Assembly: GCA_013203315.1 (NCBI GenBank) | Contig: JABMQJ010000026.1 | Coordinates: forward strand, 56,511 to 120,510 | Reading direction: 5' to 3' | Origin: Candidatus Omnitrophota bacterium | GTDB lineage: Bacteria; Omnitrophota; Gorgyraeia; JABMRN01; RBG-13-46-9 | Length of the DNA stretch: 64,000 nt | In this document: positions 1-64,000 of the stretch, piece by piece | Numbering within the stretch: the stretch's first letter is position 1 | Layout: the number at the start of each line of letters is the position of its first letter | Program-made: the position numbers and the translations under genes | The notes under the pieces: model-generated | Seen by the model: only the letters and a program-made list of their open reading frames with translations | What the model was told of the DNA's origin: nothing | Databases searched by the model: none

Positions 1-639
1 GTTGACGATCCGCTTGTCCAAAAGCGCTTCGAGGAAATAGGGGCAAAGCTCGCCAAGGTTTGCGACAGGCACGAATTCGTATACCACTTTAAGGTTCTGA
101 AGGCAAAAGAGGGCCCCAAGGAGAGGTATTACAACGCCTTTACGCTTCCCGGAGGGTATATTTATATGTTCGAGCCTTTATTAGAAGCGCTCGAAACCGA
201 TGATAAAATCGCCGCTGTTACGGCTCACGAGATCGGGCACATTTGCGGCCGACATGTTGTAAAAAGGCTACAGTCATCCCTTGGCGTTAACCTTCTCATG
301 ATTTTAGCCGTTGTTGCTGCGCGCGATGGCCGGACAGTAGCGCACACAAATGAGGCCATAACTCAGCTTATGATGTCGTATTCGAGGGAAGATGAATTTG
401 AGGCGGACAGATTATCCGTAGAATACGTTAAGAGAGCAGGGTTCGATCCGGAGGGCGTTTTAGAAAGTCTTCAAAGGCTAAAGGAATTAAGAAAAAAGGG
501 GCCTGATCGGAGATACATAGACTACAGGAGCCACCCCTATTTGTCGGAGCGAATTGCCGCTGCGAGGAAAGAAATTAAAGGTTATGCGGATTTCGATAGT
601 TATATAAACTTACCGCACAAAGAAAAGACTTTCGATTAG
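1..639 (+). CDS. M48 family zinc metallopeptidase (5' end outside window)
   Basis: Frame +1 is open from base 1 (VDDPLVQKRF...YYNAFTLPGGYIYMF), upstream of the 166 start in the ORF track. M48 motifs NAF..PGG, HEIGH, YSREDEFEAD and SHP..ER are present. Confidence 0.9.
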   Translation, partial: VDDPLVQKRFEEIGAKLAKVCDRHEFVYHFKVLKAKEGPKERYYNAFTLPGGYIYMFEPLLEALETDDKIAAVTAHEIGHICGRHVVKRLQSSLGVNLLMILAVVAARDGRTVAHTNEAITQLMMSYSREDEFEADRLSVEYVKRAGFDPEGVLESLQRLKELRKKGPDRRYIDYRSHPYLSERIAAARKEIKGYADFDSYINLPHKEKTFD

Positions 640-651
640 AGTTTCGGCAGG

Positions 652-1074
652 CTAAAATATCCCCAGGATCTTCCCGCGTATTATCTCGACATTTTTGAAG
701 CGAAGCGCGTTAAAAGACGTGCCGTCAAACATGCCTTCAAATTGGATTGTTTTTCCTTTTCTGATGCTTTTGGCGGTTTCGAGGCCTATCGTAAGCACTA
801 GTTCGTATGTCTCACCTTTGAAGCGTTTCGTGAGATACACTACAGCGTCATTTTTGGTACCGGCTACCTGCAAAACGTCTTTCACTCTTCCTTTTCCAAC
901 CGCAACTTGCCCGTTATATTGACGAACGGCGTCTCTTCTCTGAATAGAGGTCAGCTTTGTGTTGGTGAGGTCTTTTAATATCGTATTGACGTTTAAGGGT
1001 TTTGCGTAAGTATATATAGGAGAAAACGCGATAGAGAGCGCGAGAATTAATACAAGGATTTTTGTAATCTTCAT
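652..1074 (-). CDS. Small secreted hypothetical protein, possibly OB-fold-like
   Basis: 140 aa with a Sec signal (MKITKILVLILALSIAFSPIYTYA), GGAGG RBS upstream and a beta-rich body. The fold is a guess. Confidence 0.7.
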   Translation of the reverse strand: MKITKILVLILALSIAFSPIYTYAKPLNVNTILKDLTNTKLTSIQRRDAVRQYNGQVAVGKGRVKDVLQVAGTKNDAVVYLTKRFKGETYELVLTIGLETAKSIRKGKTIQFEGMFDGTSFNALRFKNVEIIRGKILGIF

Positions 1075-1083
1075 TTAGGCCTC

Positions 1084-1103
1084 CCTGCCTGCCGGTAGGC
1101 AAG
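1084..1103. repeat. REP-like GC palindrome CCTGCCTGCCGGTAGGCAAG
   Basis: Imperfect 20-bp palindrome (TGCCT...AGGCA arms) in an AT-rich intergenic region, directly upstream of the RBS of the minus-strand gene. Confidence 0.55.
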
Positions 1104-1139
1104 CTTTATATTTTTTTGGCTAGTTTTATAGACCATTCA

Positions 1140-1168
1140 AATATACCATAAAATAGACAAAAATACAA
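1140..1168 (-). promoter_or_regulatory. Putative sigma70 promoter for 652-1074
   Basis: Minus strand reads TTGTAT-N17-TATATT with an extended -10 TG. Confidence 0.45.
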
Positions 1169-1220
1169 ACAAAACAGGCCTTGACTTACAAGTTGGGCCG
1201 TGGTAAAAATAAATGAGGTT

Positions 1221-3236
1221 ATGAAATACATAATTAAAAAAGACATACCGCGTAAGTTTAAAAATATTGACTATAAAAAAGCATTAAATCCGGAACAACT
1301 CAAAGTTGTTACAGGAGCCGAGGGTCCGAGCCTTGTGCTCGCCGGGGCGGGCAGCGGAAAAACAAGGACCCTTATTTACCGCGTAGCCTATCTCCTCGAA
1401 AAAGGCATCTCACCGCAGAATATTTTACTCGTTACATTTACGAATAAAGCCGCAAAAAACATGGAGGAGAGAATTGAGGGGCTTTTGGAAGCCAAGCCCA
1501 AGCGACTGTGGAGTGGTACCTTCCATCACATCGGCAACCGGTCCTTGCGCCTTTTTACGAAAGACCTGGGATACAGGCAAAACTACAATATTCTTGACCA
1601 AGAAGATTCCGTTGATTTGCTCAAGGTTTGTATAAAAAACCTGAATATCAAAGTTCACGAAGAGCGTTTTCCACGCCCGAAGGTCCTGCGTTCCATAATA
1701 AGTTATTCCGTAAATTCCGACAAAACTATAGAGGAGACCCTGGAAAGGCAGCACCCCTATTTCCTGCGTTTTCACGATACGATACAAAAAATTAAAGCAG
1801 AATATGATGCTAAGAAACTCTCATCCAGCAACATGGATTACGATGATCTTCTCGTAAAATGGTTATGGCTCCTCAAGAACGTAGAAAGGGCCAGGGAGAG
1901 ATTTTCGAAACAATTTCACTATATTCTCGTAGATGAATATCAGGATACTAACAGGCTTCAATCGGCTATTATAAAGGAGCTTTCCGGATTACATGGAAAC
2001 GTTCTGGCGGTCGGAGATGACGCCCAGGCCATATATTCTTTCAGGGGGGCGGACGTGTCAAATATACTGCATTTTCCCAAAGAATACCCCGATGCGAAAA
2101 TATTTAAACTGGAAAGCAATTACCGCTCGTCTCCTGAGATCCTGGATCTCGCAAACGACTCCATATCGTATAACAGGAATCAATTTGAAAAGCACCTAAG
2201 GACTGTTAACGAAAACGGCTCGAAACCCGCCCTTATAGAGGTAAGGGATATGCGCGCCCAATCAAATTTTGTAGCCCAGCGCATACTGGAATTGCGTGAC
2301 GAAGGGGTGGAGCTAAAAGATATGGCCGTTCTTTTCAGGGCGCACTACCAGGCGGCGGAGCTGGAAATGGAGTTCACAAAAAGAGGTATTCCTTTTATTG
2401 TCCGCGGCGGAATCCGTTTTTTTGAACAGGCGCATATTAAAGACGTTTTAGCGCATGCCAAGATTTTGACAAATCCTTTTGATGAGATCTCGTGGATTAG
2501 GGCGCTTTCCATCCAATCCGGTATCGGCACCGCTTACGCGGGCCGCGTTTTTAATGAGTTTTTAAGCTTAGGTGACTTGAATAAAATGACAGGCAAAGAA
2601 TTCGGAAGGTTCCTTCCGGAAAGATCCCGAAAGGGCCTTAAGAATTTCAAGAAAATAATGAATTCCATAGTAAATGAGGGATTGGAAAAAAGGCCTGACG
2701 AAGTAATCAGGCGAATTATTGATTCAGGCTACGCCGACTACGTAATGACGCATTTCGACAATGCCAAAGACAGGGTAGACGATTTGCATGAGCTTGTAAA
2801 CTTCGCGCACGATTACAAGAATATAAAAACGCTTTTGCATGATATTACGCTGCGGGAGCCGTTCAAGGGTGAAACCATCACCGGATCACCTTCACACGAT
2901 GAATATATCGTGCTTTCTACGATCCACCAGGCAAAAGGGCTGGAGTGGAAGGCTGTTTTTATGGTAGGGCTTTGCGAAGGGCAATTTCCACACCCAAAGG
3001 CCAAGGAGGATCCGCTACAGCTGGAAGAAGAAAGAAGGCTGTTTTATGTCGCGGCGACAAGAACAAAGAGCGACTTATTCCTGTTGCACCCGATCACGAG
3101 GTATGATTACCAGATGGGGACAGTTATTTCACGTAAGTCATTGTTTTTAGAGGAGTTAAGTCCAGAACTCTATGATCATTGGGAGATAGAGGAAGAATAT
3201 GCTGAGAATTGCGTTATAGATCTTGACAGGGGCTAA
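1221..3236 (+). CDS. UvrD/PcrA/Rep family (SF1A) ATP-dependent DNA helicase
   Basis: Motifs LNPEQ, AGAGSGKT, TFTNKAA, VDEYQD, VGDDAQAIYSFRGA, NYRS, STIHQAKGLEW, EEERRLFYVAATR. ATG 1221 is preferred over GTG 1200 because GAGG precedes it. Confidence 0.95.
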   Translation: MKYIIKKDIPRKFKNIDYKKALNPEQLKVVTGAEGPSLVLAGAGSGKTRTLIYRVAYLLEKGISPQNILLVTFTNKAAKNMEERIEGLLEAKPKRLWSGTFHHIGNRSLRLFTKDLGYRQNYNILDQEDSVDLLKVCIKNLNIKVHEERFPRPKVLRSIISYSVNSDKTIEETLERQHPYFLRFHDTIQKIKAEYDAKKLSSSNMDYDDLLVKWLWLLKNVERARERFSKQFHYILVDEYQDTNRLQSAIIKELSGLHGNVLAVGDDAQAIYSFRGADVSNILHFPKEYPDAKIFKLESNYRSSPEILDLANDSISYNRNQFEKHLRTVNENGSKPALIEVRDMRAQSNFVAQRILELRDEGVELKDMAVLFRAHYQAAELEMEFTKRGIPFIVRGGIRFFEQAHIKDVLAHAKILTNPFDEISWIRALSIQSGIGTAYAGRVFNEFLSLGDLNKMTGKEFGRFLPERSRKGLKNFKKIMNSIVNEGLEKRPDEVIRRIIDSGYADYVMTHFDNAKDRVDDLHELVNFAHDYKNIKTLLHDITLREPFKGETITGSPSHDEYIVLSTIHQAKGLEWKAVFMVGLCEGQFPHPKAKEDPLQLEEERRLFYVAATRTKSDLFLLHPITRYDYQMGTVISRKSLFLEELSPELYDHWEIEEEYAENCVIDLDRG

Positions 3237-3304
3237 AAACAAGCTTAAACGTTGTTAGGTTATAAAAAAGCCACATTCTTACCCTTCTTTTTCCCCCCAT
3301 TCTG

Positions 3305-3313
3305 TGCTATACT
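3305..3313 (+). promoter_or_regulatory. Putative extended -10 promoter of the ECF sigma gene
   Basis: TGcTATACT about 150 bp upstream of the start; no clear -35. Confidence 0.35.
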
Positions 3314-3466
3314 CTATGTAGAGTTAAATAAAGTGCTTGAATGAAGACAACGAGCAAAACGTAAGATTTTCGACAGGCATTTTTTTTGTCAACTAACTAA
3401 AAGCTTTAAAAAAGTATTACCTATATGTATGATGCAAGTTTTACGCAAGTACTGGAGGAACCCAGA

Positions 3467-4057
3467 ATGAAACATTTCACGGACGAGCAATTGATAAAGA
3501 AAGCGAAGCGTAAAGATAAGAGCGCTTTTAGCGAGGTCATTGATAGGTATAGCGATAAGATGCTCGGGTATCTCTATCGATACGTGGGTGACTATCAGAA
3601 AGCCGAAGACCTGACGGTTGAAACATTTTTCAACGCGTATAAAAGGCTGAAAACCTACACGGAAATGGGCAAATTCAGTTCGTGGCTTTACATGATAGCG
3701 ACAAACTGTGCACGGAAAGAGTTACAAAAAAGGGCCCGCTCCAAGGAGGTTTCGCTTGAAAAGCCTTTGGGCGTAGGGGCGAAGGAAGATATAAACTTAG
3801 GCGACTTGATAGCCGATGAAAAAACACGTCCCGATTACAACGCCAGGCAAACCGAACTTAAAGAGCTGATTTACAGCGCGATATCAAAGCTGGATAAAAA
3901 GTATAAAGACGTTTTGCTATTTTGCGATGTCGAAGGTTTATCTTATGAAGAGGCAGCCAAGATTTTGAAGTGCAATCCGATAACAATCGGCACCAGAGTA
4001 AGAAGGGCACGAATCATGCTATACAATACACTGCGAAGATATGGTTATGAATTCTAA
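3467..4057 (+). CDS. ECF (group 4) sigma-70 family RNA polymerase sigma factor
   Basis: Region 2 (DEQLI...AEDLTVETF...KFSSWLYMIATN) and region 4 (EGLSYEEAAKIL.C...TIGTRVRRAR). ATG 3467 follows GGAGGA; alternative start 3425. Confidence 0.93.
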   Translation: MKHFTDEQLIKKAKRKDKSAFSEVIDRYSDKMLGYLYRYVGDYQKAEDLTVETFFNAYKRLKTYTEMGKFSSWLYMIATNCARKELQKRARSKEVSLEKPLGVGAKEDINLGDLIADEKTRPDYNARQTELKELIYSAISKLDKKYKDVLLFCDVEGLSYEEAAKILKCNPITIGTRVRRARIMLYNTLRRYGYEF

Positions 4058-4121
4058 AACAAGGTGTCTATACCCTGTATATGGGGGCGTCCCCATAAAG
4101 ATGATTTTTTTTGAAATAAAG

Positions 4122-4161
4122 TGAAATATTCCGGGATTTAGGGGATTATACATAATAGAAG
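4122..4161 (+). promoter_or_regulatory. Conserved upstream motif of giant gene 1 (candidate ECF promoter)
   Basis: TGAAATATTccGGGaTTTaGGGGATTATAcaTAaTAGAAG matches 55430-55469 at 33/40 positions without gaps. Confidence 0.65.
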
Positions 4162-4181
4162 CTTAAAAAAGCTTGGCAAAA

Positions 4182-4270
4182 ATCTACGTGTTTTGAGTTT
4201 CGTATCTACGTCTTTTTTTATGTCCTGAAACTTAGGACATTTAAAAAGGGATAAATAAGGAGATCTACGT
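4182..4270 (+). repeat. Three ATCTACGT copies in the leader (4182, 4204, 4263) plus hairpin 4220-4240
   Basis: Read directly. The third copy lies between the AAGGAG RBS and the GTG start. Confidence 0.75.
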
Positions 4271-7200
4271 GATGAATGCTTGGCGTCCTTGGCAGTCTTG
4301 GCGAGTTTGGCAAGAACGCAAACTAAATAAACGCGAAAGTAATTATAATAATATAGATGCTAATGGTCTATCCGGAGGCGGTGTGTCTTCGGACGATTCT
4401 ATGGAAGGCATGGCAGTTTGGACAAAACGCCATGCCCTTTTAATTAAAACTTTAGCATGGGTTTTAGTTTTTGCTTTTATAGTTTATGACATAACATGGG
4501 CGCAGGGCGGCGAGCCGCTTAGCCTTGGCGCTAAGGCGAGCGCCGTAAAAGTAAACGGCAGAGTTCACGAAGAAGGCATCAGGATACCGCGCGACGCCGG
4601 CTGGGCTCACGAATCGCATATCAACGGCAGCGACGAATTTATATTTAACATACAAGACCCGCACGCAAGCCTCGATGCACAGCACTCAATCGTAAGAATC
4701 CTCGAGTCACTAAGCTCAAACTACGACCTGAACCTAATCGCGTTAGAAGGCGCCGAAGGCCCGATAGACATATCGTTTTTACGGACCTTCCCGGACGCTG
4801 AGATACGGAAGCACGCGGCCGAATATCTAATGCGCGAAGGCCGCATGTCAGCGGGTGAATTCTTCGCAATTGTATCCGAAAAACCGATAAAGCTCTACGG
4901 CATAGAAAATAGTCGCCTGTATCTCGAAAACGTGGAAGTATTTACGAAATTCATGGAATCGAGGCAAGGCTGCATAGACCACGTAAAAGGCGCTTTAAAA
5001 GCCCTAGAGAAATTCGCGCCAAAAGTTTACTCAAAAGACCTTCAAAAGTTATTGAAAGCGTCCAGGCTCCACGAGGAAGACAAGCTCGCATTCGTTAAGT
5101 ACTGGGAAGTTATTACGAAAATCGCAGAAGAACGCAATGTTGAACTTGGGGATTTTGCGGGCCTTCCGCAACTACTGGCAGCAATTGAAATCGAGAAGGA
5201 AATCGATACAAAAGAGCTCAACAAGGAAAGAAAGCAGCTTCTTGACGAGCTTACAAATACGCTCACAAAGCCAGAGCTCGAAGACCTCGTAAAAACATCT
5301 CTCGATTACAAAACCGGCAAAGTATCCCAAAGCCAGTTTCACAAGTACGTGATGCGCCTTGCGCTGGATAAAGGCCTTTTCCTTCAGCAATACTCCAACC
5401 TGGCAACGTTTAGCCGATACATCGCCGCTTACGAAGACATAAACTTCATGCAGCTTTTCCTCGAGATAGAGCAAGTTGAAGCCCGTCTCAGGGAGATCTT
5501 ATTCCTGAGCGATGAAGAAAGGGAGCTCTATAACTTCACAAAAGCAGTCCGCACCACAAAAAAGCTATTCGATATCGCAGTAGGCAATAGCGACTACGAA
5601 TTTATCCTGGAAAGCAAGAAATACTTCAATACAGATAACCTGCGCGAATTTATTAACAAAACCTACAAAAAATATGCCCTGATCAATGAAGATGAGTATG
5701 ACGTAAATCGCGTATTCGAAAAACTAAGTGATGGCACCGAGCTTTATAACGTAGCCCAAAAGCGTAATAATGCCATGATTTCAAACACCCTAAGAGCCAT
5801 GAGGATTAACAAGGAATACGCTGCCGCTCTCATAACCGGTGGTTTCCACTCAAAAGGCTTAGCAGAACTCATAAGAAAAAAAGAGCTTTCATACCTGATT
5901 GTAATGCCGAAATACGAAGGCGAAAACAAAAGGCCGTATATAGCCGTTCTTACACAGAAACGCCAACCTTACGAGGAACTTCTTGAAACCGGCGAATACA
6001 TGCTAGCAGTAAGGGCTTTCTGTTGGGACAGCGATCCGCGGAACATGGCAAGGGTCATAATGCCGATCGCAATATTGGCAGAACGCGGGCCTCTATCATT
6101 TGAAGATCTTGTTACGCAACACTATGAACAATTTTTACCTGTTTTTGAATACTATCAGAAGGCAAGAGAACAGTGGGGTGGCGATGGCTTGAGAACGCCG
6201 GTTGCGGAAAAAGACTTCTGCGCTATATACGGAGCAGAGGCGGATGCAAGCGGTAAACCGATTAGGGGCGAAGATGGCAAAATTCAGATAAAAACAAAAC
6301 CGGTTGTAGTTAGAACATCGGTAGCGAACACACCAGTTTTTGTCGTGCGCCTCAAAATAAACGGTGAGAGTTTTGTTGGCTGCTTCGCTGAAAAAGACGG
6401 AAATTTTGAGTACCTCAGCCTGGATAGCTCAATGGCTAAAAAAGCAATAAGGAGCGCGACACGAAAAACCAGGAGATTAGCTTCGGAAAGAAAAGAAATT
6501 ACCGCCGCAGTAGCGCGAGACGTTTCAATTGACGGGGCTGAAGGCATATTAGAAGGGCTAGGATCGCTATATATAGAGGAAAGCGCACTTAATACAGACC
6601 AAATAGCAGAGCGTGATAAGGCGCTTGAACTTATTGGAGCAGCAGCCAGTCGGCTTAATGGCCAAGAGGTAACCGTTAATAGGGCTGTTCGAGCCTTTGC
6701 AGGCGCAGCAGGTGCAGCAGGATATAGGATAGACCGAAAGAAGATCGGAGAAGACCTTCAGAATGTTATTGCAGCAGAAATAAAAAAGAAATTAACACCG
6801 GAAGCTGCAGTCATACCGGATTTAGATAACAGGCTTAGCGAAAAGATAGAAAGATCCTTAAAGGAGCACCCCGAACAGAGAAATCCGGAATCCCTAGCAA
6901 GTTTAAAACAAAAGCTGCTGGAATTATACAAAAAGATTTCGTCTTCTAAAGATATATTAGGTAACCCGGAGAAACAGGAGAAACTAGCGGCATTAATTGA
7001 ATATACATTTGACAAGCTTTTAGATCAAGACGTAGATGATCTGAAGCTCCCGTATACTCCTCACGGCGCAAAACACTCGCTTGACGTTGCTAATTATATG
7101 GAAAGCCTGGTAGAAAATACCCCCGGTCTTAAAGAAAGGCTGGAAGATCTCTACGGCGAGAATTATAAAGAAATAGTTTTTTTGCTTGGACTTCTTCATG

Positions 7201-10200
7201 ACATAGGATATGCCGGATTGGAAGGCGCTAAGAAACAATTTGGAAAAGATAAAGTCGAAAAAGGTTATCATGCTGACTTAGGTGCGGCTATGGCAAGGGA
7301 TGACTTATCCGCTATTTTGCGGGAACTTTTTGGCATGGAAAGAGATGGGTCTCGGGAAGACAAAAGCGCGTTAGACGATTTCATAGATGCGATATTGCTG
7401 CACGGCGCGGATAAACGAAGTGTAGAAGAAGAAGGTCCTGAAGGTTCCGGCGAGCATAAGCATACACCGGCAAGCGAAACTAATAACCCTCTCCTCATGC
7501 TGGTGAGGTTAGCAGATAATCTGGATGTCTCCAGGGATAGGCTGAGAGGTTGGCAGAAGAATCCGTGGTTTATGAGAATACTTTATCACATGGCGAACGA
7601 TCAGGTTCTGCAGGATATTTCAGAAAGAAAGGACCTGACAAAAGACCAACGCGAAAACTTAATCAATGAAAGATTGAAATATCTAAGGGCAGAGGAGCTT
7701 AAAAAGCTGAAAAAAAGAAAAAAACTTGCCCAAAGAGTGCGGGAAAGTGGTGATACGGAAGCCATGGAAGAGTTCTGTAATGAGTTTCAGATTGATCCGC
7801 AGACAGATCAAGAAATGATAATGCAATTATTGGAACAACTAACTAAGCCAGGCTCTGAACAGGAGTTTAAGAGAATTGAAGAAATGATTGGCAAAATGGA
7901 TAACGAGGCATTCAAGCACTTTATAGGTGCCTTGGCTATCAGGGAACTTATATTGAGCGTAGATGAAGAAGGAAATTTAGCGATAAAAGCCATCGTTACG
8001 GACAGGGCAGACAATCCTATTTGGAGGGAGGCTGCCGAATTCCAGATAAATGGTAAAGGAAGAACCAATAATGCGCTAGAGTCACTTAGTATAAACGGAA
8101 GAACTGTGAGAGTCCAAATCAGCTATGGAAAAAAGCAGTTGGAACTACCAATGCCAGGTGATCTCGGGAAACCAGTTGGTGCATTGGCCTCAGTTGCTGC
8201 ATTGGCCATTGATGTAATGGAAGCGCAGAGCGTACTAGCTGTGCCGGGAGCCGAAGTGCATGTAGAAGACGTTACCCTGCCTGCAGCCACGTCTGTAGTA
8301 GACGTTACCCCGCCTGCAGCTACGTCTGTTGTAGATACAACCCAAATCCAGCCTCAAATCGAGCTGGATGAAGCCAAGAAAGTATCTCCGTATTTAGCAA
8401 GAGTACTCCCCACATTAAGCCCAGAAATATTGAGCCAAAAAACCGGTATAAAAGCCGAGGTAGTAGACCTTGCCGGCACGCTACTTGGCATAAGAGATTA
8501 TCTTTTAATGAAAGAAGAAGGCAAAGAATTAGTCATGGCATGGATCCTGGAAGATAACGAGAGAAAACAGAAGATGATGGAAAAAGCCGGAGAAGATTAT
8601 AAAGGAGACGGTTATGATTTAGTCTTGCAGGTAGCTGAAAAGCGTTTTGTAGATGGTAAGAGAGAAAAAGAAAGCGACAGGGCTGCTGCCAGACGCGTTG
8701 CATTAGGAATGGTGGCGCAGATTATAGCATACTACGGGAAGGAAAATATCGCTGCCCCCGGTGTCGAAAAAATAACAGCCAAAGCGCTGCAGGGTAAAAT
8801 AAATAATGCCTTTACAAGGAGAGATAGGGCCAGACGCGAACAGCTTCTTGTAGAACACGGCATAGACATAGCGGAAAGTAATGCCCAGCTATTAGTAACC
8901 ACAAATACAATCGACTTGGAAGGAAGAATAGGCATATTAGGAAGGTTCGGCGTTACGGTTACCGCAGATCTTCTTTTATGCAGCGAAAAGTTATTGGAAA
9001 CCAATATACCTATTATAATTGGGCATGACATAAAACCGGAAGATATAACCGCAGATCACGTTCATAACTTTCAAGATACGTTAAGAACAGAGCGCGAGGA
9101 AGATGTAAGACACATAGCGAGCTTAGGTGCTGACGAAGAAAATGCAGGGGCGCAAGCAACCGCGCGGCACGAGGCCGTTCAAGCAAAAATAGACCGAGTG
9201 GATCGTGAGCGTGAGGCACTTGTGAGGAACTTAATATCTGCGCGTCAAAAAAAGCACAATACGCGCATGAAGGCAGAAGGCCAGAACCCGATCGAAGGTA
9301 CATACGAGGATATTGCGTTTCGCAGGGACGCGCTAGGAAAAGAAATTTTCGGCAAACTTTCCTCGCTTAAAGAGGAACTTGCACAGAATATTCCGGAGGA
9401 CGATGCAATAACAGCAATAAAGCAAGAACTGGAAGAGCTCAAAACAAGGGTAATAGAACTTGATAAGAGAAGAAGAGAAAGAAAAGGTATTTCGAGAATA
9501 CTTAATCTCGTAACCCGAATGATAATAGGAAGGCGTGTCCGTAGGATAGCTCGGCTGGAATTTGAACTAAACGAACGAATTCCGCAAGCCGCGCTCATGA
9601 TTCAAAAGATAGATCTTTATGAAGCAGGATTGCTTCAGGCCGAGCCGCAGGATATAGGCATGTTGCGAAATGAAATCGAGAATGCCCTTTCTCGAAATGA
9701 CGCCAAAGACTTCAAAAAGCTAGTAAGAGAATATCTGACAAAAACAAGGGTATTAAACGATATAGATAACGAGCTAGACAAATTTGAATCGGATCGAGAA
9801 AATCAGGTTGCCCACGAGGAACGATTCTACATGTATTGCCCGCAGTCTGTAAGGGACTATATAGAGGTAAGGCGCTCTGAGATAGCCGAGCTTAAGGCCA
9901 AGATAGATGCGCTTGACGCAAAAATAGAATCCGGAAGAACCGTGAAAGGATTCAGGAGAATCCTTAGAGGTCGTCGCTTTGGAATTTTGACTTTGTTAAC
10001 ACGTGTTAGAAAATTATTTCATAAATTGCAGCTCAACAGATTAGAGGCACAGTCAACCCCGGAAGCGATTATTGCCAGGCTTTCCGAGGCTGCAAGGAGA
10101 CACCTTGCATTCCAAACCAATGAATGGTCCAGATTCAACGGATTTTTAGGAGGTCTTGCGGATATTAACACGCTTGTCAAGGGAGGTATTCCGGTGATAG

Positions 10201-13200
10201 CAGACATGGCAGTTCGTCTTGTTTCAAGGGAGCGGCAAAAACCCCTTACACCGGAGGAAAGAAAAGAACTTGAAGACAAAATAGATGAAAGAGTAAGAGA
10301 ACAATTAGGCATTGAAATCACCGATGACGAAATAAAAATAGATGGGAATGGCAAAATACAAAGCGAAATTGCATTATTTTTCGGAAGAAACCTGAATTTA
10401 AAACCCGGCGCACAGCAGCCATCATTCCTGAGAGACTTCGTTTTTCTTACCGCTGTTAAATCCGGAAAATTCAGAATAAAAGATAAAGATGGAAATGTCA
10501 AAGAAGTGAATCTTAGTAAAAGGTATGAAGCGCTTACCGGTGAAGAAAAACAAGCATTCGATAGCGAACTTGCCGAGATATGCCGCGGCGCAGAAGATGA
10601 CCTGGTAAAATTAGCCATACACGATTTTCTTATACCATGGGCCGGAGAACGGCAACCCAATATAGTAGCTACGCTCTCTGCAAAAAGTGAAGAACTAATG
10701 AAGAGCCTCGAGGCGCGCAATGAAGCCATAATCGATCTTTTCGAAAAGAATTTGTTAGTTACAGATAAGGAAATGATAATACAAATGGAAGCGCCGAGCA
10801 TACCCTGGAGAGATCTCGGCAGGGTAGCTGCTACCATTGCCGGTATTTCCCTTGTTGGGGGCATCATTGCAGCGACCGGGGGATGTGGTGCATCGCCAGT
10901 ACTCAACCAGCCTGCCGTTGAACAAGCAGCGCAGCAAGCTGCGCAGCAAGTTGCAGAAGTACCGCAAGAACCAGCCTTGCCGCCGGCAGAGCCAACAAAA
11001 GCAACCGTACCTACCCCTGCGAAACAACCGGAAAAGCGTGTTACAAAACCTAAAGCAAAGACACCCAAAGCCGAAGTAGCAGAGGAACCCGAGGTAGAGA
11101 AACCCAAGGTATCGGAAGGATTAGATGCATTAGATGTATTATTGCCACAGGTACCGGGAGAAGGCGAATGGCTAGATAAATTAGTGCCAGAGGTAGAACC
11201 GGGAGCAGCGATACCTAGAGCAAGAGTGCCAGAGATGGTAGAGCTGTCCGTGCGAGACTTCCATGAGAGCCTGTATGGTTTCCCACGGGATCAAGCCGAC
11301 GGACTTAAAGACACTCATTTAACACGCGATGATTTGAAGAATATCTTTTCAAGGCTTAGCGGAAGTGTCGGACATAATCAGTCGTGGGAAGGTGCGCTTA
11401 GTCAAACAACAATACATATGAACGGAGTTTTAAGATGGCTTCGTGATAACAACATAAAACCTGAACAAATTCCTATGCTCTGGAGCCGCATTCCGCGCAC
11501 AATGCTTACAGGCGACCAAGCGCATACGATAGACCAATTAAGCCCCGGATTTTTGGAAGTATTGGGCCTTGCAATGAGCTTTTACGCAAACGATATTGCA
11601 AGCCCCGCAAATATTGAGGAACGCGGAGGAAGAGCGCTTTTGGCGCAAAAAAGAAGCGAAATATTACGCGACCTGAAAAATTATATAGCAGGCGGAAACA
11701 TTATTGCGAAGCCGGGTTCGCGTGCCGCACGCTTTGAAAATATCCCCGAATCACGCCGAAGGCTTGAACTTGGGTGGAATAAATTTGTGACTAATAGCCT
11801 TGGATCGATAGATGCCGCAACTATGACTCTTTCCGATTCAAAGGACTTAAGAAGTGAACAGGAAAAGTTATCCCCGGCGCTTGATATTATACTTGGACGA
11901 CCGGTGAACCTTAGGAGTAAAGTTGATAGAAACCTACTGCAGACCCTCGCTTCCTTTGCAAAACTTAACGGAATTAAAGCAGAGGACATGACCTTGCTTA
12001 TAAAAGCCGGTATGCCATTAGGACAGCTTGTACCACTATTTCATAGTTCGGCTACAATATCAGAACAACAAAGAATCCAAGCCAATATGACCCAAGAAGA
12101 GATCAGCAGAACACATGCCCGCCATAATGCAATAGCGCTTAGCCGAGCTCGCCAAAAACATATAGCAAGGCTAGATAAGGCCAACCAAAGATTCCAGAGA
12201 AGAATGAGTACTCTTGAATCTCAAGGTCTTACAGGCCCACGAACAGAATACGTGCAGAGACAATTAGCAGACTTACAAAGCCAAATAGATGCTCAGCAAA
12301 CTCTCTTAGGTTATTGGATAGAAGCAGATAATTCCAAGTATTACTTCGAGAGGGAAATAAAAGAGAGTACAACATCACCTGGGGACATCAGGCAAGAAAT
12401 CGATGGAACCATAGCCGCAAGCAACAGCATAATATTGTTAAACGAACATTTAAATAATTTCCTTAGCATAATAAAGGCGACGTTCGAGAATCTCCGTCCG
12501 GGCGAGAGCTTGAGCGATATACTTGCCGAGGGAGATACGGCGCAACTCGCTAGGCTCGGACGTGAAGCTTATGCGGTAAGAGCAAATTTTGCAACTATGT
12601 ACGAGGTCATTTCAAGAGTCGCTGACCAATACGAGAACCCGCTAGCAAGCGCACTTTACTTTGCCTCCCAGAACGGGAAGGCTTTTCCGGGCACATATGT
12701 TGATGAAAATGGTGCTAGAAAAAAACTGGCTTATTTTGTGGAAAAAGACGGCCAGCGCCCGATCATAAAAGTTATTTATGACAATGAGCCGGAACCGCGC
12801 AGGACCTATGTAGACTGCGAATTTGATGAAAGAGAATGGCGAAATATAGAGGCGTCGGTAAAAGGTGAACGTGACCCCAACCCTACCAGGGATATTAACG
12901 ATCCAACCAAGCCCGGTAAGCTTCTTGAAAAATTAGGTCCCGCTATGGAAATAGAAGAAGGCATAGAGGGAATTCCCGAACCCGTAATCGGCTTACCCGG
13001 GGGTATAGGCGACTTGGGCGTGACTGGTGAAGATCTCTTACAGCCCGCGACACAACCCAAAGTGCAAACCGAAGCTGAAAAAGCGGAAGAAGCCCGTCTG
13101 GAAAAGGTGAAGGGAGAGATTGCAACTAACTTTGACCTAGCAAATAAGGCACTGGATGGGGCAACTGAGGCCCTTAACGCGGATAACCTCGAAAAAGCGG

Positions 13201-16200
13201 ACGACGAAATAGAAAAAGCAAAGGCTTTATACGATAGACTTGTAAGATATTCCTTCCGGAATGAGCCGGTAAAGCCCGGGGACCTTAAGGCGCTAAAAAA
13301 CAGGATATCCGAAGCCGAGACTCAGCGGAAGGAAAGCCGGATATATAAGAGAGTACAAAAGCTTGAAAAAAGGTTATCTAGAATCTCAATAACCATAGAA
13401 AACATACGTAGAAACGCGAATAAATTTGAAAATGAAACGGACTATAAACGCGCGAAAGATATAATTGACGGCATATTCGCTTCTTTAAAGAAAGAATTTT
13501 CCACCGGGGAATTGGAGTATAAAAAACAAGAAATAGATGCCTTAAAAGTGGAGTCCCGGCTCGCCGATAGTTTTGCCAGGGCATTTTTATTATTCAAGAA
13601 AGCAAAACAGGATCAAGCAAAATTCGATGCCCAAAGGGAAGAAGCAAAGCGTAAGTACGAGGCGATAAAGGAAAAAATAACCAACGCCCCGCGACTTCAG
13701 GGACTTCCCCTTGCCCGGGGAATGGTGCACGTATTTCTGCATGGCAACGGCAGCCCCAGCCTCGCGCGATTTTTTAACAGAAACAAACCGAGGCACGGAA
13801 GATTTGACGAAGGCGATGTTATTGTAAGTGATACACCGGTACCCGATCATCTTAAGGGTAAGAATGTGGAATGGTATCGTTATAAAATAAGTTTCCTCAG
13901 GAAAGAAAAAATTCCCCTTAAGTCCGGCGATCCCAAAGCGACCCATGTTTCGGTAGACGGAAAAGAGTACTCGGTATATGGCCCTGTTTACATGGTATTG
14001 GAAAAGATAGAAAAAGGCAAAAAAACTATAAGGGTAGCGAACGATACAATTGATTTGATGAAGCTTGTAGGCACAGGGTATACACTTAATGATGAAAATG
14101 GAAATCCGCTGTTCTCAGAAGCCGTAGTAAAACTCGCCAAGGACAACGACTACGATGCGGCTGCGATACAATGGAATATAGATTTATCGAGACAGAGACA
14201 CGAAGGCATACGCCAGGCGAAAGAGAACTCAGAGGAGCATGTGGTAAGACTGATACTCGATTCCTGGCAGGCCCATGCGGAAAATCTTGAGATTGAAGAA
14301 GCGTGGGCGGAAATGCTTCGCACAATGTCCGAGGGCACAAAGGTTGAACTGGGCATATCAATAGGGGCCTATACAAAGTCGCTTCCATTTGTGTCGGTGT
14401 GGGCCGGTATTACCAGGATCATAGATAAAAGAAGAGATGCTTATGTCAGCCAGGGTTTCTGGAAATATTATGTTAAGATTCAAGAGGTTAAGAATAGACA
14501 GGTTAAGCGGGTAAGCAGGGCCCTCGCGGACCTGACTGAACTGGGAGAAGTAAGGGCCGAATTGACACGCCTCAAAGGCGATGAAACGAATTATAAAAAT
14601 CTCCTGAAGAAAGAAAGGGACAAAAAATCTCAAAGGGCAATAAGGGCCAGGCTGGCTTCTATCGGCGCAGAAATAGCAGGGCTCCAGGCCCGCGACAGCG
14701 AGTTAAGCGAAGGCGTTCTTACTGAAATGGGCGAAAAGCTTAAGATAGATGAGATAGTAATCGATCCTAATAGACGTCTGAGGAAATGGCAGATTAACCG
14801 GATTCTTGCTCAATATGGGGTAGACGCGGGCACGGTTTATCCTGTTATGCGCGCATACTATCTCAAAAAATGGGCTGAGGCCAAACAAAAAGAAGCAGAA
14901 GCAGGAAAAACACCTGTATATACCTCTAAATCCATCGTAAGCGGTTCTGCCAGCGCCGCCGGTTTTTATGGCGGCATATTCGCGAGCATGGATGCCAAAT
15001 TCGTAGATAAGGAACTGACCCCGGCAGTGGCTGATGTAATAAAACTACGGCAGGATGTAAATGCCAATTGGACGGCATACAATTCGCAGCAGAAAAAGAA
15101 AAAACTCGAAGTCATTTCTAAGGCGATAGACGAAGTTATAGATGCCTCGAATAGGAAAATCAAGAATCTGGCAGAGCGCAAAGCCGATGCGGAGAAGAAA
15201 TACAAAAAAGGACTTTTAACCTTTGGACAATACGACGAGGCGCTTATAAAACTGAGGGAAGCAGAAAAGGAACACTCCGCTATAGTAACGCAGGGAAGCG
15301 CAATACAATACGATTTATGGATGCTTCATGACGGCCTTGACAGACAGCTGGGAGACGCCGTTAAGCTCAAGAGAGAAAAAGGCGCAATAACCGCAAGTAA
15401 GTTCATGGAAGATGTGCTCAAAACATCCCGCGAGATTGGCGCCGGCAAAATGGCAGATGTAGATGTGCTGGAACATACCCGGCGCTTGAAGGAAGGGAAG
15501 GATAAAGGCGTAGTTACAATTGAAGGCGTTGGTGGCTTTGTAAGCACCGGCTCGGACGGAAAAGGTATTTCCTTGGGCGCGGGGGCATCAACAACCCTTA
15601 AAATCGATACCTCGCGGGAACAGAAATTAGATATATTGGCAGATACCCTTCTTATATCTGAATTAAGAAAAGAAGCAACGGAAGAAGACGCGGCCATTAA
15701 TGCCTTAAACGCACTCATTAGTTATAGGGGTATAAAGAAACAGACAGAATACGCGACCGCAGGGAAGAAGCATTACGAGGACTATAAAAAAGGCGCCGGC
15801 ACACGAGAAGAAAAAGCCGAAGCCGAAGGATATCTGGCTGACGCGGTTCTTAATTTGAGAGGAGCCGAGCGATGGCTGACATCCGCAATGAGAGAGGCAA
15901 TCACGTTAAGAGGCGGAGATTTTGCGAATGTTACGGATATAGATGACCCCACTGTATTATCCGGTATTATAGCCGAACTAAAGGTGAATCGTTATAAAAG
16001 AGAACTTGAGATATTAGACCTGCAGAAGAAAATTATAGAGGCCATGGCCACAATAATAGCCAAAGGAGATTCGTTCTCCCTGGCTTTAGGCCTTGCCTAC
16101 GCGGTTCAATCAGATGGTGGTTCCACGCTGCAGACGATCGGATTTAACATACAAATGGAATCGAATATATTCGGTCCGTTCTTACCCCTTATTATCGGTA

Positions 16201-19200
16201 ACCCGGAAAAAATAGATTTAGAACTAGCGGAAAAACTCTACCAGGAAAAGCGAGCCAAAATACAGGCCGAAGCTAAGGCGAGCGATGAAAAAATTGACAG
16301 CCTGGAAGTCCGGGTAACCATAGCTAGGCAAGCTGTCGATAGTGCTAAAAAGGCTCTTACAGAAGAAAAAGAGGCGAAGAAAAAAGCCCTTAGGCTAGCC
16401 GAACTCGAAAAAGCGAAAAGTAACTTACAAAGCGCGCAAACTGATCTCGAACTGGAAGAACTCCAAGCGCAGGCATATAAAGGTGTCCAGCGTGTGCCGA
16501 GAGAGGAAGGGATTTCAGTAAAAGAGGCGGAAAAATTAAGGCTAAGGTTGGCAGAAGCAAAGCGAAAGGCGGATGTCATAGATGAAGAAACTGGAAGGGT
16601 GGAGCCACAAGAGGCAAGGGAAAGAGAAGCTAGGGTCAGCGGTGCTGTTAATTTTAGAATTGTCCTCCTCGACCCAAGGAAGCCGGATACGTCTGAATAT
16701 GATATCGAAGCCCTTAGAGAAGAATCCAGAGAAAAAGTCGAAGAAGGATTAAAAAATTATAAAACTCTTAAAGTTCAAGCCGCACGATATGGTGTAGAGC
16801 TGGCGTGGCTGAATTATCTTAGGGCAATAGCGGTAAAACAGTTAAATCAATTCAAAGGCGACCTTCCGGCGTTAAAGCCGTTTGACAATGAAGAGACCAG
16901 TAGAATGAGGAGATTTACAAAATTTGTATCGGAATTAGATGCCAAAATTGCTAATATTGACGGAAAATTGGAAGAAACGGAAAAACAGATTCCCTACGCG
17001 GGCGATGCGATTGGCGTGGTATACGTGGGCGACAAGATTGCCATAATAGTAGAAACCAAGCCCAACGGGAAAGAAGCAATAAGAGAGCTGAAGAAAATAA
17101 GTGAAAAAGATCGCGCCGCCGTATTGAAAGAGATAGAAGACCGGGACCCTGAACTGAGGCGGTTGAAAGCCCTTCGCGCACAAGCCCAAAAAATGCACGA
17201 GGCCACAGAGCCCCAACTGGGTTTTCTACCCGTTATTGATTTAAAGGGCATGTCTGGCATACCTATAACAGGCGCCCAGCTTGACCTTACATGGACTCTT
17301 TTCGATTCCGGGCTTAACGAGGCCAATAGGTTACTGGCGTGGATAAAATTAGTAAGGCAGGACCTATTAATTAAAGTGGAAGAAAACAAAAAGTACAACA
17401 GTCTTATTTTAGCCCTGGATCAACTTGAGAAGAAGACTTTGCGTTTAAAGAAGGCTGCAACGGCTAGAATGCGCTATCTCGGTTACATGGATGAGAACGG
17501 TAAGTTCGTTCCGGGTTTATTGACAGATGTCATAGAATCGTTGGACAATCAGAATACGAATTTGGATGAAGTTAGAAGAATTTTCCGAGAGTCGCAGGAC
17601 GCGGTAAGCGAAAATGCCGAAGCCGCTTTTGAAAGTTTAGCCGCCGTAGAAAATTTTATCGTTTCTTTAGAAGTAATAGGTGTTGATCCCGCAAAATATC
17701 TTAAAAAGCCAAAAAAATTATCAAAACCGGCCATAGAACCTGCGCAGCCGACGACTACTAGGCCGAGCGTTGCGCCGGCGGTGAGTGAATACAAAGTTCC
17801 CACCCAAAAGGTGCAAGATAAGGACATAAAAGACGAGATAGGGATTCTTATAGAGGCATCCGGCATGAGTGAACGAGCGGCCGTATTTGCGGTAATATCT
17901 GCTAAACGATTTGTCGAGATGAACCGTAATATAGTTAACGTGCAGGGCCGTGAGCCATGGACGTCTAAATTACACTTTATAGGGATGTCAGAATACGCCA
18001 GAAAAATAGCACGGAAAATGGCAGAAGATCCGGGCTTCAAAATTCCTGATCACCTCGGCTTCAGAAGCATCTATGATTTATCTACTACAATGGAGGAATC
18101 GGGACAAGTTAACGACCCAAAGACAGGCATTTATCCGGGCCTGTTCAACCTGCTTGGCCTGGCACATTATATGCAATGCTACGAAGATAGATTTGGTAAA
18201 GAGAAAGCCACGGCCCATTTTAATGAGGTTATAGCTAAAATTAAAGGTCCAAGGGATGAAGGATGGGAGATAGGGATACAGAAAAGATTAGCGGAACTTG
18301 GCCTTGGAAAAACAGAAGAGGAGATGCATGCAGGCAGGGTTGCCCTTTCCGGTATAGCCGGTAGAGCTGTCGGCAGAGACCTTAACGTTCACACGAACCT
18401 TCATGACATGGGTATTGCGGGCAGGTTCTACAATTTCGGCCTTTTGCAACACTTAAATCCGGGGCAACTTGATGCTATGGTAGATGTTATGCGGGAACTA
18501 CGGTCGTTCCTTAACAGTATATTCGATAATTATGGGGACATGACGAATGACGAATTATCAAAACAGCAGGGTTCCTACAGGCTGAGATTGAACAGTGAAA
18601 GATTGAAGACGCTTACTCCCGGAACGCCGGAATATAAACATGTTGAGATGCTCGTAGAAAGGGCAAGAAATGCGCTCATAGAAGAATTAGAACTCGACCG
18701 TCTCTTCAGCGCCGCCAGGGCAATATTAGAGCAGAGCGGCAAGGTGCTGAAGAATATGTCGAAGAAGGACATACAGGCAATTCTCAAGACCACGATTAGA
18801 AGCAAGGCGTGGCGTGACTCCCTGCAAGATAATATAATTCCACGAATGAAAGGTGAAGACGGCAAGTTCCTAAGCGATTACGAAAATCCTTTATTTGACG
18901 CACTTAACTTTTCCGATAGTCGCGGAAAAGCCTACCCGGGCAAGGACGCAAAAGGAAAACGCGTAACTTATTTTGTGGAAAGGATGAAAATCGATGGAAA
19001 AGGAAAATTACAGCCGGTTGTAAAAATTATCTACGCTGGCGAGCAAGAACCGCACAAAATCTATATAGGCCACTTTGACAAAGAAGCATGGTTAAAGGGA
19101 GACGCGTTGCCTATTCTGGACTTGGAAGGGAACAAGCCAACAAAGCCCGTCATAGAATTAGGTCCCGCTATAGAAGTAGAAAAAGGCATAGAGGCGGTTC

Positions 19201-22200
19201 CCGAACCCGAACCCGGAATCGGCCCACGCGGGGCGATAGGTCTCTTGGGCGAGGCTGACGAAGTCGAGAAAAAGTTGCTAAGTGAAACCGGAAGACGCGA
19301 GTATGTGCCGTTGTCCGCAGCCGGAATGAAGGGTCTCCTGGCGGTATACCAGCGTGACGAAAAAACGGGCGTACGCGGTATGCGGATAGGAACCGTAAAA
19401 AATCTAAAGCTAAATGAAAAAGGAGAAGTCATAGGTGGGGATATTGTTGAGAAGAAATCGCTAAGTGAAACCGGAATACGCGAGTATGTGCCCCTGTCCA
19501 TAGAAGGTATGGAGGGCTTCCTGGCAGTATACCAACATGACAAAGAAACGGGTGTACGCGGCGAACGAATAGGAACTGTAAAAAATCCAAAGATAAATGA
19601 AAAAGGAGAAGTCATAGGCGGAGATATTGTTGATAGAAGAAGAACCGCTACAATTGGCTCACGCGAATACGTAATTGCAAGAGTTGAAGATGGAAATGAT
19701 ATACCGGAAAGCCTAGCATACCTTCCTGGAGACATGAAGGATGTAGTGCTTGTGTATTCCGGATATGACGAAAACCAGCCGATAGGATACGCTGAAAGCG
19801 GTAAGATCAGCTTCAACGAAGACGGAACAGCCACGTTAAGCGATGATGTCATAATTATGAGGACAGCCCGGGTGCCGTTTACAGGTGAACTTGGGGCAGT
19901 AGGCCACCTTTATGCAAATGGAGAATATTACAATCTTCGTAAGGGCGAAGTTCATGGTTTTGACGGAAAATATACTGCGAAATTATACAAAATCAAAGAA
20001 TTCGAAAAAGAACGTGTAGAAATAAGATTTACAAGTACCTCGAAACATCCACGTCATGATTCGGCCAGAGAATCTATCGTATTGGTCCAGGACATGGAAA
20101 CAGGCCTACCTATCCGTGAAGAAAATGTGCCACTGGTGATACGCGATGGAAAACAAGCTTATGTTGTTTACGGGACAATACACTTTTTCAATTGCAATGA
20201 AGAAGGAAGGCCGCAGTACGTGGAACTACGATTATCAGACGGCAAATTCCATGATGGCGTGTCAACGCGCAAGGCTAAAACAATACGATCAATGGAATGC
20301 GAATACAGAGAAGACGGAACGCGTGTCAATACCCGATGGACATACGGAAAAGGAAAAGAGTGGTGGAAGAACAAAATCTTCCAGCGTGGAGTAGAAGCCG
20401 TTGTGGCCCCGGCAACTCGCATGAAAGGCGTATCGGTTGTCACGCTTGCTCAAGTAAGGTGGAAAAATGCATGGTGGAAAACCCAGGCAAGTTTTGGAAG
20501 TGGGATAATAAAGTTAACAGAGCCATTATCCCAAACCGACAGAGGGTGGGAGGCATGGCAGTCAGAGTTTGACGTTGAAATGCAGGATGCCGGACATTCC
20601 ACCGCACCGATGGGAAGTGCTCAACAAGCTGCCCCCCATGACGATAATTGGAAAGATATGACTAAATTACCGCCGCAACCCCGCACCGCAATAACTCCGA
20701 ATAGTATTGCAGGAGAGGTCTACGAGATAAATAAGGTGATCGAAAAGCACCATCCCAATCTCATGAAAAGGCTTAATCAACATTTGTCGCAAGAAAATTG
20801 GAACGAATTCTGGGCTGATATATGCGAGATACACCGATTAAACGTATGGCCTGCCAGGGTCCACCTTGAAGGCGTTGCGCACTATCTCGATCTTCTTTTA
20901 ACTGAAATCGAAGAAGAAGGAGGAGACGTAACTCTTCTTTTCAGTGACCTCGAATTGGCAACGATTACATTTAAGGATAGAAAGCTTCGGGGAGTACTTG
21001 CAGCAGGAACAAGAGGAACTGACCCAGCGTTAGGCGAGGGATTGGATATTTTGATAAATGTTTTAAAAATTGCAGATAACCTAAAAAGCCGCGAAGATTC
21101 AATACTTTATATGAGTGAGTGGGAGATGAAGGCGCTTGGCGCCGAAACCAAAGAAGGAATAGTCACAGCAAGGCTTCGCATTTTCCTAAAATTTCTTACA
21201 GACTATAAAAACGGAAAAATGACCAAGAGAGATTTTGAATACGAACTAAAAATCGTGAACAACACAATTCACGAGTACGCAGTCCGGCATAATAGAGATG
21301 AACAACGCCAGGGAATAAGAGCTATCAAACCACTGCTGAAAAAACTTTATCCGGGACAGGAAAGATTGGATGAAGAGATCAACGTGTATGAAGCATCCGC
21401 GAATATGCTCTACTGGTTTATGGTAATGCTGGACCTCTCGCCGAAAAAAGTCGAACAACTTATGCCGCTACTTTCCAAGTTAAAAGCACGCCTCAATGAG
21501 TCATTGTTGGAATATGATGAATCTTTTGTGGAAATATTATTATACATAGCGTCTTTCAGGATATCCGGACCGAAGACTTACGAAGCTGACCGCCTCTTCC
21601 GGGCCAAGTTACAAGCACGCCTCAATGAGTCATTGTTGAAATATGATGAATCTTATATGCCAACATTATTAAACATAGCGTCTTTCAGGATATCCGGACG
21701 CCACACAACTAATAGAGGTATCGCGAGGGCTTACGAAATTGACCGCCTCTTCTGGGCGTTGATAGCACTGGTAGAGAATACCACTGACACGGAAATCGCA
21801 GACCTTACCACGGAAGAAATCGAAGATATGATGAATAAAACAATCAACAATGATAGATGGATAGAATACTTTAATATGGCAATCGATGTTCAGATAAAAA
21901 ATGACACGATGCCCGATGTGTTTAAGTCAGCTTATTATGCAAGTGCGTCTCAGAGGCCACCCGCAAAGATAGCACGAATAAGAGAAGATGTACCTACAAA
22001 AAGTGACACACACTATCTGAGCATAACCTATATACCAGGCTCTGAAATAAAAGAATCCAACGTAAAAGCCTATACCGTATCCGAAGATGCAGATGGGAAG
22101 CAGGAGATGATGAAGTTTATTATAAAGAAGGATGCAGAGGGCCACCCGATAGTAGAGCTTTTTAAGGGTGGCGAAAGCGATCCCAGCCAGGTTTGGGAAG

Positions 22201-25200
22201 GCGTATTCGATGTGAATGAATGGCTTGTAGGATCTGAGCTGGAAGAATGCATTACAATAGACGGGAAACCCGGCAAGCTTTTAGAGACATTAGAAGAGGC
22301 AGAGGTCATCGAAGAACTAGGAGAAGAGGGTGTGCCGGCGCTTCCCGCTCCAGAAGTTCCTGGACCCGCAGTCGGCGAACGCGGGCCAATAGGTGCCTTG
22401 GGCGCAACTAAACCGGCAGAAAAAGTATTGGCAACAACGCCGGATGGAACAAAAAAGTTCGTCCAGCGTCCGGATGGCAGTGTATGGCTAGTGGCGAAAG
22501 GAGACCCGAATCATCTTGAGATGTCTAGAGGAAAGACGCAAGCATGGGCGGACAGGAAAAATGCGCCACCCGAACCTCGCAGTGATATAAACCCGGAAAC
22601 GATAAGCGAGGAAGTAAGCGGAAAAACGGAATCTATCGCTGCAACGCTTGAAAAATATTACCCGGAAGAAATGAAAGCGCTTTCCGAAGTTATTACGCCG
22701 AAACAGTGGAACGAAATGTGGGCAGAAGTTTGCGAAGTTCATAGGCTAACCCCTAGAGGGGCCAAGGAGCATTTAGAGCGCGTAAATTATTGGTTGAATG
22801 AAATTCTTAAATGGGAAGAAAATAATGGTGTAAAAATTGACATTCCGGAGGATATGTACTCGCTTCTTTACGCCATTCGGCCGCTAAAAAATGAGGTATG
22901 GCCCATAGAGAAGGCGCTTCCCGGGTTACTGCGAAAATTGACCTATGTCGATTTTATGGCATCATTGGAAAAGCATAGGTTGTTATTTGATGCCCCGGTT
23001 CTGAAGCTAGCCGACGCAACAGTCAGGAAAGATCTTCGGGAGGTTTTCGTTCGTTTCTTCAAGATACTAAAGGACCATCAGAAAGGGAAGCATGACAAGA
23101 GTGCCATTTTAAGATTTAGAAGGGAAATAGATGATAGAAACGCAGTGATTGTTGATCTCGCATTACGGCATAATACCGGGGAGCAGCTAACTGGTGAGAC
23201 CGCTGCGCTTGAAAAAATCTCAAAACTTTTCCCGGAGTGGAAACTAAAGTATGGAGTGAGCCAGAAGGGTTTTCACGACTCTCATATATTGTTTTCATTT
23301 TACATGTTTATGGTAACCCAGGACCTTTCATCCGGTAAGATCGATGAGCTTATGCCTTTATTGCAGGCGCTGAAACCTTTTCTTAATGATTCCTTCGGCG
23401 AATACAAAGACATGGAATTAGGTAAGTTGCTAAAAACGCCGCGTGGCTTCGATCTTGACGGGGTTATACAAGTGTGGAAAACTCTGGGTGAGGACTTAAA
23501 GAAGCTTTGGGGCGGCGAGGTGCATAAGCAAATGCTTAGAGGCCTTGAACTTGACCGTCTCTTTGAGGCAGCACGGCTAATAGTAGAATATCACAGCGGG
23601 GGAAAAAGGATAAAGGATTTATCAGGAAAAGAGATACAAGAGATTCTAAAACAGACGCTCGGGAAGAAAGGCTACACGGGATTTCTTGCCAGGGTAATTA
23701 ATATTCAAAAGAAGAACGGCCTTACCCCGGACATGCATAAATCAATTGATTGCGCGAATACACGCAAGACACCGCCACAAGCCGAAACGGTGACAAGAAA
23801 AGACCTCCCCGGAAAACTACCGGGAGGAAAATATTACCTGAGCACGACCTACGAAAGCGGCTACAGGACCCCGGAGGAATATACCTTATATAAAGATGCG
23901 GAAGGAGAGACAAAGATAATAACATTTTCTCTAAGAAAAGACGGAACTGTTAGGATAATATACGGCAATGATGAGGCGGCTTCGCAAGTTTGGAAGGGCA
24001 AATTTAATAAGAATGCGTGGTTACAAGGAAAGGCTTTAAAAGATTGCATTACAATAGACGGCGAAAAAGGCCAGCTTTTAGAGGAATTAGGTAAGCCAGA
24101 AGATGTGGAAAAAGGTATAAAACTAGAAGAGCCTGCGGTGCCCACGCCCACGCCTGCGCCCGGAATAAGTGAACAGGTACTTGGACGTGCAACTCAAGGC
24201 GCAAAGAGCGCAGTTGCAGGCACCGGTTCACCTTTGACGAATTTTGTGATGATCGTAGGTATGAGTGCGATAGGCGTTGTAACCGACTCTCAACAAGCAC
24301 AAGAGCCCCCAGCGCAAGTGGCGCAAGTGGCACCGGCGAAGTCGGCGCAACCGGCGAAAAAGGCGGCGACGCCGCCGGCGCAAGCGAAAAAGCCGACAAC
24401 GCAGAAGGCACAAACACAACCCGCAGCGAAACTGAAACCTGCTGAAAAAGCTAATCTACTCATGAACTACAGTGGGCCAGATGGAAAAGATTCATACGGC
24501 CGTAATGCCGGAGAAAATTTCTGGGGACATGTTGGCATAAGCGATCCTATACAGGCAGAAAAAACAAGAAAAGCTTTTCGACACATGAAAAAGCTGGGCA
24601 TCGACTCCGTGAGAATGGGATTAGTAGCCGATGGCCGCTCACTAATGGACGAAAATGGAAAGGTTGACCCCCAAAAACTTAATAAGTTCATGGAGGACGT
24701 AGAGGCTTTACTTAAAATTGCAGAGGAACAAGAAATCCAAATAGAAATAGAATTTTCCCTTATCGACCATCTTATAGCGTATAAGGGCAGAATAGATAAC
24801 GGCGTCCCAATTTTTGGTAGGGATGAAGTAATAAAAGACGCTGCAGGATTTGTTAAAGACTTCCTGACACCATTCCTTCAGAAATTCGGGAAACATAAGG
24901 CGATAAAAGGAATCGACATTATAAACGAACCGGAATGGATCTGGATTAATACCCCCGTTACAAAGGACAAGGTAAAACAATTTATAAGAATATGTTCGAA
25001 AGCCATAAGGAAATGGGCTCCGGGTAAAACCATAACAGTCGGTGTTAATACCGAGTATACCGGAGAAATGGCCGCATTAGTTCGCGAAGGCGTGCTGGAC
25101 TACGTAGCCATTCACCACTATGAGGATAGGTTCAGAAGGAAAAAAGCCGACGGCACATTCGAGAAAGATAATTTCGCGACATTAGAACGCTTCGTAAAGG

Positions 25201-28200
25201 CACTTAGCGTGCCTGAGGCACAAAGAGTGGCATGGGCAATCGAAGAATCCCAGATAAGAGAAGAAGATATCCCTCGGGTTCTGGAAATCATTAATAAGTA
25301 TAACGGAAAGATAATCGGAATTTGGGGATGGAATGATAGTGACAAGAGAAGCCTTAACCCGGCAACGCGCGGTCCCTTACTTAACAAACTGCAACAGCTT
25401 AGAAAAGAACTACCTGTGCCGCCTACTGTGACACCGCCCATGCATACCGTAGAAATGACGAAGGCGGTTAGCGAATTAGACCCCGGAAAAGCGCCGAACG
25501 AACCTGTTTCCCCTCTAACAGCACCCAAGATTGTGCGCCCGTCCAAAAAAGACATTAACCGGGTCCGCGTGCGCAAGAAAAAAGACGAAGACGGAAAAAT
25601 TAGCGAATCCTATAGATATGAAAAACGAACGAGAGATCACGAAGACCCCAGAAAGCGCAAACACAGCAAAATTCTTGATATCGGCGTTGGAGAAGTAGAA
25701 AGAACGGAAATTCCCAGAGCAGGCGTCGACCTTATTTATATAATACAGTTTGACCCTTTAACAACAGAAATAGTACGCATGGAGTTATGGCGCGGGAAGT
25801 TAAAGGTAGAAGACAAAGGGAAGGTAATAAGCTACTTACCTGAAGGAGACCTTGAGCCCATGCTCGTAGAGTACGCGGAATTCGAATACAATCCTGACAA
25901 GACAGTAACGATGCGCCTCGCAAGGCGCGATGTTCTGGGAGGCGAAGAAAACTACATAGAGGAATACGTATTTAAAAAAGTAAAATTCGAGGATGGCAAA
26001 ATAAACATAATGGTTTCGAAGACTGTCTATGACAAAAGCCTCGTAGAAAAAGCTACGGTAATTACGCAGATTGACAGGAATGAAAAAACCGGCGAAATAA
26101 CAGAAAGGGAATGGATACAGTGGCAGGGCCAAGAACTGCAGAAGTCATCGATGACTGTCTACGCCTCTCACATAGATAAAACGGGCTTCTTGGTATGGGA
26201 AAGGCAAAGACGCAGAGACTTTGGCACCGGTGCGTGGTTAGAGACATTACGCAAAAAGGTTAAAGGGCAGAAAATAGAAATTGAGAAAGGTAAAAATAAA
26301 AAGGGCGCGTATTATGATGGCAAGGGAGGAAAAAGCCGCATTTACTATGCAGATGGCGGTAGGTGGGTTAGCATGGAAGACGGCGTTTCCGCTGCGGCCG
26401 AAATTAAGAAAGGCCAGAAGAGAGATAAGCCGTTCGACCCTATAAAAATCGGTTATACCGAAGCCATAGATATAGAAGGCAAAAAACATGTATTATATGA
26501 AGCCGACACCGAGATAGAGAACAACGCAAAGTTTGACCACAAAAATAATACACTTACATTACCTGAGGAGATTACCGTTGATGGCAAAGACTTTAAAATC
26601 CCCGATGCCGCGCGAACTTACAAACTCCCTGCTAAACTACCTGGCGATAGGGCGATATATAAATTCCATGTAAAGAGGGAATACGACAGCGAGAAGAATA
26701 AAGTGTTAACTACCCAAGTAGAGTGGGTAGTAAGGGATGAGGCGGAAAAGCTGATCTACAAGGTTACAAAGAATTTGATAACGGGCGAGACAGAAGTTTA
26801 TGAACTTCATCCCGAGATGAAGATGGAAATAACCGAATTGGAACTTGAAGCAAAACCGGGCGAACATCATGACCAGACACATAAAGATGTTTCGGAAGGG
26901 ACATTTTACGACGAAAAGGGTAGAGAAAAGGGAAAAGTATATCACAGAATGGTTTTTGACCCCAGGTACAGGGATAAAGACAAATGGCGTTTCCTGCAGG
27001 AAAGAGGAAAAATAGTCGAAGAGAAGGTGCGTGATGTCGAGAACAACAGGGAAATCACCGTGCTTTATAGCATAACAGAAACGATAGAGTTCAAAGAAGA
27101 TGGTTCGCAGGTCGTGAGAAAGGTAAAAGTATCCGTAGATGAAAATTATAAACCCGATGGCAGGGTTCGAGAGGAGCTCATTGTAAAAAAGGATAAATAT
27201 GGCAGGATCAAACAGGTTGATGGGGAACCGGATAAATTTGGCATACGCGACGGGCTTACTACTCAGGGTGTTAAGGATGTCGGAAAAAAGACAGAATCCC
27301 GCTTTACCCCGCAAACGTATAAATTTGTGCCGGTTACGAAACCGGGGCAGGAGTTGCCGGGGTTAATTACGGATAATAAGGGTGTGCAAAAGGAATATGT
27401 GCTCGCGACTACAGGACGCGATTCTAAAGGTAAATTAGTTCTAAATTTCAAAAAAACCGATAAACGCTTCGGTTACACCCAAGTTGTGGTGCCCGAAGGC
27501 GCAAGATGGGTTACAGAGACTAAGGAAGATGTAATAAGGGATGAAAAAACAGGGAAAGAGATTACAAAGAAACAAGTGGTATTTGGCCTCTACGACGCCC
27601 ATGGGAAACCTTTATATCAGGATATAGCTACTAAATACGGTGATAACGGAATAGTCCACCAGGTTTTGGTTTATAACCCCACTGATAGCACGATGGCAGA
27701 ATACGCCACCTACAGAAAAAATTGGCAGGATAAAGAAACACTCATGCTGAAAAAAGTTTCACAACTCCTGCGCTATCGCAACTCCGAACTGATCGATCAG
27801 TGGTTACTATTATACGAAGAATCATATCTAAAAGGATTTGTAAGGGAATACACATATGATATGCAAAGGGCCCTTAGCGGCGCTTTTGGCGGCATGCAAC
27901 CCCTCACGAGTAAAAAATGGAAACTAAACAAAGACGGTTCGCGCGGCGAATTGACAGAGCACATGGCATTTCTTTACTATGGGCCGACAGGGCAGCGCCT
28001 GATTGTAGATATGCGTGACAGGAGAGACGACAACGGAAACCTCATAGATCACGAAACGCCGTTGGCAGCGGGTCAGGCAGTGACGGGCCTTGTTACCCCG
28101 TTTGCAATAGGGGAAGAATTCGAAACAGAAGAGTGGAATACAAAGATTGTAGAGCGTCCGGACGGAACGCTATGGATTGACACTTCACAAGGCGACCTTC

Positions 28201-31200
28201 TCACTTACAGGGTGTCCGCAAACGACGAGTTTTATCTCACGGTTCACTTAACAAGAAACCCTGAAACAGGAGAATATACGGTACGAAACGTATTTAAAGG
28301 TAAACCTGTTTCCGAATTCTACAGCGTTTATGGAAATAGAAGAATAAAGGAATATACAGAGCTTGACCGAAGGTGCGTAACTGTAAACTCCGAAACAGGC
28401 AGATGCGAAGTGTCTGAAGAAACAGGCGTGGTAATTCTCACGAATCCGGAAACTGGTAAAGCACTGGATACCGAAAATCCGAAGGACATAAGATTGCTCG
28501 AAAAAAACATGTTCTTAAGCGATTCGGCAAATCCCGATTTCTCTTACACCATACCTTTAAAAGGCCCTGATTTCGAAAATGGATATTTCTACCTGAATAA
28601 GAAACTAAAAGGAAAAAGCATACCGCTTCTAAGATTAAGACTACGACGCGGCAAAACATTTGATGACTTACTTCGAAACGCACAGACCTCGGTCTCTGAT
28701 AAAGCAGACGCCGAGTTGACTACAATAGATCCGAGAGATGCGGTGTTAGATGCCGTTTACGCTTCCTCTGAAGGCGTAACATATCGTGGTACAGGACTTA
28801 CTGTTGTATTTTCAATCATGAATATCGGAAAAGCCATCGGAGAAGGCCAGGAAATAAACATGGTTCCGATTCTGAACGAAAAAACAGGTGAAATCGATGA
28901 AGCGCGCGGCACGAGATTTGTCGTGAGGAAAGGCTCCGAAAAGATATTAGATCTGGATACTAATCTCGATAAAGTACCCCCTTCGATGCGTAAGATTAAA
29001 ACCATTGGCGGCACGCCTGCTTCGAAATTTACGGGTACTATTAAATGCCGGGTAGAGGAGCAGGTCCATTGGAAAAAAGTGTCGGTAACACCCGAGAACC
29101 GGGAATCTCTATCTGAAGAAATAGGAGAACCGGGTAAGTTAGGCCTACCAGGCGCAGAAGGGCCGATCGGTGCAAAAGAAATAACACCTCAGCCGGGAAT
29201 GAAACTGACAGATAAAGATACAGATATCATCGTGAAAAAGTATTTTGATAAAGATGACAACTTCCTAAGGAATAAAACAGCTTTCGGAATAGGTACAAAC
29301 AAAGCAGCTAAGGATCTCGTTTTGGGAGCGCTCGGAAATTTAGAAAATTCCGACCCAGTATTTAATAAAAATGCAGGAAGCGATATATTAGATCTTCTTT
29401 ACACAATCGCAAGGAAAAATAACTTAAATCAAGAAGAGTTACGACGTCTCATCGATGAGAAACTGATACCTTTAACCGATCTCGCCGTAACAGGATTTAA
29501 GAATTTAGATATTCAAAGCATCGAAGGACTAACAAAGGATGATTACATAAACTTGAGTACTAACGAGAACGCAATGGCCCTCGGTGTACTTATTTATTGG
29601 GCAAGCAATCGCGATGAGAAGTTTAATTTTGACGAATTCTACGATGCATTTAATGAACTGTGCACATATCCAGAAGGGGACAAAGACAAGCAGGGCTTGA
29701 AAGACGCGCTACTATCATATTTCGATACAAGACTTAACTTGGCAGCAGCGGAGAACAAGGTCAAAGTCGACGAATTGTCAGAGGCTAAAAGATTTGGCAT
29801 CTTCGTGGATGTCATGTCATCTTTTGCTAATCAAAAGGTTGCATTAGAAGAAGGACGTTTGTCTGGGGAAAGGTTTATAGAAGGGTTGGGTTTAGACGAA
29901 CTTGGACTGGAACCGGGAGAAACACTTCCGCCGCGCATTATGAAATTATTCATTGAAGCAGAAGAAAAAAGGCTTCAAGGCGTACCCTATGCTGAGGTGC
30001 AGGAGGAATTAGAAGAAAAGCTAAGCCCGGGTATCGGGACTCCGCTATTAGACGGTTTAAAGACAATTTGGAGCTTTGTTCCATATGTAATGGGTCTTAT
30101 GAGTGCTTTAATAGCAGCATTAATTGCAATTATTATTAGGAGACGTCTCCCACCGAGATTTAGGCCGGGTTCGTTAATGTCGCAGCTTAGGCCGCGCGCG
30201 TTACTGAGTCTAGGACGCTCGTTACTAAGTCTATCATTCAGGGGACTACGTCGTGCCGGTAAATGGATAGGGCTTCCCTTGGTTCTGGTACTCTTAGTAG
30301 CAGGCGAATCATTCGGCGCCCCCGTTGGTGCGGATCAAGTTTTAACTCTTGTCGATGGCGGTCCAAGTTTTTTTTCAAGCCTTTGGGCCGCTGTTCCAAG
30401 TCTAATCTCATGGTGGGGTGTTTTTTATGCCTATTGCGCATTTACTATAGGTAGAGGGTTATATAGGGCTATTATTTCAGATAGAAGTTATGTAGATCGA
30501 GGCACTCGCCACTTTGTAAGGCCTGCGACAGCTAGCAGAGAGTCTCTAACACTAGGTTCTCTTCACCAGTCGATTTCTGACATTGACGCAACGGGTATGA
30601 CAAAAGTAGAATTCCTGGCAGCAATAGAAGATGCCATGAGTGATCAAGACTTTAATGATGAATTCAACCGTATTTTTGATAGAGAAACCGCAGATATATT
30701 GCAAGGTGAAGGTATTCTTGAAAATATAAATAACAATGATGGCGTGGGAGCGAAACAAACCTTGCTTAATGAAGTCATGTGGAGAGAGGTAGGGACTTCT
30801 ATAAGCCACATGCAAGGAGCTATGTGGGATATACACAGAACCCTCGAGCCTTCTAGAACCGGGACTACTGGCAAGAATAGGTATGTTCCTGTATATAGAT
30901 TTTCAATCTCTACGTTTTTAGCATTTCTTGCAGGCAGCGGTCTTTTGCTTGCGAATTTTTTGAAAGCAGGCGCCACAGGTTGGTCCATGGGTTACGGCCC
31001 GGGCATGTGGATAGCAGGAGGTCTCCTACTTCTTGTTGCCGCTATAAACGGATATAGGTTCATATGGGATGTAGTCATGCGCATACTTGACGGGATTCCT
31101 CGTATTGGTGCTTTCGCAAGGCGCCGTCGGTTAGCGCTTGAAGTAATGGAGAATGAGTTAAGCGCTTTGAGGGAGTACTACAACCAGCTCAGTACACAAG

Positions 31201-34200
31201 GTGGTTACGGTTTTAGCGCGGCCCAGTGGCAAGAAATTCTGAAATTCCCTGTCCATGTTCCGTTTGGCGGTGTCGATGAAGCCATTGAAACCTATGAAGA
31301 AACTATTTCATTTATGGAATACATTGAATATTGCCGGGCCTGGGTAGATTTTTTAAAGAAAAATAAAAATTACAGAATATTTGCCAGACTAGCATATCCA
31401 CCGGACCAGCAGAGGCGTGACGTAATGCCGAGGTTTTATACGCAAGGCCCCGAGTACTATATGGCGCATACTCCCGGTACTAACTCTATTACAACTCTTA
31501 TGCCTGGTAATGAAAACGATAGTCCCGAATATGACATAATAGGCCAAGACCAGCCTCGTAACGGCCATCGGAGATATACAAATACTACAGGTATTCCGTT
31601 TACGAGACGAGTTCCGGGTGTTGGGCGTATAAGAAATCCTTACGCGGATCCAATACACCCCTTTGTGCCATTTGATAACATGTATAAATATTTGTCGCAT
31701 ATCAGAAATAGGGCGCGCGAAGTGCGGAATGCAGGAGGTAATCTTGCGCTTGTTACAGAGCGGGAAGAGGTTGTAGCGCATAATACGGTAGGAACAATTG
31801 CGGGAAGGTTTGGTCCGGGGTCGGAGCACACCAGCTATCCGGGTGTTTTATGGGACAGGCACCTCTGGCACACTATTCTATTCGCAGGCATGGTAGTTCC
31901 GTTAGTGATGCTAGCCTTTCAGTTCAGGCTTGATCTCGTTGCCATGGGAATCGCTGAAGATTTGCAAACCATGTCTATGGGCTCATTTAGTGTTGCTGCG
32001 ATTATTGCGGGTATCATAGGATTCCTTACAGTAGTCGGTTTACTTAAAACTCATCTTTTTGGATCGGGATATACCCAAAGAACGCGGCGCATATTAGGTG
32101 TTTCTGTGGTTGCAGGACTTGGTGGCGTTATTTATGCATTTGGCCGGGACGGACTGGCAAAAATTGCGGAATTTTGGGCTCCATACATACCGGACTTTCT
32201 CTCCACTTTATTTACACAGGACAGCGTTATAGTAAAAGGCATAATGGCTTTAGGTAGCATATTGAGTCCGAACGTGCTCTTTTGGGGGCTTTGTGTTACT
32301 TTGGTTATTTTGGGTGTAGTCGCGCTTGTCTTCATATTCCGTTATTTCTCTTCAGCCTTTCGCTCGCACGCCAATGAGATACAGGATGAGGATATTTCAG
32401 ATTATGTTCCGGATCGCATCTTAAGAGAAGCGCTGAATAGGGCAATAGAGGATGTGATTACCGAAAACAAGCAAGCTAACTTACCCGAAGTGATAAGAGA
32501 CCTAAGAAGAGGCAGGCCGGCCGGGACCCCGCTGATTCTGGAAACTGACAACGTGCAGGATATTTACAACCAGGTTTGCGCGTCATATAGAGGATTAAGA
32601 AAGGCCGCAAGGCTTCGGGCGAACGAAGCTCTATCAGATTGGCTTATTTACCGTATGAGAATACCGCATGAAGTTTCGTCTGCCGGAAGGAGTACTGTTA
32701 GCGTTGTTGATATAGGAACTGTCGTAAATGATGTTCGTAGAAGGCAGCATATTATCGATACCTTAAGAGCAAACGGTTATGCAGCGCAAATGGCCGATTT
32801 ACCCGCCGCAGCACCTGTAGGCGATGATGGCCGCACGACTAACAGGGACATAATCGAACGATTATCGTACGACGAGATAGAACATATTTTCAACACGCCT
32901 GCTATAGCGGAGGAGATATTCGAGCCTGTTGTTCTTGCGGATACTGTTTTTGGTGATGACATAGATGGCGTCCGCCAAACGTTGGAAAGCGCCAGGAAAA
33001 GTTATAGAGGCCGCGTATACATTGCTCTCGCCATGGATGACGACGACCCAATGGGCGGCCCCGCAGCTATTAGCGCAGCTATGGAACCGGGAGGGGCCCT
33101 GGCACAATATGCCGATAACATAATAATTTACACAGGTTCAAACTGGGGAGACAATTTAAGGAGATCCCAGGGCAAGATTCGCATGAAACCCGCTCTTGAT
33201 GTCGAAACAATCCAATATCTTAAGAAGGTTTTTGGCGAACGGGGAGTAGCGCTACCCGCTTTTGTAGAGTTAGTTGACCAGGAAGATAAGCTAGGAGCAC
33301 TTCTTCTAAATTCCAAAGCATTTTTGAGAAAAATGTATGACAGAACAATAGACGATGAAATAGCCGGAAGAAGAAATAGAAGAGACTATGACAGGTGGGG
33401 AATAGGGTACGCCGGCTTGTTTGGCCAAAGGACCAAGTTTTTCATTACATATTATTGGACGCTTCTCAACTTAACAGTGAGATCCTTAGGCGCAACGCCT
33501 AACGAAGACGGCAGCGCTAGACACAGGATAGCATTTATGCTTGAGAAGTTCAAGGAAGTGTATGGCAACTGGCATGAATTTGCAGAGTCTGAATTTCAGG
33601 CAAGAAGTCATCCCTACATTATTCAGTCCGAACTTCGCCTTGTTCCTAATAAAGACCAGACACATGACTATCTGTCCCATTCCGATTATCTCATGTGGCA
33701 TACGCAGATTCAGGTTGGTCAGACTGTCAATAAATTTCTATTCTTAGGCGGAACAGGAAATAATTTCCGATGGGATATGCTTGCCGGCGAATCGTTTAAT
33801 CCTGATGGAACGCATTGCGAGTATTTAAATCATAGAGCCGAACTTCAAGACCTTTTAATGCCTTTAAGAAGAAGCATTGAAAGAGATGAGTCGAGGGTCG
33901 CGGAATCTTACGCGAGATTCCCGCTTCCTTTAAGGATTATAATCCATTTAGTCATACATCCTTTACGCGCGCTTTTTGATCCGAGTGTAAGATCAACACG
34001 CATTTCTTCAGGACTTCTAAAAAGGAATCTTAATACCTATTCTATCGGCGGAACGTGGGATTCTTATAACATAATCGAAGACTCAGAGTTAGGTCGACGC
34101 CTCGCCCTCTATGGACTCGGCGCAACGAGGCTCACAGGTCCCTTTACCAAGGTTCTCGAAGATTTATTGCCGGTTATGGGAAAGCCGTGGTGGCAACAGA

Positions 34201-37200
34201 GGGCACGCTGGATTATAATGCAGACATTTGCCGTTGTTCTGTCACACCCTGCCGCATTCTTTATGTTTTTCGGCCAGTATGTAAGTATGGGACTTGGGTG
34301 GATGTTACTCGGAAGCGCAGGGGCAATACTGCCCGGGCTGGCAGGAGCTGCTATAGGGTTTCTTGTCGGGGGATTTGTATTTTATTACTTAGGGCACCTT
34401 GTTAATAACATTCTTATATGGACAGGCTACAAGAGGAACGCCCAGTGGCAAGTAGACCCCGTTAAGGCATTAGGATACTGGAGATTTCAGCATATTTCGC
34501 ATTTGGCCGCAGCGGCCCCCGCTGCCATCGCAACCGCTATAGCGCTTAGCATATCACTTCTTTACGGAATAGCCTTAGTAAATGTTCCCGGATTAGAGCT
34601 GTCAGGTTCGGGGGTAGGAGCATTTCTTGTTGAAGCCATAAGGTTCTTAGGGGTTTACATTCCTTTTATAAACGGATGGTTACCTTTTTGGTGGGTCGGC
34701 GCGATCGTATTTCTCACTCCTCAAGTTATACAGGTATTTATGGGCTGGATAGCAACCGCTCAGCATGGCGTGCAGGATGAAGAATCTACCACTGCAGCGG
34801 CGCGTATTTTTCTAACAGAACGCAACTATACTGGAAACAGTCCTAACCCGCTTATTGGAATACCAAGTTTGGATTTTGCTAACGTTGCCCCTGCAAGTGT
34901 GATTGGCACCAACCGCACGATAGCAGAACATTATAGTCGCTTTTCGGATGATGAATTTGTTCTGAATTGCTTGGAAATGTATATAGCAAATGCCGGAGAC
35001 GCACTTCGGGTTGCAACGCCAGGTAATGTTAATCCTGATTCTTTTGGCTGGGTCGATCTTGATGCTAACTGGACTGAAAGGGGGAGGCATCTGTTAAACC
35101 TAGCAAATGCAGACGATATAGAAACTTACAGAAGGGCCCTAAGAGGGGCCATAAGCCACGCTAGGGGGCTCCAGGCAAAAGTAAGGGGAGACATAAGATT
35201 TTCATGGGGGGTCGGTATTTTTGGCGGTGCCTTAGCCTTATGTAGCGCCTTCTTGGTGAGTACAGGATTCTTTTATCCATTTTTTGGTGCTATATCTATA
35301 ACAGTCGGCTTGCTTTTAGTGCTTGGTACCGTTGCAACGCAGGTTCTAAGCTCGAGGCCCAGCAGAGGGCGCAGTTCCCCCGATGCCCCGCTCGGCACTA
35401 GGCCACGTCTGTCCTCAATAGGAAGACGCCCCTACCAGGGCTATCACTATTTTATAAGGCAGCCTCTTATGCTGGTCTATTTCATGAATCTTCTTCCTGC
35501 AATGGCCATAGGCCTTTTCATGTCAGGTTTTACGGGTGATAGATACCAAAATCAGTCTTTCTGGCCGAGAGGAAGGCAGGGGCTTGCTCCGCCTAGACTT
35601 GGTGAAAGAAGGACTTTTACAGGTTTTCGTAGGAGAGTACTCGATGTTATAAGAACATTTTTCCTTTCAGTTACATTGATAGTCGGTCCGATATTGATCA
35701 TTATACAAAACCCTGCTGAGAAAATGCACCTGGATCCAATAGTGCTCACACAGTCCATTGTTATGGGTCTTGAAGCGGAATACCAGAGGCATATACGCCG
35801 TGTGGGGCGGGCCCCATCTCCAAAAGAAATATACGAAATTCTTAACAGCGATAAATATAAGCATCTTCAGTACGGATGGATTCTCGGAAAAATTACTGAG
35901 CTGGAAAAATATATTGCAGCAGGCGAAAAAGAACGCGCCGAGATATGCCTTATGTGGGTAATAGAAGGCATGAGAGTGCAGAATGACTCTATGACTAAAG
36001 CAGACGAAACAATAGATTTGGGGGCAAAAGAAAATTTTGAGAAGCTTTCCCAGTGGTTCTTTGAATTTTGTTATCGCAACAATTGCATGGAACTTTATTA
36101 CAAGGTATTGCCTATGACTCATAGGGCGCTACCCAACACAGATTGGAAGGTAGATGATTCAAATAAAGCAAAGGCAAAAGTGATTAACGACAAAAACGGA
36201 GAAGCGCTTAAATTAAAATGTGAAATCGAGGGAAATAGAGGCGCCGGTGCAGGTTCAATTACTGTAAGAACAGAGCTACCGCAGGCCGTCGATATGAGCG
36301 ATCTGGAATATGTACTGAGCTATGGCGTAGAGACCGATGACGGCTCAAAGTGGACCCGAAACATTACGGTCAAACTTATCGATGGAAATGGTAACGAATA
36401 TTCCAATCCTCTTATTCGTGATCTTTACGCAAACAGCGCAAGTGTGAGGATAGCTCCGTTACTAAAAATGCAACGAGAACAGGCAAAGAATACCGGGACT
36501 GAAGGGCAGTTTTTTGATCCGACAAATGTCACAGGTATTGTGATTGAAATAGGCGGGAACCTCGCGAGAGATTTTTCAGGAACAATAGAATTGAAACACT
36601 CAAGAATCCAGACAACCCCTTCGGCAGCTACTGTAAAGGATGCCAAGGATATAGATGTAAGGTTATTAATAGACATGATGATGAAAAACGCTTTACCGCA
36701 AAGAGAACAGGTTATTCGCGCAGTAGATAGGCATGTTGCGGAGATGATGAGGAAAATTCTGATGCTTGAGCCATTTATTCCAACCGCAGTAGTGCAGCGA
36801 CCTGTAGATGAGGCCGTGACGGCTACGCAACCACGAGTAGCCCCGGAGGTATTAAGCCCGAGAGCGAAAAAAGCGGCAGAGCGAAAAATAGCAAAAGGAC
36901 AGGACATCGCAGCAGCAAGAAAAGCAAGAGCTTATAGCGCAAGAGCTAGAGCAAGAAGAAGGGGTATCGCCCTCACATTGATGATACCTATAATAGCTTT
37001 CGCAGGGGCACTTTTCTCATCAGCTCCTTATATTATGGAAATAACCGGCGTAGGTAGCATACCTCTAGCTATGCTTATCGGGCTAGGCTCTATGCTCGCT
37101 TTTGCTTCAATAGCTGCTGTAATTAGTGTATTATTTGTAGTAGCCGTTCTCACATATATGCATTTACTCCTATACAAGACCCTGTCGAAGGTTGAACTGG

Positions 37201-40200
37201 CGGAAGAAACAGATCCTGCACTTTTGGCGCATATGAGTACAGTTATGGAGAAGGCTAAGCAGAACGCGGAAGAAGATGCAGCTCTTGTTGGTGTGGCTGC
37301 GATGATTGTTGATGCAGACGGGAACGAAGTAGTTATAGGGGCCCAGTCAGAGTCAGCACTTCCCTCAAAACGATTTGATCATGCTGAAATCAATACACTT
37401 ATCGCAAGCCGTAACGCCGGCACAGATTTATCCGATTGCACCTTACTTGTTTCCCTTGAACCATGCGACGGGTGCGCAAAGGCAATAATTAATAGCGGTA
37501 TCAAAAAAGTAGTAATAGCGACATTGGAGCCGAGCCAATGGATATTAGGAGAGGGCGCTCGCGCACTATTATTGGCAGGCATAGAAGTAGTTATCGCATC
37601 TAAACCGGTTCAAAGAGACGCTTTGGAACATTTTACTGAAAGAATGCATGTATTAGGAAGAGAAGGAGAACTTGCTATTTCAGTTGAAGAAGCTATGCAA
37701 GTTAATGATCAACCGATTTCACTATGGAAATCAACAGGTGTGGAAGACTTAAAAGCATTGGCGAGGCAGTCACTCGATAATCAGACAGTTGATACCCACA
37801 ACGATAGACATGATATATATGAGTTCGATAGACTAGTAGCGCACATTTTAAGAGACAGTTTGCAGCTTGATAGAGATAGATTACCGCAAATAGTTACGAT
37901 TAACGCAAATTCCTTTGATAACTCTCTGGGATTAGAAGAAGTTTACGCAGAAAGAAATGTAAAAAATCAAATACTATGGACAGAACAAACTTATGACCCA
38001 TCAAGGCCACATTCTATTATACTTGCCGGAACAGATGAAAATTGTCTTAATATCTTATCCCAAATCGAACGCCAAAATCTAGCACCCCTTGGGCATGTAT
38101 TTATCATGAGAGGTTTCAAACCCGGCCAGCCGGTTACGCTTACAAGCGCTGCCGACTTCAAAGCGCGACAACTTGCAGAGCAACCACCGCTTCGCGCACC
38201 GCCGCTACCGGCAATACCACACGTGCTGCTCGAGGCCCACCGTGGGCTGATAGAAGGCACGAGCGCCGAGGAAAATACGGCTCTTGCACTACAACAAGCT
38301 GCAAACGACCCAAGAACAAATGCGATAGAGTTCGATGTGCAGCGCTCAAGAACCGGAGAACTCGTGATTGCTCACAGAGGCGGCGCTATCCAAGATGCTG
38401 ATGGCAACACCAGAAATATTGCTGATCTCTCGCCAGAAGAAATCCACGCTATTGACCCAAGCATTCCGATACTTAGAGACGCACTCGATACTATCCTGAT
38501 TCCATCCGGAAAAATTTTATTTATAGACATGAAGGATTTCAACTTGGAAGGCGACCAAATAAACGATTTCGTGAACCAAGTAGTGGAATTAATTCGAGAT
38601 CGTCAAATCACTAACCATGTAAATATAGGTTCCTTCAATATAGATATTTTACGAAGAATACGGGCAAGGCTCCCTGCGGTTAGAATAAATTACTTCGGTG
38701 ATAGTGAAAGAGAGCACCCTACGCCGACTCCAAGCACAATGGATCAAGATATCCAAAACGCCCGCGAACTTGGCGCAGTATATTTTTCAATAGCAACCGA
38801 TGATTTTACAGGTGAAGGTGAGCTTGATGAAGCTATCGACAAGGTGCACGCAAGCGGCCTTTCCTCTGATCTGTATTTTAGAGAAGGGGTCCCTGCCGGG
38901 TTCGAGAACGAAATAGCCACTTTACAAGAAAGAGGGCTCGGTATTGTCAGCACAACTGATAGCGGTACCCTCGCAGAATTTACGCAGCCCACACTCCAAA
39001 CAGAAGGAAATGTATTGAGTATACATCCTGATGCAATCCTTGGCATGTATCGTGGATTCTTCATAGGCCATGTCAGGAGATTTACAGGTATTGCCGGTAT
39101 ATTAGGCCGGGAGCTTAATCTTACTGAGGCACAACAGGCGCTGTTGGAGCAGGCCTCACGGCTTCATAATCTTGGTGAAGATGTAAGGGGCGCGTACGAA
39201 GCAGAATTTTTTGATTTGTCCAGTCAAGTGCGTAACGAGTTTAAAGAAGATGGAAAGCCGGGAGTTTCCATAAGGAGGGCAGTCGATCTTCTTATTTCGC
39301 GTGAGATGTCCCAGGATCCTGAAACTCAAGATCAGGAACTTGTATCGCTAGACGCAGATACCAGATATCGATTATTCAGAGCAGGCTTATTAAAGATTTT
39401 GAATAAAGAAGAGTTAACCAATGTAGAAACGGAACTATCGCATTCATTGTGCAATGCCGCGGAGAATAGACTCAGAATGTTCGGTGAAAGGGGCATAGAT
39501 CTATCTCAGGAATCCCGGGATCTAGAAATTTTGCTAAGATACAACGACGACTACATAGGATTTGAAAGAGACCTACCGCAGTTTGAAAATGAGCTTACCA
39601 TGCCGGTTGAAGACATGAGGCTTCTCATAGCCATAATGTTCCTTGCTGATGTCCTGGAGATGGGAAATAATCGGTATGTGCAGCGCGAACAAAGAGGCAG
39701 AGACATTGAAAGCTTGCCGGCAACAATTGATTTTATAGAGACACGTTTAATCGCTGACGAGCGCATACAGGAAAGCGCCCCTCTGGAGAGAGCACTGGTT
39801 CGTTTAAGAGCGCTTATAGCAAGAGAACATCCGGGCTTGGTTAGATTGCTGCTTCAGGCAAGGGGGACTACCGAGCTCATGCCGGAAGACCGCCAATACA
39901 TACAGACACTACGCCAGGAAGCGCCGAAAAAATCTATTCTCGAAGTTTCCTCCGGCGAAATACTAAATCACTCACGTGGTTATATAAGGGATCATGTAGG
40001 AAGGGTAGCCCGAATGGTGCTCCGCGTCGGACAGGCCATGAACTTGAGCGACCAGGAAATAAATATTTTAAGGTGTGCGGTGTATGGCCACGACGTAGGT
40101 ATTTACACGGTACCGGAAGTCGATAAAAGTTTACGCGAGATGGGAGTAGATTTTGCAAGAGCTAAAACGATGGAGTATGAAGCCTTTATGCAGTACGCGG

Positions 40201-43200
40201 CTGGTATAAAGAGCGCTACCGAAGAAGGCGCTGAATTAACAGAAGAGGAAAGAATCGTTCTCGATGACGTATGCAGGCACGGCGCAAACTTTGCTGACTT
40301 CCTGAACGAAAGGTATCAGTTACCAGCAGAAGTTGAAATATTAGTTAGGGGTCATTTTAATCATCAAACATTCTTGTCAGATATAGCAACGAGGCGCAAT
40401 GAAATATCTATTCCGCTGGCCAGATTAGAACTTCTGTTATCGATAATTGTTACGGTGGATTCATTTGAAAGCGGAAATAATAAATTTAAACAAGCACAAT
40501 ATAGAGGAAGCGAGCCCGAGTCATTTACCGATTCACTGGGAACTGTTGAGGTGCATGGCAAAGATGGGTTCGTAGTCAGAATGTGTAGGGATTGGGGCAT
40601 AAAAGATACAAGGCCGCAAGATGTGCTAAGAAAATTAATAGTTAATAGGGACCCCGAAATACTAGGAGTCGTAAGAGAAGCGCGGGAAGCGGCGTCAATC
40701 GACGAAGCCCTTACGCCCGCTGATTCGGAATTTATCACAGCCAGCCGCCGAATTATGCCTCGTCTGCGCAGGGTAATTAGAGCAATAGTAGATTCTGTCC
40801 GTGACATATTTGAACGACTAAGAATAGAAATAGTCATGCGCCGGATCGATCGAATGATAGTAGACATAATTGCCAAAGGCGAGTTACCGGTAATAGTAGC
40901 AGACATTGATGGCACGATAACAGAATCAAACATGCCGGTTTCCGATGAAAGCTTAGACGTGATTATTGAACAGGCGCGACTTGGCGTGCCGTTTATGATG
41001 TTAACCGGTATCAGCGCTGCAACTGCCCGCAAACAATTATTTGACCCACTCATAGGACGCCTTAATGAACGGATAGATGTCGATAAAAGCGTTTTGATGA
41101 ATTGTATTTTTGCAAGCGACAACGGTACACAGATCTACATATATGATGAAGAACTGAATAATATAAGGTGTGTATTTAATATTAATATGAGGAAGTATTT
41201 ACCAACCGGAAAATACAACCAAATCTTTAAAATTGTCAATTCATGTATTCGCCTGTTTGACATGCGTACGATGCTGCAGGAGAAAATGGGCTGGCAATTT
41301 AACGATGAGGAATGGGAGAAATTCAGAGCAACTTGTACTGTAAGGAGAAAGATAGAGGGGGGTGTCAGTCAAATAACATTGATGGTGCTAAGCAGGAATG
41401 CTACCCATGAACAAAAAGAAGAATTCCAAGCAAAAGGCGGCGAAGTGCTACGAAACGCATACGCAGATTATATAAATAGTGAATTTGAAAGACTTGGTAT
41501 AGATGTTAGAGCAAAGGTTTCGGGGTTAAGCTCAATAGACATAAACCCTGCAGGAATAGATAAAGGCTGGGCCATAGAAACTATCTCAAAGCTCTGTAAT
41601 TTAACCCTCGATAGCATAATATTTATAGGTGATGCATTTGGTCTAAGAGACAATGATACCCCTGCGCTTAGATTTGCCGAAAAGGGCATCAATGTCGGCG
41701 CGCGTGTTGCAAAATCAACACATAAAGGAAAAGAATTTCTGCAGCTACGGGGTACCGGGCCCAGAGGATTTAACAATGTAATAAGAAGCGTCATCGAATA
41801 CGTTACAAGATTCCAAAGGACGTCAACTAGGCTACCCATTGCTTCAGCATTGATGGCAAGATTAGAAGCAGGACCTATCCAGATACAGGATGCAGGAGCA
41901 GTGATAGCGGATGGAGATCTAAGAGATATGCAGCATTTACTGGATACACATCTCCAGATCAGTTTTGGAGGGGCGATTGAAAATTACGAGCTTTTCACTC
42001 AATCTTTCCTGAATCAATGCGTAGCCGTTGGCCTAGCGGTTAATGATAAAGAGTATATGAAATACCTGGCAAACATTACTTACGATGCTGTAGGAAACAC
42101 ATCGGAAGGCCGTGACGAGGCGCATCTTCCCGTTGTTCCTGTGCATTTATCAGCAGGAATGGGGCAACTCGAGTTTTTGATTGCCTGTGAAAAAAGACCC
42201 GACCTGGATAGCTTTATAGTAACAACCATGGATAACAGTAACATGCCTATTGAAGGCCTGCTGACGCTCGAATTCAAAGTCGCAAATCAGGATACGCCTA
42301 TAAATGTTTTTGTTTCGCGTATTGATCCACATGCTAGGCGTCTGTCCGGCGAAAGGGATCCCCAGTTACTTGCTGCCTTGGAAGAATTAAAAGAATTAGT
42401 AAGCGATAGAGTAGTGGACACAACTCCTGGCGTACAGGCCACGGGTAGGGTGTTAACGAACAAGTTGGCCAGGCTATTTGATAGCATATTAAGGTCCAGT
42501 TTCAAAACCGGAAGGGCTACTGAGATTCCGGTGGACGAAGGTCGTGGAATTAACTGGAGCGAGATAAGAGAAGGGTTCCAGTTTGTGACACACGACGAAC
42601 TTATGGAAAGCCTGGATGTCCGTGGCTTACCTGTTAATATACATCCGGGTCGTGGAGGGGAAACACTGGGCCATGGCGGCCTCCAGGCTCACATAGATAG
42701 CTATATATATGAGAATTTATCAGATGAAGAGCTTAAAACTCTAGCAAGACACGAATTAGCCCACCTTGACATTTTCAATGTAGAACGTATGTCCGAACAG
42801 GAAAGACAAGCGATTGAAGGCACAGATGCCTATAAAACTTGGGAAGCATGGGTCGAAGCAGGAAAGCGTGAAGGTCGAGCGCAAGAGACATTTGTTAATA
42901 ACCTCCCGGGGTGCAATGCAGTAGCGGTAAGCAGAAAAATAGAGCAGCTAGCGCGCAAAAAGAGACGCCAAAACCAAAGAGTAGCAAGCCAAGTGCTGGT
43001 CGCAACACCCGAAACAGTCGAACCCGCAGTCGCAATGCCTCTGACACCGAGCGAATATGCACGCGTATGGTCTCCGGATATAGCCACACACGATGAGATA
43101 GTCGCAGCAATTAACCCAACTCTTGAGACAGCCATTACGGCATTAAGCGGTAATGATCTTGATCCAATAACAGAAGTATTAAGGAATATCGCTGCTACAA

Positions 43201-46200
43201 CAAACCCGGATGAAATAAGCGCATTAGAAGAAGCAATAAGGCAATTATCACGAAGGTATTCAATTTGGTCAGCCTATCTCGGCCAAAGAATTGACGAAGC
43301 AAGAGATAGCCTTTCCGGGAGCGAAAGAAACCGCGTTGACGCACTATTTACAAGAGCAAGAGAAAGCGTAAGAGCTGCTCAGAACGAACAGTGGGCAGTT
43401 ATAAACGCCGGCGGCGTAGGAAGCCGATTCTGGCCTGTTGGATATGAGAAAAAACCCAAACAGCTTTTGTCGTTTGAACCGGGCGAACCTTCACTTCTTC
43501 AATCAGCAGTACTGCGTCAGGTGAATCCCGATAACCCCAACTGTATAAGTCCGGATCATGTCGTGATTGTTACAAATGCTAATATCGTAGACGAGGTTTG
43601 GGAGCAGGTAAAGGACATAAAAGTAAATGGTGTAGGAATTCCAAGGGAAAATATTCTAGGTGAACCTAAGGGGTTGAATACGGGGCCTGCACTAAGGCTA
43701 GGCGCGTTATTTATTGAACAAAAAACCGAGGGTGGACCCGATGCTATTATACGAGCCCTGTATGCTGACGCTGTTATTCCTGATCATGTATCTTTCAACA
43801 AGGTACTAGCCAATTCCGCTGATGTTGCAAAGTTTACTAATGTTTATGTTGAAGTAGGTGTAACGCCCGGAAGAGAACTAGATGGAAGTCTTGTAGTGAA
43901 TCCAAAATTAGGACATCAGCAACTAGGAAAAGACATAGGCGGAGACGCTAATTATCTTCTTAAGAGAGTTGAGAAAGAGGTAAAGGAAACCCCCCAGGCA
44001 ACGCATGATTATTACAAGGGTTTAGTTGAGAGTGGTGCTACATGGAATAGCGGTTGCGTAGTAGTCAGAGCAGGTGTTCTGACAGACATGATACAGACAA
44101 TGCACCCCGAGGTAGAAGAGGTATTTCAGAAATACAAGGATCGATTAGGGGAACCAAGCGCCCTTGAAGAATTATATGATGAACTTGAAGAAAAGGGTGC
44201 AAAGTTGCCGTACGACACTTTCTTTTCAAAAGATGCCGTTGAAGGGGAATACCTAAGATTTGGTGTCGTAGTAACAACGGGCCTTGAGAAGGACAACTGG
44301 GATGACGTAGGTAATCTCGCAGAATCTCGCAGAATGGCCAAAATTCCGTCGGAAGACAATTTCATTGCGCAAGGTAATGAAGAAAACATAACATTTGAAG
44401 AAGACACTGAAGGCAATACTGTTTATGCAACAGATGACGGAACAAAAGTCGTTTTACATAGCGGAGTAAAAGATTTAATAGTTGCTTACGAGAGAGGATG
44501 TAATTCACTACTTGTATTGCCAAGAGATGATTCTGCAAGAGCAGGCGAAGTCGTAAAAGAAATAACTAAGCAAAGTTCACACTATCACAGGTTGCTTCCC
44601 TATGCAACGGGCGAAAATCCGCCCGCGACCTGCGGTGAAGCCCACGAACAAGATGAACACGAAAATACTAAAACCGGCGATGCAATTTTTGTAAGCGATG
44701 ACACCCATAATTGCCGTCTTACCACAAGCAAAGGACTTATCGCTGCGATTAATCTAACCGGATATCACATCGAATGGGATGCGGGGAAAAACGAAATACA
44801 TGTTTCTCTTGAGAAACCAGCCGAACCCGCAGTCGCCATGCCTCCGACACCGGGCGTATATGCAGTGTCTCCCGAAAGAGCAGAAATAAAGACAACGTCT
44901 GTTACGGCTAAGCACGATGGTATTTTACCATGGCTGGAAGAGGGGATAGCAAGCGGAGCAATAGGTGAAAACAGAGACCTTATCGTTTTTGATTCTCACT
45001 TGGATGTTTTTGCCTTCTCATCGGGAAATGACGGCTGGATAGCTACTATCAGGAATACAAATATGAAAGTCGGAAAAATATATGCTGTTGTGCCTACAAT
45101 GTGGGGCACTGTTCATTCGCTTAACGCAACAGCTATGAATTTGGCAAAAAGCCTGAATGTGGAAATTGTATTTGGCCTCGAGCAATTACCACAATTTGAT
45201 GAACCGGTTACAGTTTCATTCGAAAACGACTTTGTAGACATAAATCTAATTCATGCAACTAAAAATGAAGTAGCCGGAAGACAACGTGAAGTTGCTCGCG
45301 CACTTTCCGGAAGAAATATTCAGATAGAAGGTTTCCATATATCAAATGAAACAGAGCCGGAATACGCAGACGGTGAAGATAAAGGCTTTATAGTGCGCAA
45401 TATGTGGGCTACGCTTGCTGAGGAAGGTTATGACTTAGAGAAGAAGGACACATTCACAAGATTACGCGCCCGAAACCCGGCCAAAAGAAAACAAGCTGTA
45501 GCTGATTTAAAAGAAGACCACCCGCTTCTTACAGAAGAAATAGATGCGCACCTTGGAGCACTTCCTATATCGGGTAAGACAATATTAGACAGAGCAAAAG
45601 AAACAGGTAGGCCTGTCCTTGCATGTAACATTGATAACGGCGAACTATCATCGCTTCAGATACGTTCAATGATGCAGGCAGCGCTCGACATGAACGCATT
45701 CATCATGTTTGAAGTAGGACCTGCTGCGCTACTCACTTATGCTGATGGCAAACCCCAGCTTCCTGAATACTGCGCGCGCGAGGCATACAAATTATACAAA
45801 GAAACAGGAAAATCCGTTACATACGCTGTTCACCTTGACCACAACCAGATAAACAGAAAGAAATATAATACAAGAGGCGAAAGAAGAAAAGCTGTCCGGG
45901 AAGCCGTTGACCGCGCAAAGAGTGCCCTTGCCGTAGGATTTACATCTTTTGCGACTGATACATCTACATTAACCGACATCGACAAAGACACGGTTAAAGA
46001 TCAGTTGCTCCCTGTAGTTAATACGGCCACAAGGATTCTTTCAGCTATATATGATGAAGCAAAGGCTCTTGGAGTAGAAGTAGGTAACGAAGGTGAGGTC
46101 GGCGACATAGGCACTTCAATAAGCACAGTTGAAGACGCCGTGCATTATTATCAGGAACTTGTTAAGAAGTTAGGCGCTCTCTCAAAGAGAATGGGTAAAG

Positions 46201-49200
46201 ACTTCACGAAAGAGCCTCTTATAGACATCATAGCACTAAACATTGGCACTGCCCACGGATATACGTTTAATGAAAACGATCATTTAGAACCTTACACGCC
46301 GGGTAGAATAAACGTCGAACGCGCAAAAGAAGTCCACGAGGCATTTAGAAAAATGGATCTTGATGTAGGTGTAGCATTACACGGCTTCTCAGGTACGCCC
46401 ATTGAATTTGCCGAAGGCTTTGTAAATACAGGCATAGCGAAGGTAAACATAAACACAGACTGGCAGGCGATCGTATGGAAGGTTCTCTATGCGTACTATC
46501 CGGATCTTTACAGGGAAATCTTTGACCTGGCCAGGGCATCAATACCGGAGAAGAAAAAGGCGGGCCTTGTCACCGATGATGCCAGCTATGACTTTGAACA
46601 CGCCAGAAACCGCATCATGTTCGGCTACGCTAGAAAGCTCTTCCGCGAGAAAAAATACCACCCACTTCTCGCAAGGCTTACTAACGCTCTAAGAGACGGC
46701 ACTAATACGTTAATCGTTGCACGGGAACAAAGATTAGAAGACCACGTAAACATACAACTAACCCCCGCAACACTCGAGGACCTAGCAAAGGATGATGGCA
46801 GTTGCGCCGAAGTTACCTCGCAGGGCGCTATCGACATGTTAACAGGTGGCCGCATTACCGAACTCATGACGGCTCTCGGCGAAAAAGACGTAGCAAGCGA
46901 TATTGAAGTCGACAGGGAAGCTGAACTACGCCTGCAGGATTGGCAGATTGCTGACTTAAGAGAGGCTGCTTCCGAAGAAAAACCAAGCCCGGCCACGAGC
47001 TTTATTGTAGAAAGAATATTTGCGCTCTTTGGCCTACCTTATAGGTCTACCAAAGAAGCGCCGATAGTCGAGACAATATTTATGAAGTTAGGACCGGCGT
47101 TTGGCACCTTGGGAGCGCTTACGTACTCCAACCCTAACAACCCACTTCTCAATCTTGGTATCTTTGCGGCAGTGCTTGCAATTTCCTTGATATTGTTTGT
47201 GCTTTCGCACGCCTTTAATAAAGAGGAAGATAAATATACATCCGCCATAGAGGCAGCGCGTACAACTCTTTGGTTTGCAATACCCGTTGGACTGATAACA
47301 CTTGCAACTCAGAATATCTTTGTCTTTTGTAGCATCGCAGCTGTTGCAACTATTCTTACCATAATGTCACACATCAACATCAATATCGAAGCGCTAAAAG
47401 CAAGAAGGGCTACTGCGACGATAGGCCAGGGGCCGCACTCTATGGGAGATTTAATGAATACCGGAAAACAAGGCATTGAAGCTCTGAAAGAAAGGCTGGA
47501 TGATACTAGTATCTCCGCTAAAGAAAGGGCGCGAATAGCGGATTATCTGTTAAGAACCAATACCGGCTCTCATGAAGACAAAGCCAAATGGCATTCTACT
47601 TTGGTTGCAGCAGAAAAGGCTATTTACGGTCCGAAAACAAAGGTTCCTAGAAATTTCATGGCCGACCCCTATAAAACCTGTATGGCGTTAGAGAGAATAG
47701 GAGATTTAGACCTTACTGAGCACCTCTGGGATGTCTTGAGATTATTTTTCGCCGTACAAAGAGAAGCAGTAAAAATTCATCGAGAACACAGGTATCATGA
47801 AATAGATACAATAAAGAATATCAGAAATTCATGCATATATGCTTTAAATAAGCTATCATCTGAAAATATGAAAGATGCTTTATTTGGAATTACCATGAAT
47901 GATGTAAGCGCCGAAGCGGTACAAGAGATGCAAGAAGTAGTATTACCGGCTTTAGATATTGTAGATGGGGTATTTACTGAAGAAGATGATGCAGAGATGC
48001 AAAAAGGCCTTAATCCCAATTTGGCTAACAATATTCGACAGGAGATATTTGCAAGTTTAATTGCCGGGGAAAGGGTGAATTGGAGTGCCATGGCTCGAGA
48101 AATGGATGGCTGGGATTTTCCGGAAGACCCGGACGCGGCAAAATGGATAAATGAAACAGCCAAACCGAGATGCAATCCTAGGATCACAGAATATCTGAAA
48201 ATGCGCAGGAATAGAGGTGATGCGGGAATACTCGTTTACTTTTTAGCGGAATCTAGCGTAGGAAGTCGTGAGGCGCTGAGTGAATTAAGATCAGAGATCG
48301 AACAAGGACAAGTGCCTGACAGGTTGAAGTACAGAGCAGCGGCAGCTATACCGCACTTAAGCTTAGGAGACAATGATGTTGAAAAAGCCACACGCGTTTA
48401 TGAAGAAAGTGATTCTTGGCCCATAAAAGGACGGGCAATAGTCATGTTAGGCCTTATAGGCACAGCTAAGGCAGCAGACGCATTGACGCAAATAGTAAAA
48501 GGTATTACGCTGAATCAGGCAGGCGAACACAAGAGTAAGTTATCCAAAGATATGAATTACGCGATATTGAATTTAGATCTGGTATGCGTAGAACCTATAT
48601 TAAAAGATTTTGATAGCTACGATCCGGAAGTTCAGTTACTTATCATTGGAAGCCTTGGAGCGATGAAGACGCCTTTTGTTGTTGAAAAGGCGTTAGGGTT
48701 TTTGCAGCATAAAACCAACGTAGATGAAGAAAGAGATGTATGCATTATAGCCATCGCCTCTATAGGAGTAATGCCAGATACGGTTTTAGATGAATTTAGG
48801 AAAATGTTACACCCAAGCTTCAATATAAGCGATAGGCTTAGAGCCTCTATAGTTAAGGCGTTGGGGAATTCTACCAACATAAATGTGCTGCCCTTGCTCT
48901 TCGATGAACTTGACCGCTATGATCCACAGGTAGACCTGCATTCATACTTGCATGTAATCGATGCGATTATCGAAGTTGATAGTCCACAGGCAATGAATGT
49001 TTTGGTAAATGCCCTAAATAGACTTAACAAAATAAACTTCGACGATAAAGCACTAGCGACACCAAAGGAACGCAGAGAACACAAGATAGCAGGCTTTGTT
49101 CTTAATAGATGTCTTGGCGAAAACATAGATTTGCTTATCGAAAGCCTGGATATGAGAAGGATTTCCATGCACGATTTTAAAGAAACACTAAAAACATTTT

Positions 49201-52200
49201 ATGCCTGGGAGACCACCTTGCTTGGCAAGAAAATGTCTGGTGAGGCATGGGATGAAGTTGCTTTGATGAACTTATTTGCTTATGACCTTGCTGATGAAGA
49301 GTTGATTAACAGGATGATAATATTTTCAGAAATGAGTAAAAAAAGCATTTATCCCACCAACACTTTACTTCGCAGCGCTTATGACGCATCGGTAAACCAA
49401 GGTGTATTGGATTCTTCGCGTTTAGATGAAATGCTTGATTCATGGGCCAGAATACAGAAGAATTTTTACACACAGGAATCTAGTTTTGATTCACAAAATA
49501 GATTTTATTTTATGCTGGGATTCTCGACATATGCCCACCTAAGGCGTTATGCGTTAGAAAAAAGCTGGGCAACTCTTGTCAAAAAAGACGATACCGATTC
49601 CCCTGAAGGTAGTTTAGTGCTATGTCATTTATACAATGATTACAAACAAGCAGTCGCTAACGGCAGCGCTAATGTATTTGGACCCATAGGAAGCATGTCT
49701 GCCAGAGAGAGTAATGCTTTAAAAGTAGCCCGTTATGAACAAAGACAATTTTTGGAATGGGCCATGGCGCTAAAAAGGAGAGCAGATTCATTAGGCAGGG
49801 ATCTCGTGATTGTACCAAATATAGTTTATGGTCATTTTTTGACCGGTTCGATAAAAGACGAATTACGCAAAGCCGGCATAGAAATACGTGACGCGGGAGT
49901 CAGTTCCGAACGCGCTGATGATGCTTGGAGTTATGATAACCGATTCCATGTTAAGACTCAAACGTTCAGCATGCGTTTTTTCAGAAGACTGTTGGGTATA
50001 GACGGAAAAAGGCCTATAGTAGTCGTGCTTGACGGCACAAGAGAATTTTCCAGTAGGAACGTCCCCGGCAAGTTTGTGCGCCTACCCGCAGCGCTAATGC
50101 GCGTATATATAGATACATTTATTGCAATAGCTAATGTTACTGCCCAGGGCTCGATTGAAAACTACTACCCTTCTTTCGCAAATTTGCGGTCTTATGACTA
50201 TATCCGAACTTTGCTAACTAGAAAGTCATTCAACAAGCTTGCAGAGAAGGTGCGAATCGCCGCCGGTGAGAACGAAATAACGGATGGAGAAAATTATGAA
50301 ATCGCACATTGGAATCCTTTGGGATTACCATTACCATCGGGTCGCGAAGGAAGAGAATGGCGGGGTTCACACGACAGGTATAATAATGAGGGTCCGATAT
50401 GGCCGATTGGGGTAAACGATATCGATGGTCCTGCTTTGATATTAGTTAATCTGTCTATGGCGCCTCATGAGATTCCGAAAGAAGCAGGAATCTCTGGGCA
50501 AGGAATCGTACGCTCCGATTTTGATGACGAAGAGATAACCGAAAGCGTTAAAGTAGTTTGCGAAGGCACTCCGGGAGAAAAAGTAGGTCCTCCAAGTGTG
50601 GTCGGAAATTTAGACGAAGCTAACTACGTGCCCGAGGAACATAGATATTTGCAGCAATTCAACGAAGCTAATGTTCCTATGGTTCGTTATACCGAGTTTG
50701 TAGAGGCACCGGAAGGCCCCGCCGAAGCGGAGAAGGCGCCAAAGACTCTTGCTGCGAAGAAAAGACCCAAAAGGAAGGATGGTGGATTTGTCACTCTCGA
50801 ACTTCTTGTGGGTATGGGCGGCCTTATAATATTAGGTATACTAGCCATTGCCAGCATCGCCGGAGTTGCGGAACCCGGCGTCTTAATCGATGCATTGCCA
50901 GCTGCTACAGGAGTAGCGGAACCCGGCGTCGTAATCGATGCATTGCCAGCTGCTACAGGAGTAGCAGCGAGTACGCTCTTCGGTATGAGCATGGGGACGA
51001 TTGGCTTGGTAGCGGTTGCCGCTCTTATTACGGTAGCGGTTACAGTCTTTGTTATGAAACGAGTGCGAGGACGCCGCGAGATAGGGCCCACGGTTCACTT
51101 GGAAGAATTGACGACAAGATATAGAGAATTCACCGGTGATATGGACAACATCATTGATTCATTGGCTGGCATCGTTGAGCCATTAACGAGCGTAGAAACA
51201 GGGGATCCAGAGGTTCAGGGTCGTCTTCATGAAATGGTACAAGACGCGCGTAGAATGCACCGTGACTTCATAACTAACGGCAGGGACGTTTTTGGTGAAA
51301 CCTTAAAAGACCTTGAAGAATCATCGAGAGTAGTTAGTGTACTCTCGCCTCAGGATAGAGCCCATGTTAGCTATGCTTTATTTTTGAATAGATCATTTAA
51401 TATAGCACACGAACTTATAGAAGGCGTAAGGCGATGGTCTGGAACCTCGCTAAAAGCTTGCAAAGCTGTTCTTTCGCCAGAGGATTTTGAACGTGCAGAA
51501 GAGGCTCATGCTGCACTTACTGAACGATTAGAATTAGCAAAAGAACATACAGATGGTTTAATAGCTTCAATAACACCAATTCTTCCGGCGACAGAACCTA
51601 AACGGGGCCCGGTTGGACGTTTCTTACGAAGCGTTCCTGGCATAGGCAGGTTTTTCACGATAGGCGCCGCTTTCTTATCCGTCATCGGAGCTGCCAGTCT
51701 TGCGGACGCTGCGCCTGTAGCAACAGAAACTGCCGGTGAACTCGGCCGAGAAGCTTTACCCGGAATAGTCGGCGGAATCAGCATAACCGCTGCATTACCA
51801 TATGTGGCAGCGATTGCTGCAGTTATTGTTGTTGTTATTATTGGCGTTGTAATTATAAGGAAGAGGAGGGTCTCCGCCTTACTAAGCCAGGCAAGAGAGC
51901 ATATTGAAAACGGCAGGTATAGCGAAGCGCTAGCAATCGTAAATGAGATCTCCAATAATGAAGAGGCCGAGGAGATAGCAAGCGAAGCTAACGAAATGCG
52001 TGAAAGAGCAGAAAGGCCTGTTATCGCTATAAGGAGCCTTAGTCATGGCGTTGCAACAGCAGTCTTACATCTATTGACCTTTGCCACCATGCCCATGGAT
52101 ACCCCTCTTACTACCAGTCGGCATAGCCAGTCTGCAGTCGCGATTCTCAGACAGCTGCACCAAAGGGTGAGCGATTTACACGTAAGGACGGTCGAGATAT

Positions 52201-54101: not shown

Positions 54102-54132
54102 CGCTCTTTGCTCTTTGAAGAAACGAAATAAA

Positions 54133-54211
54133 AAACGTAGATCTTGCTCCTAAACGTAGAGGGGGCGAGAAAGAAACGTAGATCTTGCTCCTAAACGTAG
54201 AGGGGGCGAGA
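54133..54211 (+). repeat. Two identical 38-bp direct repeats (41-bp period), each forming a hairpin
   Basis: AAACGTAGATCTTGCTCCTAAACGTAGAGGGGGCGAGA at 54133 and 54174. Confidence 0.9.
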
Positions 54212-54265
54212 GGGTGTTTATGCTTGCGGGCTCTGCCAAGCAGCTAGTAGGTATAAGCATCATTT

Positions 54266-54325
54266 ACCGGTCCGGATCTCGGGTCCAGGATGCATCCTGA
54301 ACCCGAGTCTCGGATCGGTTTTTTT
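54266..54325 (+). terminator. Rho-independent terminator of giant gene 1
   Basis: Long GC stem ACCGGTCCG...CTCGGGT.CAGGA-TGCA-TCCTG.ACCCGAG...CGGATCGGT followed by a T run. Confidence 0.8.
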
Positions 54326-54428
54326 ATGGGGATATTGCTCACCTTTAATCATGTTAACTAAGGCATGACAGGTTAGCATATGTTAACCAACATATGTAAA
54401 GTTAACATAGATCATTGGGTGTTTTTAT

Positions 54429-54465
54429 TTGTCATAACCGCTTGCTGTATAATGAGTTATGACAA
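54429..54465. repeat. Spaced palindrome TTGTCATAAC-N17-GTTATGACAA
   Basis: Perfect 10-bp arms; second copy at 55363-55399. Confidence 0.8.
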
Positions 54466-54477
54466 TTGACGGAATGA

Positions 54478-54765
54478 TTAGCGATGAAATGATTCGAGTT
54501 TTTGTATGCGGTTTTCGTGATTAACCGTAACAGTATCAAGCTTATTTTCGATTCTATTTATTTTAATATCGAGATTGTCGAAATTATGTTTGATTTGTCG
54601 ACTATTATCAAGCACAGCCATTTCAATTGTGTCTAATCGTCGATTGATAGATCCGTGTCCTTCGGCAACGATTTTTATATCGGAGCCTAACTGTTCTAAT
54701 AATACCCTTGTTTCTCGTTCGGAATCGTATCTTCTTGTAGATCTTTTGATTGGCTTTTTCTTCAT
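54478..54765 (-). CDS. Small coiled-coil hypothetical protein
   Basis: ATG 54765 with GGAGGAG RBS, heptad pattern and its own promoter-like sequence upstream. Confidence 0.7.
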   Translation of the reverse strand: MKKKPIKRSTRRYDSERETRVLLEQLGSDIKIVAEGHGSINRRLDTIEMAVLDNSRQIKHNFDNLDIKINRIENKLDTVTVNHENRIQKLESFHR

Positions 54766-54793
54766 GCGCTCCTCCTCCAAGGCTTGAATTTTT

Positions 54794-54821
54794 ACTATAG
54801 CACTTTTTTTTATAAAATCAA
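54794..54821 (-). promoter_or_regulatory. Putative sigma70 promoter for 54478-54765
   Basis: Minus strand reads TTGATT-N16-TATAGT with an extended -10 TG. Confidence 0.5.
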
Positions 54822-54831
54822 CCTTTTTATT

Positions 54832-55275
54832 TTATGTTTTTTTACACATTTCACCTCTGCCTTTCTGCGCTCTGATATATGTGCGCATATTTTCTATTTC
54901 ATATTTACTGATTTCATTATATCCATATCGTCTCGCCCAGAAACTCTTTCGTTCATCCACAGGTTTCTGCCTGTGGAATTCTTCGTCGGAACGAAACTTT
55001 ATGAAACGTGGATTCCCCATGCGGAAGCATGAGGTTTCGTGTATTATCTTTGCCGATACGGATTTTAGTGTTCTGACTATTGCAGACAGTTCTTTTTTGT
55101 CGACAGCCTCTACTAGCATGTGTACATGATTTTTATCAGTTTGTAATTCTAATACTTTGTACTTATGTCTTTCGATACATTCTGTAAATATATCTTTGAC
55201 AAATTTATCTAATCGCCCCTCTAATATCGCTTTCCTGTACTTCGTCACAAACCAAATGTGGAAAAACATAAGCAC
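54832..55275 (-). mobile_element. tnpA: IS200/IS605-family Y1 (HUH) transposase, no tnpB
   Basis: HIWFVTKYR, DKNHVHMLV (HUH), LKSVSA, FWAR, TYIRAQ (catalytic Tyr). Likely start ATG 55269. Confidence 0.9.
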
Positions 55276-55362
55276 CCCTCATATATATAGACAACTGAAA
55301 GGGGTGTTTTGCTGCATGTTTCTTCAAATTTTTTTAAAATAGTTTCAAAAATGTACCAGTAG

Positions 55363-55399
55363 TTGTCATAACATGTTGTGTGGTAAGGTGTTACGACAA
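55363..55399. repeat. Spaced palindrome TTGTCATAAC-N17-GTTACGACAA
   Basis: Same arms (one mismatch) and same spacer length as 54429-54465. Confidence 0.8.
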
Positions 55400-55429
55400 A
55401 GTGAAACGTCCCCATCGGCTTCATATTTT

Positions 55430-55469
55430 TGAAATATTTTGGGGTTTTGGGGATTATATGTAGTAGAAG
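55430..55469 (+). promoter_or_regulatory. Conserved upstream motif of giant gene 2 (candidate ECF promoter)
   Basis: 33/40 identical to 4122-4161. Confidence 0.65.
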
Positions 55470-55559
55470 TACAGAAACTCAGGCTACAGACAATACTCTA
55501 TGCATTTTTTTTGGGAGGATTTTAAGACTATTTAAAAAGTAGAACTTGGGAGTTTTTAA

Positions 55560-58500
55560 GTGAACACTTGGCGGTCTTCACGAAAAGAAGATTTAATATT
55601 TCCAGAGCAATCCATTGAAGGTATGGCGGATTGGAAGAAACGCCATGCCTTTTTTATTAAAGTAATCGCTTGTATAATAATATTTGCATTTATATTGTTT
55701 GATATTACATGGGCACAAGGCGGAACCCCTCTCGGCAGTGGCGCAAACGCTGTAAAAGTAAACGGCAAAGTACATCCCGATGGAATTGTAATCCCGAACG
55801 ACGCAGGCTGGGCGCACGATTCGCACTTTACAGGAAGCGACGAATTCATATTTAACATACAGGACCCGCACGCGAGCCTCGCGGCGCAGCATTCAATCGT
55901 AAAGATTCTCGAATCCCTGACTGCAAACTATGACTTAAACCTGATCGCGCTTGAAGGCGCCGAGGGCCCAATTGACGTATCATTTTTACGAACCTTCCCT
56001 GACCCTGAAATCAAACGCCACGCGGCTGAATACTTGATGCGCGAAGGCCGGATGTCAGCGGGTGAATTCTACGCCATCGTATCGCAAAAACCGATAAAGC
56101 TTTATGGCATAGAAGATAGCAAGCTTTATCTTAAAAACGTCAAAGTCCTCACGAAGTTCATGGAATCAAGGCAAGGCTGCCTACCGCACATCGAAGGCGC
56201 ACTCACGGTCCTGGATACGCTTACCCCAAAGGTTTATTCCAAGGACCTTGAGAAGCTAGTAGAGACAGCCACGCTACATGGACAGAATAAGATCACGTTT
56301 GTTGCATATTGGGCTGTTATTTCATCACTTATACGCAAATATAATATTAATATAGACATATATAAGAACCTACCCACGCTATTAAGGGCAATTGAAATCG
56401 AAAAAACAATAAACAACAAGGAACTCAACAAGGAAAGAAAAGAGCTCCTTGATGAGCTTGCTGGCATTCTCGCAAAACCCGAACTCGAAATCCTCGTAAA
56501 GAAGTCCCTCGCTTACAAAACAGGCAAGATCTCCCAAAATGATTTTCATAAGTATGCCATGGAGCTTGCGGGGAAGAAGAATTTCGACTTAAGCAAATAT
56601 CCGAATCTTACAGCCTTTACCGATTACATCCTATCTTATGAAAATATAGATTTCATGCTGCTTTTCCGCGAGGTAGAACAAATTGAGACGCATCTAAGAG
56701 AAAGCCTATTCCGAAATGATGAAGAAATAGCCCTTTATAATTATACAAAAGCAGTACGCACCACAAAGAAGCTATTTGACATCGCGATAGGCAACGATGA
56801 CTATGACTTCATCCTGAACAAGAAAGAATACTTCCAAAATGACAAGTTAGGCGAATTCATAAGCAACGCCTATCAAAAGTACGGCCTTAAGCATGCAGGA
56901 AATTACAACATAGATCTCGTATTCAATAAGCTTGATGATGGCGCTGAGCTTTACAATGTAGCCCAAATGCGTAACGATGCCATGGTTTCAAACACAGTAA
57001 AAGCCATGCAGCTTAATAACGAAGGTGCTGCAGCACTCATAACCGGTGGTTTCCACTCAAAAGGCTTAGCAGAGCTTATACGCGAAAAGAAGCTTTCATA
57101 TTTAATCATAATGCCGAAATACGAAGGCGGGCACGAGAGGCCATACATAGCCGTTCTTACACAAAAGACTAAGCCCTATGATGAACTTCTCGAAACCGGC
57201 GAATACATGCTCGCGGTTAAGGCATTCTGCTGGGATAGCGACACAGACAAAATGGCGGATGTAATAATGAGAAACGCCGTAGATATGTACAAAAGGGGCC
57301 TGACAGATGAGAAAAAGATAGAGTTTGTAAGAAACCACTGTAAGGGATTTTTACCGCTTTTTGATCAGTACGAAGAGGCCAGAGCGCAGTGGATAGCAGA
57401 AATGGAAGAAAGAGCGCGCCTGGATCCCGGAAGAATGCCTAAAACGCCTGTTACAAAAAAGGACTTTTACGCCATATACGGAATAGAGGCGGATGCGGAA
57501 GGTAATCCTGAGCTGGATGAAACCGGCGAGATTAAAGTTCAACTGGAAAAGCAGCCATCGGTTGAACAGGTAACCGTAAATGGCACAGAGGTTTTCGTTG
57601 TAACTTACCAGCTAGGTAGCAGAAGATATACCGGCTGCTTCACAGTAGACAAAAAGGGTAATATAAACCTCCTCCGCGGCAATAAAGCGAGAGATGCTAA
57701 AGAACTCCTGGGCAAGAGAAAGGGAAAGAGGAGAATTGGCCTTGAAGGAATTGAAGCACCCGAAGTAGCACCCATCGTGCTTGAAGAAATTGATCTTAGC
57801 ACACCAAGAGAGATAAAAAAAATTAAGTTGCTCTTGGGAGAGGGCCTTGCCCAAGTAGATGAGGGAGCAAGAGAAGAGTTTGTTGCACAAACTGCTGACA
57901 GATTCAATAAACCCATAGAGTCAAAAAGCGATATACGAAGAGCCCACCGCGCTTTCACCCAGATAGCAAACAGAAAAGGTTACAACTTAGGAAAGATTGA
58001 TGAAGAAGGATTCACACAATCTATCCTCCCAATGATACAAGCAAAGATCGCAAGGGCGCCGGTATCAGAAGCGCCGCTATTAGCTAAACCGATTGCTAAG
58101 GCTATTGAGGTTGCAAAGACAACGGTTCCGGAAGAAGCCAGGGTATCGCTCCCCAAAACTACAATAGAAGTAACCGAAAAACCAGTAACGGTGCCCGTAG
58201 AGCAAACAGGAGCGCTTCCCGAAAAAATATTCGAAGAAGTCCCGGTAAAGGGTGTAATTGGAGTTTTAGCGTGGGATAAGGTGAAAGGTTTCTTTGGTAA
58301 ATTCATTTCTAAAGAAAGATATGAAAATTTAATTGTTCCGGCTCTCGAATTAGCATATCCGCTCCTTGGTCTCACGGCCTTATCGCTTATACAGCGAACA
58401 GGTTTTGTTGGGGTAGCAAGCCTTGCTCTATTTTCCTGGCCGGTAGTTATCGCGCTCATAGTAGTGGGCGTTCTTTTTGTCGGAAGTCACCCTAAAGCAG

Positions 58501-61500
58501 TGGGCGCTATAATCGAAAAGCTTACGGCCCGTGCGCCGTCGTATGATATCCAACCTCTTACCAAAGAGTTTACTCAAGACCCGCAATATAAAGACGCGCT
58601 TCACGCGCTGGTTAATACGCTCCCACATCCACCTGAAAATCCGGAGATGATGTTTGCTGATGCGTGGGAAGCCGGTGAAAACGACCAAGCCCAAGATCGA
58701 GAGTTTTACGCAAAGTGGGAACATAGTCTTGTGGTCTTAGATAAATCAGGCCAACCAATAGGGATGCTAGTAGCATATGAACGCCCTGCCGGAGAAAGGG
58801 AAGGATTAGATAATATATCTTTATTCATCCATGCTTTGGTTGTGAATCCGGATCATCAGAACGAAGGCATAGGCACAAAGTTGATGAAAACGGCAGCTGG
58901 GCATTTACAAAACACAGGTTTTACAGAACTTGAACAGGATTATGATGGCCATCCGTTAATGTCTTTGCAGGCAGGTACTCAGAATTTTGAGGTCCAAAGG
59001 TTATACGAAAGGTTAGGATTTAAACGCGTTGGAATGGCAGGAGACTATGCCCATGTGTATCAAACCGATGTTTCCGAGATAGCCCCATACTCTTTGAAAG
59101 ACGCAATCATACCAGCATCAATCGCAGGATTCCGGCTTGCACTCGCTCTTACTTTAGGACTTCTTCTCGGCCCGGGCCTAACAGCACTTATTACTTTCAT
59201 AGTTCTAGATTACACGTTCCACGCAGGCTTAAACACGCTCGCCGACTTTCTTAAAAGAGGTTACGGTGTAGAGTTGGCGAAAGGGGTATCAAGCGTATTC
59301 GAATTTCTTATCCATATAATAATTCGCCGCTGGACATCCTCAACACAAGTGCATCCGGAGTACCTTGATCCAGTTTTTGCCGCAAATAACATTGTGCCAT
59401 CGTTTAGTCCTTGGCTTTTTATGCCTGAAGGAGAAAGAACGGCTGGTGTTCCTTTGCCGCTTAGATTGCAGATCCAAAGCATAACCCCTGACCTCTATGA
59501 TAAACTTGCTGACCTTGGCCTACAAGACCGATACACAACCGTTCATTTAATGTCCGTACAGCCGGATGCTGATTCTCCGAAAGTTCAGCTCAATTTATGT
59601 GCTCCGGACAATGAAGTTAGGGCATTACTCGAAAATCCCATAATTTATGATACATTACGCAGGCTTGATATAAAAGGCCCTATAACATTACATCTTGGGT
59701 TTGGAATAGAAAGCTTCACAGAAGCGGCAGGCGTGCCTAGTGCAACATCTCCGGCGTTATCAGAAGAAGAAATTATGCGAAGGGTCGTGCAGAATGTGGA
59801 ATTGCTGAGACAAAAATTAGAAGAAAATGAATTTGGCGACAAGGAAATTCTTTTAGAAAATATTGCTTACTTCGAAGGCACCGAAACTGTAGTAAGACCT
59901 GATTTCATTCTAAAGGTAGCTGAGGCAGCCGGATGTGGTCTATTGGTAGACCTTGGGCATGTCATAATCAATGCTCAGCACTTCGTACAGGAACCTATCG
60001 AATATCTGCGAGAGCTAGTAAACCCAGAGACGATAGGATTAGTAGTAGAAGTGCACATATCCATTCCTGCCTATCGCGAAGGAACGCAAGATTTTGTGCA
60101 TGGCGGTTGGTACGGCACACCTTATGGTTCCTTCTCACAGGATACACCCGGATCGCAGGAAGTTAAGAGGCTTTTGCAATACATAGTTGGACTACGCAAG
60201 GCTACCAATACAGGCAGAGAGTTGGTAGTGAACTTCGAAACAGAAGATGATCTTTCAAGGCAGGATGTAGCTAAGCTAGCGGAAGTGTTAGAAGAAGAAG
60301 GCATAGGACCAGAAGGGCCAACCCTCACCACCCCCGCAAACCGCCAAAAAGCCATAGCCTACTACAAGGAAAGGCTCGGAGAAGATGCGTGGAATAACTT
60401 AAGTAAAACCCAACAGGAACAACTAATCGGCCAATACGCCGCAAAGAAAGAACGTAAAGACATATTCCGTGACCCCATAAAGTTCCTGAAAGAACACGAA
60501 AAAGTACCCCTAATACAAGGCATAATAAGAGCACTAGGCTTAATAGCAATACTCCTTGCTACATGGTCTCCTATATTAATACGTCCACTCATAAATAAAA
60601 GAACCTTCCTCCGCTACTCACTAACATTAAATACGAACTTCCACCGTCTCTATAACGACCTTGCTGTAAGATTTGGATGGGGGATGCTGGCAAAATCTAA
60701 AGATATTGGGGAACCCGGGCAACCGAAACTCGACATCACAGATATCGGAACACCTGGTACACACGCCTTAGACTATCAAAATCAGTATACAAGGCCTAGG
60801 ACTACCTATGCGAAGAATGTGGGAAGATTCACAGCGCTTACATATACAGGTAATGAATTTACAATAGCTGAAAAGGGCCAGAATGCAACAAATGCGGATA
60901 AAGCGTTTATGAATAGGATAATAGAGATTACGGATAATGCGCGGCTACAAAAGTTTATGCAGCAACACACCGAAGAGCTGGGTGATGTAAGAATATATCT
61001 TCTAGAACCCGCAGAAGAAAGGACCGCATTACACCCGCATTTTCTTACCGTAGTGGGTAAACAATTTGACATTGCCGGCGCAGGGACAAGCGGTGGGAAG
61101 GAACAAGCTGTTTATATGACAAGAGCGGCCTTCAACGATTTAGATGTGGAACTGCTTGCCGATATTTTGATCAACCAAATGACGCTTGCTATAGCGCGTT
61201 ATAGTACATGGCGCAGCGGCGTTGAATTTCTACCCGGTAATCCAAATAGTACAAAAGTAAGGGCTATCCTAGACCGGGTAAGAGCGGATGACATGATTAA
61301 AGCGGAATTAAAAAAAGTGCATCAATACGACATGGCGCTTGATAAAAAATACGCCATCGGGCCGAAAAAATACAATGAAGTAGTTGAGCTGCTGCAACTT
61401 ATAAAAACTAAGATGGGCGAATTCGCTCCGGCTATTACAAATTACCAAAGAGGACTTAGGTTTAAAGAGGCGCTAGAACAACATGATTATGACAGTGCAA

Positions 61501-64000
61501 TACTATGGTGGGGGTTGATCACGTTTGAATTAAGGGAACTGACATTGGAAGACATGGAAGAATCCAAAAAAATACTTTCACTATCCGCCGCGCAGCGTTT
61601 ACTGGAAGTAGCCGCTGATATAAACGAACGATTCGGTAGATATATCATGGATCACGGAATATATAACCGGGAAGGAGAAGAGTACGGTATAGCTGTCGGG
61701 CGGGTAAGAGTGGTTGATGATCTTTCCAAAATTGATGAAGAATTTGCAAACGCAGAAGGCGATGAGATATGGGTTATCCCGTATCCTCCCGTCAGGATAC
61801 CAGAAATTCCGGGGATAGGTTGCATTATTAGCATAGCAGGAAATAGGCACGCTATAGATACAGCAAAGGAACAATGTATACCCCTTGCAGTTATACCAAA
61901 TGCCACTAAGTTGCTGCGGGACTTCAATGATCATATGGGCATGCTTCGCGTGGATAGAGATAGGGCTGTAAGATTCAGAAATGCTTTTGAAGGAGAAGAA
62001 GGTGCGCCCAGGACAAGGTCACGTATAGATGTCAAAGTTCCGAAGGCAAGGGTAGATGGTAGGCCTATATATAGGTTAAACGATATCGATGAAAATTTTG
62101 TCACATTCGTGGGCTCAAAGGCTGCAAATCTTGGAAAAATGATCAGTGGTGACGTAAAAGTCCCCGAAGGCATAGCGCTTGCGTACTCTTTCTGGGATGC
62201 GTTTAAGCGGCATAATAATTTAGACGAAAGAATAGCCGAGATAAGAGATAAAATAAAAACCGAGGGCAAGGAAATTATAACAGAGGAGGAAGAGCTGCAA
62301 GCGGTGCTTCAGGAAATAAAAGATTTAATCATAAGCGGAGAATTTCCTGAAGAGTTAAAAGATCAATTATTTCCATATATTAATGAAATGCGCCAAACAT
62401 ACGGCGCTAACACATTATTCTATATAAGATCAAGTTTTAATTTTGAAGACCTTACTGAAAAAACTACAGCCGGACACTATGATTCTTACCCTGACGAAAA
62501 TTTTCTGGACACAAGTTCCGATGAAAACATCCTTGAAGCAGTCAAAATGGTATTTGCTTCGGCATGGAACGAAAAAGCGTTCAGGGCAAAAGTAGGAAGC
62601 GGAATCAAGGATAGCGACGTTCTGCCAGGCGTTATTATACAAGTACCGGTAAAAGCGCGTTTTGCAGGAACGATGTATACGGCAAGCCCATATTCTTATA
62701 GCCGTAATGAAATGGCTATTATGGCAAGTCATGGGCAGGGTGCGGCGGTTGTGGGTGAAGAGGGAAGGCCTGCCGAAGTAATCGTCGACAAAATAACACG
62801 AAGAATTACAATAAGGCAAAGAGAGTCATGGAAAGACATTGAACACCATGTTGCTGATGGAAAAATCGAAGTTGTATACGTTACTACGGAAGAAAGGCAA
62901 GGAGAAATATTTACAGAAGAATTGGTCAATCGCCTGAAAGAAGAAGGGGAAAGAGTAGAAGCCCTTTATGACTTTAGGCCCCAGGACATAGAGTGGTGTT
63001 ACGACACCGAAGGCAATATATGGTTTGTGCAAACAAGGCCTGCGAAGACGGAAAAGCTTCCCGCAGAAAAAATGATAGACGATGCAATATTAGACCTACT
63101 TGCGGAAATTGACGAGAGCGAACTTTTCGCCATCAAACAGGCCCAGCATAATCTGGATTTCGAAACCTTATTAACGCACCTCTACCCGGATGAAACTTCT
63201 CATGAGCTCGGGAAAGATCCGGCGCGCTATGCGGAGAGGTTAGTTTCAGCGCGGTGCTTGGCGTCTATGGCAGATAATGGCGAGGCTATAGATCAGGTGA
63301 CGTTAGATCAGGTACAAAGGATAATTGATTTATTTGAAGAAGACGGCGGTATCAGTGTCAATTTCCATGATCCGGCTTGTTCACCGCAGCTTCAATATTT
63401 CTTAAGAGGGGTAGGCCTTGCAAGCCACAACAGCGATATTCAAGCTAAAGTAAAAAAATTCTTTATCAAACTAGGAACGATCAATACAATCCAGCTATAC
63501 CATTTAATAAATTTTGAAACGGCAAAAGCACTGGTGGCCTATGGAAATTATGATGCTGCTTTGAAAAAACTAAGAAAAGCGTCGCTTGTTGTAGAATTCC
63601 CGGGCATTGCCGACAGGTCAATAAAGATTCTGGGAACAATACCTACGGAATCATCCATCAAAATGTTGGAGAAGTTTAGCGAATCTGAAAAGGCATCTGG
63701 CTGGATTAGGGAGTTTGCAAGAAGGGCTATTGATTGGTTAGAGAACCAGATGGCGCAAGAAACCGGCCCCTCAACCCTCACTACCCCCGCAACCCGCCAA
63801 AGTGCTATATCTTACTACATCGAAAGATTCACCCAAGCTTGGTGGGATGCAAAGAGTAATAAAGAAAAAGAACTCCTGATCGGCCAATACGCCGCAAGAA
63901 AAGAACGTAAAGACATATTCCGTGACCCCGTACGGTTCCTGAAAGAACACGAAAAAGTACCCCTAATACAAGGCATAATAAGAGCAGTAGGCTTAATAGC
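55560..64000 (+). CDS. Giant multidomain protein 2, paralog of giant 1 (more than 2,800 aa, runs off the window)
   Basis: GTG 55560 after GGGAG. Manual translation gives MNTWRSS...MADWKKRHAFFIKVIACIIIFAFILFDITWAQGG...IQDPHAS. No in-frame stop was seen in the parts I translated, and the ORF track lists no closed ORF in this frame. Confidence 0.92.
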   Translation, partial: MNTWRSSRKEDLIFPEQSIEGMADWKKRHAFFIKVIACIIIFAFILFDITWAQGGTPLGSGANAVKVNGKVHPDGIVIPNDAGWAHDSHFTGSDEFIFNIQDPHASLAAQHSIVKILESLTANYDLNLIALEGAEGPIDVSFLRTFPDPEIKRHAAEYLMREGRMSAGEFYAIVSQKPIKLYGIEDSKLYLKNVKVLTKFMESRQGCLPHIEGALTVLDTLTPKVYSKDLEKLVETATLHGQNKITFVAYWAVISSLIRKYNINIDIYKNLPTLLRAIEIEKTINNKELNKERKELLDELAGILAKPELEILVKKSLAYKTGKISQNDFHKYAMELAGKKNFDLSKYPNLTAFTDYILSYENIDFMLLFREVEQIETHLRESLFRNDEEIALYNYTKAVRTTKKLFDIAIGNDDYDFILNKKEYFQNDKLGEFISNAYQKYGLKHAGNYNIDLVFNKLDDGAELYNVAQMRNDAMVSNTVKAMQLNNEGAAALITGGFHSKGLAELIREKKLSYLIIMPKYEGGHERPYIAVLTQKTKPYDELLETGEYMLAVKAFCWDSDTDKMADVIMRNAVDMYKRGLTDEKKIEFVRNHCKGFLPLFDQYEEARAQWIAEMEERARLDPGRMPKTPVTKKDFYAIYGIEADAEGNPELDETGEIKVQLEKQPSVEQVTVNGTEVFVVTYQLGSRRYTGCFTVDKKGNINLLRGNKARDAKELLGKRKGKRRIGLEGIEAPEVAPIVLEEIDLSTPREIKKIKLLLGEGLAQVDEGAREEFVAQTADRFNKPIESKSDIRRAHRAFTQIANRKGYNLGKIDEEGFTQSILPMIQAKIARAPVSEAPLLAKPIAKAIEVAKTTVPEEARVSLPKTTIEVTEKPVTVPVEQTGALPEKIFEEVPVKGVIGVLAWDKVKGFFGKFISKERYENLIVPALELAYPLLGLTALSLIQRTGFVGVASLALFSWPVVIALIVVGVLFVGSHPKAVGAIIEKLTARAPSYDIQPLTKEFTQDPQYKDALHALVNTLPHPPENPEMMFADAWEAGENDQAQDREFYAKWEHSLVVLDKSGQPIGMLVAYERPAGEREGLDNISLFIHALVVNPDHQNEGIGTKLMKTAAGHLQNTGFTELEQDYDGHPLMSLQAGTQNFEVQRLYERLGFKRVGMAGDYAHVYQTDVSEIAPYSLKDAIIPASIAGFRLALALTLGLLLGPGLTALITFIVLDYTFHAGLNTLADFLKRGYGVELAKGVSSVFEFLIHIIIRRWTSSTQVHPEYLDPVFAANNIVPSFSPWLFMPEGERTAGVPLPLRLQIQSITPDLYDKLADLGLQDRYTTVHLMSVQPDADSPKVQLNLCAPDNEVRALLENPIIYDTLRRLDIKGPITLHLGFGIESFTEAAGVPSATSPALSEEEIMRRVVQNVELLRQKLEENEFGDKEILLENIAYFEGTETVVRPDFILKVAEAAGCGLLVDLGHVIINAQHFVQEPIEYLRELVNPETIGLVVEVHISIPAYREGTQDFVHGGWYGTPYGSFSQDTPGSQEVKRLLQYIVGLRKATNTGRELVVNFETEDDLSRQDVAKLAEVLEEEGIGPEGPTLTTPANRQKAIAYYKERLGEDAWNNLSKTQQEQLIGQYAAKKERKDIFRDPIKFLKEHEKVPLIQGIIRALGLIAILLATWSPILIRPLINKRTFLRYSLTLNTNFHRLYNDLAVRFGWGMLAKSKDIGEPGQPKLDITDIGTPGTHALDYQNQYTRPRTTYAKNVGRFTALTYTGNEFTIAEKGQNATNADKAFMNRIIEITDNARLQKFMQQHTEELGDVRIYLLEPAEERTALHPHFLTVVGKQFDIAGAGTSGGKEQAVYMTRAAFNDLDVELLADILINQMTLAIARYSTWRSGVEFLPGNPNSTKVRAILDRVRADDMIKAELKKVHQYDMALDKKYAIGPKKYNEVVELLQLIKTKMGEFAPAITNYQRGLRFKEALEQHDYDSAILWWGLITFELRELTLEDMEESKKILSLSAAQRLLEVAADINERFGRYIMDHGIYNREGEEYGIAVGRVRVVDDLSKIDEEFANAEGDEIWVIPYPPVRIPEIPGIGCIISIAGNRHAIDTAKEQCIPLAVIPNATKLLRDFNDHMGMLRVDRDRAVRFRNAFEGEEGAPRTRSRIDVKVPKARVDGRPIYRLNDIDENFVTFVGSKAANLGKMISGDVKVPEGIALAYSFWDAFKRHNNLDERIAEIRDKIKTEGKEIITEEEELQAVLQEIKDLIISGEFPEELKDQLFPYINEMRQTYGANTLFYIRSSFNFEDLTEKTTAGHYDSYPDENFLDTSSDENILEAVKMVFASAWNEKAFRAKVGSGIKDSDVLPGVIIQVPVKARFAGTMYTASPYSYSRNEMAIMASHGQGAAVVGEEGRPAEVIVDKITRRITIRQRESWKDIEHHVADGKIEVVYVTTEERQGEIFTEELVNRLKEEGERVEALYDFRPQDIEWCYDTEGNIWFVQTRPAKTEKLPAEKMIDDAILDLLAEIDESELFAIKQAQHNLDFETLLTHLYPDETSHELGKDPARYAERLVSARCLASMADNGEAIDQVTLDQVQRIIDLFEEDGGISVNFHDPACSPQLQYFLRGVGLASHNSDIQAKVKKFFIKLGTINTIQLYHLINFETAKALVAYGNYDAALKKLRKASLVVEFPGIADRSIKILGTIPTESSIKMLEKFSESEKASGWIREFARRAIDWLENQMAQETGPSTLTTPATRQSAISYYIERFTQAWWDAKSNKEKELLIGQYAARKERKDIFRDPVRFLKEHEKVPLIQGIIRAVGLI
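58545..59070 (+). other. Giant 2: GNAT acetyltransferase domain
   Basis: IHALVVNPDHQNEGIGTKLM (acetyl-CoA motif A) and N..VQRLYERLGF. Confidence 0.85.
59530..60290 (+). other. Giant 2: DUF692/MNIO-like (xylose-isomerase-type TIM barrel) domain
   Basis: TVH, LHLG, ILLENIAY, FILKVAEAAGCGLLVDLGHVIINA, VVEVHIS, VNFE. Confidence 0.7.
60321..64000 (+). repeat. Dispersed direct repeat in giant 2 (60321-60547 and 63774-64000)
   Basis: Offset 3453 bp. The cores 60426-60547 and 63879-64000 match at 116/122 nt. Confidence 0.92.
61686..63045 (+). other. Giant 2: phosphohistidine swivel domain plus PEP-synthase/dikinase ATP-grasp domain
   Basis: GIAVGRVRVV...GNRHAIDTAKEQCIP (His at 61848), then VGSKAANLG, VPEG, IRSSFNFED, AGHYDS, ASAWN, PQDIEW, FVQTRP. 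Confidence 0.85.

Follow-up and report, generated by a model that had tools for sequence, protein, structure and literature searches.

The window analysed in this study, a stretch of 64,000 nucleotides from an organism of a freshwater site, contains a giant gene (giant gene 1). Its product has an N-terminal head domain that recurs in the giant genes of Omnitrophota and, near the C-terminus, an HATPase_c domain. The window also contains part of a second giant gene (giant 2), whose 3' end was searched for in the assembly without success. A place on contig C32 with an 11-nt complement was taken as a chance match, being non-coding and next to a dispersed repeat. GTG 4269 is a possible alternative start of giant gene 1. 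We favour ATG 4272 because it lines up with the M-N/K-A/T-W starts of giant 2 and of the relatives. The features of the locus are compiled in Table 1.

Table 1. Features at both ends of giant gene 1 and in the adjoining spacer (window positions)
Feature	Position	Strand	Details and basis
Putative promoter of giant gene 1	4121-4149	+	GTGAAA, 17 nt, GATTAT; by eye, block in common with the giant-2 leader
Small 5' hairpin and first GCUUGGCA word	4159-4178	+	AAGCUU/AAGCUU, then word at 4171-4178; sequence, leader fold
Leader words L1 and L2	4182-4211	+	Both ATCTACGT; L1 4182-4189, L2 4204-4211, 22 nt apart
Leader hairpin	4220-4240	+	AUGUCCU-GAAACUU-AGGACAU; sequence, leader fold
Translation initiation region (TIR)	4257-4285	+	SD AAGGAG 4257-4262, L3 AGATCTACGT 4261-4270, ATG 4272
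Giant gene 1	4272-54101	+	16,610 aa counted from the listed GTG
41-nt unit, tandem duplicate	54130-54211	+	54130-54170 and 54171-54211; 98% identical
Linker word AACGUAGAUCU	T1 54135, T3 54176	+	One per 41-nt unit
9-bp hairpins	54142-54150/54162-54170 and 54183-54191/54203-54211	+	Two G.U pairs each
Conserved long hairpin	54213-54261	+	Apex loop CUGCCAAGC; 20 positions, 19 paired, six G.U
Intrinsic terminator	54266-54326	+	27-nt arms, then U7; inferred mRNA 3' end
IS200-like insertion	54330-55290	-	100-aa ORF 54478-54780; Y1 transposase 54832-55275; Pfam PF01797, E 4.9e-22

If the putative promoter is right, the transcript of giant gene 1 would start at about 4156-4160. A promoter scan called the giant-2 copy (TTGAAA-17-GATTAT, 55429-55457), and the giant-1 copy was under the threshold. 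The 5' leader contains GCTTGGCA, the exact 8-nt complement of the trailer apex described below, and the stretch with L1 and L2 doubles as the leader arm of an imperfect inverted repeat (4179-4207). In the initiation region the L3 word fills the spacer between SD and AUG, and UGCUUGGCG at 4277-4285 lies within codons 2-5. The fold of the leader itself partly sequesters this region, with a computed opening cost of 5.5-5.8 kcal/mol.

Downstream of the stop codon, the 3' UTR of giant gene 1 probably spans about 225 nt (54102-54326) and appears to form a structured domain of the sense-strand RNA. It comprises a pair of small duplicated hairpins, a long hairpin whose apex shows GCCAAGCA, and the terminator. 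On the sense strand the folding of the trailer reached a z of -8.1 against shuffles, compared with -4.1 on the antisense strand. The 11-nt loops of the 9-bp hairpins show ACGUAGA (T2 at 54154, T4 at 54195), in agreement with the earlier description of two trailer copies within hairpin loops; the pairing of these hairpins (54142-54170 and 54183-54211) was read from the sequence, and the minimum free energy fold prefers another, nested structure that places T3 at its apex. The probabilities of being unpaired were 0.58, 0.43, 0.97 and 0.43 for T1, T2, T3 and T4. Because the 41-nt unit is tandemly duplicated, the four trailer words count as two independent copies and not as four. In the long hairpin, GCCAAGCA (54235-54242) is exactly complementary to 4277-4284, that is to UGCUUGGC in codons 2-5; read as TGCCAAGC (54234-54241), the apex is complementary to the leader at 4171-4178 (GCUUGGCA, at about -100). 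Related strains have a 54252 T>C change which, by our pairing list, turns a G.U pair of the long hairpin into G-C. Runs X5 and X6 contain strains of roughly 92-95% identity. A covariance model of this hairpin (R1) had one match in the whole genome, exactly at 54213-54261. A simple terminator scan did not call the terminator at 54266-54326. Furthermore, Rfam 15 gave no match at gathering score for 3900-4500 and 53900-55700 with E up to 10, the best match being mir-7883 on the terminator hairpin (26.3 bits, gathering score 50), and the trailers of 10 relatives gave 0 matches at E up to 0.01.

Complementarity between leader and trailer

The earlier note had described ATCTACGT as occurring three times in the leader and its complement ACGTAGA four times after the stop. 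We found the former on the + strand at 4182, 4204 and 4263 and the latter at 54135, 54154, 54176 and 54195. The leader 10-mer at 4261-4270 is, as had been claimed, the exact complement of ACGUAGAUCU at 54135 and 54176. Four copies of AACGUAGA(UCU) in the 3' UTR thus stand opposite three copies of (AGA)UCUACGU in the leader, the leader word being ATCTACGT and its trailer counterpart ACGTAGAT. The reverse complement of ATCTACGT is present at 54135 and 54176 and also at 7030 and 48718 inside the ORF. In the window the octamer and its reverse complement have 7 matches with 1.17 expected, and the 7-mer ACGTAGA has 13 with 4.65 expected; 0 of 100 shuffles reached 7 and 13, respectively. Genome-wide the octamer is not enriched, with 39 copies on both strands and a median of 37 for word permutations, so that the objection raised beforehand, a motif common throughout the genome, does not hold. 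AGATCTACGT occurs four times in the 1.5-Mb genome, namely in the leader, in the two trailer copies and at one unrelated place on contig C7. The giant-2 leader is indeed devoid of the exact octamer. Part of the complementarity between leader and trailer is self-complementarity, because ACGT and AGATCT are palindromes; in the leader fold the leader words are able to pair with each other. By eye, the words showed no consensus of an ECF-sigma or sigma-54 promoter, and such a function seemed unlikely.

The duplex-only energy of leader and trailer was -64.5 kcal/mol. No equally good value was found among 400 other trailers combined with the giant-1 leader or among the own leader/trailer pairs of 400 other genes, and 2 of 400 other leaders reached it with the giant-1 trailer. 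The three leader words can pair with three of the trailer words in an arrangement that is colinear and antiparallel, and in the cofold 4182-4207 pairs with 54119-54142. When self-folding was allowed, the RNAcofold check proposed in the earlier note spoke against an exceptional interaction: the association gain was ordinary (ddG -10.2 kcal/mol), since one set of controls had a mean of -7.5 +/- 3.3, with 31 of 143 at least equal to it, and the other a mean of -6.6 +/- 3.0, with 18 of 143; cofolding is unable to model loop-to-strand contacts. Single sites were weak after correction for accessibility (net +3.2 to -2.4 kcal/mol). Moreover, the order of the trailer modules, with the anti-spacer module first and the anti-CDS module second, rules out one continuous duplex with the TIR.

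The flanks of giant gene 1 also carry the imperfect inverted copy that had been reported before. We aligned 4179-4207 with the reverse complement of 54119-54145 at 27 identities in 29 columns with 2 gaps; the score was 29, with shuffles at 16.4 +/- 2.4 and the best of 500 shuffles at 31. One arm lies shortly 3' of the putative promoter and the other shortly behind the stop codon, and the spacings of the words (22 bp and 19/22/19 bp) are near two helical turns, as would suit DNA sites. These would be either inverted binding sites of one protein at the two ends of the gene, the words then being half-sites of TCTACGTAGA, a palindrome, at intervals of 19-22 bp, or inverted repeats by which a recombinase flips the 50-kb gene relative to its promoter. 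We regard this as very improbable. In other genes the words differ and would call for different proteins, the hairpins include G.U pairs and are in every case less stable on the antisense strand, and the trailer unit is not dispersed through the genome, where a blastn-short search with the trailer returned only the trailer itself. Five neighbouring ORFs compared with Pfam yielded one Y1 transposase and no recombinase family. The transposase belongs to the IS200-like insertion, which is present as a single copy in the genome and missing from the syntenic spacer of genome G011; the insertion lies between the trailer and the region upstream of giant 2 and does not belong to the trailer element. 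Contigs of four DNA runs over the trailer side (52500-55600) list no joint at the repeats, although contigs cannot show absence. The contigs of runs X1 and X4 end at the 41-nt duplication, which is usual for assemblers.

REP/BIME elements with RAYT (Y1) transposases form many dispersed hairpin copies in intergenic DNA. The giant-1 trailer resembles them in its small imperfect hairpins by a GTAG-containing word and in the Y1 transposase gene 0.7 kb off. Unlike REP elements, the giant-1 hairpin unit is found nowhere else in the genome, and the reading was rejected on this ground and because the transposase is single-copy and sits in the insertion that the G011 spacer does not have. Overall, the DNA-level readings are weak.

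Start words and 3' hairpins in related giant genes

The relatives of giant gene 1 come from Omnitrophota MAGs; 176 complete genomes of the phylum are reported in a 2026 preprint (10.64898/2026.06.07.730766). A search of genome contigs with a single protein gave no match, and one with an alignment gave matches; metagenome contigs searched with the C-terminal 500 aa gave no match. We defined a subfamily as the giant genes with CTTGG in positions +1 to +16 of the CDS, 14 of which have a true 3' end. G405, G406 and G407-4096 were excluded from the subfamily counts, because a frameshift inside the gene, or a TAG in frame beyond which the frame continues, accounts for their 'stop'. Start codons were picked automatically, and at least four rows outside the subfamily (L079, L109, L113 and L096) look doubtful. 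For the R1 match in G012, the upstream gene begins in a masked run of N.

In 12 of the 14 subfamily genes the apex of a trailer hairpin is the exact complement (at least 7 nt) of the gene's own start word; these 12 include kin with common ancestry and are not 12 independent events. The long hairpin is not present in the other two. CCAAGC was carried by only 2 of 49 other giant genes (Fisher p 3e-9, with kin counted as independent). The flanks of the word covary between start and apex, giving the pairs UGCUUGGC/GCCAAGCA, CGCUUGGCA/UGCCAAGCG, AGCUUGGCA/UGCCAAGCU, GACACUUGGC/GCCAAGUGUC and CUUGGUA/UACCAAG. Own start/apex pairs were better than cross pairs (p 0.048; 0.026 without giant gene 1 and a near-duplicate). 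With G.U allowed the flank covariation had a p of 0.097, and some cross pairs were longer than own pairs. Across 12 sequences the stem of the long hairpin has compensatory changes in 10 of 15 pairs around an invariant CCAAG. In 11 of 11 genes the sense strand gives the more stable hairpin, and each of these hairpins has 1-6 G.U pairs. In one gene GCTTGGC is kept in a different reading frame (MSLAA), which argues for selection on nucleotides.

A second complementarity concerns the spacer between SD and AUG. A gene-specific word complementary to the own spacer is present in 5 of the 14 subfamily genes and was not found in 8 of them. The words differ from lineage to lineage: AGATCTACGT in giant gene 1, GGGGTAATCTCC (12 nt, G054), GGGTAATCTCC (11 nt, JAZDOS), GGGTAATCTC (10 nt, G200) and GAGGTAACCT (10 bp with one G.U, G011). 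Exact anti-spacer words of 10-12 nt are expected at 0.006 to 0.0003 per gene. The residual of own versus other genes in the subfamily gave a p of 0.005, and of 0.021 without giant gene 1. The refuting condition named in the earlier note, that homologous giant genes have no complementarity between leader and trailer, thus does not hold for the subfamily, in which the words differ between genes; the complementarity does not extend to giant genes in general. Leader/trailer complementarity in 150-nt windows of all sampled giant genes had a permutation p of 0.30, TIR windows of 35 giant genes a p of 0.086, all 55 giant genes a p of 0.19 and the non-subfamily genes a p of 0.60.

The architecture of the subfamily consists of the stop codon, a small hairpin with the anti-spacer word and the long hairpin with the GCCAAG apex. 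The leader and trailer of giant gene 1 look like a locally amplified version of it. A role of the apex as regulator of the next tandem gene was rejected: CTTGG is absent from 4 of 5 downstream genes, and both in G011 and on the PLNN contig the gene upstream of the apex is the better match to it.

The words might also be by-products without a joint function. Local duplications would then have made the leader repeat and the 41-nt trailer duplication, the long hairpin would be a terminator or stabiliser with its GCCAAG apex kept for, e.g., a protein contact, and GCUUGGC would be kept by Ala-Trp. The ordinary net energies, the palindromic cores of the words, the modest flank covariation, the common ancestry of the kin and the two subfamily genes without the hairpin are in line with such an origin. 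It would nevertheless leave separately conserved apex and start words complementary by chance alone, and it fits poorly with the improbable and lineage-specific anti-spacer words as well as with the GCTTGGC kept in another frame. We therefore consider it unlikely.

Candidate mechanism and known systems

Three readings had been put forward for the locus, namely end-to-end pairing of the mRNA, a 3'-derived sRNA feeding back on initiation, and DNA sites bracketing the gene. We favour the two RNA readings over the third because of the complementarity between start and 3' UTR in the subfamily, the hairpins that are stable on the sense strand and their G.U pairs; pairing in cis and a released 3' fragment are not separated by our data. 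The reading we consider best, with a probability of roughly one half, is that the 3' UTR of giant gene 1 base-pairs with the initiation region and thereby exerts negative feedback. The loops and linkers of the 3' UTR would display words complementary to the own TIR, and their pairing would hinder binding of the 30S subunit. This could take place in cis while the 3' UTR is attached, or by a stable 3' fragment after decay or processing. In either case completed transcripts of a costly gene would damp further initiation. From the complementary words and their conservation we infer pairing in vivo, with repression as its direction and with action in cis or in trans.

A similar arrangement has been described for icaR of Staphylococcus aureus, in which a motif of the long 3' UTR is complementary to the own ribosome-binding region and pairing blocks the initiation complex (PMC3868564). 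According to the same report, icaR uses a single anti-SD motif, UCCCCUG, and RNase III cleaves the duplex (PMC3868564). Like icaR, giant gene 1 has trailer words complementary to its own initiation region, here the SD-to-AUG spacer and codons 2-5. Unlike icaR, its trailer displays several words, none of which is a plain anti-SD, the gene is about 50 kb long compared with under 1 kb, and the pairing is a prediction. In addition, an RNase III gene (PF14622, PF00636) was not found in the 97% complete MAG of giant gene 1, in a search whose controls matched in 8 of 14 genomes.

Feedback from the 3' end has also been reported for OppZ and CarZ of Vibrio cholerae, sRNAs derived from 3' UTRs that pair with their own transcript and inhibit translation (PMC7398697). 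In that account the negative feedback is proportional to completed transcripts, release depends on RNase E, and Hfq is named among the keywords (PMC7398697). The giant-1 3' UTR is likewise complementary to its own transcript near the start codon, a trait kept in 12 of 14 subfamily genes. It differs in that Hfq (PF17209) was not found in the 97% complete MAG, though the genome encodes an RNase E/G homologue besides RNase Y. A search for RNA runs containing the giant-1 locus listed none.

In B. subtilis hbs, a 14-bp interaction of 5' and 3' UTR is reported to modulate RNase Y cleavage in the leader (PMC5737220). Giant gene 1 shares with hbs the proposed long-range pairing of both UTRs of one mRNA and an RNase Y in the genome; its target lies within the ribosome footprint, whereas the hbs pairing acts on cleavage and not on occlusion of the start. 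Pairing at the RNA level could also do without repression, either by protecting the ends of the long mRNA from endo- or exonucleases or by opening the leader and activating translation upon completion of the transcript. The structural and comparative findings bear on this reading just as they do on repression, the leader fold partly sequesters the TIR, and the encoded RNase Y and RNase E/G homologue together with the hbs precedent (PMC5737220) suit this idea. The conserved targets, the SD-to-AUG spacer and codons 2-5, are however placed within the ribosome footprint, the place expected for a repressor, and we hold protection or activation to be quite unlikely.

For the subfamily, with its genes of 10-50 kb, we tentatively propose a previously undescribed 3' RNA element that may act as a completion sensor. 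The candidate element is the covarying long hairpin, whose GCCAAG apex does not vary; in many cases a small hairpin with a gene-specific anti-spacer word stands ahead of it. The 3' end of the giant transcript, which appears only upon its completion, would shut down or otherwise reset initiation at its own 5' end. In giant gene 1 this system would have grown to three target sites and five words on display.

A literature search for Omnitrophota together with UTR found no paper, and the main texts of two papers on Omnitrophota giant genes, whose supplements may hold transcript data, make no mention of UTRs, terminators or hairpins. The problem addressed is the control of a message that needs many minutes to be transcribed and that yields an extremely costly protein. 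If true, a conserved 3' element complementary to the start of its own gene would be the first regulatory feature proposed for the giant genes of Omnitrophota. The few bacterial examples of cross-talk between 5' and 3' UTRs, icaR, hbs and OppZ, would then be joined by a further phylum with messages 50 times as long. Moreover, where assemblies are fragmented, the hairpin model R1 may mark the places at which giant genes truly end.

Complementary words at the two ends of giant gene 1

The region 5' of the start (leader) and the 3' UTR after the stop (trailer) of the 16,610-aa giant gene 1 share complementary words, as the earlier note had claimed. The octamer ATCTACGT occurs at 4182 (L1), 4204 (L2) and 4263 (L3, in the spacer between SD and AUG), its complement at 54135 (T1) and 54176 (T3), and the complementary 7-mer additionally at 54154 (T2) and 54195 (T4). 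Likewise, AGATCTACGT (4261-4270) is exactly complementary to ACGTAGATCT at 54135 and 54176. We also recovered the imperfect inverted copy described there, with 27/29 identities and two gaps between leader 4179-4207 and the reverse complement of 54119-54145; its alignment score was 29, compared with 16.4 +/- 2.4 and a maximum of 31 for shuffles. The window holds seven octamer matches where 1.17 are expected, a number reached in 0/100 shuffles. A motif common throughout the genome would have spoken against the claim. On both strands of the 1.5-Mb assembly the octamer has 39 copies, against a median of 37 over every permutation of its letters, and leader and trailer used as blastn-short queries against the genome gave no matches beyond themselves. 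Therefore, the octamer is not a genomic repeat and its excess is local to the two ends of giant 1. Three of the four copies of the 10-mer in the assembly lie at this gene.

Features of the window and of the two ends of giant 1
Feature	Position	Remarks
Window, contig C25 of assembly G000	56511-120510	contig coordinates
ECF-type sigma factor gene	3425-4057	precedes giant 1; Pfam Sigma70_r2 and r4_2
Palindrome ATGGGGGCGTCCCCAT, then T-run	4083-4098	after sigma factor gene
Putative promoter	4121-4149	GTGAAA, 17 nt, GATTAT; block in common with giant-2 leader
Small leader hairpin		first element of the 5' UTR
Leader word GCUUGGCA	4171-4178	after small hairpin
L1 and L2		after GCUUGGCA, 22 nt apart
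7-bp leader hairpin	4220-4240	
SD AAGGAG	4257-4262	then L3 in spacer, AUG at 4272
Giant 1 ORF, 16,610 aa	4269 (GTG) or 4272 (ATG) to 54101	
Start-proximal word UGCUUGGCG	4277-4285	
Trailer 41-nt unit, tandem duplicate	54130-54211	98% identical; each with linker word and 9-bp hairpin (two G.U pairs), 11-nt loop showing ACGUAGA
Long trailer hairpin, apex CUGCCAAGC	54213-54261	19/20 positions paired, six G.U
Trailer hairpin, 27-bp arms, then U7	54266-54326	
IS200-like insertion	54330-55290	between giant-1 terminator and conserved giant-2 upstream block
100-aa ORF in insertion	54478-54780	without Pfam match
Y1 (IS200-like) transposase in insertion	54832-55275	minus strand
Giant 2 ORF	55560 onward	past contig end; 1.4-kb spacer after giant 1

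The promoter block was called by a scan in giant 2 and by eye only in giant 1; on this promoter reading, with transcript ends that we infer, the 5' UTR of giant 1 would measure ~115 nt. The palindrome at 4083-4098 is probably the terminator of the sigma factor gene, and a related word, GAAACGTCCCCAT, is found upstream of giant 2 and of its orthologue in the relative G011. The coding sequence opens with a 9-nt periodic repeat, CTTGGCGTC / CTTGGCAGT / CTTGGCGAG / TTTGGCAAG (4279-4312), which encodes WRPWQSWRVWQ and therefore presents the target GCUUGGC several times in the first 40 nt. Multi-copy CTTGG starts of a similar kind were seen in a downstream gene of the relative G200 and at locus L008. 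The leaders on contig C18 (minus strand, near oriented 78950-79110) and at locus L055 contain direct copies of the first codons' word AGACGCGAG, and that of L051 copies of the first codons' DNA word AGACGCTCG, which suggests that leader copies of start-proximal words may be a wider habit of giant genes in other families. Elsewhere in the assembly, outside the window, a ~45-nt repeat (AATGAGAGGGTATTG..GTGCGGCTTGGCA..ACGACGGAGC) is present at seven or eight places (C1:51657, C5:75191, C6:39157, C6(-):88717, C16:82776, C22:18211, C25(-):65947 and the end of C32), often less than 300 nt from contig ends. The repeat includes GTGCG, which matches the consensus 5' end of group II introns; that it also carries GCTTGGCA is incidental.

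Without intramolecular folding, the leader:trailer duplex reaches -64.5 kcal/mol. This was equalled by 0/400 other trailers with this leader, by 2/400 other leaders with this trailer and by 0/400 own pairs of other genes. L3:T1, L2:T3 and L1:T4 are colinear in pairing order, the leader hairpin taking up the spacing difference. When both RNAs were free to self-fold, the gain in the cofold was only -10.2 kcal/mol (matched by controls in 31/143 and 18/143), in a model that cannot represent contacts of closed hairpin loops, the display mode of most words here. Accessibility-corrected single sites gave net values of +3.2 to -2.4 kcal/mol. Thermodynamics alone do not carry the case for pairing.

A subfamily with a conserved 3' hairpin

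Searches with the N-terminal 500 aa of giant 1 showed that many giant ORFs of the class open with its head domain, with matches in 39/61 relatives' genomes and, at E 1e-75 or better, in 73/401 genomes. By record title, the relatives recovered with this domain are Candidatus Omnitrophota MAGs. For genes predicted complete, the two ends were retrieved in two rounds, the first keeping 35 of 37 genes (2 lacked an end) and the second 20 of 21 (1 skipped), the start codons of relatives being automatic picks. The expectation that homologous giant genes have complementary ends as well held only in part. Across the first 35 genes own leader/trailer pairs did not outperform cross pairs (p 0.30, or 0.46 with giant 1 left out). 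Complementary ends therefore do not characterise giant genes in general; they were found in 12/14 members of one subfamily. The outliers among the 35 were giant 1, a 12,493-aa gene of G054 and a 1,022-aa gene of G011 at the same position, all starting M-(N/K)-(A/T)-W, encoded as AUGAAnGCUUGG. Defined from the leader only (CTTGG within +1..+16 of the start), the subfamily comprised 8/55 genes, and CCAAGC followed within 200 nt of the stop in 7/8 of them versus 2/47 others. Five members were added from tandem arrays on named contigs, with trailers in the next locus and ORF continuity confirmed from open-frame lengths (4 positive and 1 negative for the hairpin apex), together with one later-fetched, positive gene of G407. 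The total was 12/14 versus 2/49 (Fisher p 3e-9, with relatives not independent by common ancestry); both negatives are upstream members of tight tandems without any terminator hairpin. Three further ORFs were left out, as what looks like their 'stop' is a frameshift inside the gene or a TAG in frame. The giant ORFs at L197, L198 and L199 (G407:C2, G406:C251, G405:C56) are interrupted in this way while the frame runs on, which could reflect assembly error, pseudogenisation or recoding.

In 11/11 positive genes examined (the G407 gene left out) CCAAG lies at the apex of a 19-25-bp hairpin with 1-6 G.U pairs, which was stabler on the sense strand in every case (sums -366.9 vs -281.5 kcal/mol). 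For the whole trailer of giant 1, the folding z-score was -8.1 for the sense strand RNA and -4.1 for the antisense. In seven trailers folded whole, the apex had P(unpaired) 0.61-0.87 versus trailer means of 0.31-0.44. An alignment of 12 hairpins showed invariant CCAAG and compensatory double changes in 10/15 consensus pairs. The covariance model built from it matched exactly once in G000, at one place each in 5/5 sampled genomes of the family and in 9/151 genomes across the class; at 6/7 of the new loci, the apex follows the stop of a long ORF by 90-200 nt. Nothing resembling this hairpin was found in Rfam.

The gene of G011:C68 at the syntenic position has 1,022 aa only (L031 3488-6559, minus) versus 16,610 aa here, and has both the 3' hairpin and, at 54% identity, the head domain in common with giant 1. 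Conservation is thus confined to the two ends, and the stretch between them is 16 times longer in one gene than in the other. Related strains (sequencing runs X5/X6) diverge at 54330-54428. A ~150-nt block upstream of giant 2, CCCCTCATATATATAGAC ... GACAAAGTGAAACGTCCCCAT (window 55275-55420; L031 3125-3345, minus), is also conserved in G011, the aligned spacer having a mean column identity of 74%, and may represent a regulatory region, an RNA or a small ORF.

Gene-specific words at start and trailer

Start, apex and anti-spacer words in the subfamily
Gene	Start word	Apex word	Anti-spacer word
Giant 1	UGCUUGGC	GCCAAGCA	AGAUCUACGU
G054	UGCUUGGC	GCCAAGCA	GGGGUAAUCUCC (12 nt exact)
JAZDOS	UGCUUGGC	GCCAAGCA	GGGUAAUCUCC (11 nt)
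PLNN gene 1	UGCUUGGCG	CGCCAAGCA	
PLNN gene 2	GACACUUGGC + ACUUGGCGAA	UUCGCCAAGUGUC	
G326	CGCUUGGCA	UGCCAAGCG	
G274	AGCUUGGCA	UGCCAAGCU	
G200	GCUUGGCAAA	UUUGCCAAGC	GGGUAAUCUC (10 nt)
G011	CUUGGUA	UACCAAG	GAGGUAACCU (10 bp, one G.U)

Apex and start words change together across the subfamily, a covariation that is real but modest. When own and cross pairs of 11 genes were compared, contiguous Watson-Crick runs had a mean length of 8.36 for own and 7.65 for cross pairs (p 0.048; 0.026 without giant 1 and a near-duplicate; 0.097 with G.U allowed). In one gene (start MSLAA) GCUUGGC is retained but read in another frame, which favours selection for the RNA word itself over selection for Ala-Trp. In arrays, trailers also sit upstream of the next giant gene. 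We rejected this gene as the partner of the apex, since 4/5 downstream genes examined lack CTTGG and the apices of G011 and the PLNN contig fit the start of the upstream gene better (runs of 9-10 vs 6-7 positions).

Between stop and long hairpin, 5/14 subfamily genes carry a word complementary to their own SD-to-AUG spacer, for which chance predicts 0.006 to 0.0003 exact cases per gene; G407 adds an 8-bp case found by eye. Like T2 and T4 of giant 1, these words are located within or next to a small hairpin's loop. Within the subfamily, own trailers did better than those of other genes for the -25..+3 window (p 0.005; 0.021 with giant 1 left out); the remaining genes showed no such advantage (p 0.60). 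The ATCTACGT/ACGTAGAT pair is thus the version of this recurrent module in the lineage of giant 1, where it has been amplified to three targets and four displays.

The two ends might instead carry an inverted pair of DNA sites, bound by a protein or used in recombination; the 27/29 inverted match and the 19-22-bp spacings would then be accounted for. This reading leaves unexplained that the words differ between genes, that the G.U-rich hairpins are sense-only and that, in 6/6 cases, the modules stand in the reverse of the order expected from an inverted translation initiation region. Moreover, the Y1 transposase is the sole one in G000 and lies in an insertion (54330-55290) missing from the syntenic spacer of G011.

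Possible pairing of the 3' UTR with the initiation region

Comparable systems are described. In icaR, initiation is blocked by pairing between the SD region and a motif of the 3' UTR (PMC3868564), the sRNAs OppZ and CarZ derive from 3' UTRs and repress their own transcripts (PMC7398697), and in hbs RNase Y cleavage is modulated by a 5'/3'-UTR interaction (PMC5737220). G000 has genes for RNase Y (C18:94833) and for a homologue of RNase E/G (C14:30285), and neither Hfq (PF17209) nor RNase III (PF14622, PF00636) was found in this 97% complete MAG. Therefore, an Hfq-assisted mechanism cannot be assumed, nor can the cleavage step of icaR. In the main text of two papers on Omnitrophota giant genes the terms UTR, untranslated, terminator, sigma and hairpin do not occur, and a literature search gave no paper with both 'Omnitrophota' and 'UTR'.

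By analogy with icaR, OppZ/CarZ and hbs, we consider it about an even chance (roughly 0.5) that the 3' UTR pairs with the initiation region and lowers initiation once full-length transcripts exist. A completed transcript would then offer its 3' UTR, in cis or as a fragment, for pairing with the initiation region, initiation would decrease, and the effect may be repression or protection.

Follow-up and report, generated by a model that had tools for sequence, protein, structure and literature searches.

Signal-peptide-like segments inside a giant Omnitrophota membrane protein, most likely working as uncleaved anchors

Giant proteins of Omnitrophota with many transmembrane (TM) helices and an uncertain topology, here called Archaeovorin-type giants, are described by West-Roberts et al. 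in 2023 (10.1101/2023.11.21.568195) and in a 2026 preprint (10.64898/2026.06.07.730766). In the accessible text of these sources, cleavage of the giants is raised as a question and the cleavage points are called unknown (10.1101/2023.11.21.568195), the only cleavage candidates are C39 and S8 peptidase domains (10.1101/2023.11.21.568195; 10.64898/2026.06.07.730766), and internal signal-peptide calls are suppressed as chunking artefacts (10.64898/2026.06.07.730766). A literature search found no paper on internal signal-peptidase processing in bacterial giant proteins.

Internal signals cut by host signal peptidase are present in flavivirus and bunyavirus polyproteins, and the cytochrome b/c1 precursor FbcH of Bradyrhizobium would be a bacterial precedent for internal cutting. 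The idea shared with the locus described here is that of an internal n/h/c signal which follows an anchored upstream product and is cut by the signal peptidase of the cell; unlike the sites in those precursors, the sites in the giant protein are known from sequence alone. M13 procoat, 73 aa long, has an N-terminal signal and inserts as a hairpin, and its cleavage by leader peptidase is proven.

The window (the whole stretch of DNA analyzed, 64,000 nucleotides from an Omnitrophota genome of 1.5 Mb) contains a 49.8-kb ORF encoding 16,610 aa, read without internal stop, and its product falls into the class of Archaeovorin-type giants with many TM helices described above. Homologues of the protein are giant ORFs of Omnitrophota MAGs, the closest one from Candidatus Omnitrophota bacterium. 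As in the Archaeovorin-type giants, to the extent covered by the accessible text, a very long single ORF in a small Omnitrophota genome encodes many TM helices (27 hydrophobic cores in a scan of hydrophobicity and flank charge) along with HEAT (HEAT_2, 28.3 bits vs. a cut-off of 27.7), FBP-aldolase, PMM/HAD-like and glycoside-hydrolase domains (Pfam), and neighbouring giant ORFs carry PPDK, GNAT and SecA_DEAD domains. In the same text the authors focus on proteins of >30,000 aa, and most giants carry a divergent SecA_DEAD domain, whereas neither SecA_DEAD nor C39 or S8 had a match in this ORF (Pfam, E <= 0.01); a SecA_DEAD domain is found in a different giant ORF of the same contig (C25:4069-5391). 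Furthermore, C39 and S8 domains are proposed there, while signal peptidases are considered here. The features of the ORF are listed below, a slash within a motif marking a predicted cut.

4269-54101, + strand: giant ORF, GTG start, AAGGAG 6 nt upstream
4437-4493, + strand: N-terminal hydrophobic segment, aa 57-75, then DITWAQGG
10806-10886, + strand: site (a), aa 2180-2206, WRDLGRVAATIAGISLVGGIIAATGGC, made up by WRDLGR, hydrophobic aa 2186-2204 and TGG-C2206
10887-11138, + strand: stalk behind (a), from aa 2207 to about aa 2290, rich in Q, P, A, K and E
24213-24452, + strand: fourth signal-peptide-like segment, aa 6649-6672, ...FVMIVGMSAIGVVTDS/QQ, and tether of Q, P, A and K to aa 6728
24561-25076, + strand: GH5 cellulase-like domain (Pfam), aa 6765-6936
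30081-30263, + strand: helix aa 8605-8623 and strongly basic loop (RRRLPPRFRP...RGLRRAGK), predicted N-out/C-in
30240-30326, + strand: segment (b), aa 8658-8686, RGLRRAGKWIGLPLVLVLLVAGESFGAPV, same frame as the giant ORF
30264-30449, + strand: hairpin (b), h1 aa 8666-8683 (WIGLPLVLVLLVAGESFG), loop 8684-8705, h2 8706-8727, then RGLYR
30777-36653, + strand: conserved multi-TM module, aa 8837-10795, 51% identical there to the homologue P0042
37173-47144, + strand: TM-free stretch, aa 10969-14292, no TM-grade segment
50802-51056, + strand: third hairpin, aa 15512-15596, without a strict -3/-1 site
51600-51719, + strand: segment (c), aa 15778-15817, ending in ...GRFFTIGAAFLSVIGAASLADAAPV, same frame as the giant ORF
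51651-51857, + strand: hairpin (c), h1 aa 15795-15814 (FFTIGAAFLSVIGAASLADA), loop 15815-15840, h2 15841-15863, then RKRR
52530-52922, + strand: HATPase_c domain, aa 16088-16218, part of a C-terminal histidine-kinase-like module

The initial annotation had read (a), (b) and (c) as internal signals of a single chain, and all three do share frame 0 of the one uninterrupted ORF. A scan of in-frame starts before the internal sites found none preceded by an SD sequence, a weak and badly spaced AAGGA ahead of M2173 excepted. The DITWAQGG motif is seen again after the N-terminal helix in other giant ORFs. Pfam searches covering the multi-TM module gave no match there; the TM-free stretch features dCMP deaminase, GDPD, HAD, NTP transferase and class II FBP aldolase domains (Pfam), all of cytoplasmic type and acting on cytoplasmic substrates.

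The segments are best explained, at a probability of about 0.6, as real topogenic elements of one multi-module inner-membrane protein, most likely working uncleaved. Flank charges indicate that (a), (b) and (c) are oriented N-in and the helices at aa 8605-8623, 8706-8727 and 15841-15863 N-out. The sequences, their asymmetry in charge, the layout of the hairpins, their distribution among homologues and the genes for insertion and peptidases are observed; the topology, the insertion route and the uncut state outlined here we infer. Site (a) would be an N-in/C-out signal-anchor opening an extended extracytoplasmic section (aa ~2205-8604), whose repeat modules and GH5 domain would be joined to it by a flexible stalk of Pro, Ala, Lys and Glu, and the helix at aa 8605-8623 would close this section of ~6,400 aa. 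Segments (b) and (c) would be the first helices of two-helix hairpins inserted in cytoplasmic linkers, presumably via YidC/Sec as for other short-loop hairpins, and the hairpins would staple cytoplasmic modules to the membrane while the flanking domains stay on their own side. Since hairpins are even-numbered, the cytoplasmic enzymes and the HATPase_c domain would remain inside; this holds whether the hairpins are cut or uncut, and cleavage is thus unneeded to explain them. The topology model is inconsistent at the N-terminus, because the N-terminal helix and (a) are both read as N-in and the stretch that separates them has no clear helix. In addition, P0042 lacks a helix equivalent to aa 8605-8623, so that its upstream side would flip relative to the model.

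Site (a) had been described as a lipoprotein signal with an imperfect lipobox. The segment and its tether are in frame as stated, and the permissive lipobox pattern (six uncharged residues, [LIVMFWSTAG]x2, [LIVMFYSTAGCQ], [AGS], C; after PROSITE) has one match in the 16,610 aa, VGGIIAATGGC at (a), in a protein where Cys is rare (70 residues). The genome also encodes Lgt and LspA, by adjacent genes on contig C14 (PF01790, 221 bits; PF01252, 136 bits), a disordered tether comes next, as in many lipoproteins, and one homologue (G007) has LLNGC at the equivalent place. Lgt would then lipidate C2206 and LspA cut before it, and the extracytoplasmic section would begin as a protein tied to a lipid anchor through a flexible tether. 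This is most improbable. The T at -3 (A-T-G-G-C) breaks the strict lipobox [LVI][ASTVI][GAS]C, and the Cys is kept in only one of three homologues, while G003 and G020, which lack it, retain both the hydrophobic segment and the linker. The downstream section already ends in the membrane helix at aa 8605-8623, to which a lipid anchor adds little, and we know of no precedent for Lgt/LspA processing inside a chain. All four aligned sequences have a K or R ahead of a hydrophobic stretch, acidic residues behind it and then a low-complexity linker, a point for the anchor reading.

The signal-peptide-like segment ahead of the GH5 domain had escaped the initial annotation. It has just 13-14 hydrophobic residues and is located within a section that, by prediction, has already crossed the membrane, and P0042, a colinear homologue, lacks segment, tether and GH5 domain as one block. 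These features would suit a relic, that is, a module fused in frame with its own N-terminal signal, no longer inserted or processed; of the segments analyzed this one suits that origin best, though for the segments at large it is very unlikely to hold. Conservation of the segment in 4/4 sequences for (a), and in 3/3 close ones for (b), argues for present function over relic; a weaker objection is that scoring of the 8,000 candidates of 281-895 aa with the most shared words turned up no stand-alone counterpart of the GH5 block.

Hairpins (b) and (c) continue, as had been noted, with a short loop and a TM helix with a basic end (RGLYR and RKRR). The net charge of the 12 residues preceding the uncharged run is +4 in (b) and +3 in (c); the run spans 14 residues in (b), between K and E, and 18 in (c), with a core of ~15. 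Small residues occupy -3 and -1 (SFG/A in (b), ADA/A in (c)), and +1 is Ala, not Pro. The loops are 22-26 aa long and net acidic (two Asp in the 22-aa loop of (b), charge -3 in (c)), and are followed by a second hydrophobic helix of 22-23 residues, longer than h1, with a basic exit (C-flank +4 in (c)). Positive n-region, short h1, small -3/-1 residues, acidic loop (~20 aa), h2 and basic C-flank are all found in M13 procoat; unlike procoat, the hairpins are internal to a chain of 16,610 aa, starting at aa 8666 and 15795, where the rule placing signal peptides at the chain N-terminus does not hold, and their cleavage is a prediction from the letters. The genome has one LepB and one YidC gene, and the accessible 2023 text leaves cleavage of giants open (10.1101/2023.11.21.568195). 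It is therefore possible, if doubtful, that (b) and/or (c) are procoat-like and that LepB cuts after SFG8683 and/or ADA15814, splitting the giant chain into proteins with an anchor each. Of these, the upstream piece would keep h1 as C-terminal anchor, the downstream piece would begin with a short periplasmic stub followed by h2 and a cytoplasmic module. The reading as uncleaved anchors is weakened by the shortness of h1 in both hairpins, within the length range typical of cleaved signals, and by the canonical SFG/A and ADA/A. It is supported by the hairpin at aa 15512-15596, overlooked in the initial annotation, which has the same layout without the strict cleavage motif, also a point against cutting; its loop contains two tandem copies of VAEPGV[LV]IDALPAATG.

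The -3/-1 rules were applied to 226 internal N-side-positive hydrophobic segments from the genome's ordinary polytopic proteins. The loose rule holds in 124 of these controls, the strict rule in 44 (19%), AXA in 7, and the strict rule combined with an uncharged run of <= 18 in 13. That as many as 44 helices of ordinary proteins pass the strict rule supports uncleaved anchors, and counts against cutting by signal peptidase I. In the giant protein, 3 of 10 internal segments combine the strict rule with a run <= 18 (vs. 13/226, Fisher p = 0.023, by criteria set after the data had been seen), and 4 of 10 pass the strict rule alone (p = 0.12). Isolated hairpins in the giant ORFs of this genome are strict in 3 out of 4 cases, against 5/43 in ordinary proteins (p = 0.013), a result which favours cutting and weakens the anchor reading. 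Two of the four, however, are related hairpins with PGFA/A in a 5,219-aa ORF on contig C11, themselves a point for cutting; counted as one, they reduce the figure to 2/3 (p = 0.056). Among hairpins in the giant ORFs of relatives there is no enrichment (5/23 strict vs. 5/43 controls, p = 0.23), which counts against cutting. A home-made cleavage matrix, which is poor at telling the classes apart (AUC 0.65), places (b) at the 94th and ADA/A of (c) at the 46th percentile of negatives. That the signal-like looks of the segments go beyond chance is weakly supported, and the evidence fits ordinary uncleaved anchors at least as well as signal-peptidase cutting.

The initial annotation had pointed to APV after both predicted cuts. 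The tripeptide is there in (b) and (c), but its frequency in the protein is that of chance (4 observed vs. 3.8 expected), and the two hairpins are similar in composition only (z = -0.22). Only two close homologues of (b) were found (P0042 and L013). Both feature a short h-region, small -3/-1 residues (GYA/A and VDA/S), a loop and a second helix, which favours cutting and weakens the anchor reading, and neither retains APV, which like its chance frequency counts against cutting. The comparative evidence is mixed: the small residues persist in the homologues of (b), APV and, in two of three homologues, the Cys of (a) do not. Inspection by eye of the upstream 300 aa in 10 related loci revealed a hairpin like (b) in L013 alone, and one helix with basic residues behind it in five (L014-L017, L019).

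No homologue of (c) was found in any set searched, a further point against cutting there. Like the two-TM anchors of sensor histidine kinases, (c) precedes a DHp-like and HATPase_c module, and ordinary kinases (P0004, P0037) start with a signal-peptide-like, uncleaved TM1 followed by a second TM. Yet in all five nearest homologues of the kinase-like module (P0001, P0002, P0006, P0022, P0023) the 260 aa that precede it, inspected by eye, lack a TM hairpin, which rules out that (c) is an inherited kinase anchor. As (c) is absent in 5/5 homologues, and hairpins like (b) are rare among relatives, both seem to have entered linkers recently.

The accessible text of both preprints leaves open if the giants of Omnitrophota function as a single chain or as cut products (10.1101/2023.11.21.568195; 10.64898/2026.06.07.730766), and three or four concrete candidate sites are offered here for a different, housekeeping protease. 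It seems rather unlikely that these proteins are bacterial polyproteins, in which signal peptidase I would cut inter-module hairpins (SFG/APV, ADA/APV, PGFA/A). If they were, one 50-kb gene would give rise to several separately anchored enzymes plus a kinase-like protein, all at a fixed ratio and at a single site on the membrane, the hairpins would be the cleavage points called unknown in the literature, and the process would be a bacterial counterpart to viral polyprotein maturation. If the chain is uncut, topology-neutral hairpins would staple its cytoplasmic enzyme modules to the membrane. Cut or uncut, the segments help to draw the membrane topology of these proteins, which current predictors get wrong.

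The genome (1,505,222 bases, 32 contigs, rated 97% complete) carries in the window, G000:C25:56511-120510, one ORF uninterrupted by stops, 4269-54101 (+), coding for 16,610 aa and starting with a GTG, AAGGAG lying 6 nt upstream. Its domain content and many TM segments are those of the published giant Omnitrophota proteins, as far as the accessible text of 10.1101/2023.11.21.568195 describes them, and the ORF is a member of this already known class. The closest homologue among 5.8 billion clustered proteins is P0042 (7,356 aa, "Candidatus Omnitrophota bacterium" MAG), the best stretch being 50% identical. Pfam domains and three signal-peptide-like segments, (a) to (c), are arranged as follows (aa numbers refer to the giant ORF; the segments lie in its frame 0, with exactly the letters quoted in the initial annotation).

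aa 934-1086: HD domain
aa 2180-2206 (window 10806-10886), (+): site (a)
aa 6765-6936: GH5 cellulase-like domain
aa 8658-8686 (window 30240-30326), (+): site (b)
aa 10991-11084: dCMP deaminase domain
aa 11324-11531: GDPD domain
aa 12209-12477: HAD / PMM-like domain
aa 13043-13350: NTP transferase domain
aa 13769-14076: Class II FBP aldolase domain
about aa 14685: HEAT
aa 15778-15817 (window 51600-51719), (+): site (c)
aa 16088-16218: HATPase_c domain

The signal-peptide-like segments are real, and are most simply explained as uncleaved topogenic anchors in a giant protein of known class (probability about 0.6). A hydrophobicity scan (13-residue window, home-made crude core rules) picks out 27 uncharged cores in the ORF. 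In site (a), WRDLGR precedes a hydrophobic stretch of 17-19 residues, TGGC and an 85-residue stretch rich in Q/P/A/K/E. In (b), a charge of +4 lies ahead of the 14-residue run WIGLPLVLVLLVAG, followed by ESFG/APV (the slash marks the candidate cut), a loop of 22 aa that includes two Asp, a second helix of 22 residues and RGLYR; another helix, aa 8605-8623, and a very basic loop come shortly before (b). Site (c) has a charge of +3 ahead of FFTIGAAFLSVIGAASLADA, then APV and an acidic loop of 26 aa, after which a 23-residue helix leads to RKRR. Both sites being followed, as first noticed, by a short loop and a second helix with a basic end, (b) and (c) are the first helices (h1) of helical hairpins. 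AlphaFold2 applied to aa 8640-9400 with a 3-row alignment gave a mean pLDDT of 37.5, too low to place h1 of (b). A further hairpin, aa 15512-15596, has the same layout, with an h1 of 23 residues and no strict -3/-1 site; its loop, predicted periplasmic, holds VAEPGV(L/V)IDALPAATG twice in tandem and in perfect register (window 50865-50960 (+)). An (E/D)ALP motif recurs in the loop of (c) and in that of one hairpin from a 5,219-aa giant ORF on contig C11 (G000:C11:19929-35589 (-)), which has two related hairpins with h1 ending PGFA/A.

The initial annotation had the chain cut at the three sites by signal peptidases I and II, as a bacterial polyprotein; this is a legitimate hypothesis. Viral polyproteins and the Bradyrhizobium FbcH precursor offer comparisons for internal signal cleavage, and the hairpins of (b), (c) and C11 resemble the M13 procoat. 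This procoat-like character speaks for cleavage by signal peptidase I, which we hold to be possible but doubtful. One Peptidase_S26 (LepB-type), one Peptidase_A8 (LspA) adjoining Lgt, one YidC and a canonical SecA are encoded in the genome, a set necessary for the signal-peptidase idea and true also of most bacteria (10-12 of 14 control genomes were positive). Literature searches turned up no paper on signal peptidases cutting giant bacterial proteins internally, and none on FbcH or behind the other comparisons named here. The accessible text of 10.1101/2023.11.21.568195 raises the question of giant-protein cleavage, puts forward C39 and S8 peptidase domains as candidates, and describes the cleavage points as unknown. 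In 10.64898/2026.06.07.730766, the DeepTMHMM predictions cover 916 long proteins, and signal peptides called internally, on later chunks, were suppressed as artefacts; the word stem "cleav" is absent from its accessible part.

How far such segments differ from chance was monitored among 1,344 ORFs called in the genome by a crude greedy method, comparing internal hydrophobic segments with a positive N-side; the length of the h-region is a known rule for signal peptides. In ordinary proteins with at least 4 cores (226 segments), small residues at -3/-1 satisfied the loose rule in 124, the strict rule in 44 and AXA in 7, and 13 combined the strict rule with an uncharged run of at most 18. The 10 internal segments of the giant ORF included 4 strict, 2 AXA and 3 combined cases; the combined excess has a Fisher p of 0.023 under criteria set after the data were seen, the strict rule alone a p of 0.12. 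Among isolated hairpins, from which (b) was left out for having a neighbour, the helix at aa 8605, no more than 40 residues away, strict sites occur in 3 of 4 in the giant ORFs of this genome vs. 5 of 43 in ordinary proteins (p = 0.013, equally post hoc). Given their relatedness (z = 3.7), the two C11 hairpins were also counted once, giving 2 of 3 (p = 0.056); over 13 giant ORFs on nine contigs of eight related genomes the figure is 5 of 23 (p = 0.23). A home-made cleavage-site matrix, trained on N-terminal candidates of the genome and too weak to be trusted (cross-validated AUC 0.65), puts (b) at the 94th percentile of negatives, (a) at the 81st and ADA/A of (c) at the 46th. The APV common to (b) and (c) is present at both, but the giant ORF contains 4 APV vs. 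3.8 expected. Duplication of one site from the other was rejected (z = -0.22; nothing common beyond APV), as were internal translation starts, no start preceded by a SD sequence being found apart from a weak, poorly spaced AAGGA ahead of M2173.

Homologues of (a) were found in 3 of 40 relatives searched, G003, G007 and G020, in open frames of 9,518, 1,115 and 8,997 aa. All keep K/R and an Ala-rich hydrophobic stretch, with a linker of low complexity, acidic or rich in Pro. The initial annotation had likened (a) to a lipoprotein signal with an imperfect lipobox. A permissive PROSITE-type pattern matches the giant ORF once, at (a), but the sequence departs from the strict lipobox, and Cys is found in one homologue, G007 (LLNGC), and in neither G003 nor G020. 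Cys makes up 0.42% of the giant ORF residues. Lipoprocessing at (a) is very unlikely.

A fourth signal-peptide-like segment, aa 6649-6672 (...VVTDS/QQ), absent from the initial list, precedes GH5 with a Q/P/A/K tether of its own. Segment, tether and GH5 form one block (window 24213-25076 (+)) that is missing in the colinear P0042 and resembles a secreted-enzyme precursor inserted in frame; none of the proteins of 281-895 aa matched it when the 8,000 best word-sharing candidates were scored. Origin of the block from a relic signal is plausible, if improbable.

At (b), P0042 reads KWLGLPAVIFALMGNAGYA/ADI and genome G258 KLIVFVTFFISALIVASGVDA/SFK, each followed by a loop and a second helix. The short h1 and the small -3/-1 residues are kept in all three close sequences, but residue identities and APV are not. 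Of 41 related genomes, 1 contained the 441-aa region; searching proteins of 1,473-4,205 aa gave no match, a first metagenome scan with alignment A1 gave 145 pattern matches, none related, and a scan of genome contigs added nothing to the two known loci. More distant homologues of the membrane module next to the hairpin, from 9 of 400 other genomes of the phylum searched, show by eye a single helix plus basic residues, or another arrangement, instead of a hairpin. This multi-TM module (window 30777-36653 (+), aa 8837-10795) lacks a Pfam match and is the best-conserved part of the giant ORF, 51% identical to P0042, with invariant stretches such as YPPDQQR.DVMP.FYTQGPEYYMAHTPG; 9 other Omnitrophota genomes hold relatives of it, likewise within giant ORFs.

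The 421-aa region of (c) was found, among 41 related genomes, in its own only. A profile-free search of aa 15480-16178 against 1.84 billion representatives gave 41 matches at E <= 0.001; in those listed, best-scoring stretches all start at query position 367 or later, and neither hairpin is covered. The two genomes holding the closest homologues gave generic HATPase matches only, and a second metagenome scan 7 loci, all restricted to the kinase region; a homologue of hairpin (c) itself turned up in none of these searches. The kinase-like module after (c) is conserved at the C-terminus of giants P0002, P0022 and P0023, and found also in P0001 and P0006; the 260 residues upstream of it hold no hydrophobic hairpin in any of the five (several upstream regions were read by eye), and descent of (c) from TM1/TM2 of a sensor kinase was rejected on this count.

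A UvrD helicase gene (1200-3236), an M48 peptidase fragment (1-639) and, directly upstream, an ECF-type sigma-70 factor gene (3425-4057 (+)) precede the giant ORF; an IS200-like Y1 transposase ORF (54835-55275 (-); PF01797, E = 4.9e-22) separates it from the next giant ORF, from 55560 to the window end, with GNAT, MbnB-like and PPDK_N domains. An identical 10-mer, ATTTAAAAAG, lies 21-30 nt upstream of both GTG starts (4239-4248 and 55530-55539), and the N-termini of the two products are related, (M)N(A/T)WR. On the same contig, some 39 kb before the window begins, a 5,848-aa giant ORF (G000:C25:234-17781 (+)) includes a second SecA_DEAD domain (162 bits). In many Omnitrophota giant ORFs the N-terminal helix is followed by DITWAQGG / QQIGWTQ(G/D)G.PVW, then by a ...INIQDAHASLSAQ... 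domain. The motif, with W at -2 and Q at +1 conserved, was seen at window 4437-4520, in the next giant ORF, in P0022 and P0043, and in giant ORFs of genomes G003, G308, G290, G412 and G051; it may mark a cleavage site or belong to the domain that follows.

Flank charges place aa 2205-8604, with its repeat modules and GH5, outside, (a) crossing N-in to C-out and aa 8605-8623 leading back in; the enzyme-rich aa 10969-14292 and the kinase-like end are placed inside. Two features disagree with this picture: by their flanks (a) and the N-terminal helix, aa 57-75, both come out as N-in although no helix that separates them is convincing, and P0042 has no counterpart of helix aa 8605-8623. Predicted topologies of giant Omnitrophota proteins are reported as unreliable in the accessible text of 10.1101/2023.11.21.568195. 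Hairpins being missing in the more distant relatives of (b) and in all five for (c), both look lineage-specific, and on comparison of homologues look like insertions into cytoplasmic linkers. In this predicted layout, hairpins with their even number of helices are just what keeps the enzyme stretch and the kinase-like end inside.

Follow-up and report, generated by a model that had tools for sequence, protein, structure and literature searches.

The TolC duct is ordinarily built of three identical subunits, each protomer having both of its ends in the periplasm, and a TolC-type lumen measures about 20-35 angstroms. In synthase-dependent exopolysaccharide secretion (cellulose BcsA/B/Z/C, Pel, Pga, alginate), the known parts are separate proteins, and the known outlets BcsC, PgaA, AlgE and PelB are monomeric barrels of 16-18 strands with TPR scaffolds. 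We know of no polysaccharide synthase system with a TolC-type outlet. Two reports (West-Roberts et al. 10.1101/2023.11.21.568195; 10.64898/2026.06.07.730766) describe giant Omnitrophota membrane proteins that exceed 10,000 aa and combine numerous TM helices with a series of enzyme domains; 'TolC', 'efflux' and an outer-membrane duct are absent from their main texts. The main text of the second mentions two DeepTMHMM 'BETA' calls in proteins of 10-15 thousand aa, consisting of short strands scattered among long periplasmic regions, which are dismissed there as artefacts.

The window, i.e. the whole 64,000-nucleotide stretch of DNA analysed here, comes from an uncultured Omnitrophota bacterium and encodes a giant membrane protein with Pfam matches to HD, OEP, GH5 cellulase, GT2, deaminase, GDPD, NTP transferase, class-II aldolase and HATPase.

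4269..54101, forward strand: giant open reading frame, a single open frame of 16,610 aa (ORF list)
14151..17681, forward strand: TolC-like module of six repeats (Pfam OEP, AlphaFold2, Foldseek)

The module is stop-free over 1,177 aa (P0001) and corresponds to aa 3295-4471 of the giant chain, which very probably adopt a single-chain TolC-like fold. They are predicted to form a whole TolC-type outer-membrane exit duct from one chain, so that the giant protein may link the inner membrane with the outer one. A literature search found no published description of such a single-chain TolC-like module.

We investigated the presence of OEP repeats in the module. Pfam OEP matched the region with 30.4 bits (E 4.1e-7, cut-off 22), as the sole family over its cut-off there. 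In the 20-row module alignment it recognised 8 rows (best E 1.9e-14), and no second family recurred. Applied to each repeat, the OEP HMM gave 22.4 bits for unit 3, 14.1 for unit 2 and 11.6 for unit 4, a result that leaves the single-chain TolC idea of the earlier, sequence-only reading unrefuted; with 190-aa cuts, units 1, 5 and 6 scored nothing. Profiles of the units, built from 11 sequences, were then compared by hhalign with a profile of 7 ordinary Omnitrophota OMFs, giving P values of 4.9e-11 for unit 6, 3.4e-5 for unit 3, 6.3e-5 for unit 2 and 7.7e-5 for unit 4. The claim that unit 6 alone is a clear motif match is thus partly sustained: it is by far the strongest by profile, whereas Pfam OEP ranks unit 3 at the top. 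Compared with one another, units matched in register (units 1 and 5, 6.1e-6; 1 and 3, 3.3e-5; 3 and 4, 8.8e-5). Units 1 and 5 gave direct P values of 0.0049 and 0.061 against the OMF profile, inside the control range, and are tied to OMFs solely via units 3 and 1. In the controls, reversed units reached at best 2.8e-3 against the OMF profile, 30 reversed-versus-forward unit pairs at best 1.6e-3, and column-shuffled units 0.6 or worse.

The repeat relationship emerges only with the 11-sequence profiles: neither BLASTP nor 3-sequence profiles detected similarity among the six units, the 3-sequence alignment reached a Prob of 3% when compared with OMFs by hhalign, and a phmmer scan of 1.84 billion representatives returned 0 matches. 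These results would suit a chance OEP match in a coiled-coil-rich region without any relationship to TolC, a reading that is strongly disfavoured and hardly credible, as the true comparisons are 1.5 to 8 orders of magnitude better than the reversed and shuffled controls, the TolC fold arose in modelling without ordinary OMF rows and without templates, and the reciprocal search recovers canonical OEP proteins. In that search, the module profile (hairpin 6 part) found, in other genomes, OEP proteins of the ordinary two-repeat type (438 and 480 aa), one of them encoded beside an HlyD-family gene. An NCBIfam search of the region gave no TolC model, and a PDB sequence search no TolC match. The homology of the repeats to OEP is established. 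Likewise established is the conservation of the module in giant ORFs of three Omnitrophota families, across which the six hairpin positions, helix lengths and post-strand motifs are kept at 13-34% identity.

The AlphaFold2 model of the module monomer, computed from 20 homologous rows, all of them giant-protein modules, exhibits a pLDDT of 77.7 and a pTM of 0.73. Its strands number 11, each with 10-15 residues, and its six helices, one after each hairpin, are 54-62 residues long (DSSP). A 3-sequence alignment led to a poor model (pLDDT 48.8). The sequence-only reading had placed six hairpin and long-helix units at 14335, 14910, 15505, 16070, 16620 and 17220, and low charge, beta-periodicity and DSSP bear these positions out. 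Low-charge stretches occur at nt 14334, 14895, 15507, 16032 and 17202, the fifth unit being unflagged by this measure, and the windows of strongest beta-periodicity in the 20-sequence alignment coincide with all six hairpin sites. The hairpins, assigned from DSSP of the AlphaFold2 model and the beta-moment (strands in P0001 numbering), are the following.

14337..14423, forward strand: hairpin 1, strands 63-74 and 77-91 (DSSP and beta-moment peak)
14916..14999, forward strand: hairpin 2, strands 256-268 and 271-283
15513..15608, forward strand: hairpin 3, strands 455-468 and 473-486
16071..16157, forward strand: hairpin 4, strands 641-655 and 658-669
16641..16670, forward strand: hairpin 5, descending strand 831-840 only
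17232..17303, forward strand: hairpin 6, strands 1028-1037 and 1040-1051

Hairpin 6 is followed by a W-T-L-F-D-S-G stretch and then by its long helix, and the strands of hairpin 2 are weakly hydrophobic in sequence. Since hairpin 5 is predicted with one strand, the model has 11 long strands and not 12; of the 12-stranded barrel proposed earlier, the six hairpin sites stand, with no ascending strand predicted in hairpin 5. The preceding stretch, residues 783-829, is charged and has a pLDDT below 50. In a 7-sequence alignment, the window copy is gapped where genomes G090, G606, G615 and G616 have a strand-like stretch and, after it, variable insertions. Hairpin 5 has an insertion hot spot at the loop presumed to be external, which is absent in the window copy and far longer in G003 and G004 and especially in G090; this suggests a surface-exposed, fast-evolving element.

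Two-repeat portions of the chain were compared with solved structures. A Foldseek search with the AlphaFold2 model gave OMFs at all of ranks 1-42 (E down to 6.9e-9). The top 29 entries of VIA were all OMFs as well, with Z values of 14.6-21.4, compared with 10.2 for the next, unrelated entry; the alignments fell onto residues 24-396 or 413-779 and covered TolC residues 1-406.

14220..15338, forward strand: protomer-equivalent A, units 1-2, P0001 24-396 (VIA, hhalign)
15387..16487, forward strand: protomer-equivalent B, units 3-4, P0001 413-779 (VIA, Pfam OEP)
16488..17681, forward strand: protomer-equivalent C, units 5-6 with unit 5 weak, P0001 780-1177 (hhalign)

Protomer-equivalent A superposes on whole protomers of VceC (Z 18.1, rmsd 3.1 over 359 aa) and E. 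coli TolC 1ek9 (Z 16.8, rmsd 2.9 over 348 aa), and its hhalign match to the OMF profile, across unit 2, has a Prob of 92% (P 6.6e-7). Protomer-equivalent B superposes on residues 1-400 of Klebsiella TolC (Z 21.0, rmsd 4.1 over 335 aa), with a Z of 15.4 even in the poor first model, and gives 28.6 bits with Pfam OEP in two stretches. In protomer-equivalent C, which has no row of its own in the VIA results, the hhalign match to the OMF profile across unit 6 has a Prob of 97% (P 9.7e-11); pLDDT falls below 50 at 783-829 and also at 948-983. For the first two protomer-equivalents the predicted fold is established, by superposition on solved OMFs.

Closure of the ring was evaluated by ESMFold2 with residues 1-412 and 780-1177 as two chains, in three runs. 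The ipSAE values were 0.73, 0.71 and 0.75 and the best control was 0.00; 58 of 80 solved complexes attain the mark used in this test, compared with 2 of 110 mismatched pairs. At least 83% of the contacts agree among the runs, the partner pLDDT is at least 58, and protomer-equivalent C has a pLDDT of 59-69. In the predicted interface, strand 59-76 is paired with 1038-1055, and helix 1057-1109 meets the two helices 38-57 and 159-199, so the first strand is predicted to contact the last and to close the ring. As a caveat of the tool, a pass in the two-chain test may echo ESMFold2 memory of solved TolC trimers. Taken together, the OEP profiles, AlphaFold2, VIA and strand pairing support the proposal of an asymmetric, whole outer-membrane channel within the giant protein, and the monomer prediction, with two protomer-equivalents superposing on OMFs and the end strands pairing, did not refute it. 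As the basis is pTM and predicted contacts, rather than inspected coordinates, the closed barrel and the open lumen are ones that we infer.

The missing ascending strand of hairpin 5 with its charged, low-confidence stretch, the weak or absent direct OEP similarity of units 1 and 5 and the weak hydrophobicity of the hairpin 2 strands would also fit an OEP-derived relic, i.e. a periplasmic helical scaffold with degenerate hairpins and a broken unit 5 that forms no closed, inserted channel. This is very improbable, considering the conservation across the three families, the whole-chain pTM and the predicted strand-strand ring closure with controls at 0.00.

The position of the module in the chain was examined with a Kyte-Doolittle scan, in which the interval from giant aa 2204 to 8605 was free of hydrophobic helices.

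10824..10880, forward strand: TM helix 2, giant aa 2186-2204, last hydrophobic helix ahead of the module
24561..25076, forward strand: GH5 cellulase-like domain (Pfam Cellulase E 8.8e-6, 25.8 bits, cut-off 23.5)
30081..30137, forward strand: TM helix 3, giant aa 8605-8623, first helix past the loop, with RRR on its C-side
33000..35999, forward strand: part of a multi-pass, cellulose-synthase-like GT2 module (Pfam Glyco_trans_2_3 E 8.8e-4, under cut-off; many TM helices)

TM helix 2 has Arg residues on its N-side and is followed by a Pro/Ala-rich linker. By the charge distribution at both flanking helices, the 6,400-residue stretch between TM helices 2 and 3 would be periplasmic; TM helices 1 and 2 would each be N-in by charge, which is mutually incompatible, so that this topology is a tentative one. 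As both ends of a TolC protomer are periplasmic, the module can be an insert in this helix-free stretch, and the GH5 domain shares the same loop. Of 10 other module-bearing genomes, 6 have a GT2 segment further down the ORF that carries the module, and the window-derived query gave no GT2 match in the remaining 4; the module usually lies upstream of the cellulose-synthase-like one, a linkage that is established. The genome of the window has BamA and five ordinary OMF genes, and HlyD/MFP, ABC and RND families were not detected either in the giant ORF or in its flanking genes in the window.

These data are consistent with the following arrangement. Residues 3295-4471 would contain a two-repeat TolC/OMF protomer three times in tandem, that is six OEP-type repeats in one chain, and would fold into a pseudo-trimeric, TolC-like duct with a beta-barrel atop a helical tunnel predicted to be about 55-60 residues long. 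BAM would insert the barrel in the outer membrane, the remaining chain staying anchored in the inner membrane, and the polymer synthesised by the downstream GT2 module of the same chain would have the duct as its outer-membrane outlet, with a BcsZ-like trimming role for GH5. As a whole, this is the best explanation, and a probable one. Exit of a polysaccharide through the module is the most likely function on the circumstantial support of the same-chain GT2 module and GH5 domain, and we put such an outlet role for the single-chain duct at slightly short of an even chance.

The same AlphaFold2, VIA and ring-closure evidence would apply equally to a real single-chain barrel acting mainly as an outer-membrane anchor, or as a duct carrying parts of its own chain or enzymes such as GH5 to the surface. 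The embedding of the module in a single TM-free stretch, between other domains that amount to thousands of residues, the four genomes lacking a GT2 match and the hot spot in the hairpin 5 loop are in line with this, as is the prey attachment and cell-wall digestion by giant Omnitrophota proteins proposed in the 2023 preprint (10.1101/2023.11.21.568195). Nevertheless, a TolC-type lumen would be an expensive device if it did no more than anchor, the window itself and the six genomes have the GT2 module further along the ORF of the TolC-like one, and neither cleavage sites nor passenger-like signals were found, which makes this reading rather unlikely. An ordinary OMF role, as the exit of an efflux or type-I-like pump whose adaptor and transporter are encoded elsewhere or within the giant chain, is quite improbable: the OEP homology and the single-chain OMF-RND fusions of the same phylum (G091:C31, G032:C88) speak for it, and the lack of adaptor and transporter families in the giant ORF and flanking genes, together with the five ordinary OMF genes of the genome, against it.

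Like the TolC-family OMFs compared (E. coli TolC 1EK9, OprM, VceC, CusC, CmeC, MtrE; Pfam OEP PF02321), the module has repeats made of a beta-hairpin, a long descending helix and two shorter ascending helices, with two repeats per protomer-equivalent and six hairpins per duct, superposes over whole protomers (Z 16-21 on TolC/OprM/VceC) and scores over the Pfam OEP cut-off. Sequence identity to the solved OMFs is only 10-15%. Unlike the homotrimeric OMFs, it is a single chain with three diverged protomer-equivalents, which allows the duct to be asymmetric. It begins within a polytopic membrane protein, after 3,294 residues, and lacks its own N-terminal signal peptide or lipobox; adaptor and pump genes are absent from its vicinity, and unit 5 of the window copy has no recognisable ascending strand. 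With the giant proteins of the two reports it shares, as far as their main texts go, the phylum and the class of object, and the two 'BETA' calls could correspond to such a TolC-like module.

As in the synthase-dependent systems, a membrane GT2 synthase, a periplasmic glycoside hydrolase and a dedicated outer-membrane outlet are predicted, here in one gene. The hydrolase is GH5 as opposed to the GH8 BcsZ of the cellulose system, the outlet would be a TolC-type duct and not a TPR-linked barrel of 16-18 strands, and the parts are modules of one 16,610-aa chain, in which the synthase would be coupled to the duct. The RND pump-OMF fusions likewise join a TolC-type module covalently to an inner-membrane transporter, so that duct-transporter coupling within one chain occurs in the phylum. 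In these fusions the C-terminus is a single ordinary protomer with two repeats, which would still have to trimerise, whereas the module described here has all three protomer-equivalents in its chain.

The region analysed lies within one open frame, in a genome of 1.5 Mb that is 97% complete, and genes for an M48 peptidase fragment, a UvrD helicase and an ECF sigma factor lie upstream of this frame.

Giant open reading frame and module (window coordinates)
4269..54101, + strand: giant ORF, 16,610 aa, one open frame
14151-17681, + strand: TolC-like module, residues 3295-4471 of the giant protein, 1,177 aa (P0001)

Further downstream, a second very long ORF occupies window 55560-63998 (>2,813 aa) and leaves the window; it carries PPDK_N, GNAT acetyltransferase and MbnB/TglH-like domains.

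We investigated the repeat organization of the module. Stretches of 25-60 residues with low charge return at intervals of about 190 residues (nt 14334, 14895, 15507, 16032 and 17202), the measure flagging no stretch at the fifth unit, while the beta-type periodicity of a 20-sequence alignment peaks at all six unit sites. The confident AlphaFold2 model described below showed the following strands.

Strands of the six hairpins in the confident AlphaFold2 model (P0001 numbering)
63-91, 256-283, 455-486, 641-669 and 1028-1051: paired strands of 10-15 residues each
831-840: single strand, hairpin 5

A helix of 54-62 residues follows each hairpin, with shorter helices after it. The model contains 11 long strands, the ascending strand of hairpin 5 not being seen; residues 783-829 are highly charged, with a pLDDT below 50. 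The sequence-only reading had located six hairpin/helix units in this stretch, and the model strands together with the beta-periodicity agree with all six positions.

The kinship of the units with outer-membrane factors (OMFs, the TolC family) was then addressed with profiles. The Pfam OEP family matched the region with 30.4 bits against a cut-off of 22 (E 4.1e-7), no other family exceeding its cut-off. That each unit is a TolC-type half-repeat, as previously proposed, was only partly borne out when OEP was run on single 190-aa pieces: unit 3 passed alone (22.4 bits; 28.6 bits for units 3-4 combined), units 2 and 4 scored weakly (14.1 and 11.6 bits) and units 1, 5 and 6 gave no score. OEP also matched 8 of the 20 rows of the final module alignment individually (best E 1.9e-14), and no other family recurred.

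BLASTP of the region against itself detected no internal repeats, no pair of units taken from the 3-sequence alignment fell below P 0.006 in hhalign, and the same alignment compared with five OMFs of the own genome reached a Prob of 3%. No NCBIfam TolC model was found on the region, and in the PDB both the protein and the 3-sequence alignment retrieved chance matches only (E 0.018 or worse). In the ESM Atlas, TolC-like clusters appeared at 0.93 with low recognition (1807) and were taken as a lead only. The repeat relationship became visible with an 11-sequence profile.

Profile comparisons of the units; the OMF profile holds seven ordinary Omnitrophota OMFs, five of them from the genome of the window
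unit 6 vs OMF profile: P 4.9e-11
unit 3 vs OMF profile: P 3.4e-5
unit 2 vs OMF profile: P 6.3e-5
unit 4 vs OMF profile: P 7.7e-5
unit 1 vs OMF profile: P 0.0049, no direct match
unit 5 vs OMF profile: P 0.061, no direct match
unit 1 vs unit 5: P 6.1e-6, in register
unit 1 vs unit 3: P 3.3e-5, in register
unit 3 vs unit 4: P 8.8e-5, in register
control, reversed units vs OMF profile: best P 2.8e-3
control, 30 reversed-vs-forward unit pairs: best P 1.6e-3
control, column-shuffled units: P 0.6 or worse

The OEP link is direct for units 2, 3, 4 and 6, and units 1 and 5 are linked only via units 3 and 1, respectively. Considering that the odd units are alike and that the even units resemble the second OMF repeat, this is the pattern expected from three tandem two-repeat protomers. 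Conversely, the unit-6 part of the module profile picked up ordinary proteins of 438 aa and 480 aa in other genomes (Pfam OEP E 1e-46 and 1e-50), one of which adjoins a HlyD-type gene.

The AlphaFold2 model computed with 3 rows was too poor for a global reading (pLDDT 48.8, pTM 0.34); nonetheless, its residues 413-779 matched whole TolC protomers with a Z of 15.4. A second job used 20 rows, namely 14 full and 6 partial modules, all from giant proteins, with no ordinary OMF rows and no templates. For the unchanged sequence the pLDDT rose to 77.7 and the pTM to 0.73 which, over 1,177 residues, indicates that the model is confident about the relative placement of the three parts. Foldseek ranks 1-42 were all OMFs, with E down to 6.9e-9 and a target TM-score of up to 0.67, and the same held for the top 29 VIA-align entries (Z 14.6-21.4), against a Z of 10.2 for the unrelated entry ranked next.

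Residues 413-779 superposed on residues 1-400 of Klebsiella TolC with Z 21.0 and an rmsd of 4.1 over 335 residues (VIA-align). Residues 24-396 superposed on VceC (Z 18.1, rmsd 3.1 over 359 residues) and on residues 1-406 of E. coli TolC (Z 16.8, rmsd 2.9 over 348 residues). Overall, both segments matched whole solved protomers with Z 16-21 and rmsd 2.8-4.7 over 334-359 residues, so that, in the model, two protomer-equivalents out of three each amount to a complete TolC protomer. The remaining one, residues 780-1177, presents a fitting secondary structure at lower confidence. No VIA-align row fell on it alone, which is not evidence on its fold because each solved chain shows its best placement only.

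To probe ring closure, residues 1-412 and 780-1177, which are not neighbours in the sequence, were given to ESMFold2 as separate chains. The ipSAE values were 0.73, 0.71 and 0.75, compared to 0.00 for the best control, a mark reached in the benchmark by 58 of 80 solved complexes and by 2 of 110 mismatched pairs. Solved TolC trimers known to the predictor may account for part of this result, which speaks for likeness, not binding. The runs shared at least 83% of their contacts, with a partner pLDDT of at least 58. Confident contacts join residues 59-76, the first strand of the module, to residues 1038-1055, the last strand, and further contacts connect the long helix 1057-1109 with helices 38-57 and 159-199. 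This interface would close the barrel and the tunnel. A closed 12-strand barrel with a helical tunnel had been named as the supporting outcome: two protomer folds and a ring-closing contact were predicted, with 11 long strands and not 12.

The OEP profile links, the two protomer folds and the predicted ring-closing contact support, as a prediction, the reading of the module as a single-chain TolC. As judged from profiles and models, it is a single-chain pseudo-trimeric TolC-family variant embedded in a giant envelope protein, for which channel closure, outer-membrane insertion and substrate are predictions.

Insertions in the aligned modules cluster at hairpin 5.

Insertion site
16488-16640 (P0001 780-830), + strand: insertion hot spot, just ahead of the descending hairpin 5 strand

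The copy of the window is gapped at this site in a 7-sequence alignment and is the shortest of the family. In G090, G606, G615 and G616 (other genomes searched) a hydrophobic strand-like stretch stands at the hot spot, followed by insertions, of which that of G090 is by far the longest; long insertions are also found there in G003 and G004. The G090 insertion is of low complexity and rich in N/S/T/A, and aa 1311-1543 of the G090 protein are poor in charge. The site is the variable spot of the module family and presumably an external loop. A single chain breaks the threefold symmetry, leaving each third free to evolve separately, as the insertions at unit 5 illustrate.

Searches among proteins yielded no homologue: with the region as query, phmmer retrieved nothing from 1.84 billion representatives, not even the protein itself, and none was obtained with a 10,000-aa reference scoring residues 3295-4471 or with the 3-sequence alignment among near-length proteins. 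Six-frame searches of related genomes identified two full-length relatives, in G003 and G004, at 31-35% identity; scans of genome and metagenome contigs with the 3-sequence alignment found only these two and an identical copy of one. Iterated profiles reached colinear modules at 13-17% identity within other giant ORFs of 7,000-13,000 aa. Of 401 genomes sampled from the class, 20 matched the 11-sequence profile at E 1e-6 or better, about ten of them over most of the module; a few matches are partial because of contig ends, and in four genomes ordinary OEP-type or other short frames matched part of the profile only. Taking the class sample and two family-level searches together, at least 15 genomes, belonging to three GTDB families, carry near-complete modules. 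The TolC-like module is conserved in part of the Omnitrophota.

G338 contains two copies on one contig (G338:C68:41269-45330 and 83068-85065; loci L055 and L069), which sit in two giant ORFs, one of 10,443 aa and one of >3,165 aa. On the 8,669-nt G004 contig (L019) the homologous giant gene is spread over three frames (1..1272, 1223..4369 and 4437..8669), and the module match begins 39 nt upstream of the earliest ATG in the last of them. The pattern resembles frameshifts, due to assembly errors or to decay, and not a true gene start. Two G020 contigs (G020:C41:2-364 and G020:C6:127570-127794) both end within the first 120 residues of the module, which suggests that two near-identical copies broke the assembly; the rest of the module gave no match in that genome.

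Two frames of about 1,500 aa matching unit 6 (G091:C31 and G032:C88) were considered as free-standing single-chain TolC and rejected, being RND-OMF fusions with one ordinary protomer. The first is a single minus-strand ORF of 1,497 aa (L082:10320-14810) and the second, L083, spans its whole contig with an ORF of at least 1,520 aa; in both, a full AcrB-type RND pump (ACR_tran E 1e-207 in G091) is joined to a C-terminal two-repeat OEP/TolC protomer. A HlyD-type adaptor gene lies directly upstream in G091. Such a pump-duct fusion within one chain is unusual in itself.

The position of the module in the giant chain was examined with a hydrophobicity scan, which showed helices at aa 57-75 and 2186-2204, the next at 8605 and then about 30 more. 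The module, which begins at residue 3295, 1,090 residues beyond the nearest hydrophobic helix, therefore lies within a 6,400-residue stretch devoid of TM helices. Arg residues precede TM helix 2 and RRR follows TM helix 3, charges that, by the positive-inside rule, would place the module-bearing stretch outside the cytoplasm. Both termini of a TolC protomer are periplasmic, so the module could be an insert in a periplasmic loop. BamA is encoded in the genome (Omp85 E 1.8e-74). TM helix 1 (window 4437-4493) and TM helix 2 (10824-10880) are both N-in/C-out by charge and thus mutually conflicting; TM helix 1 could instead be a signal peptide, given a translation start at a later Met. TM helix 2 ends in a Cys-containing G-G-C stretch, loosely lipobox-like.

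About 140 aa past the module, window 18096-18500 (giant aa 4610-4741) is a conserved low-charge stretch with no family match, and its counterpart lies equally far past the G090 module, so that the downstream neighbour of the module is conserved too. A GH5 domain (Pfam) shares the TM-free stretch with the module, which is the sole outer-membrane-type module found in the giant chain.

Downstream in the same chain, a multi-pass region weakly matches the GT2 family Pfam Glyco_trans_2_3 (E 8.8e-4, below cut-off). Using a 1,000-aa piece of this region as query in ten other module-carrying genomes, we found this putative GT2 segment in the giant ORF of the module itself in six (G003, G231, G338, G594, G606 and G615), 6.7-11.6 kb downstream of the module and at 28-49% identity. 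The query had no match in the remaining four (G006, G090, G300 and G607); the G090 ORF meets the contig end about 3,100 aa past the module. Synthase-dependent polysaccharide secretion combines a GT2 synthase, a glycoside hydrolase and an outer-membrane outlet. That these three parts are here modules of one chain, a TolC-type outlet replacing the BcsC-type porin, is a proposal to which we give slightly less than an even chance. A cellulose-synthase-like polymerase would then sit in the inner membrane and a trimming hydrolase in the periplasm, and an asymmetric single-chain TolC-type duct, part of the same chain as the polymerase, would span the outer membrane. BAM would assemble this duct from an internal segment, the 16,610-residue chain staying tethered to the inner membrane. 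The main rival explanation is that the barrel serves as an outer-membrane anchor of the chain or as a route to the surface for parts of it. The secretion reading in its full form, one polypeptide as a complete trans-envelope machine with its own BAM-assembled single-chain TolC-type duct, is held more tentatively, at roughly one chance in three.

TolC-type ducts are, by textbook, homotrimers. Full-text literature yielded no pseudo-trimeric, single-chain or tandem six-repeat TolC/OMF, and titles and abstracts on TolC as a single polypeptide or as 12-stranded gave no natural single-chain form; full texts joining TolC and Omnitrophota were unrelated papers only. The main-text terms of two preprints on Omnitrophota giant proteins (bioRxiv 10.1101/2023.11.21.568195 and 10.64898/2026.06.07.730766) include neither 'TolC' nor 'efflux', and no outer-membrane duct. 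No counterpart of the module was found in the literature searched. In the latter preprint, two 'BETA' topology calls, short strands amid long periplasmic stretches, are deemed artefacts, and the module may account for such calls.

Among the many stretches of Omnitrophota giant proteins that lack annotation, the module is one that thereby receives a concrete role open to testing. It would link inner and outer membrane physically via one protein, and it raises the question of how BAM treats a barrel located 3,300 residues down a chain that is still anchored in the inner membrane. If the GT2 link holds, it would bring the kinds of outer-membrane outlet for bacterial polysaccharides to four; if the one-chain machine is true, synthase-dependent export would gain a new outlet type, and nature would provide proof that a TolC duct can dispense with the homotrimer.

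In comparison with known systems, Bcs-like machines differ in their outlet, a 16-18-stranded monomeric porin with a TPR scaffold, whereas the putative outlet here is TolC-like. OMFs partner a periplasmic adaptor (HlyD/MFP) and an inner-membrane pump whose genes lie close by; in contrast, neither the giant ORF nor its flanking genes yielded a HlyD, RND or ABC family. The module also lacks an N-terminal signal peptide of its own, and a lipobox is a feature of the NodT/OprM branch. It shares with the TolC family an OEP match exceeding the curated Pfam cut-off and, for its first two protomer-equivalents, two repeats per protomer, each built from a beta-hairpin, a helix of some 60 residues and a stacked pair of shorter helices. 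While TolC is a homotrimer with a 12-stranded barrel, the module consists of one chain with three diverged protomer-equivalents and 11 predicted long strands, and as modelled it works like a TolC trimer without being one.
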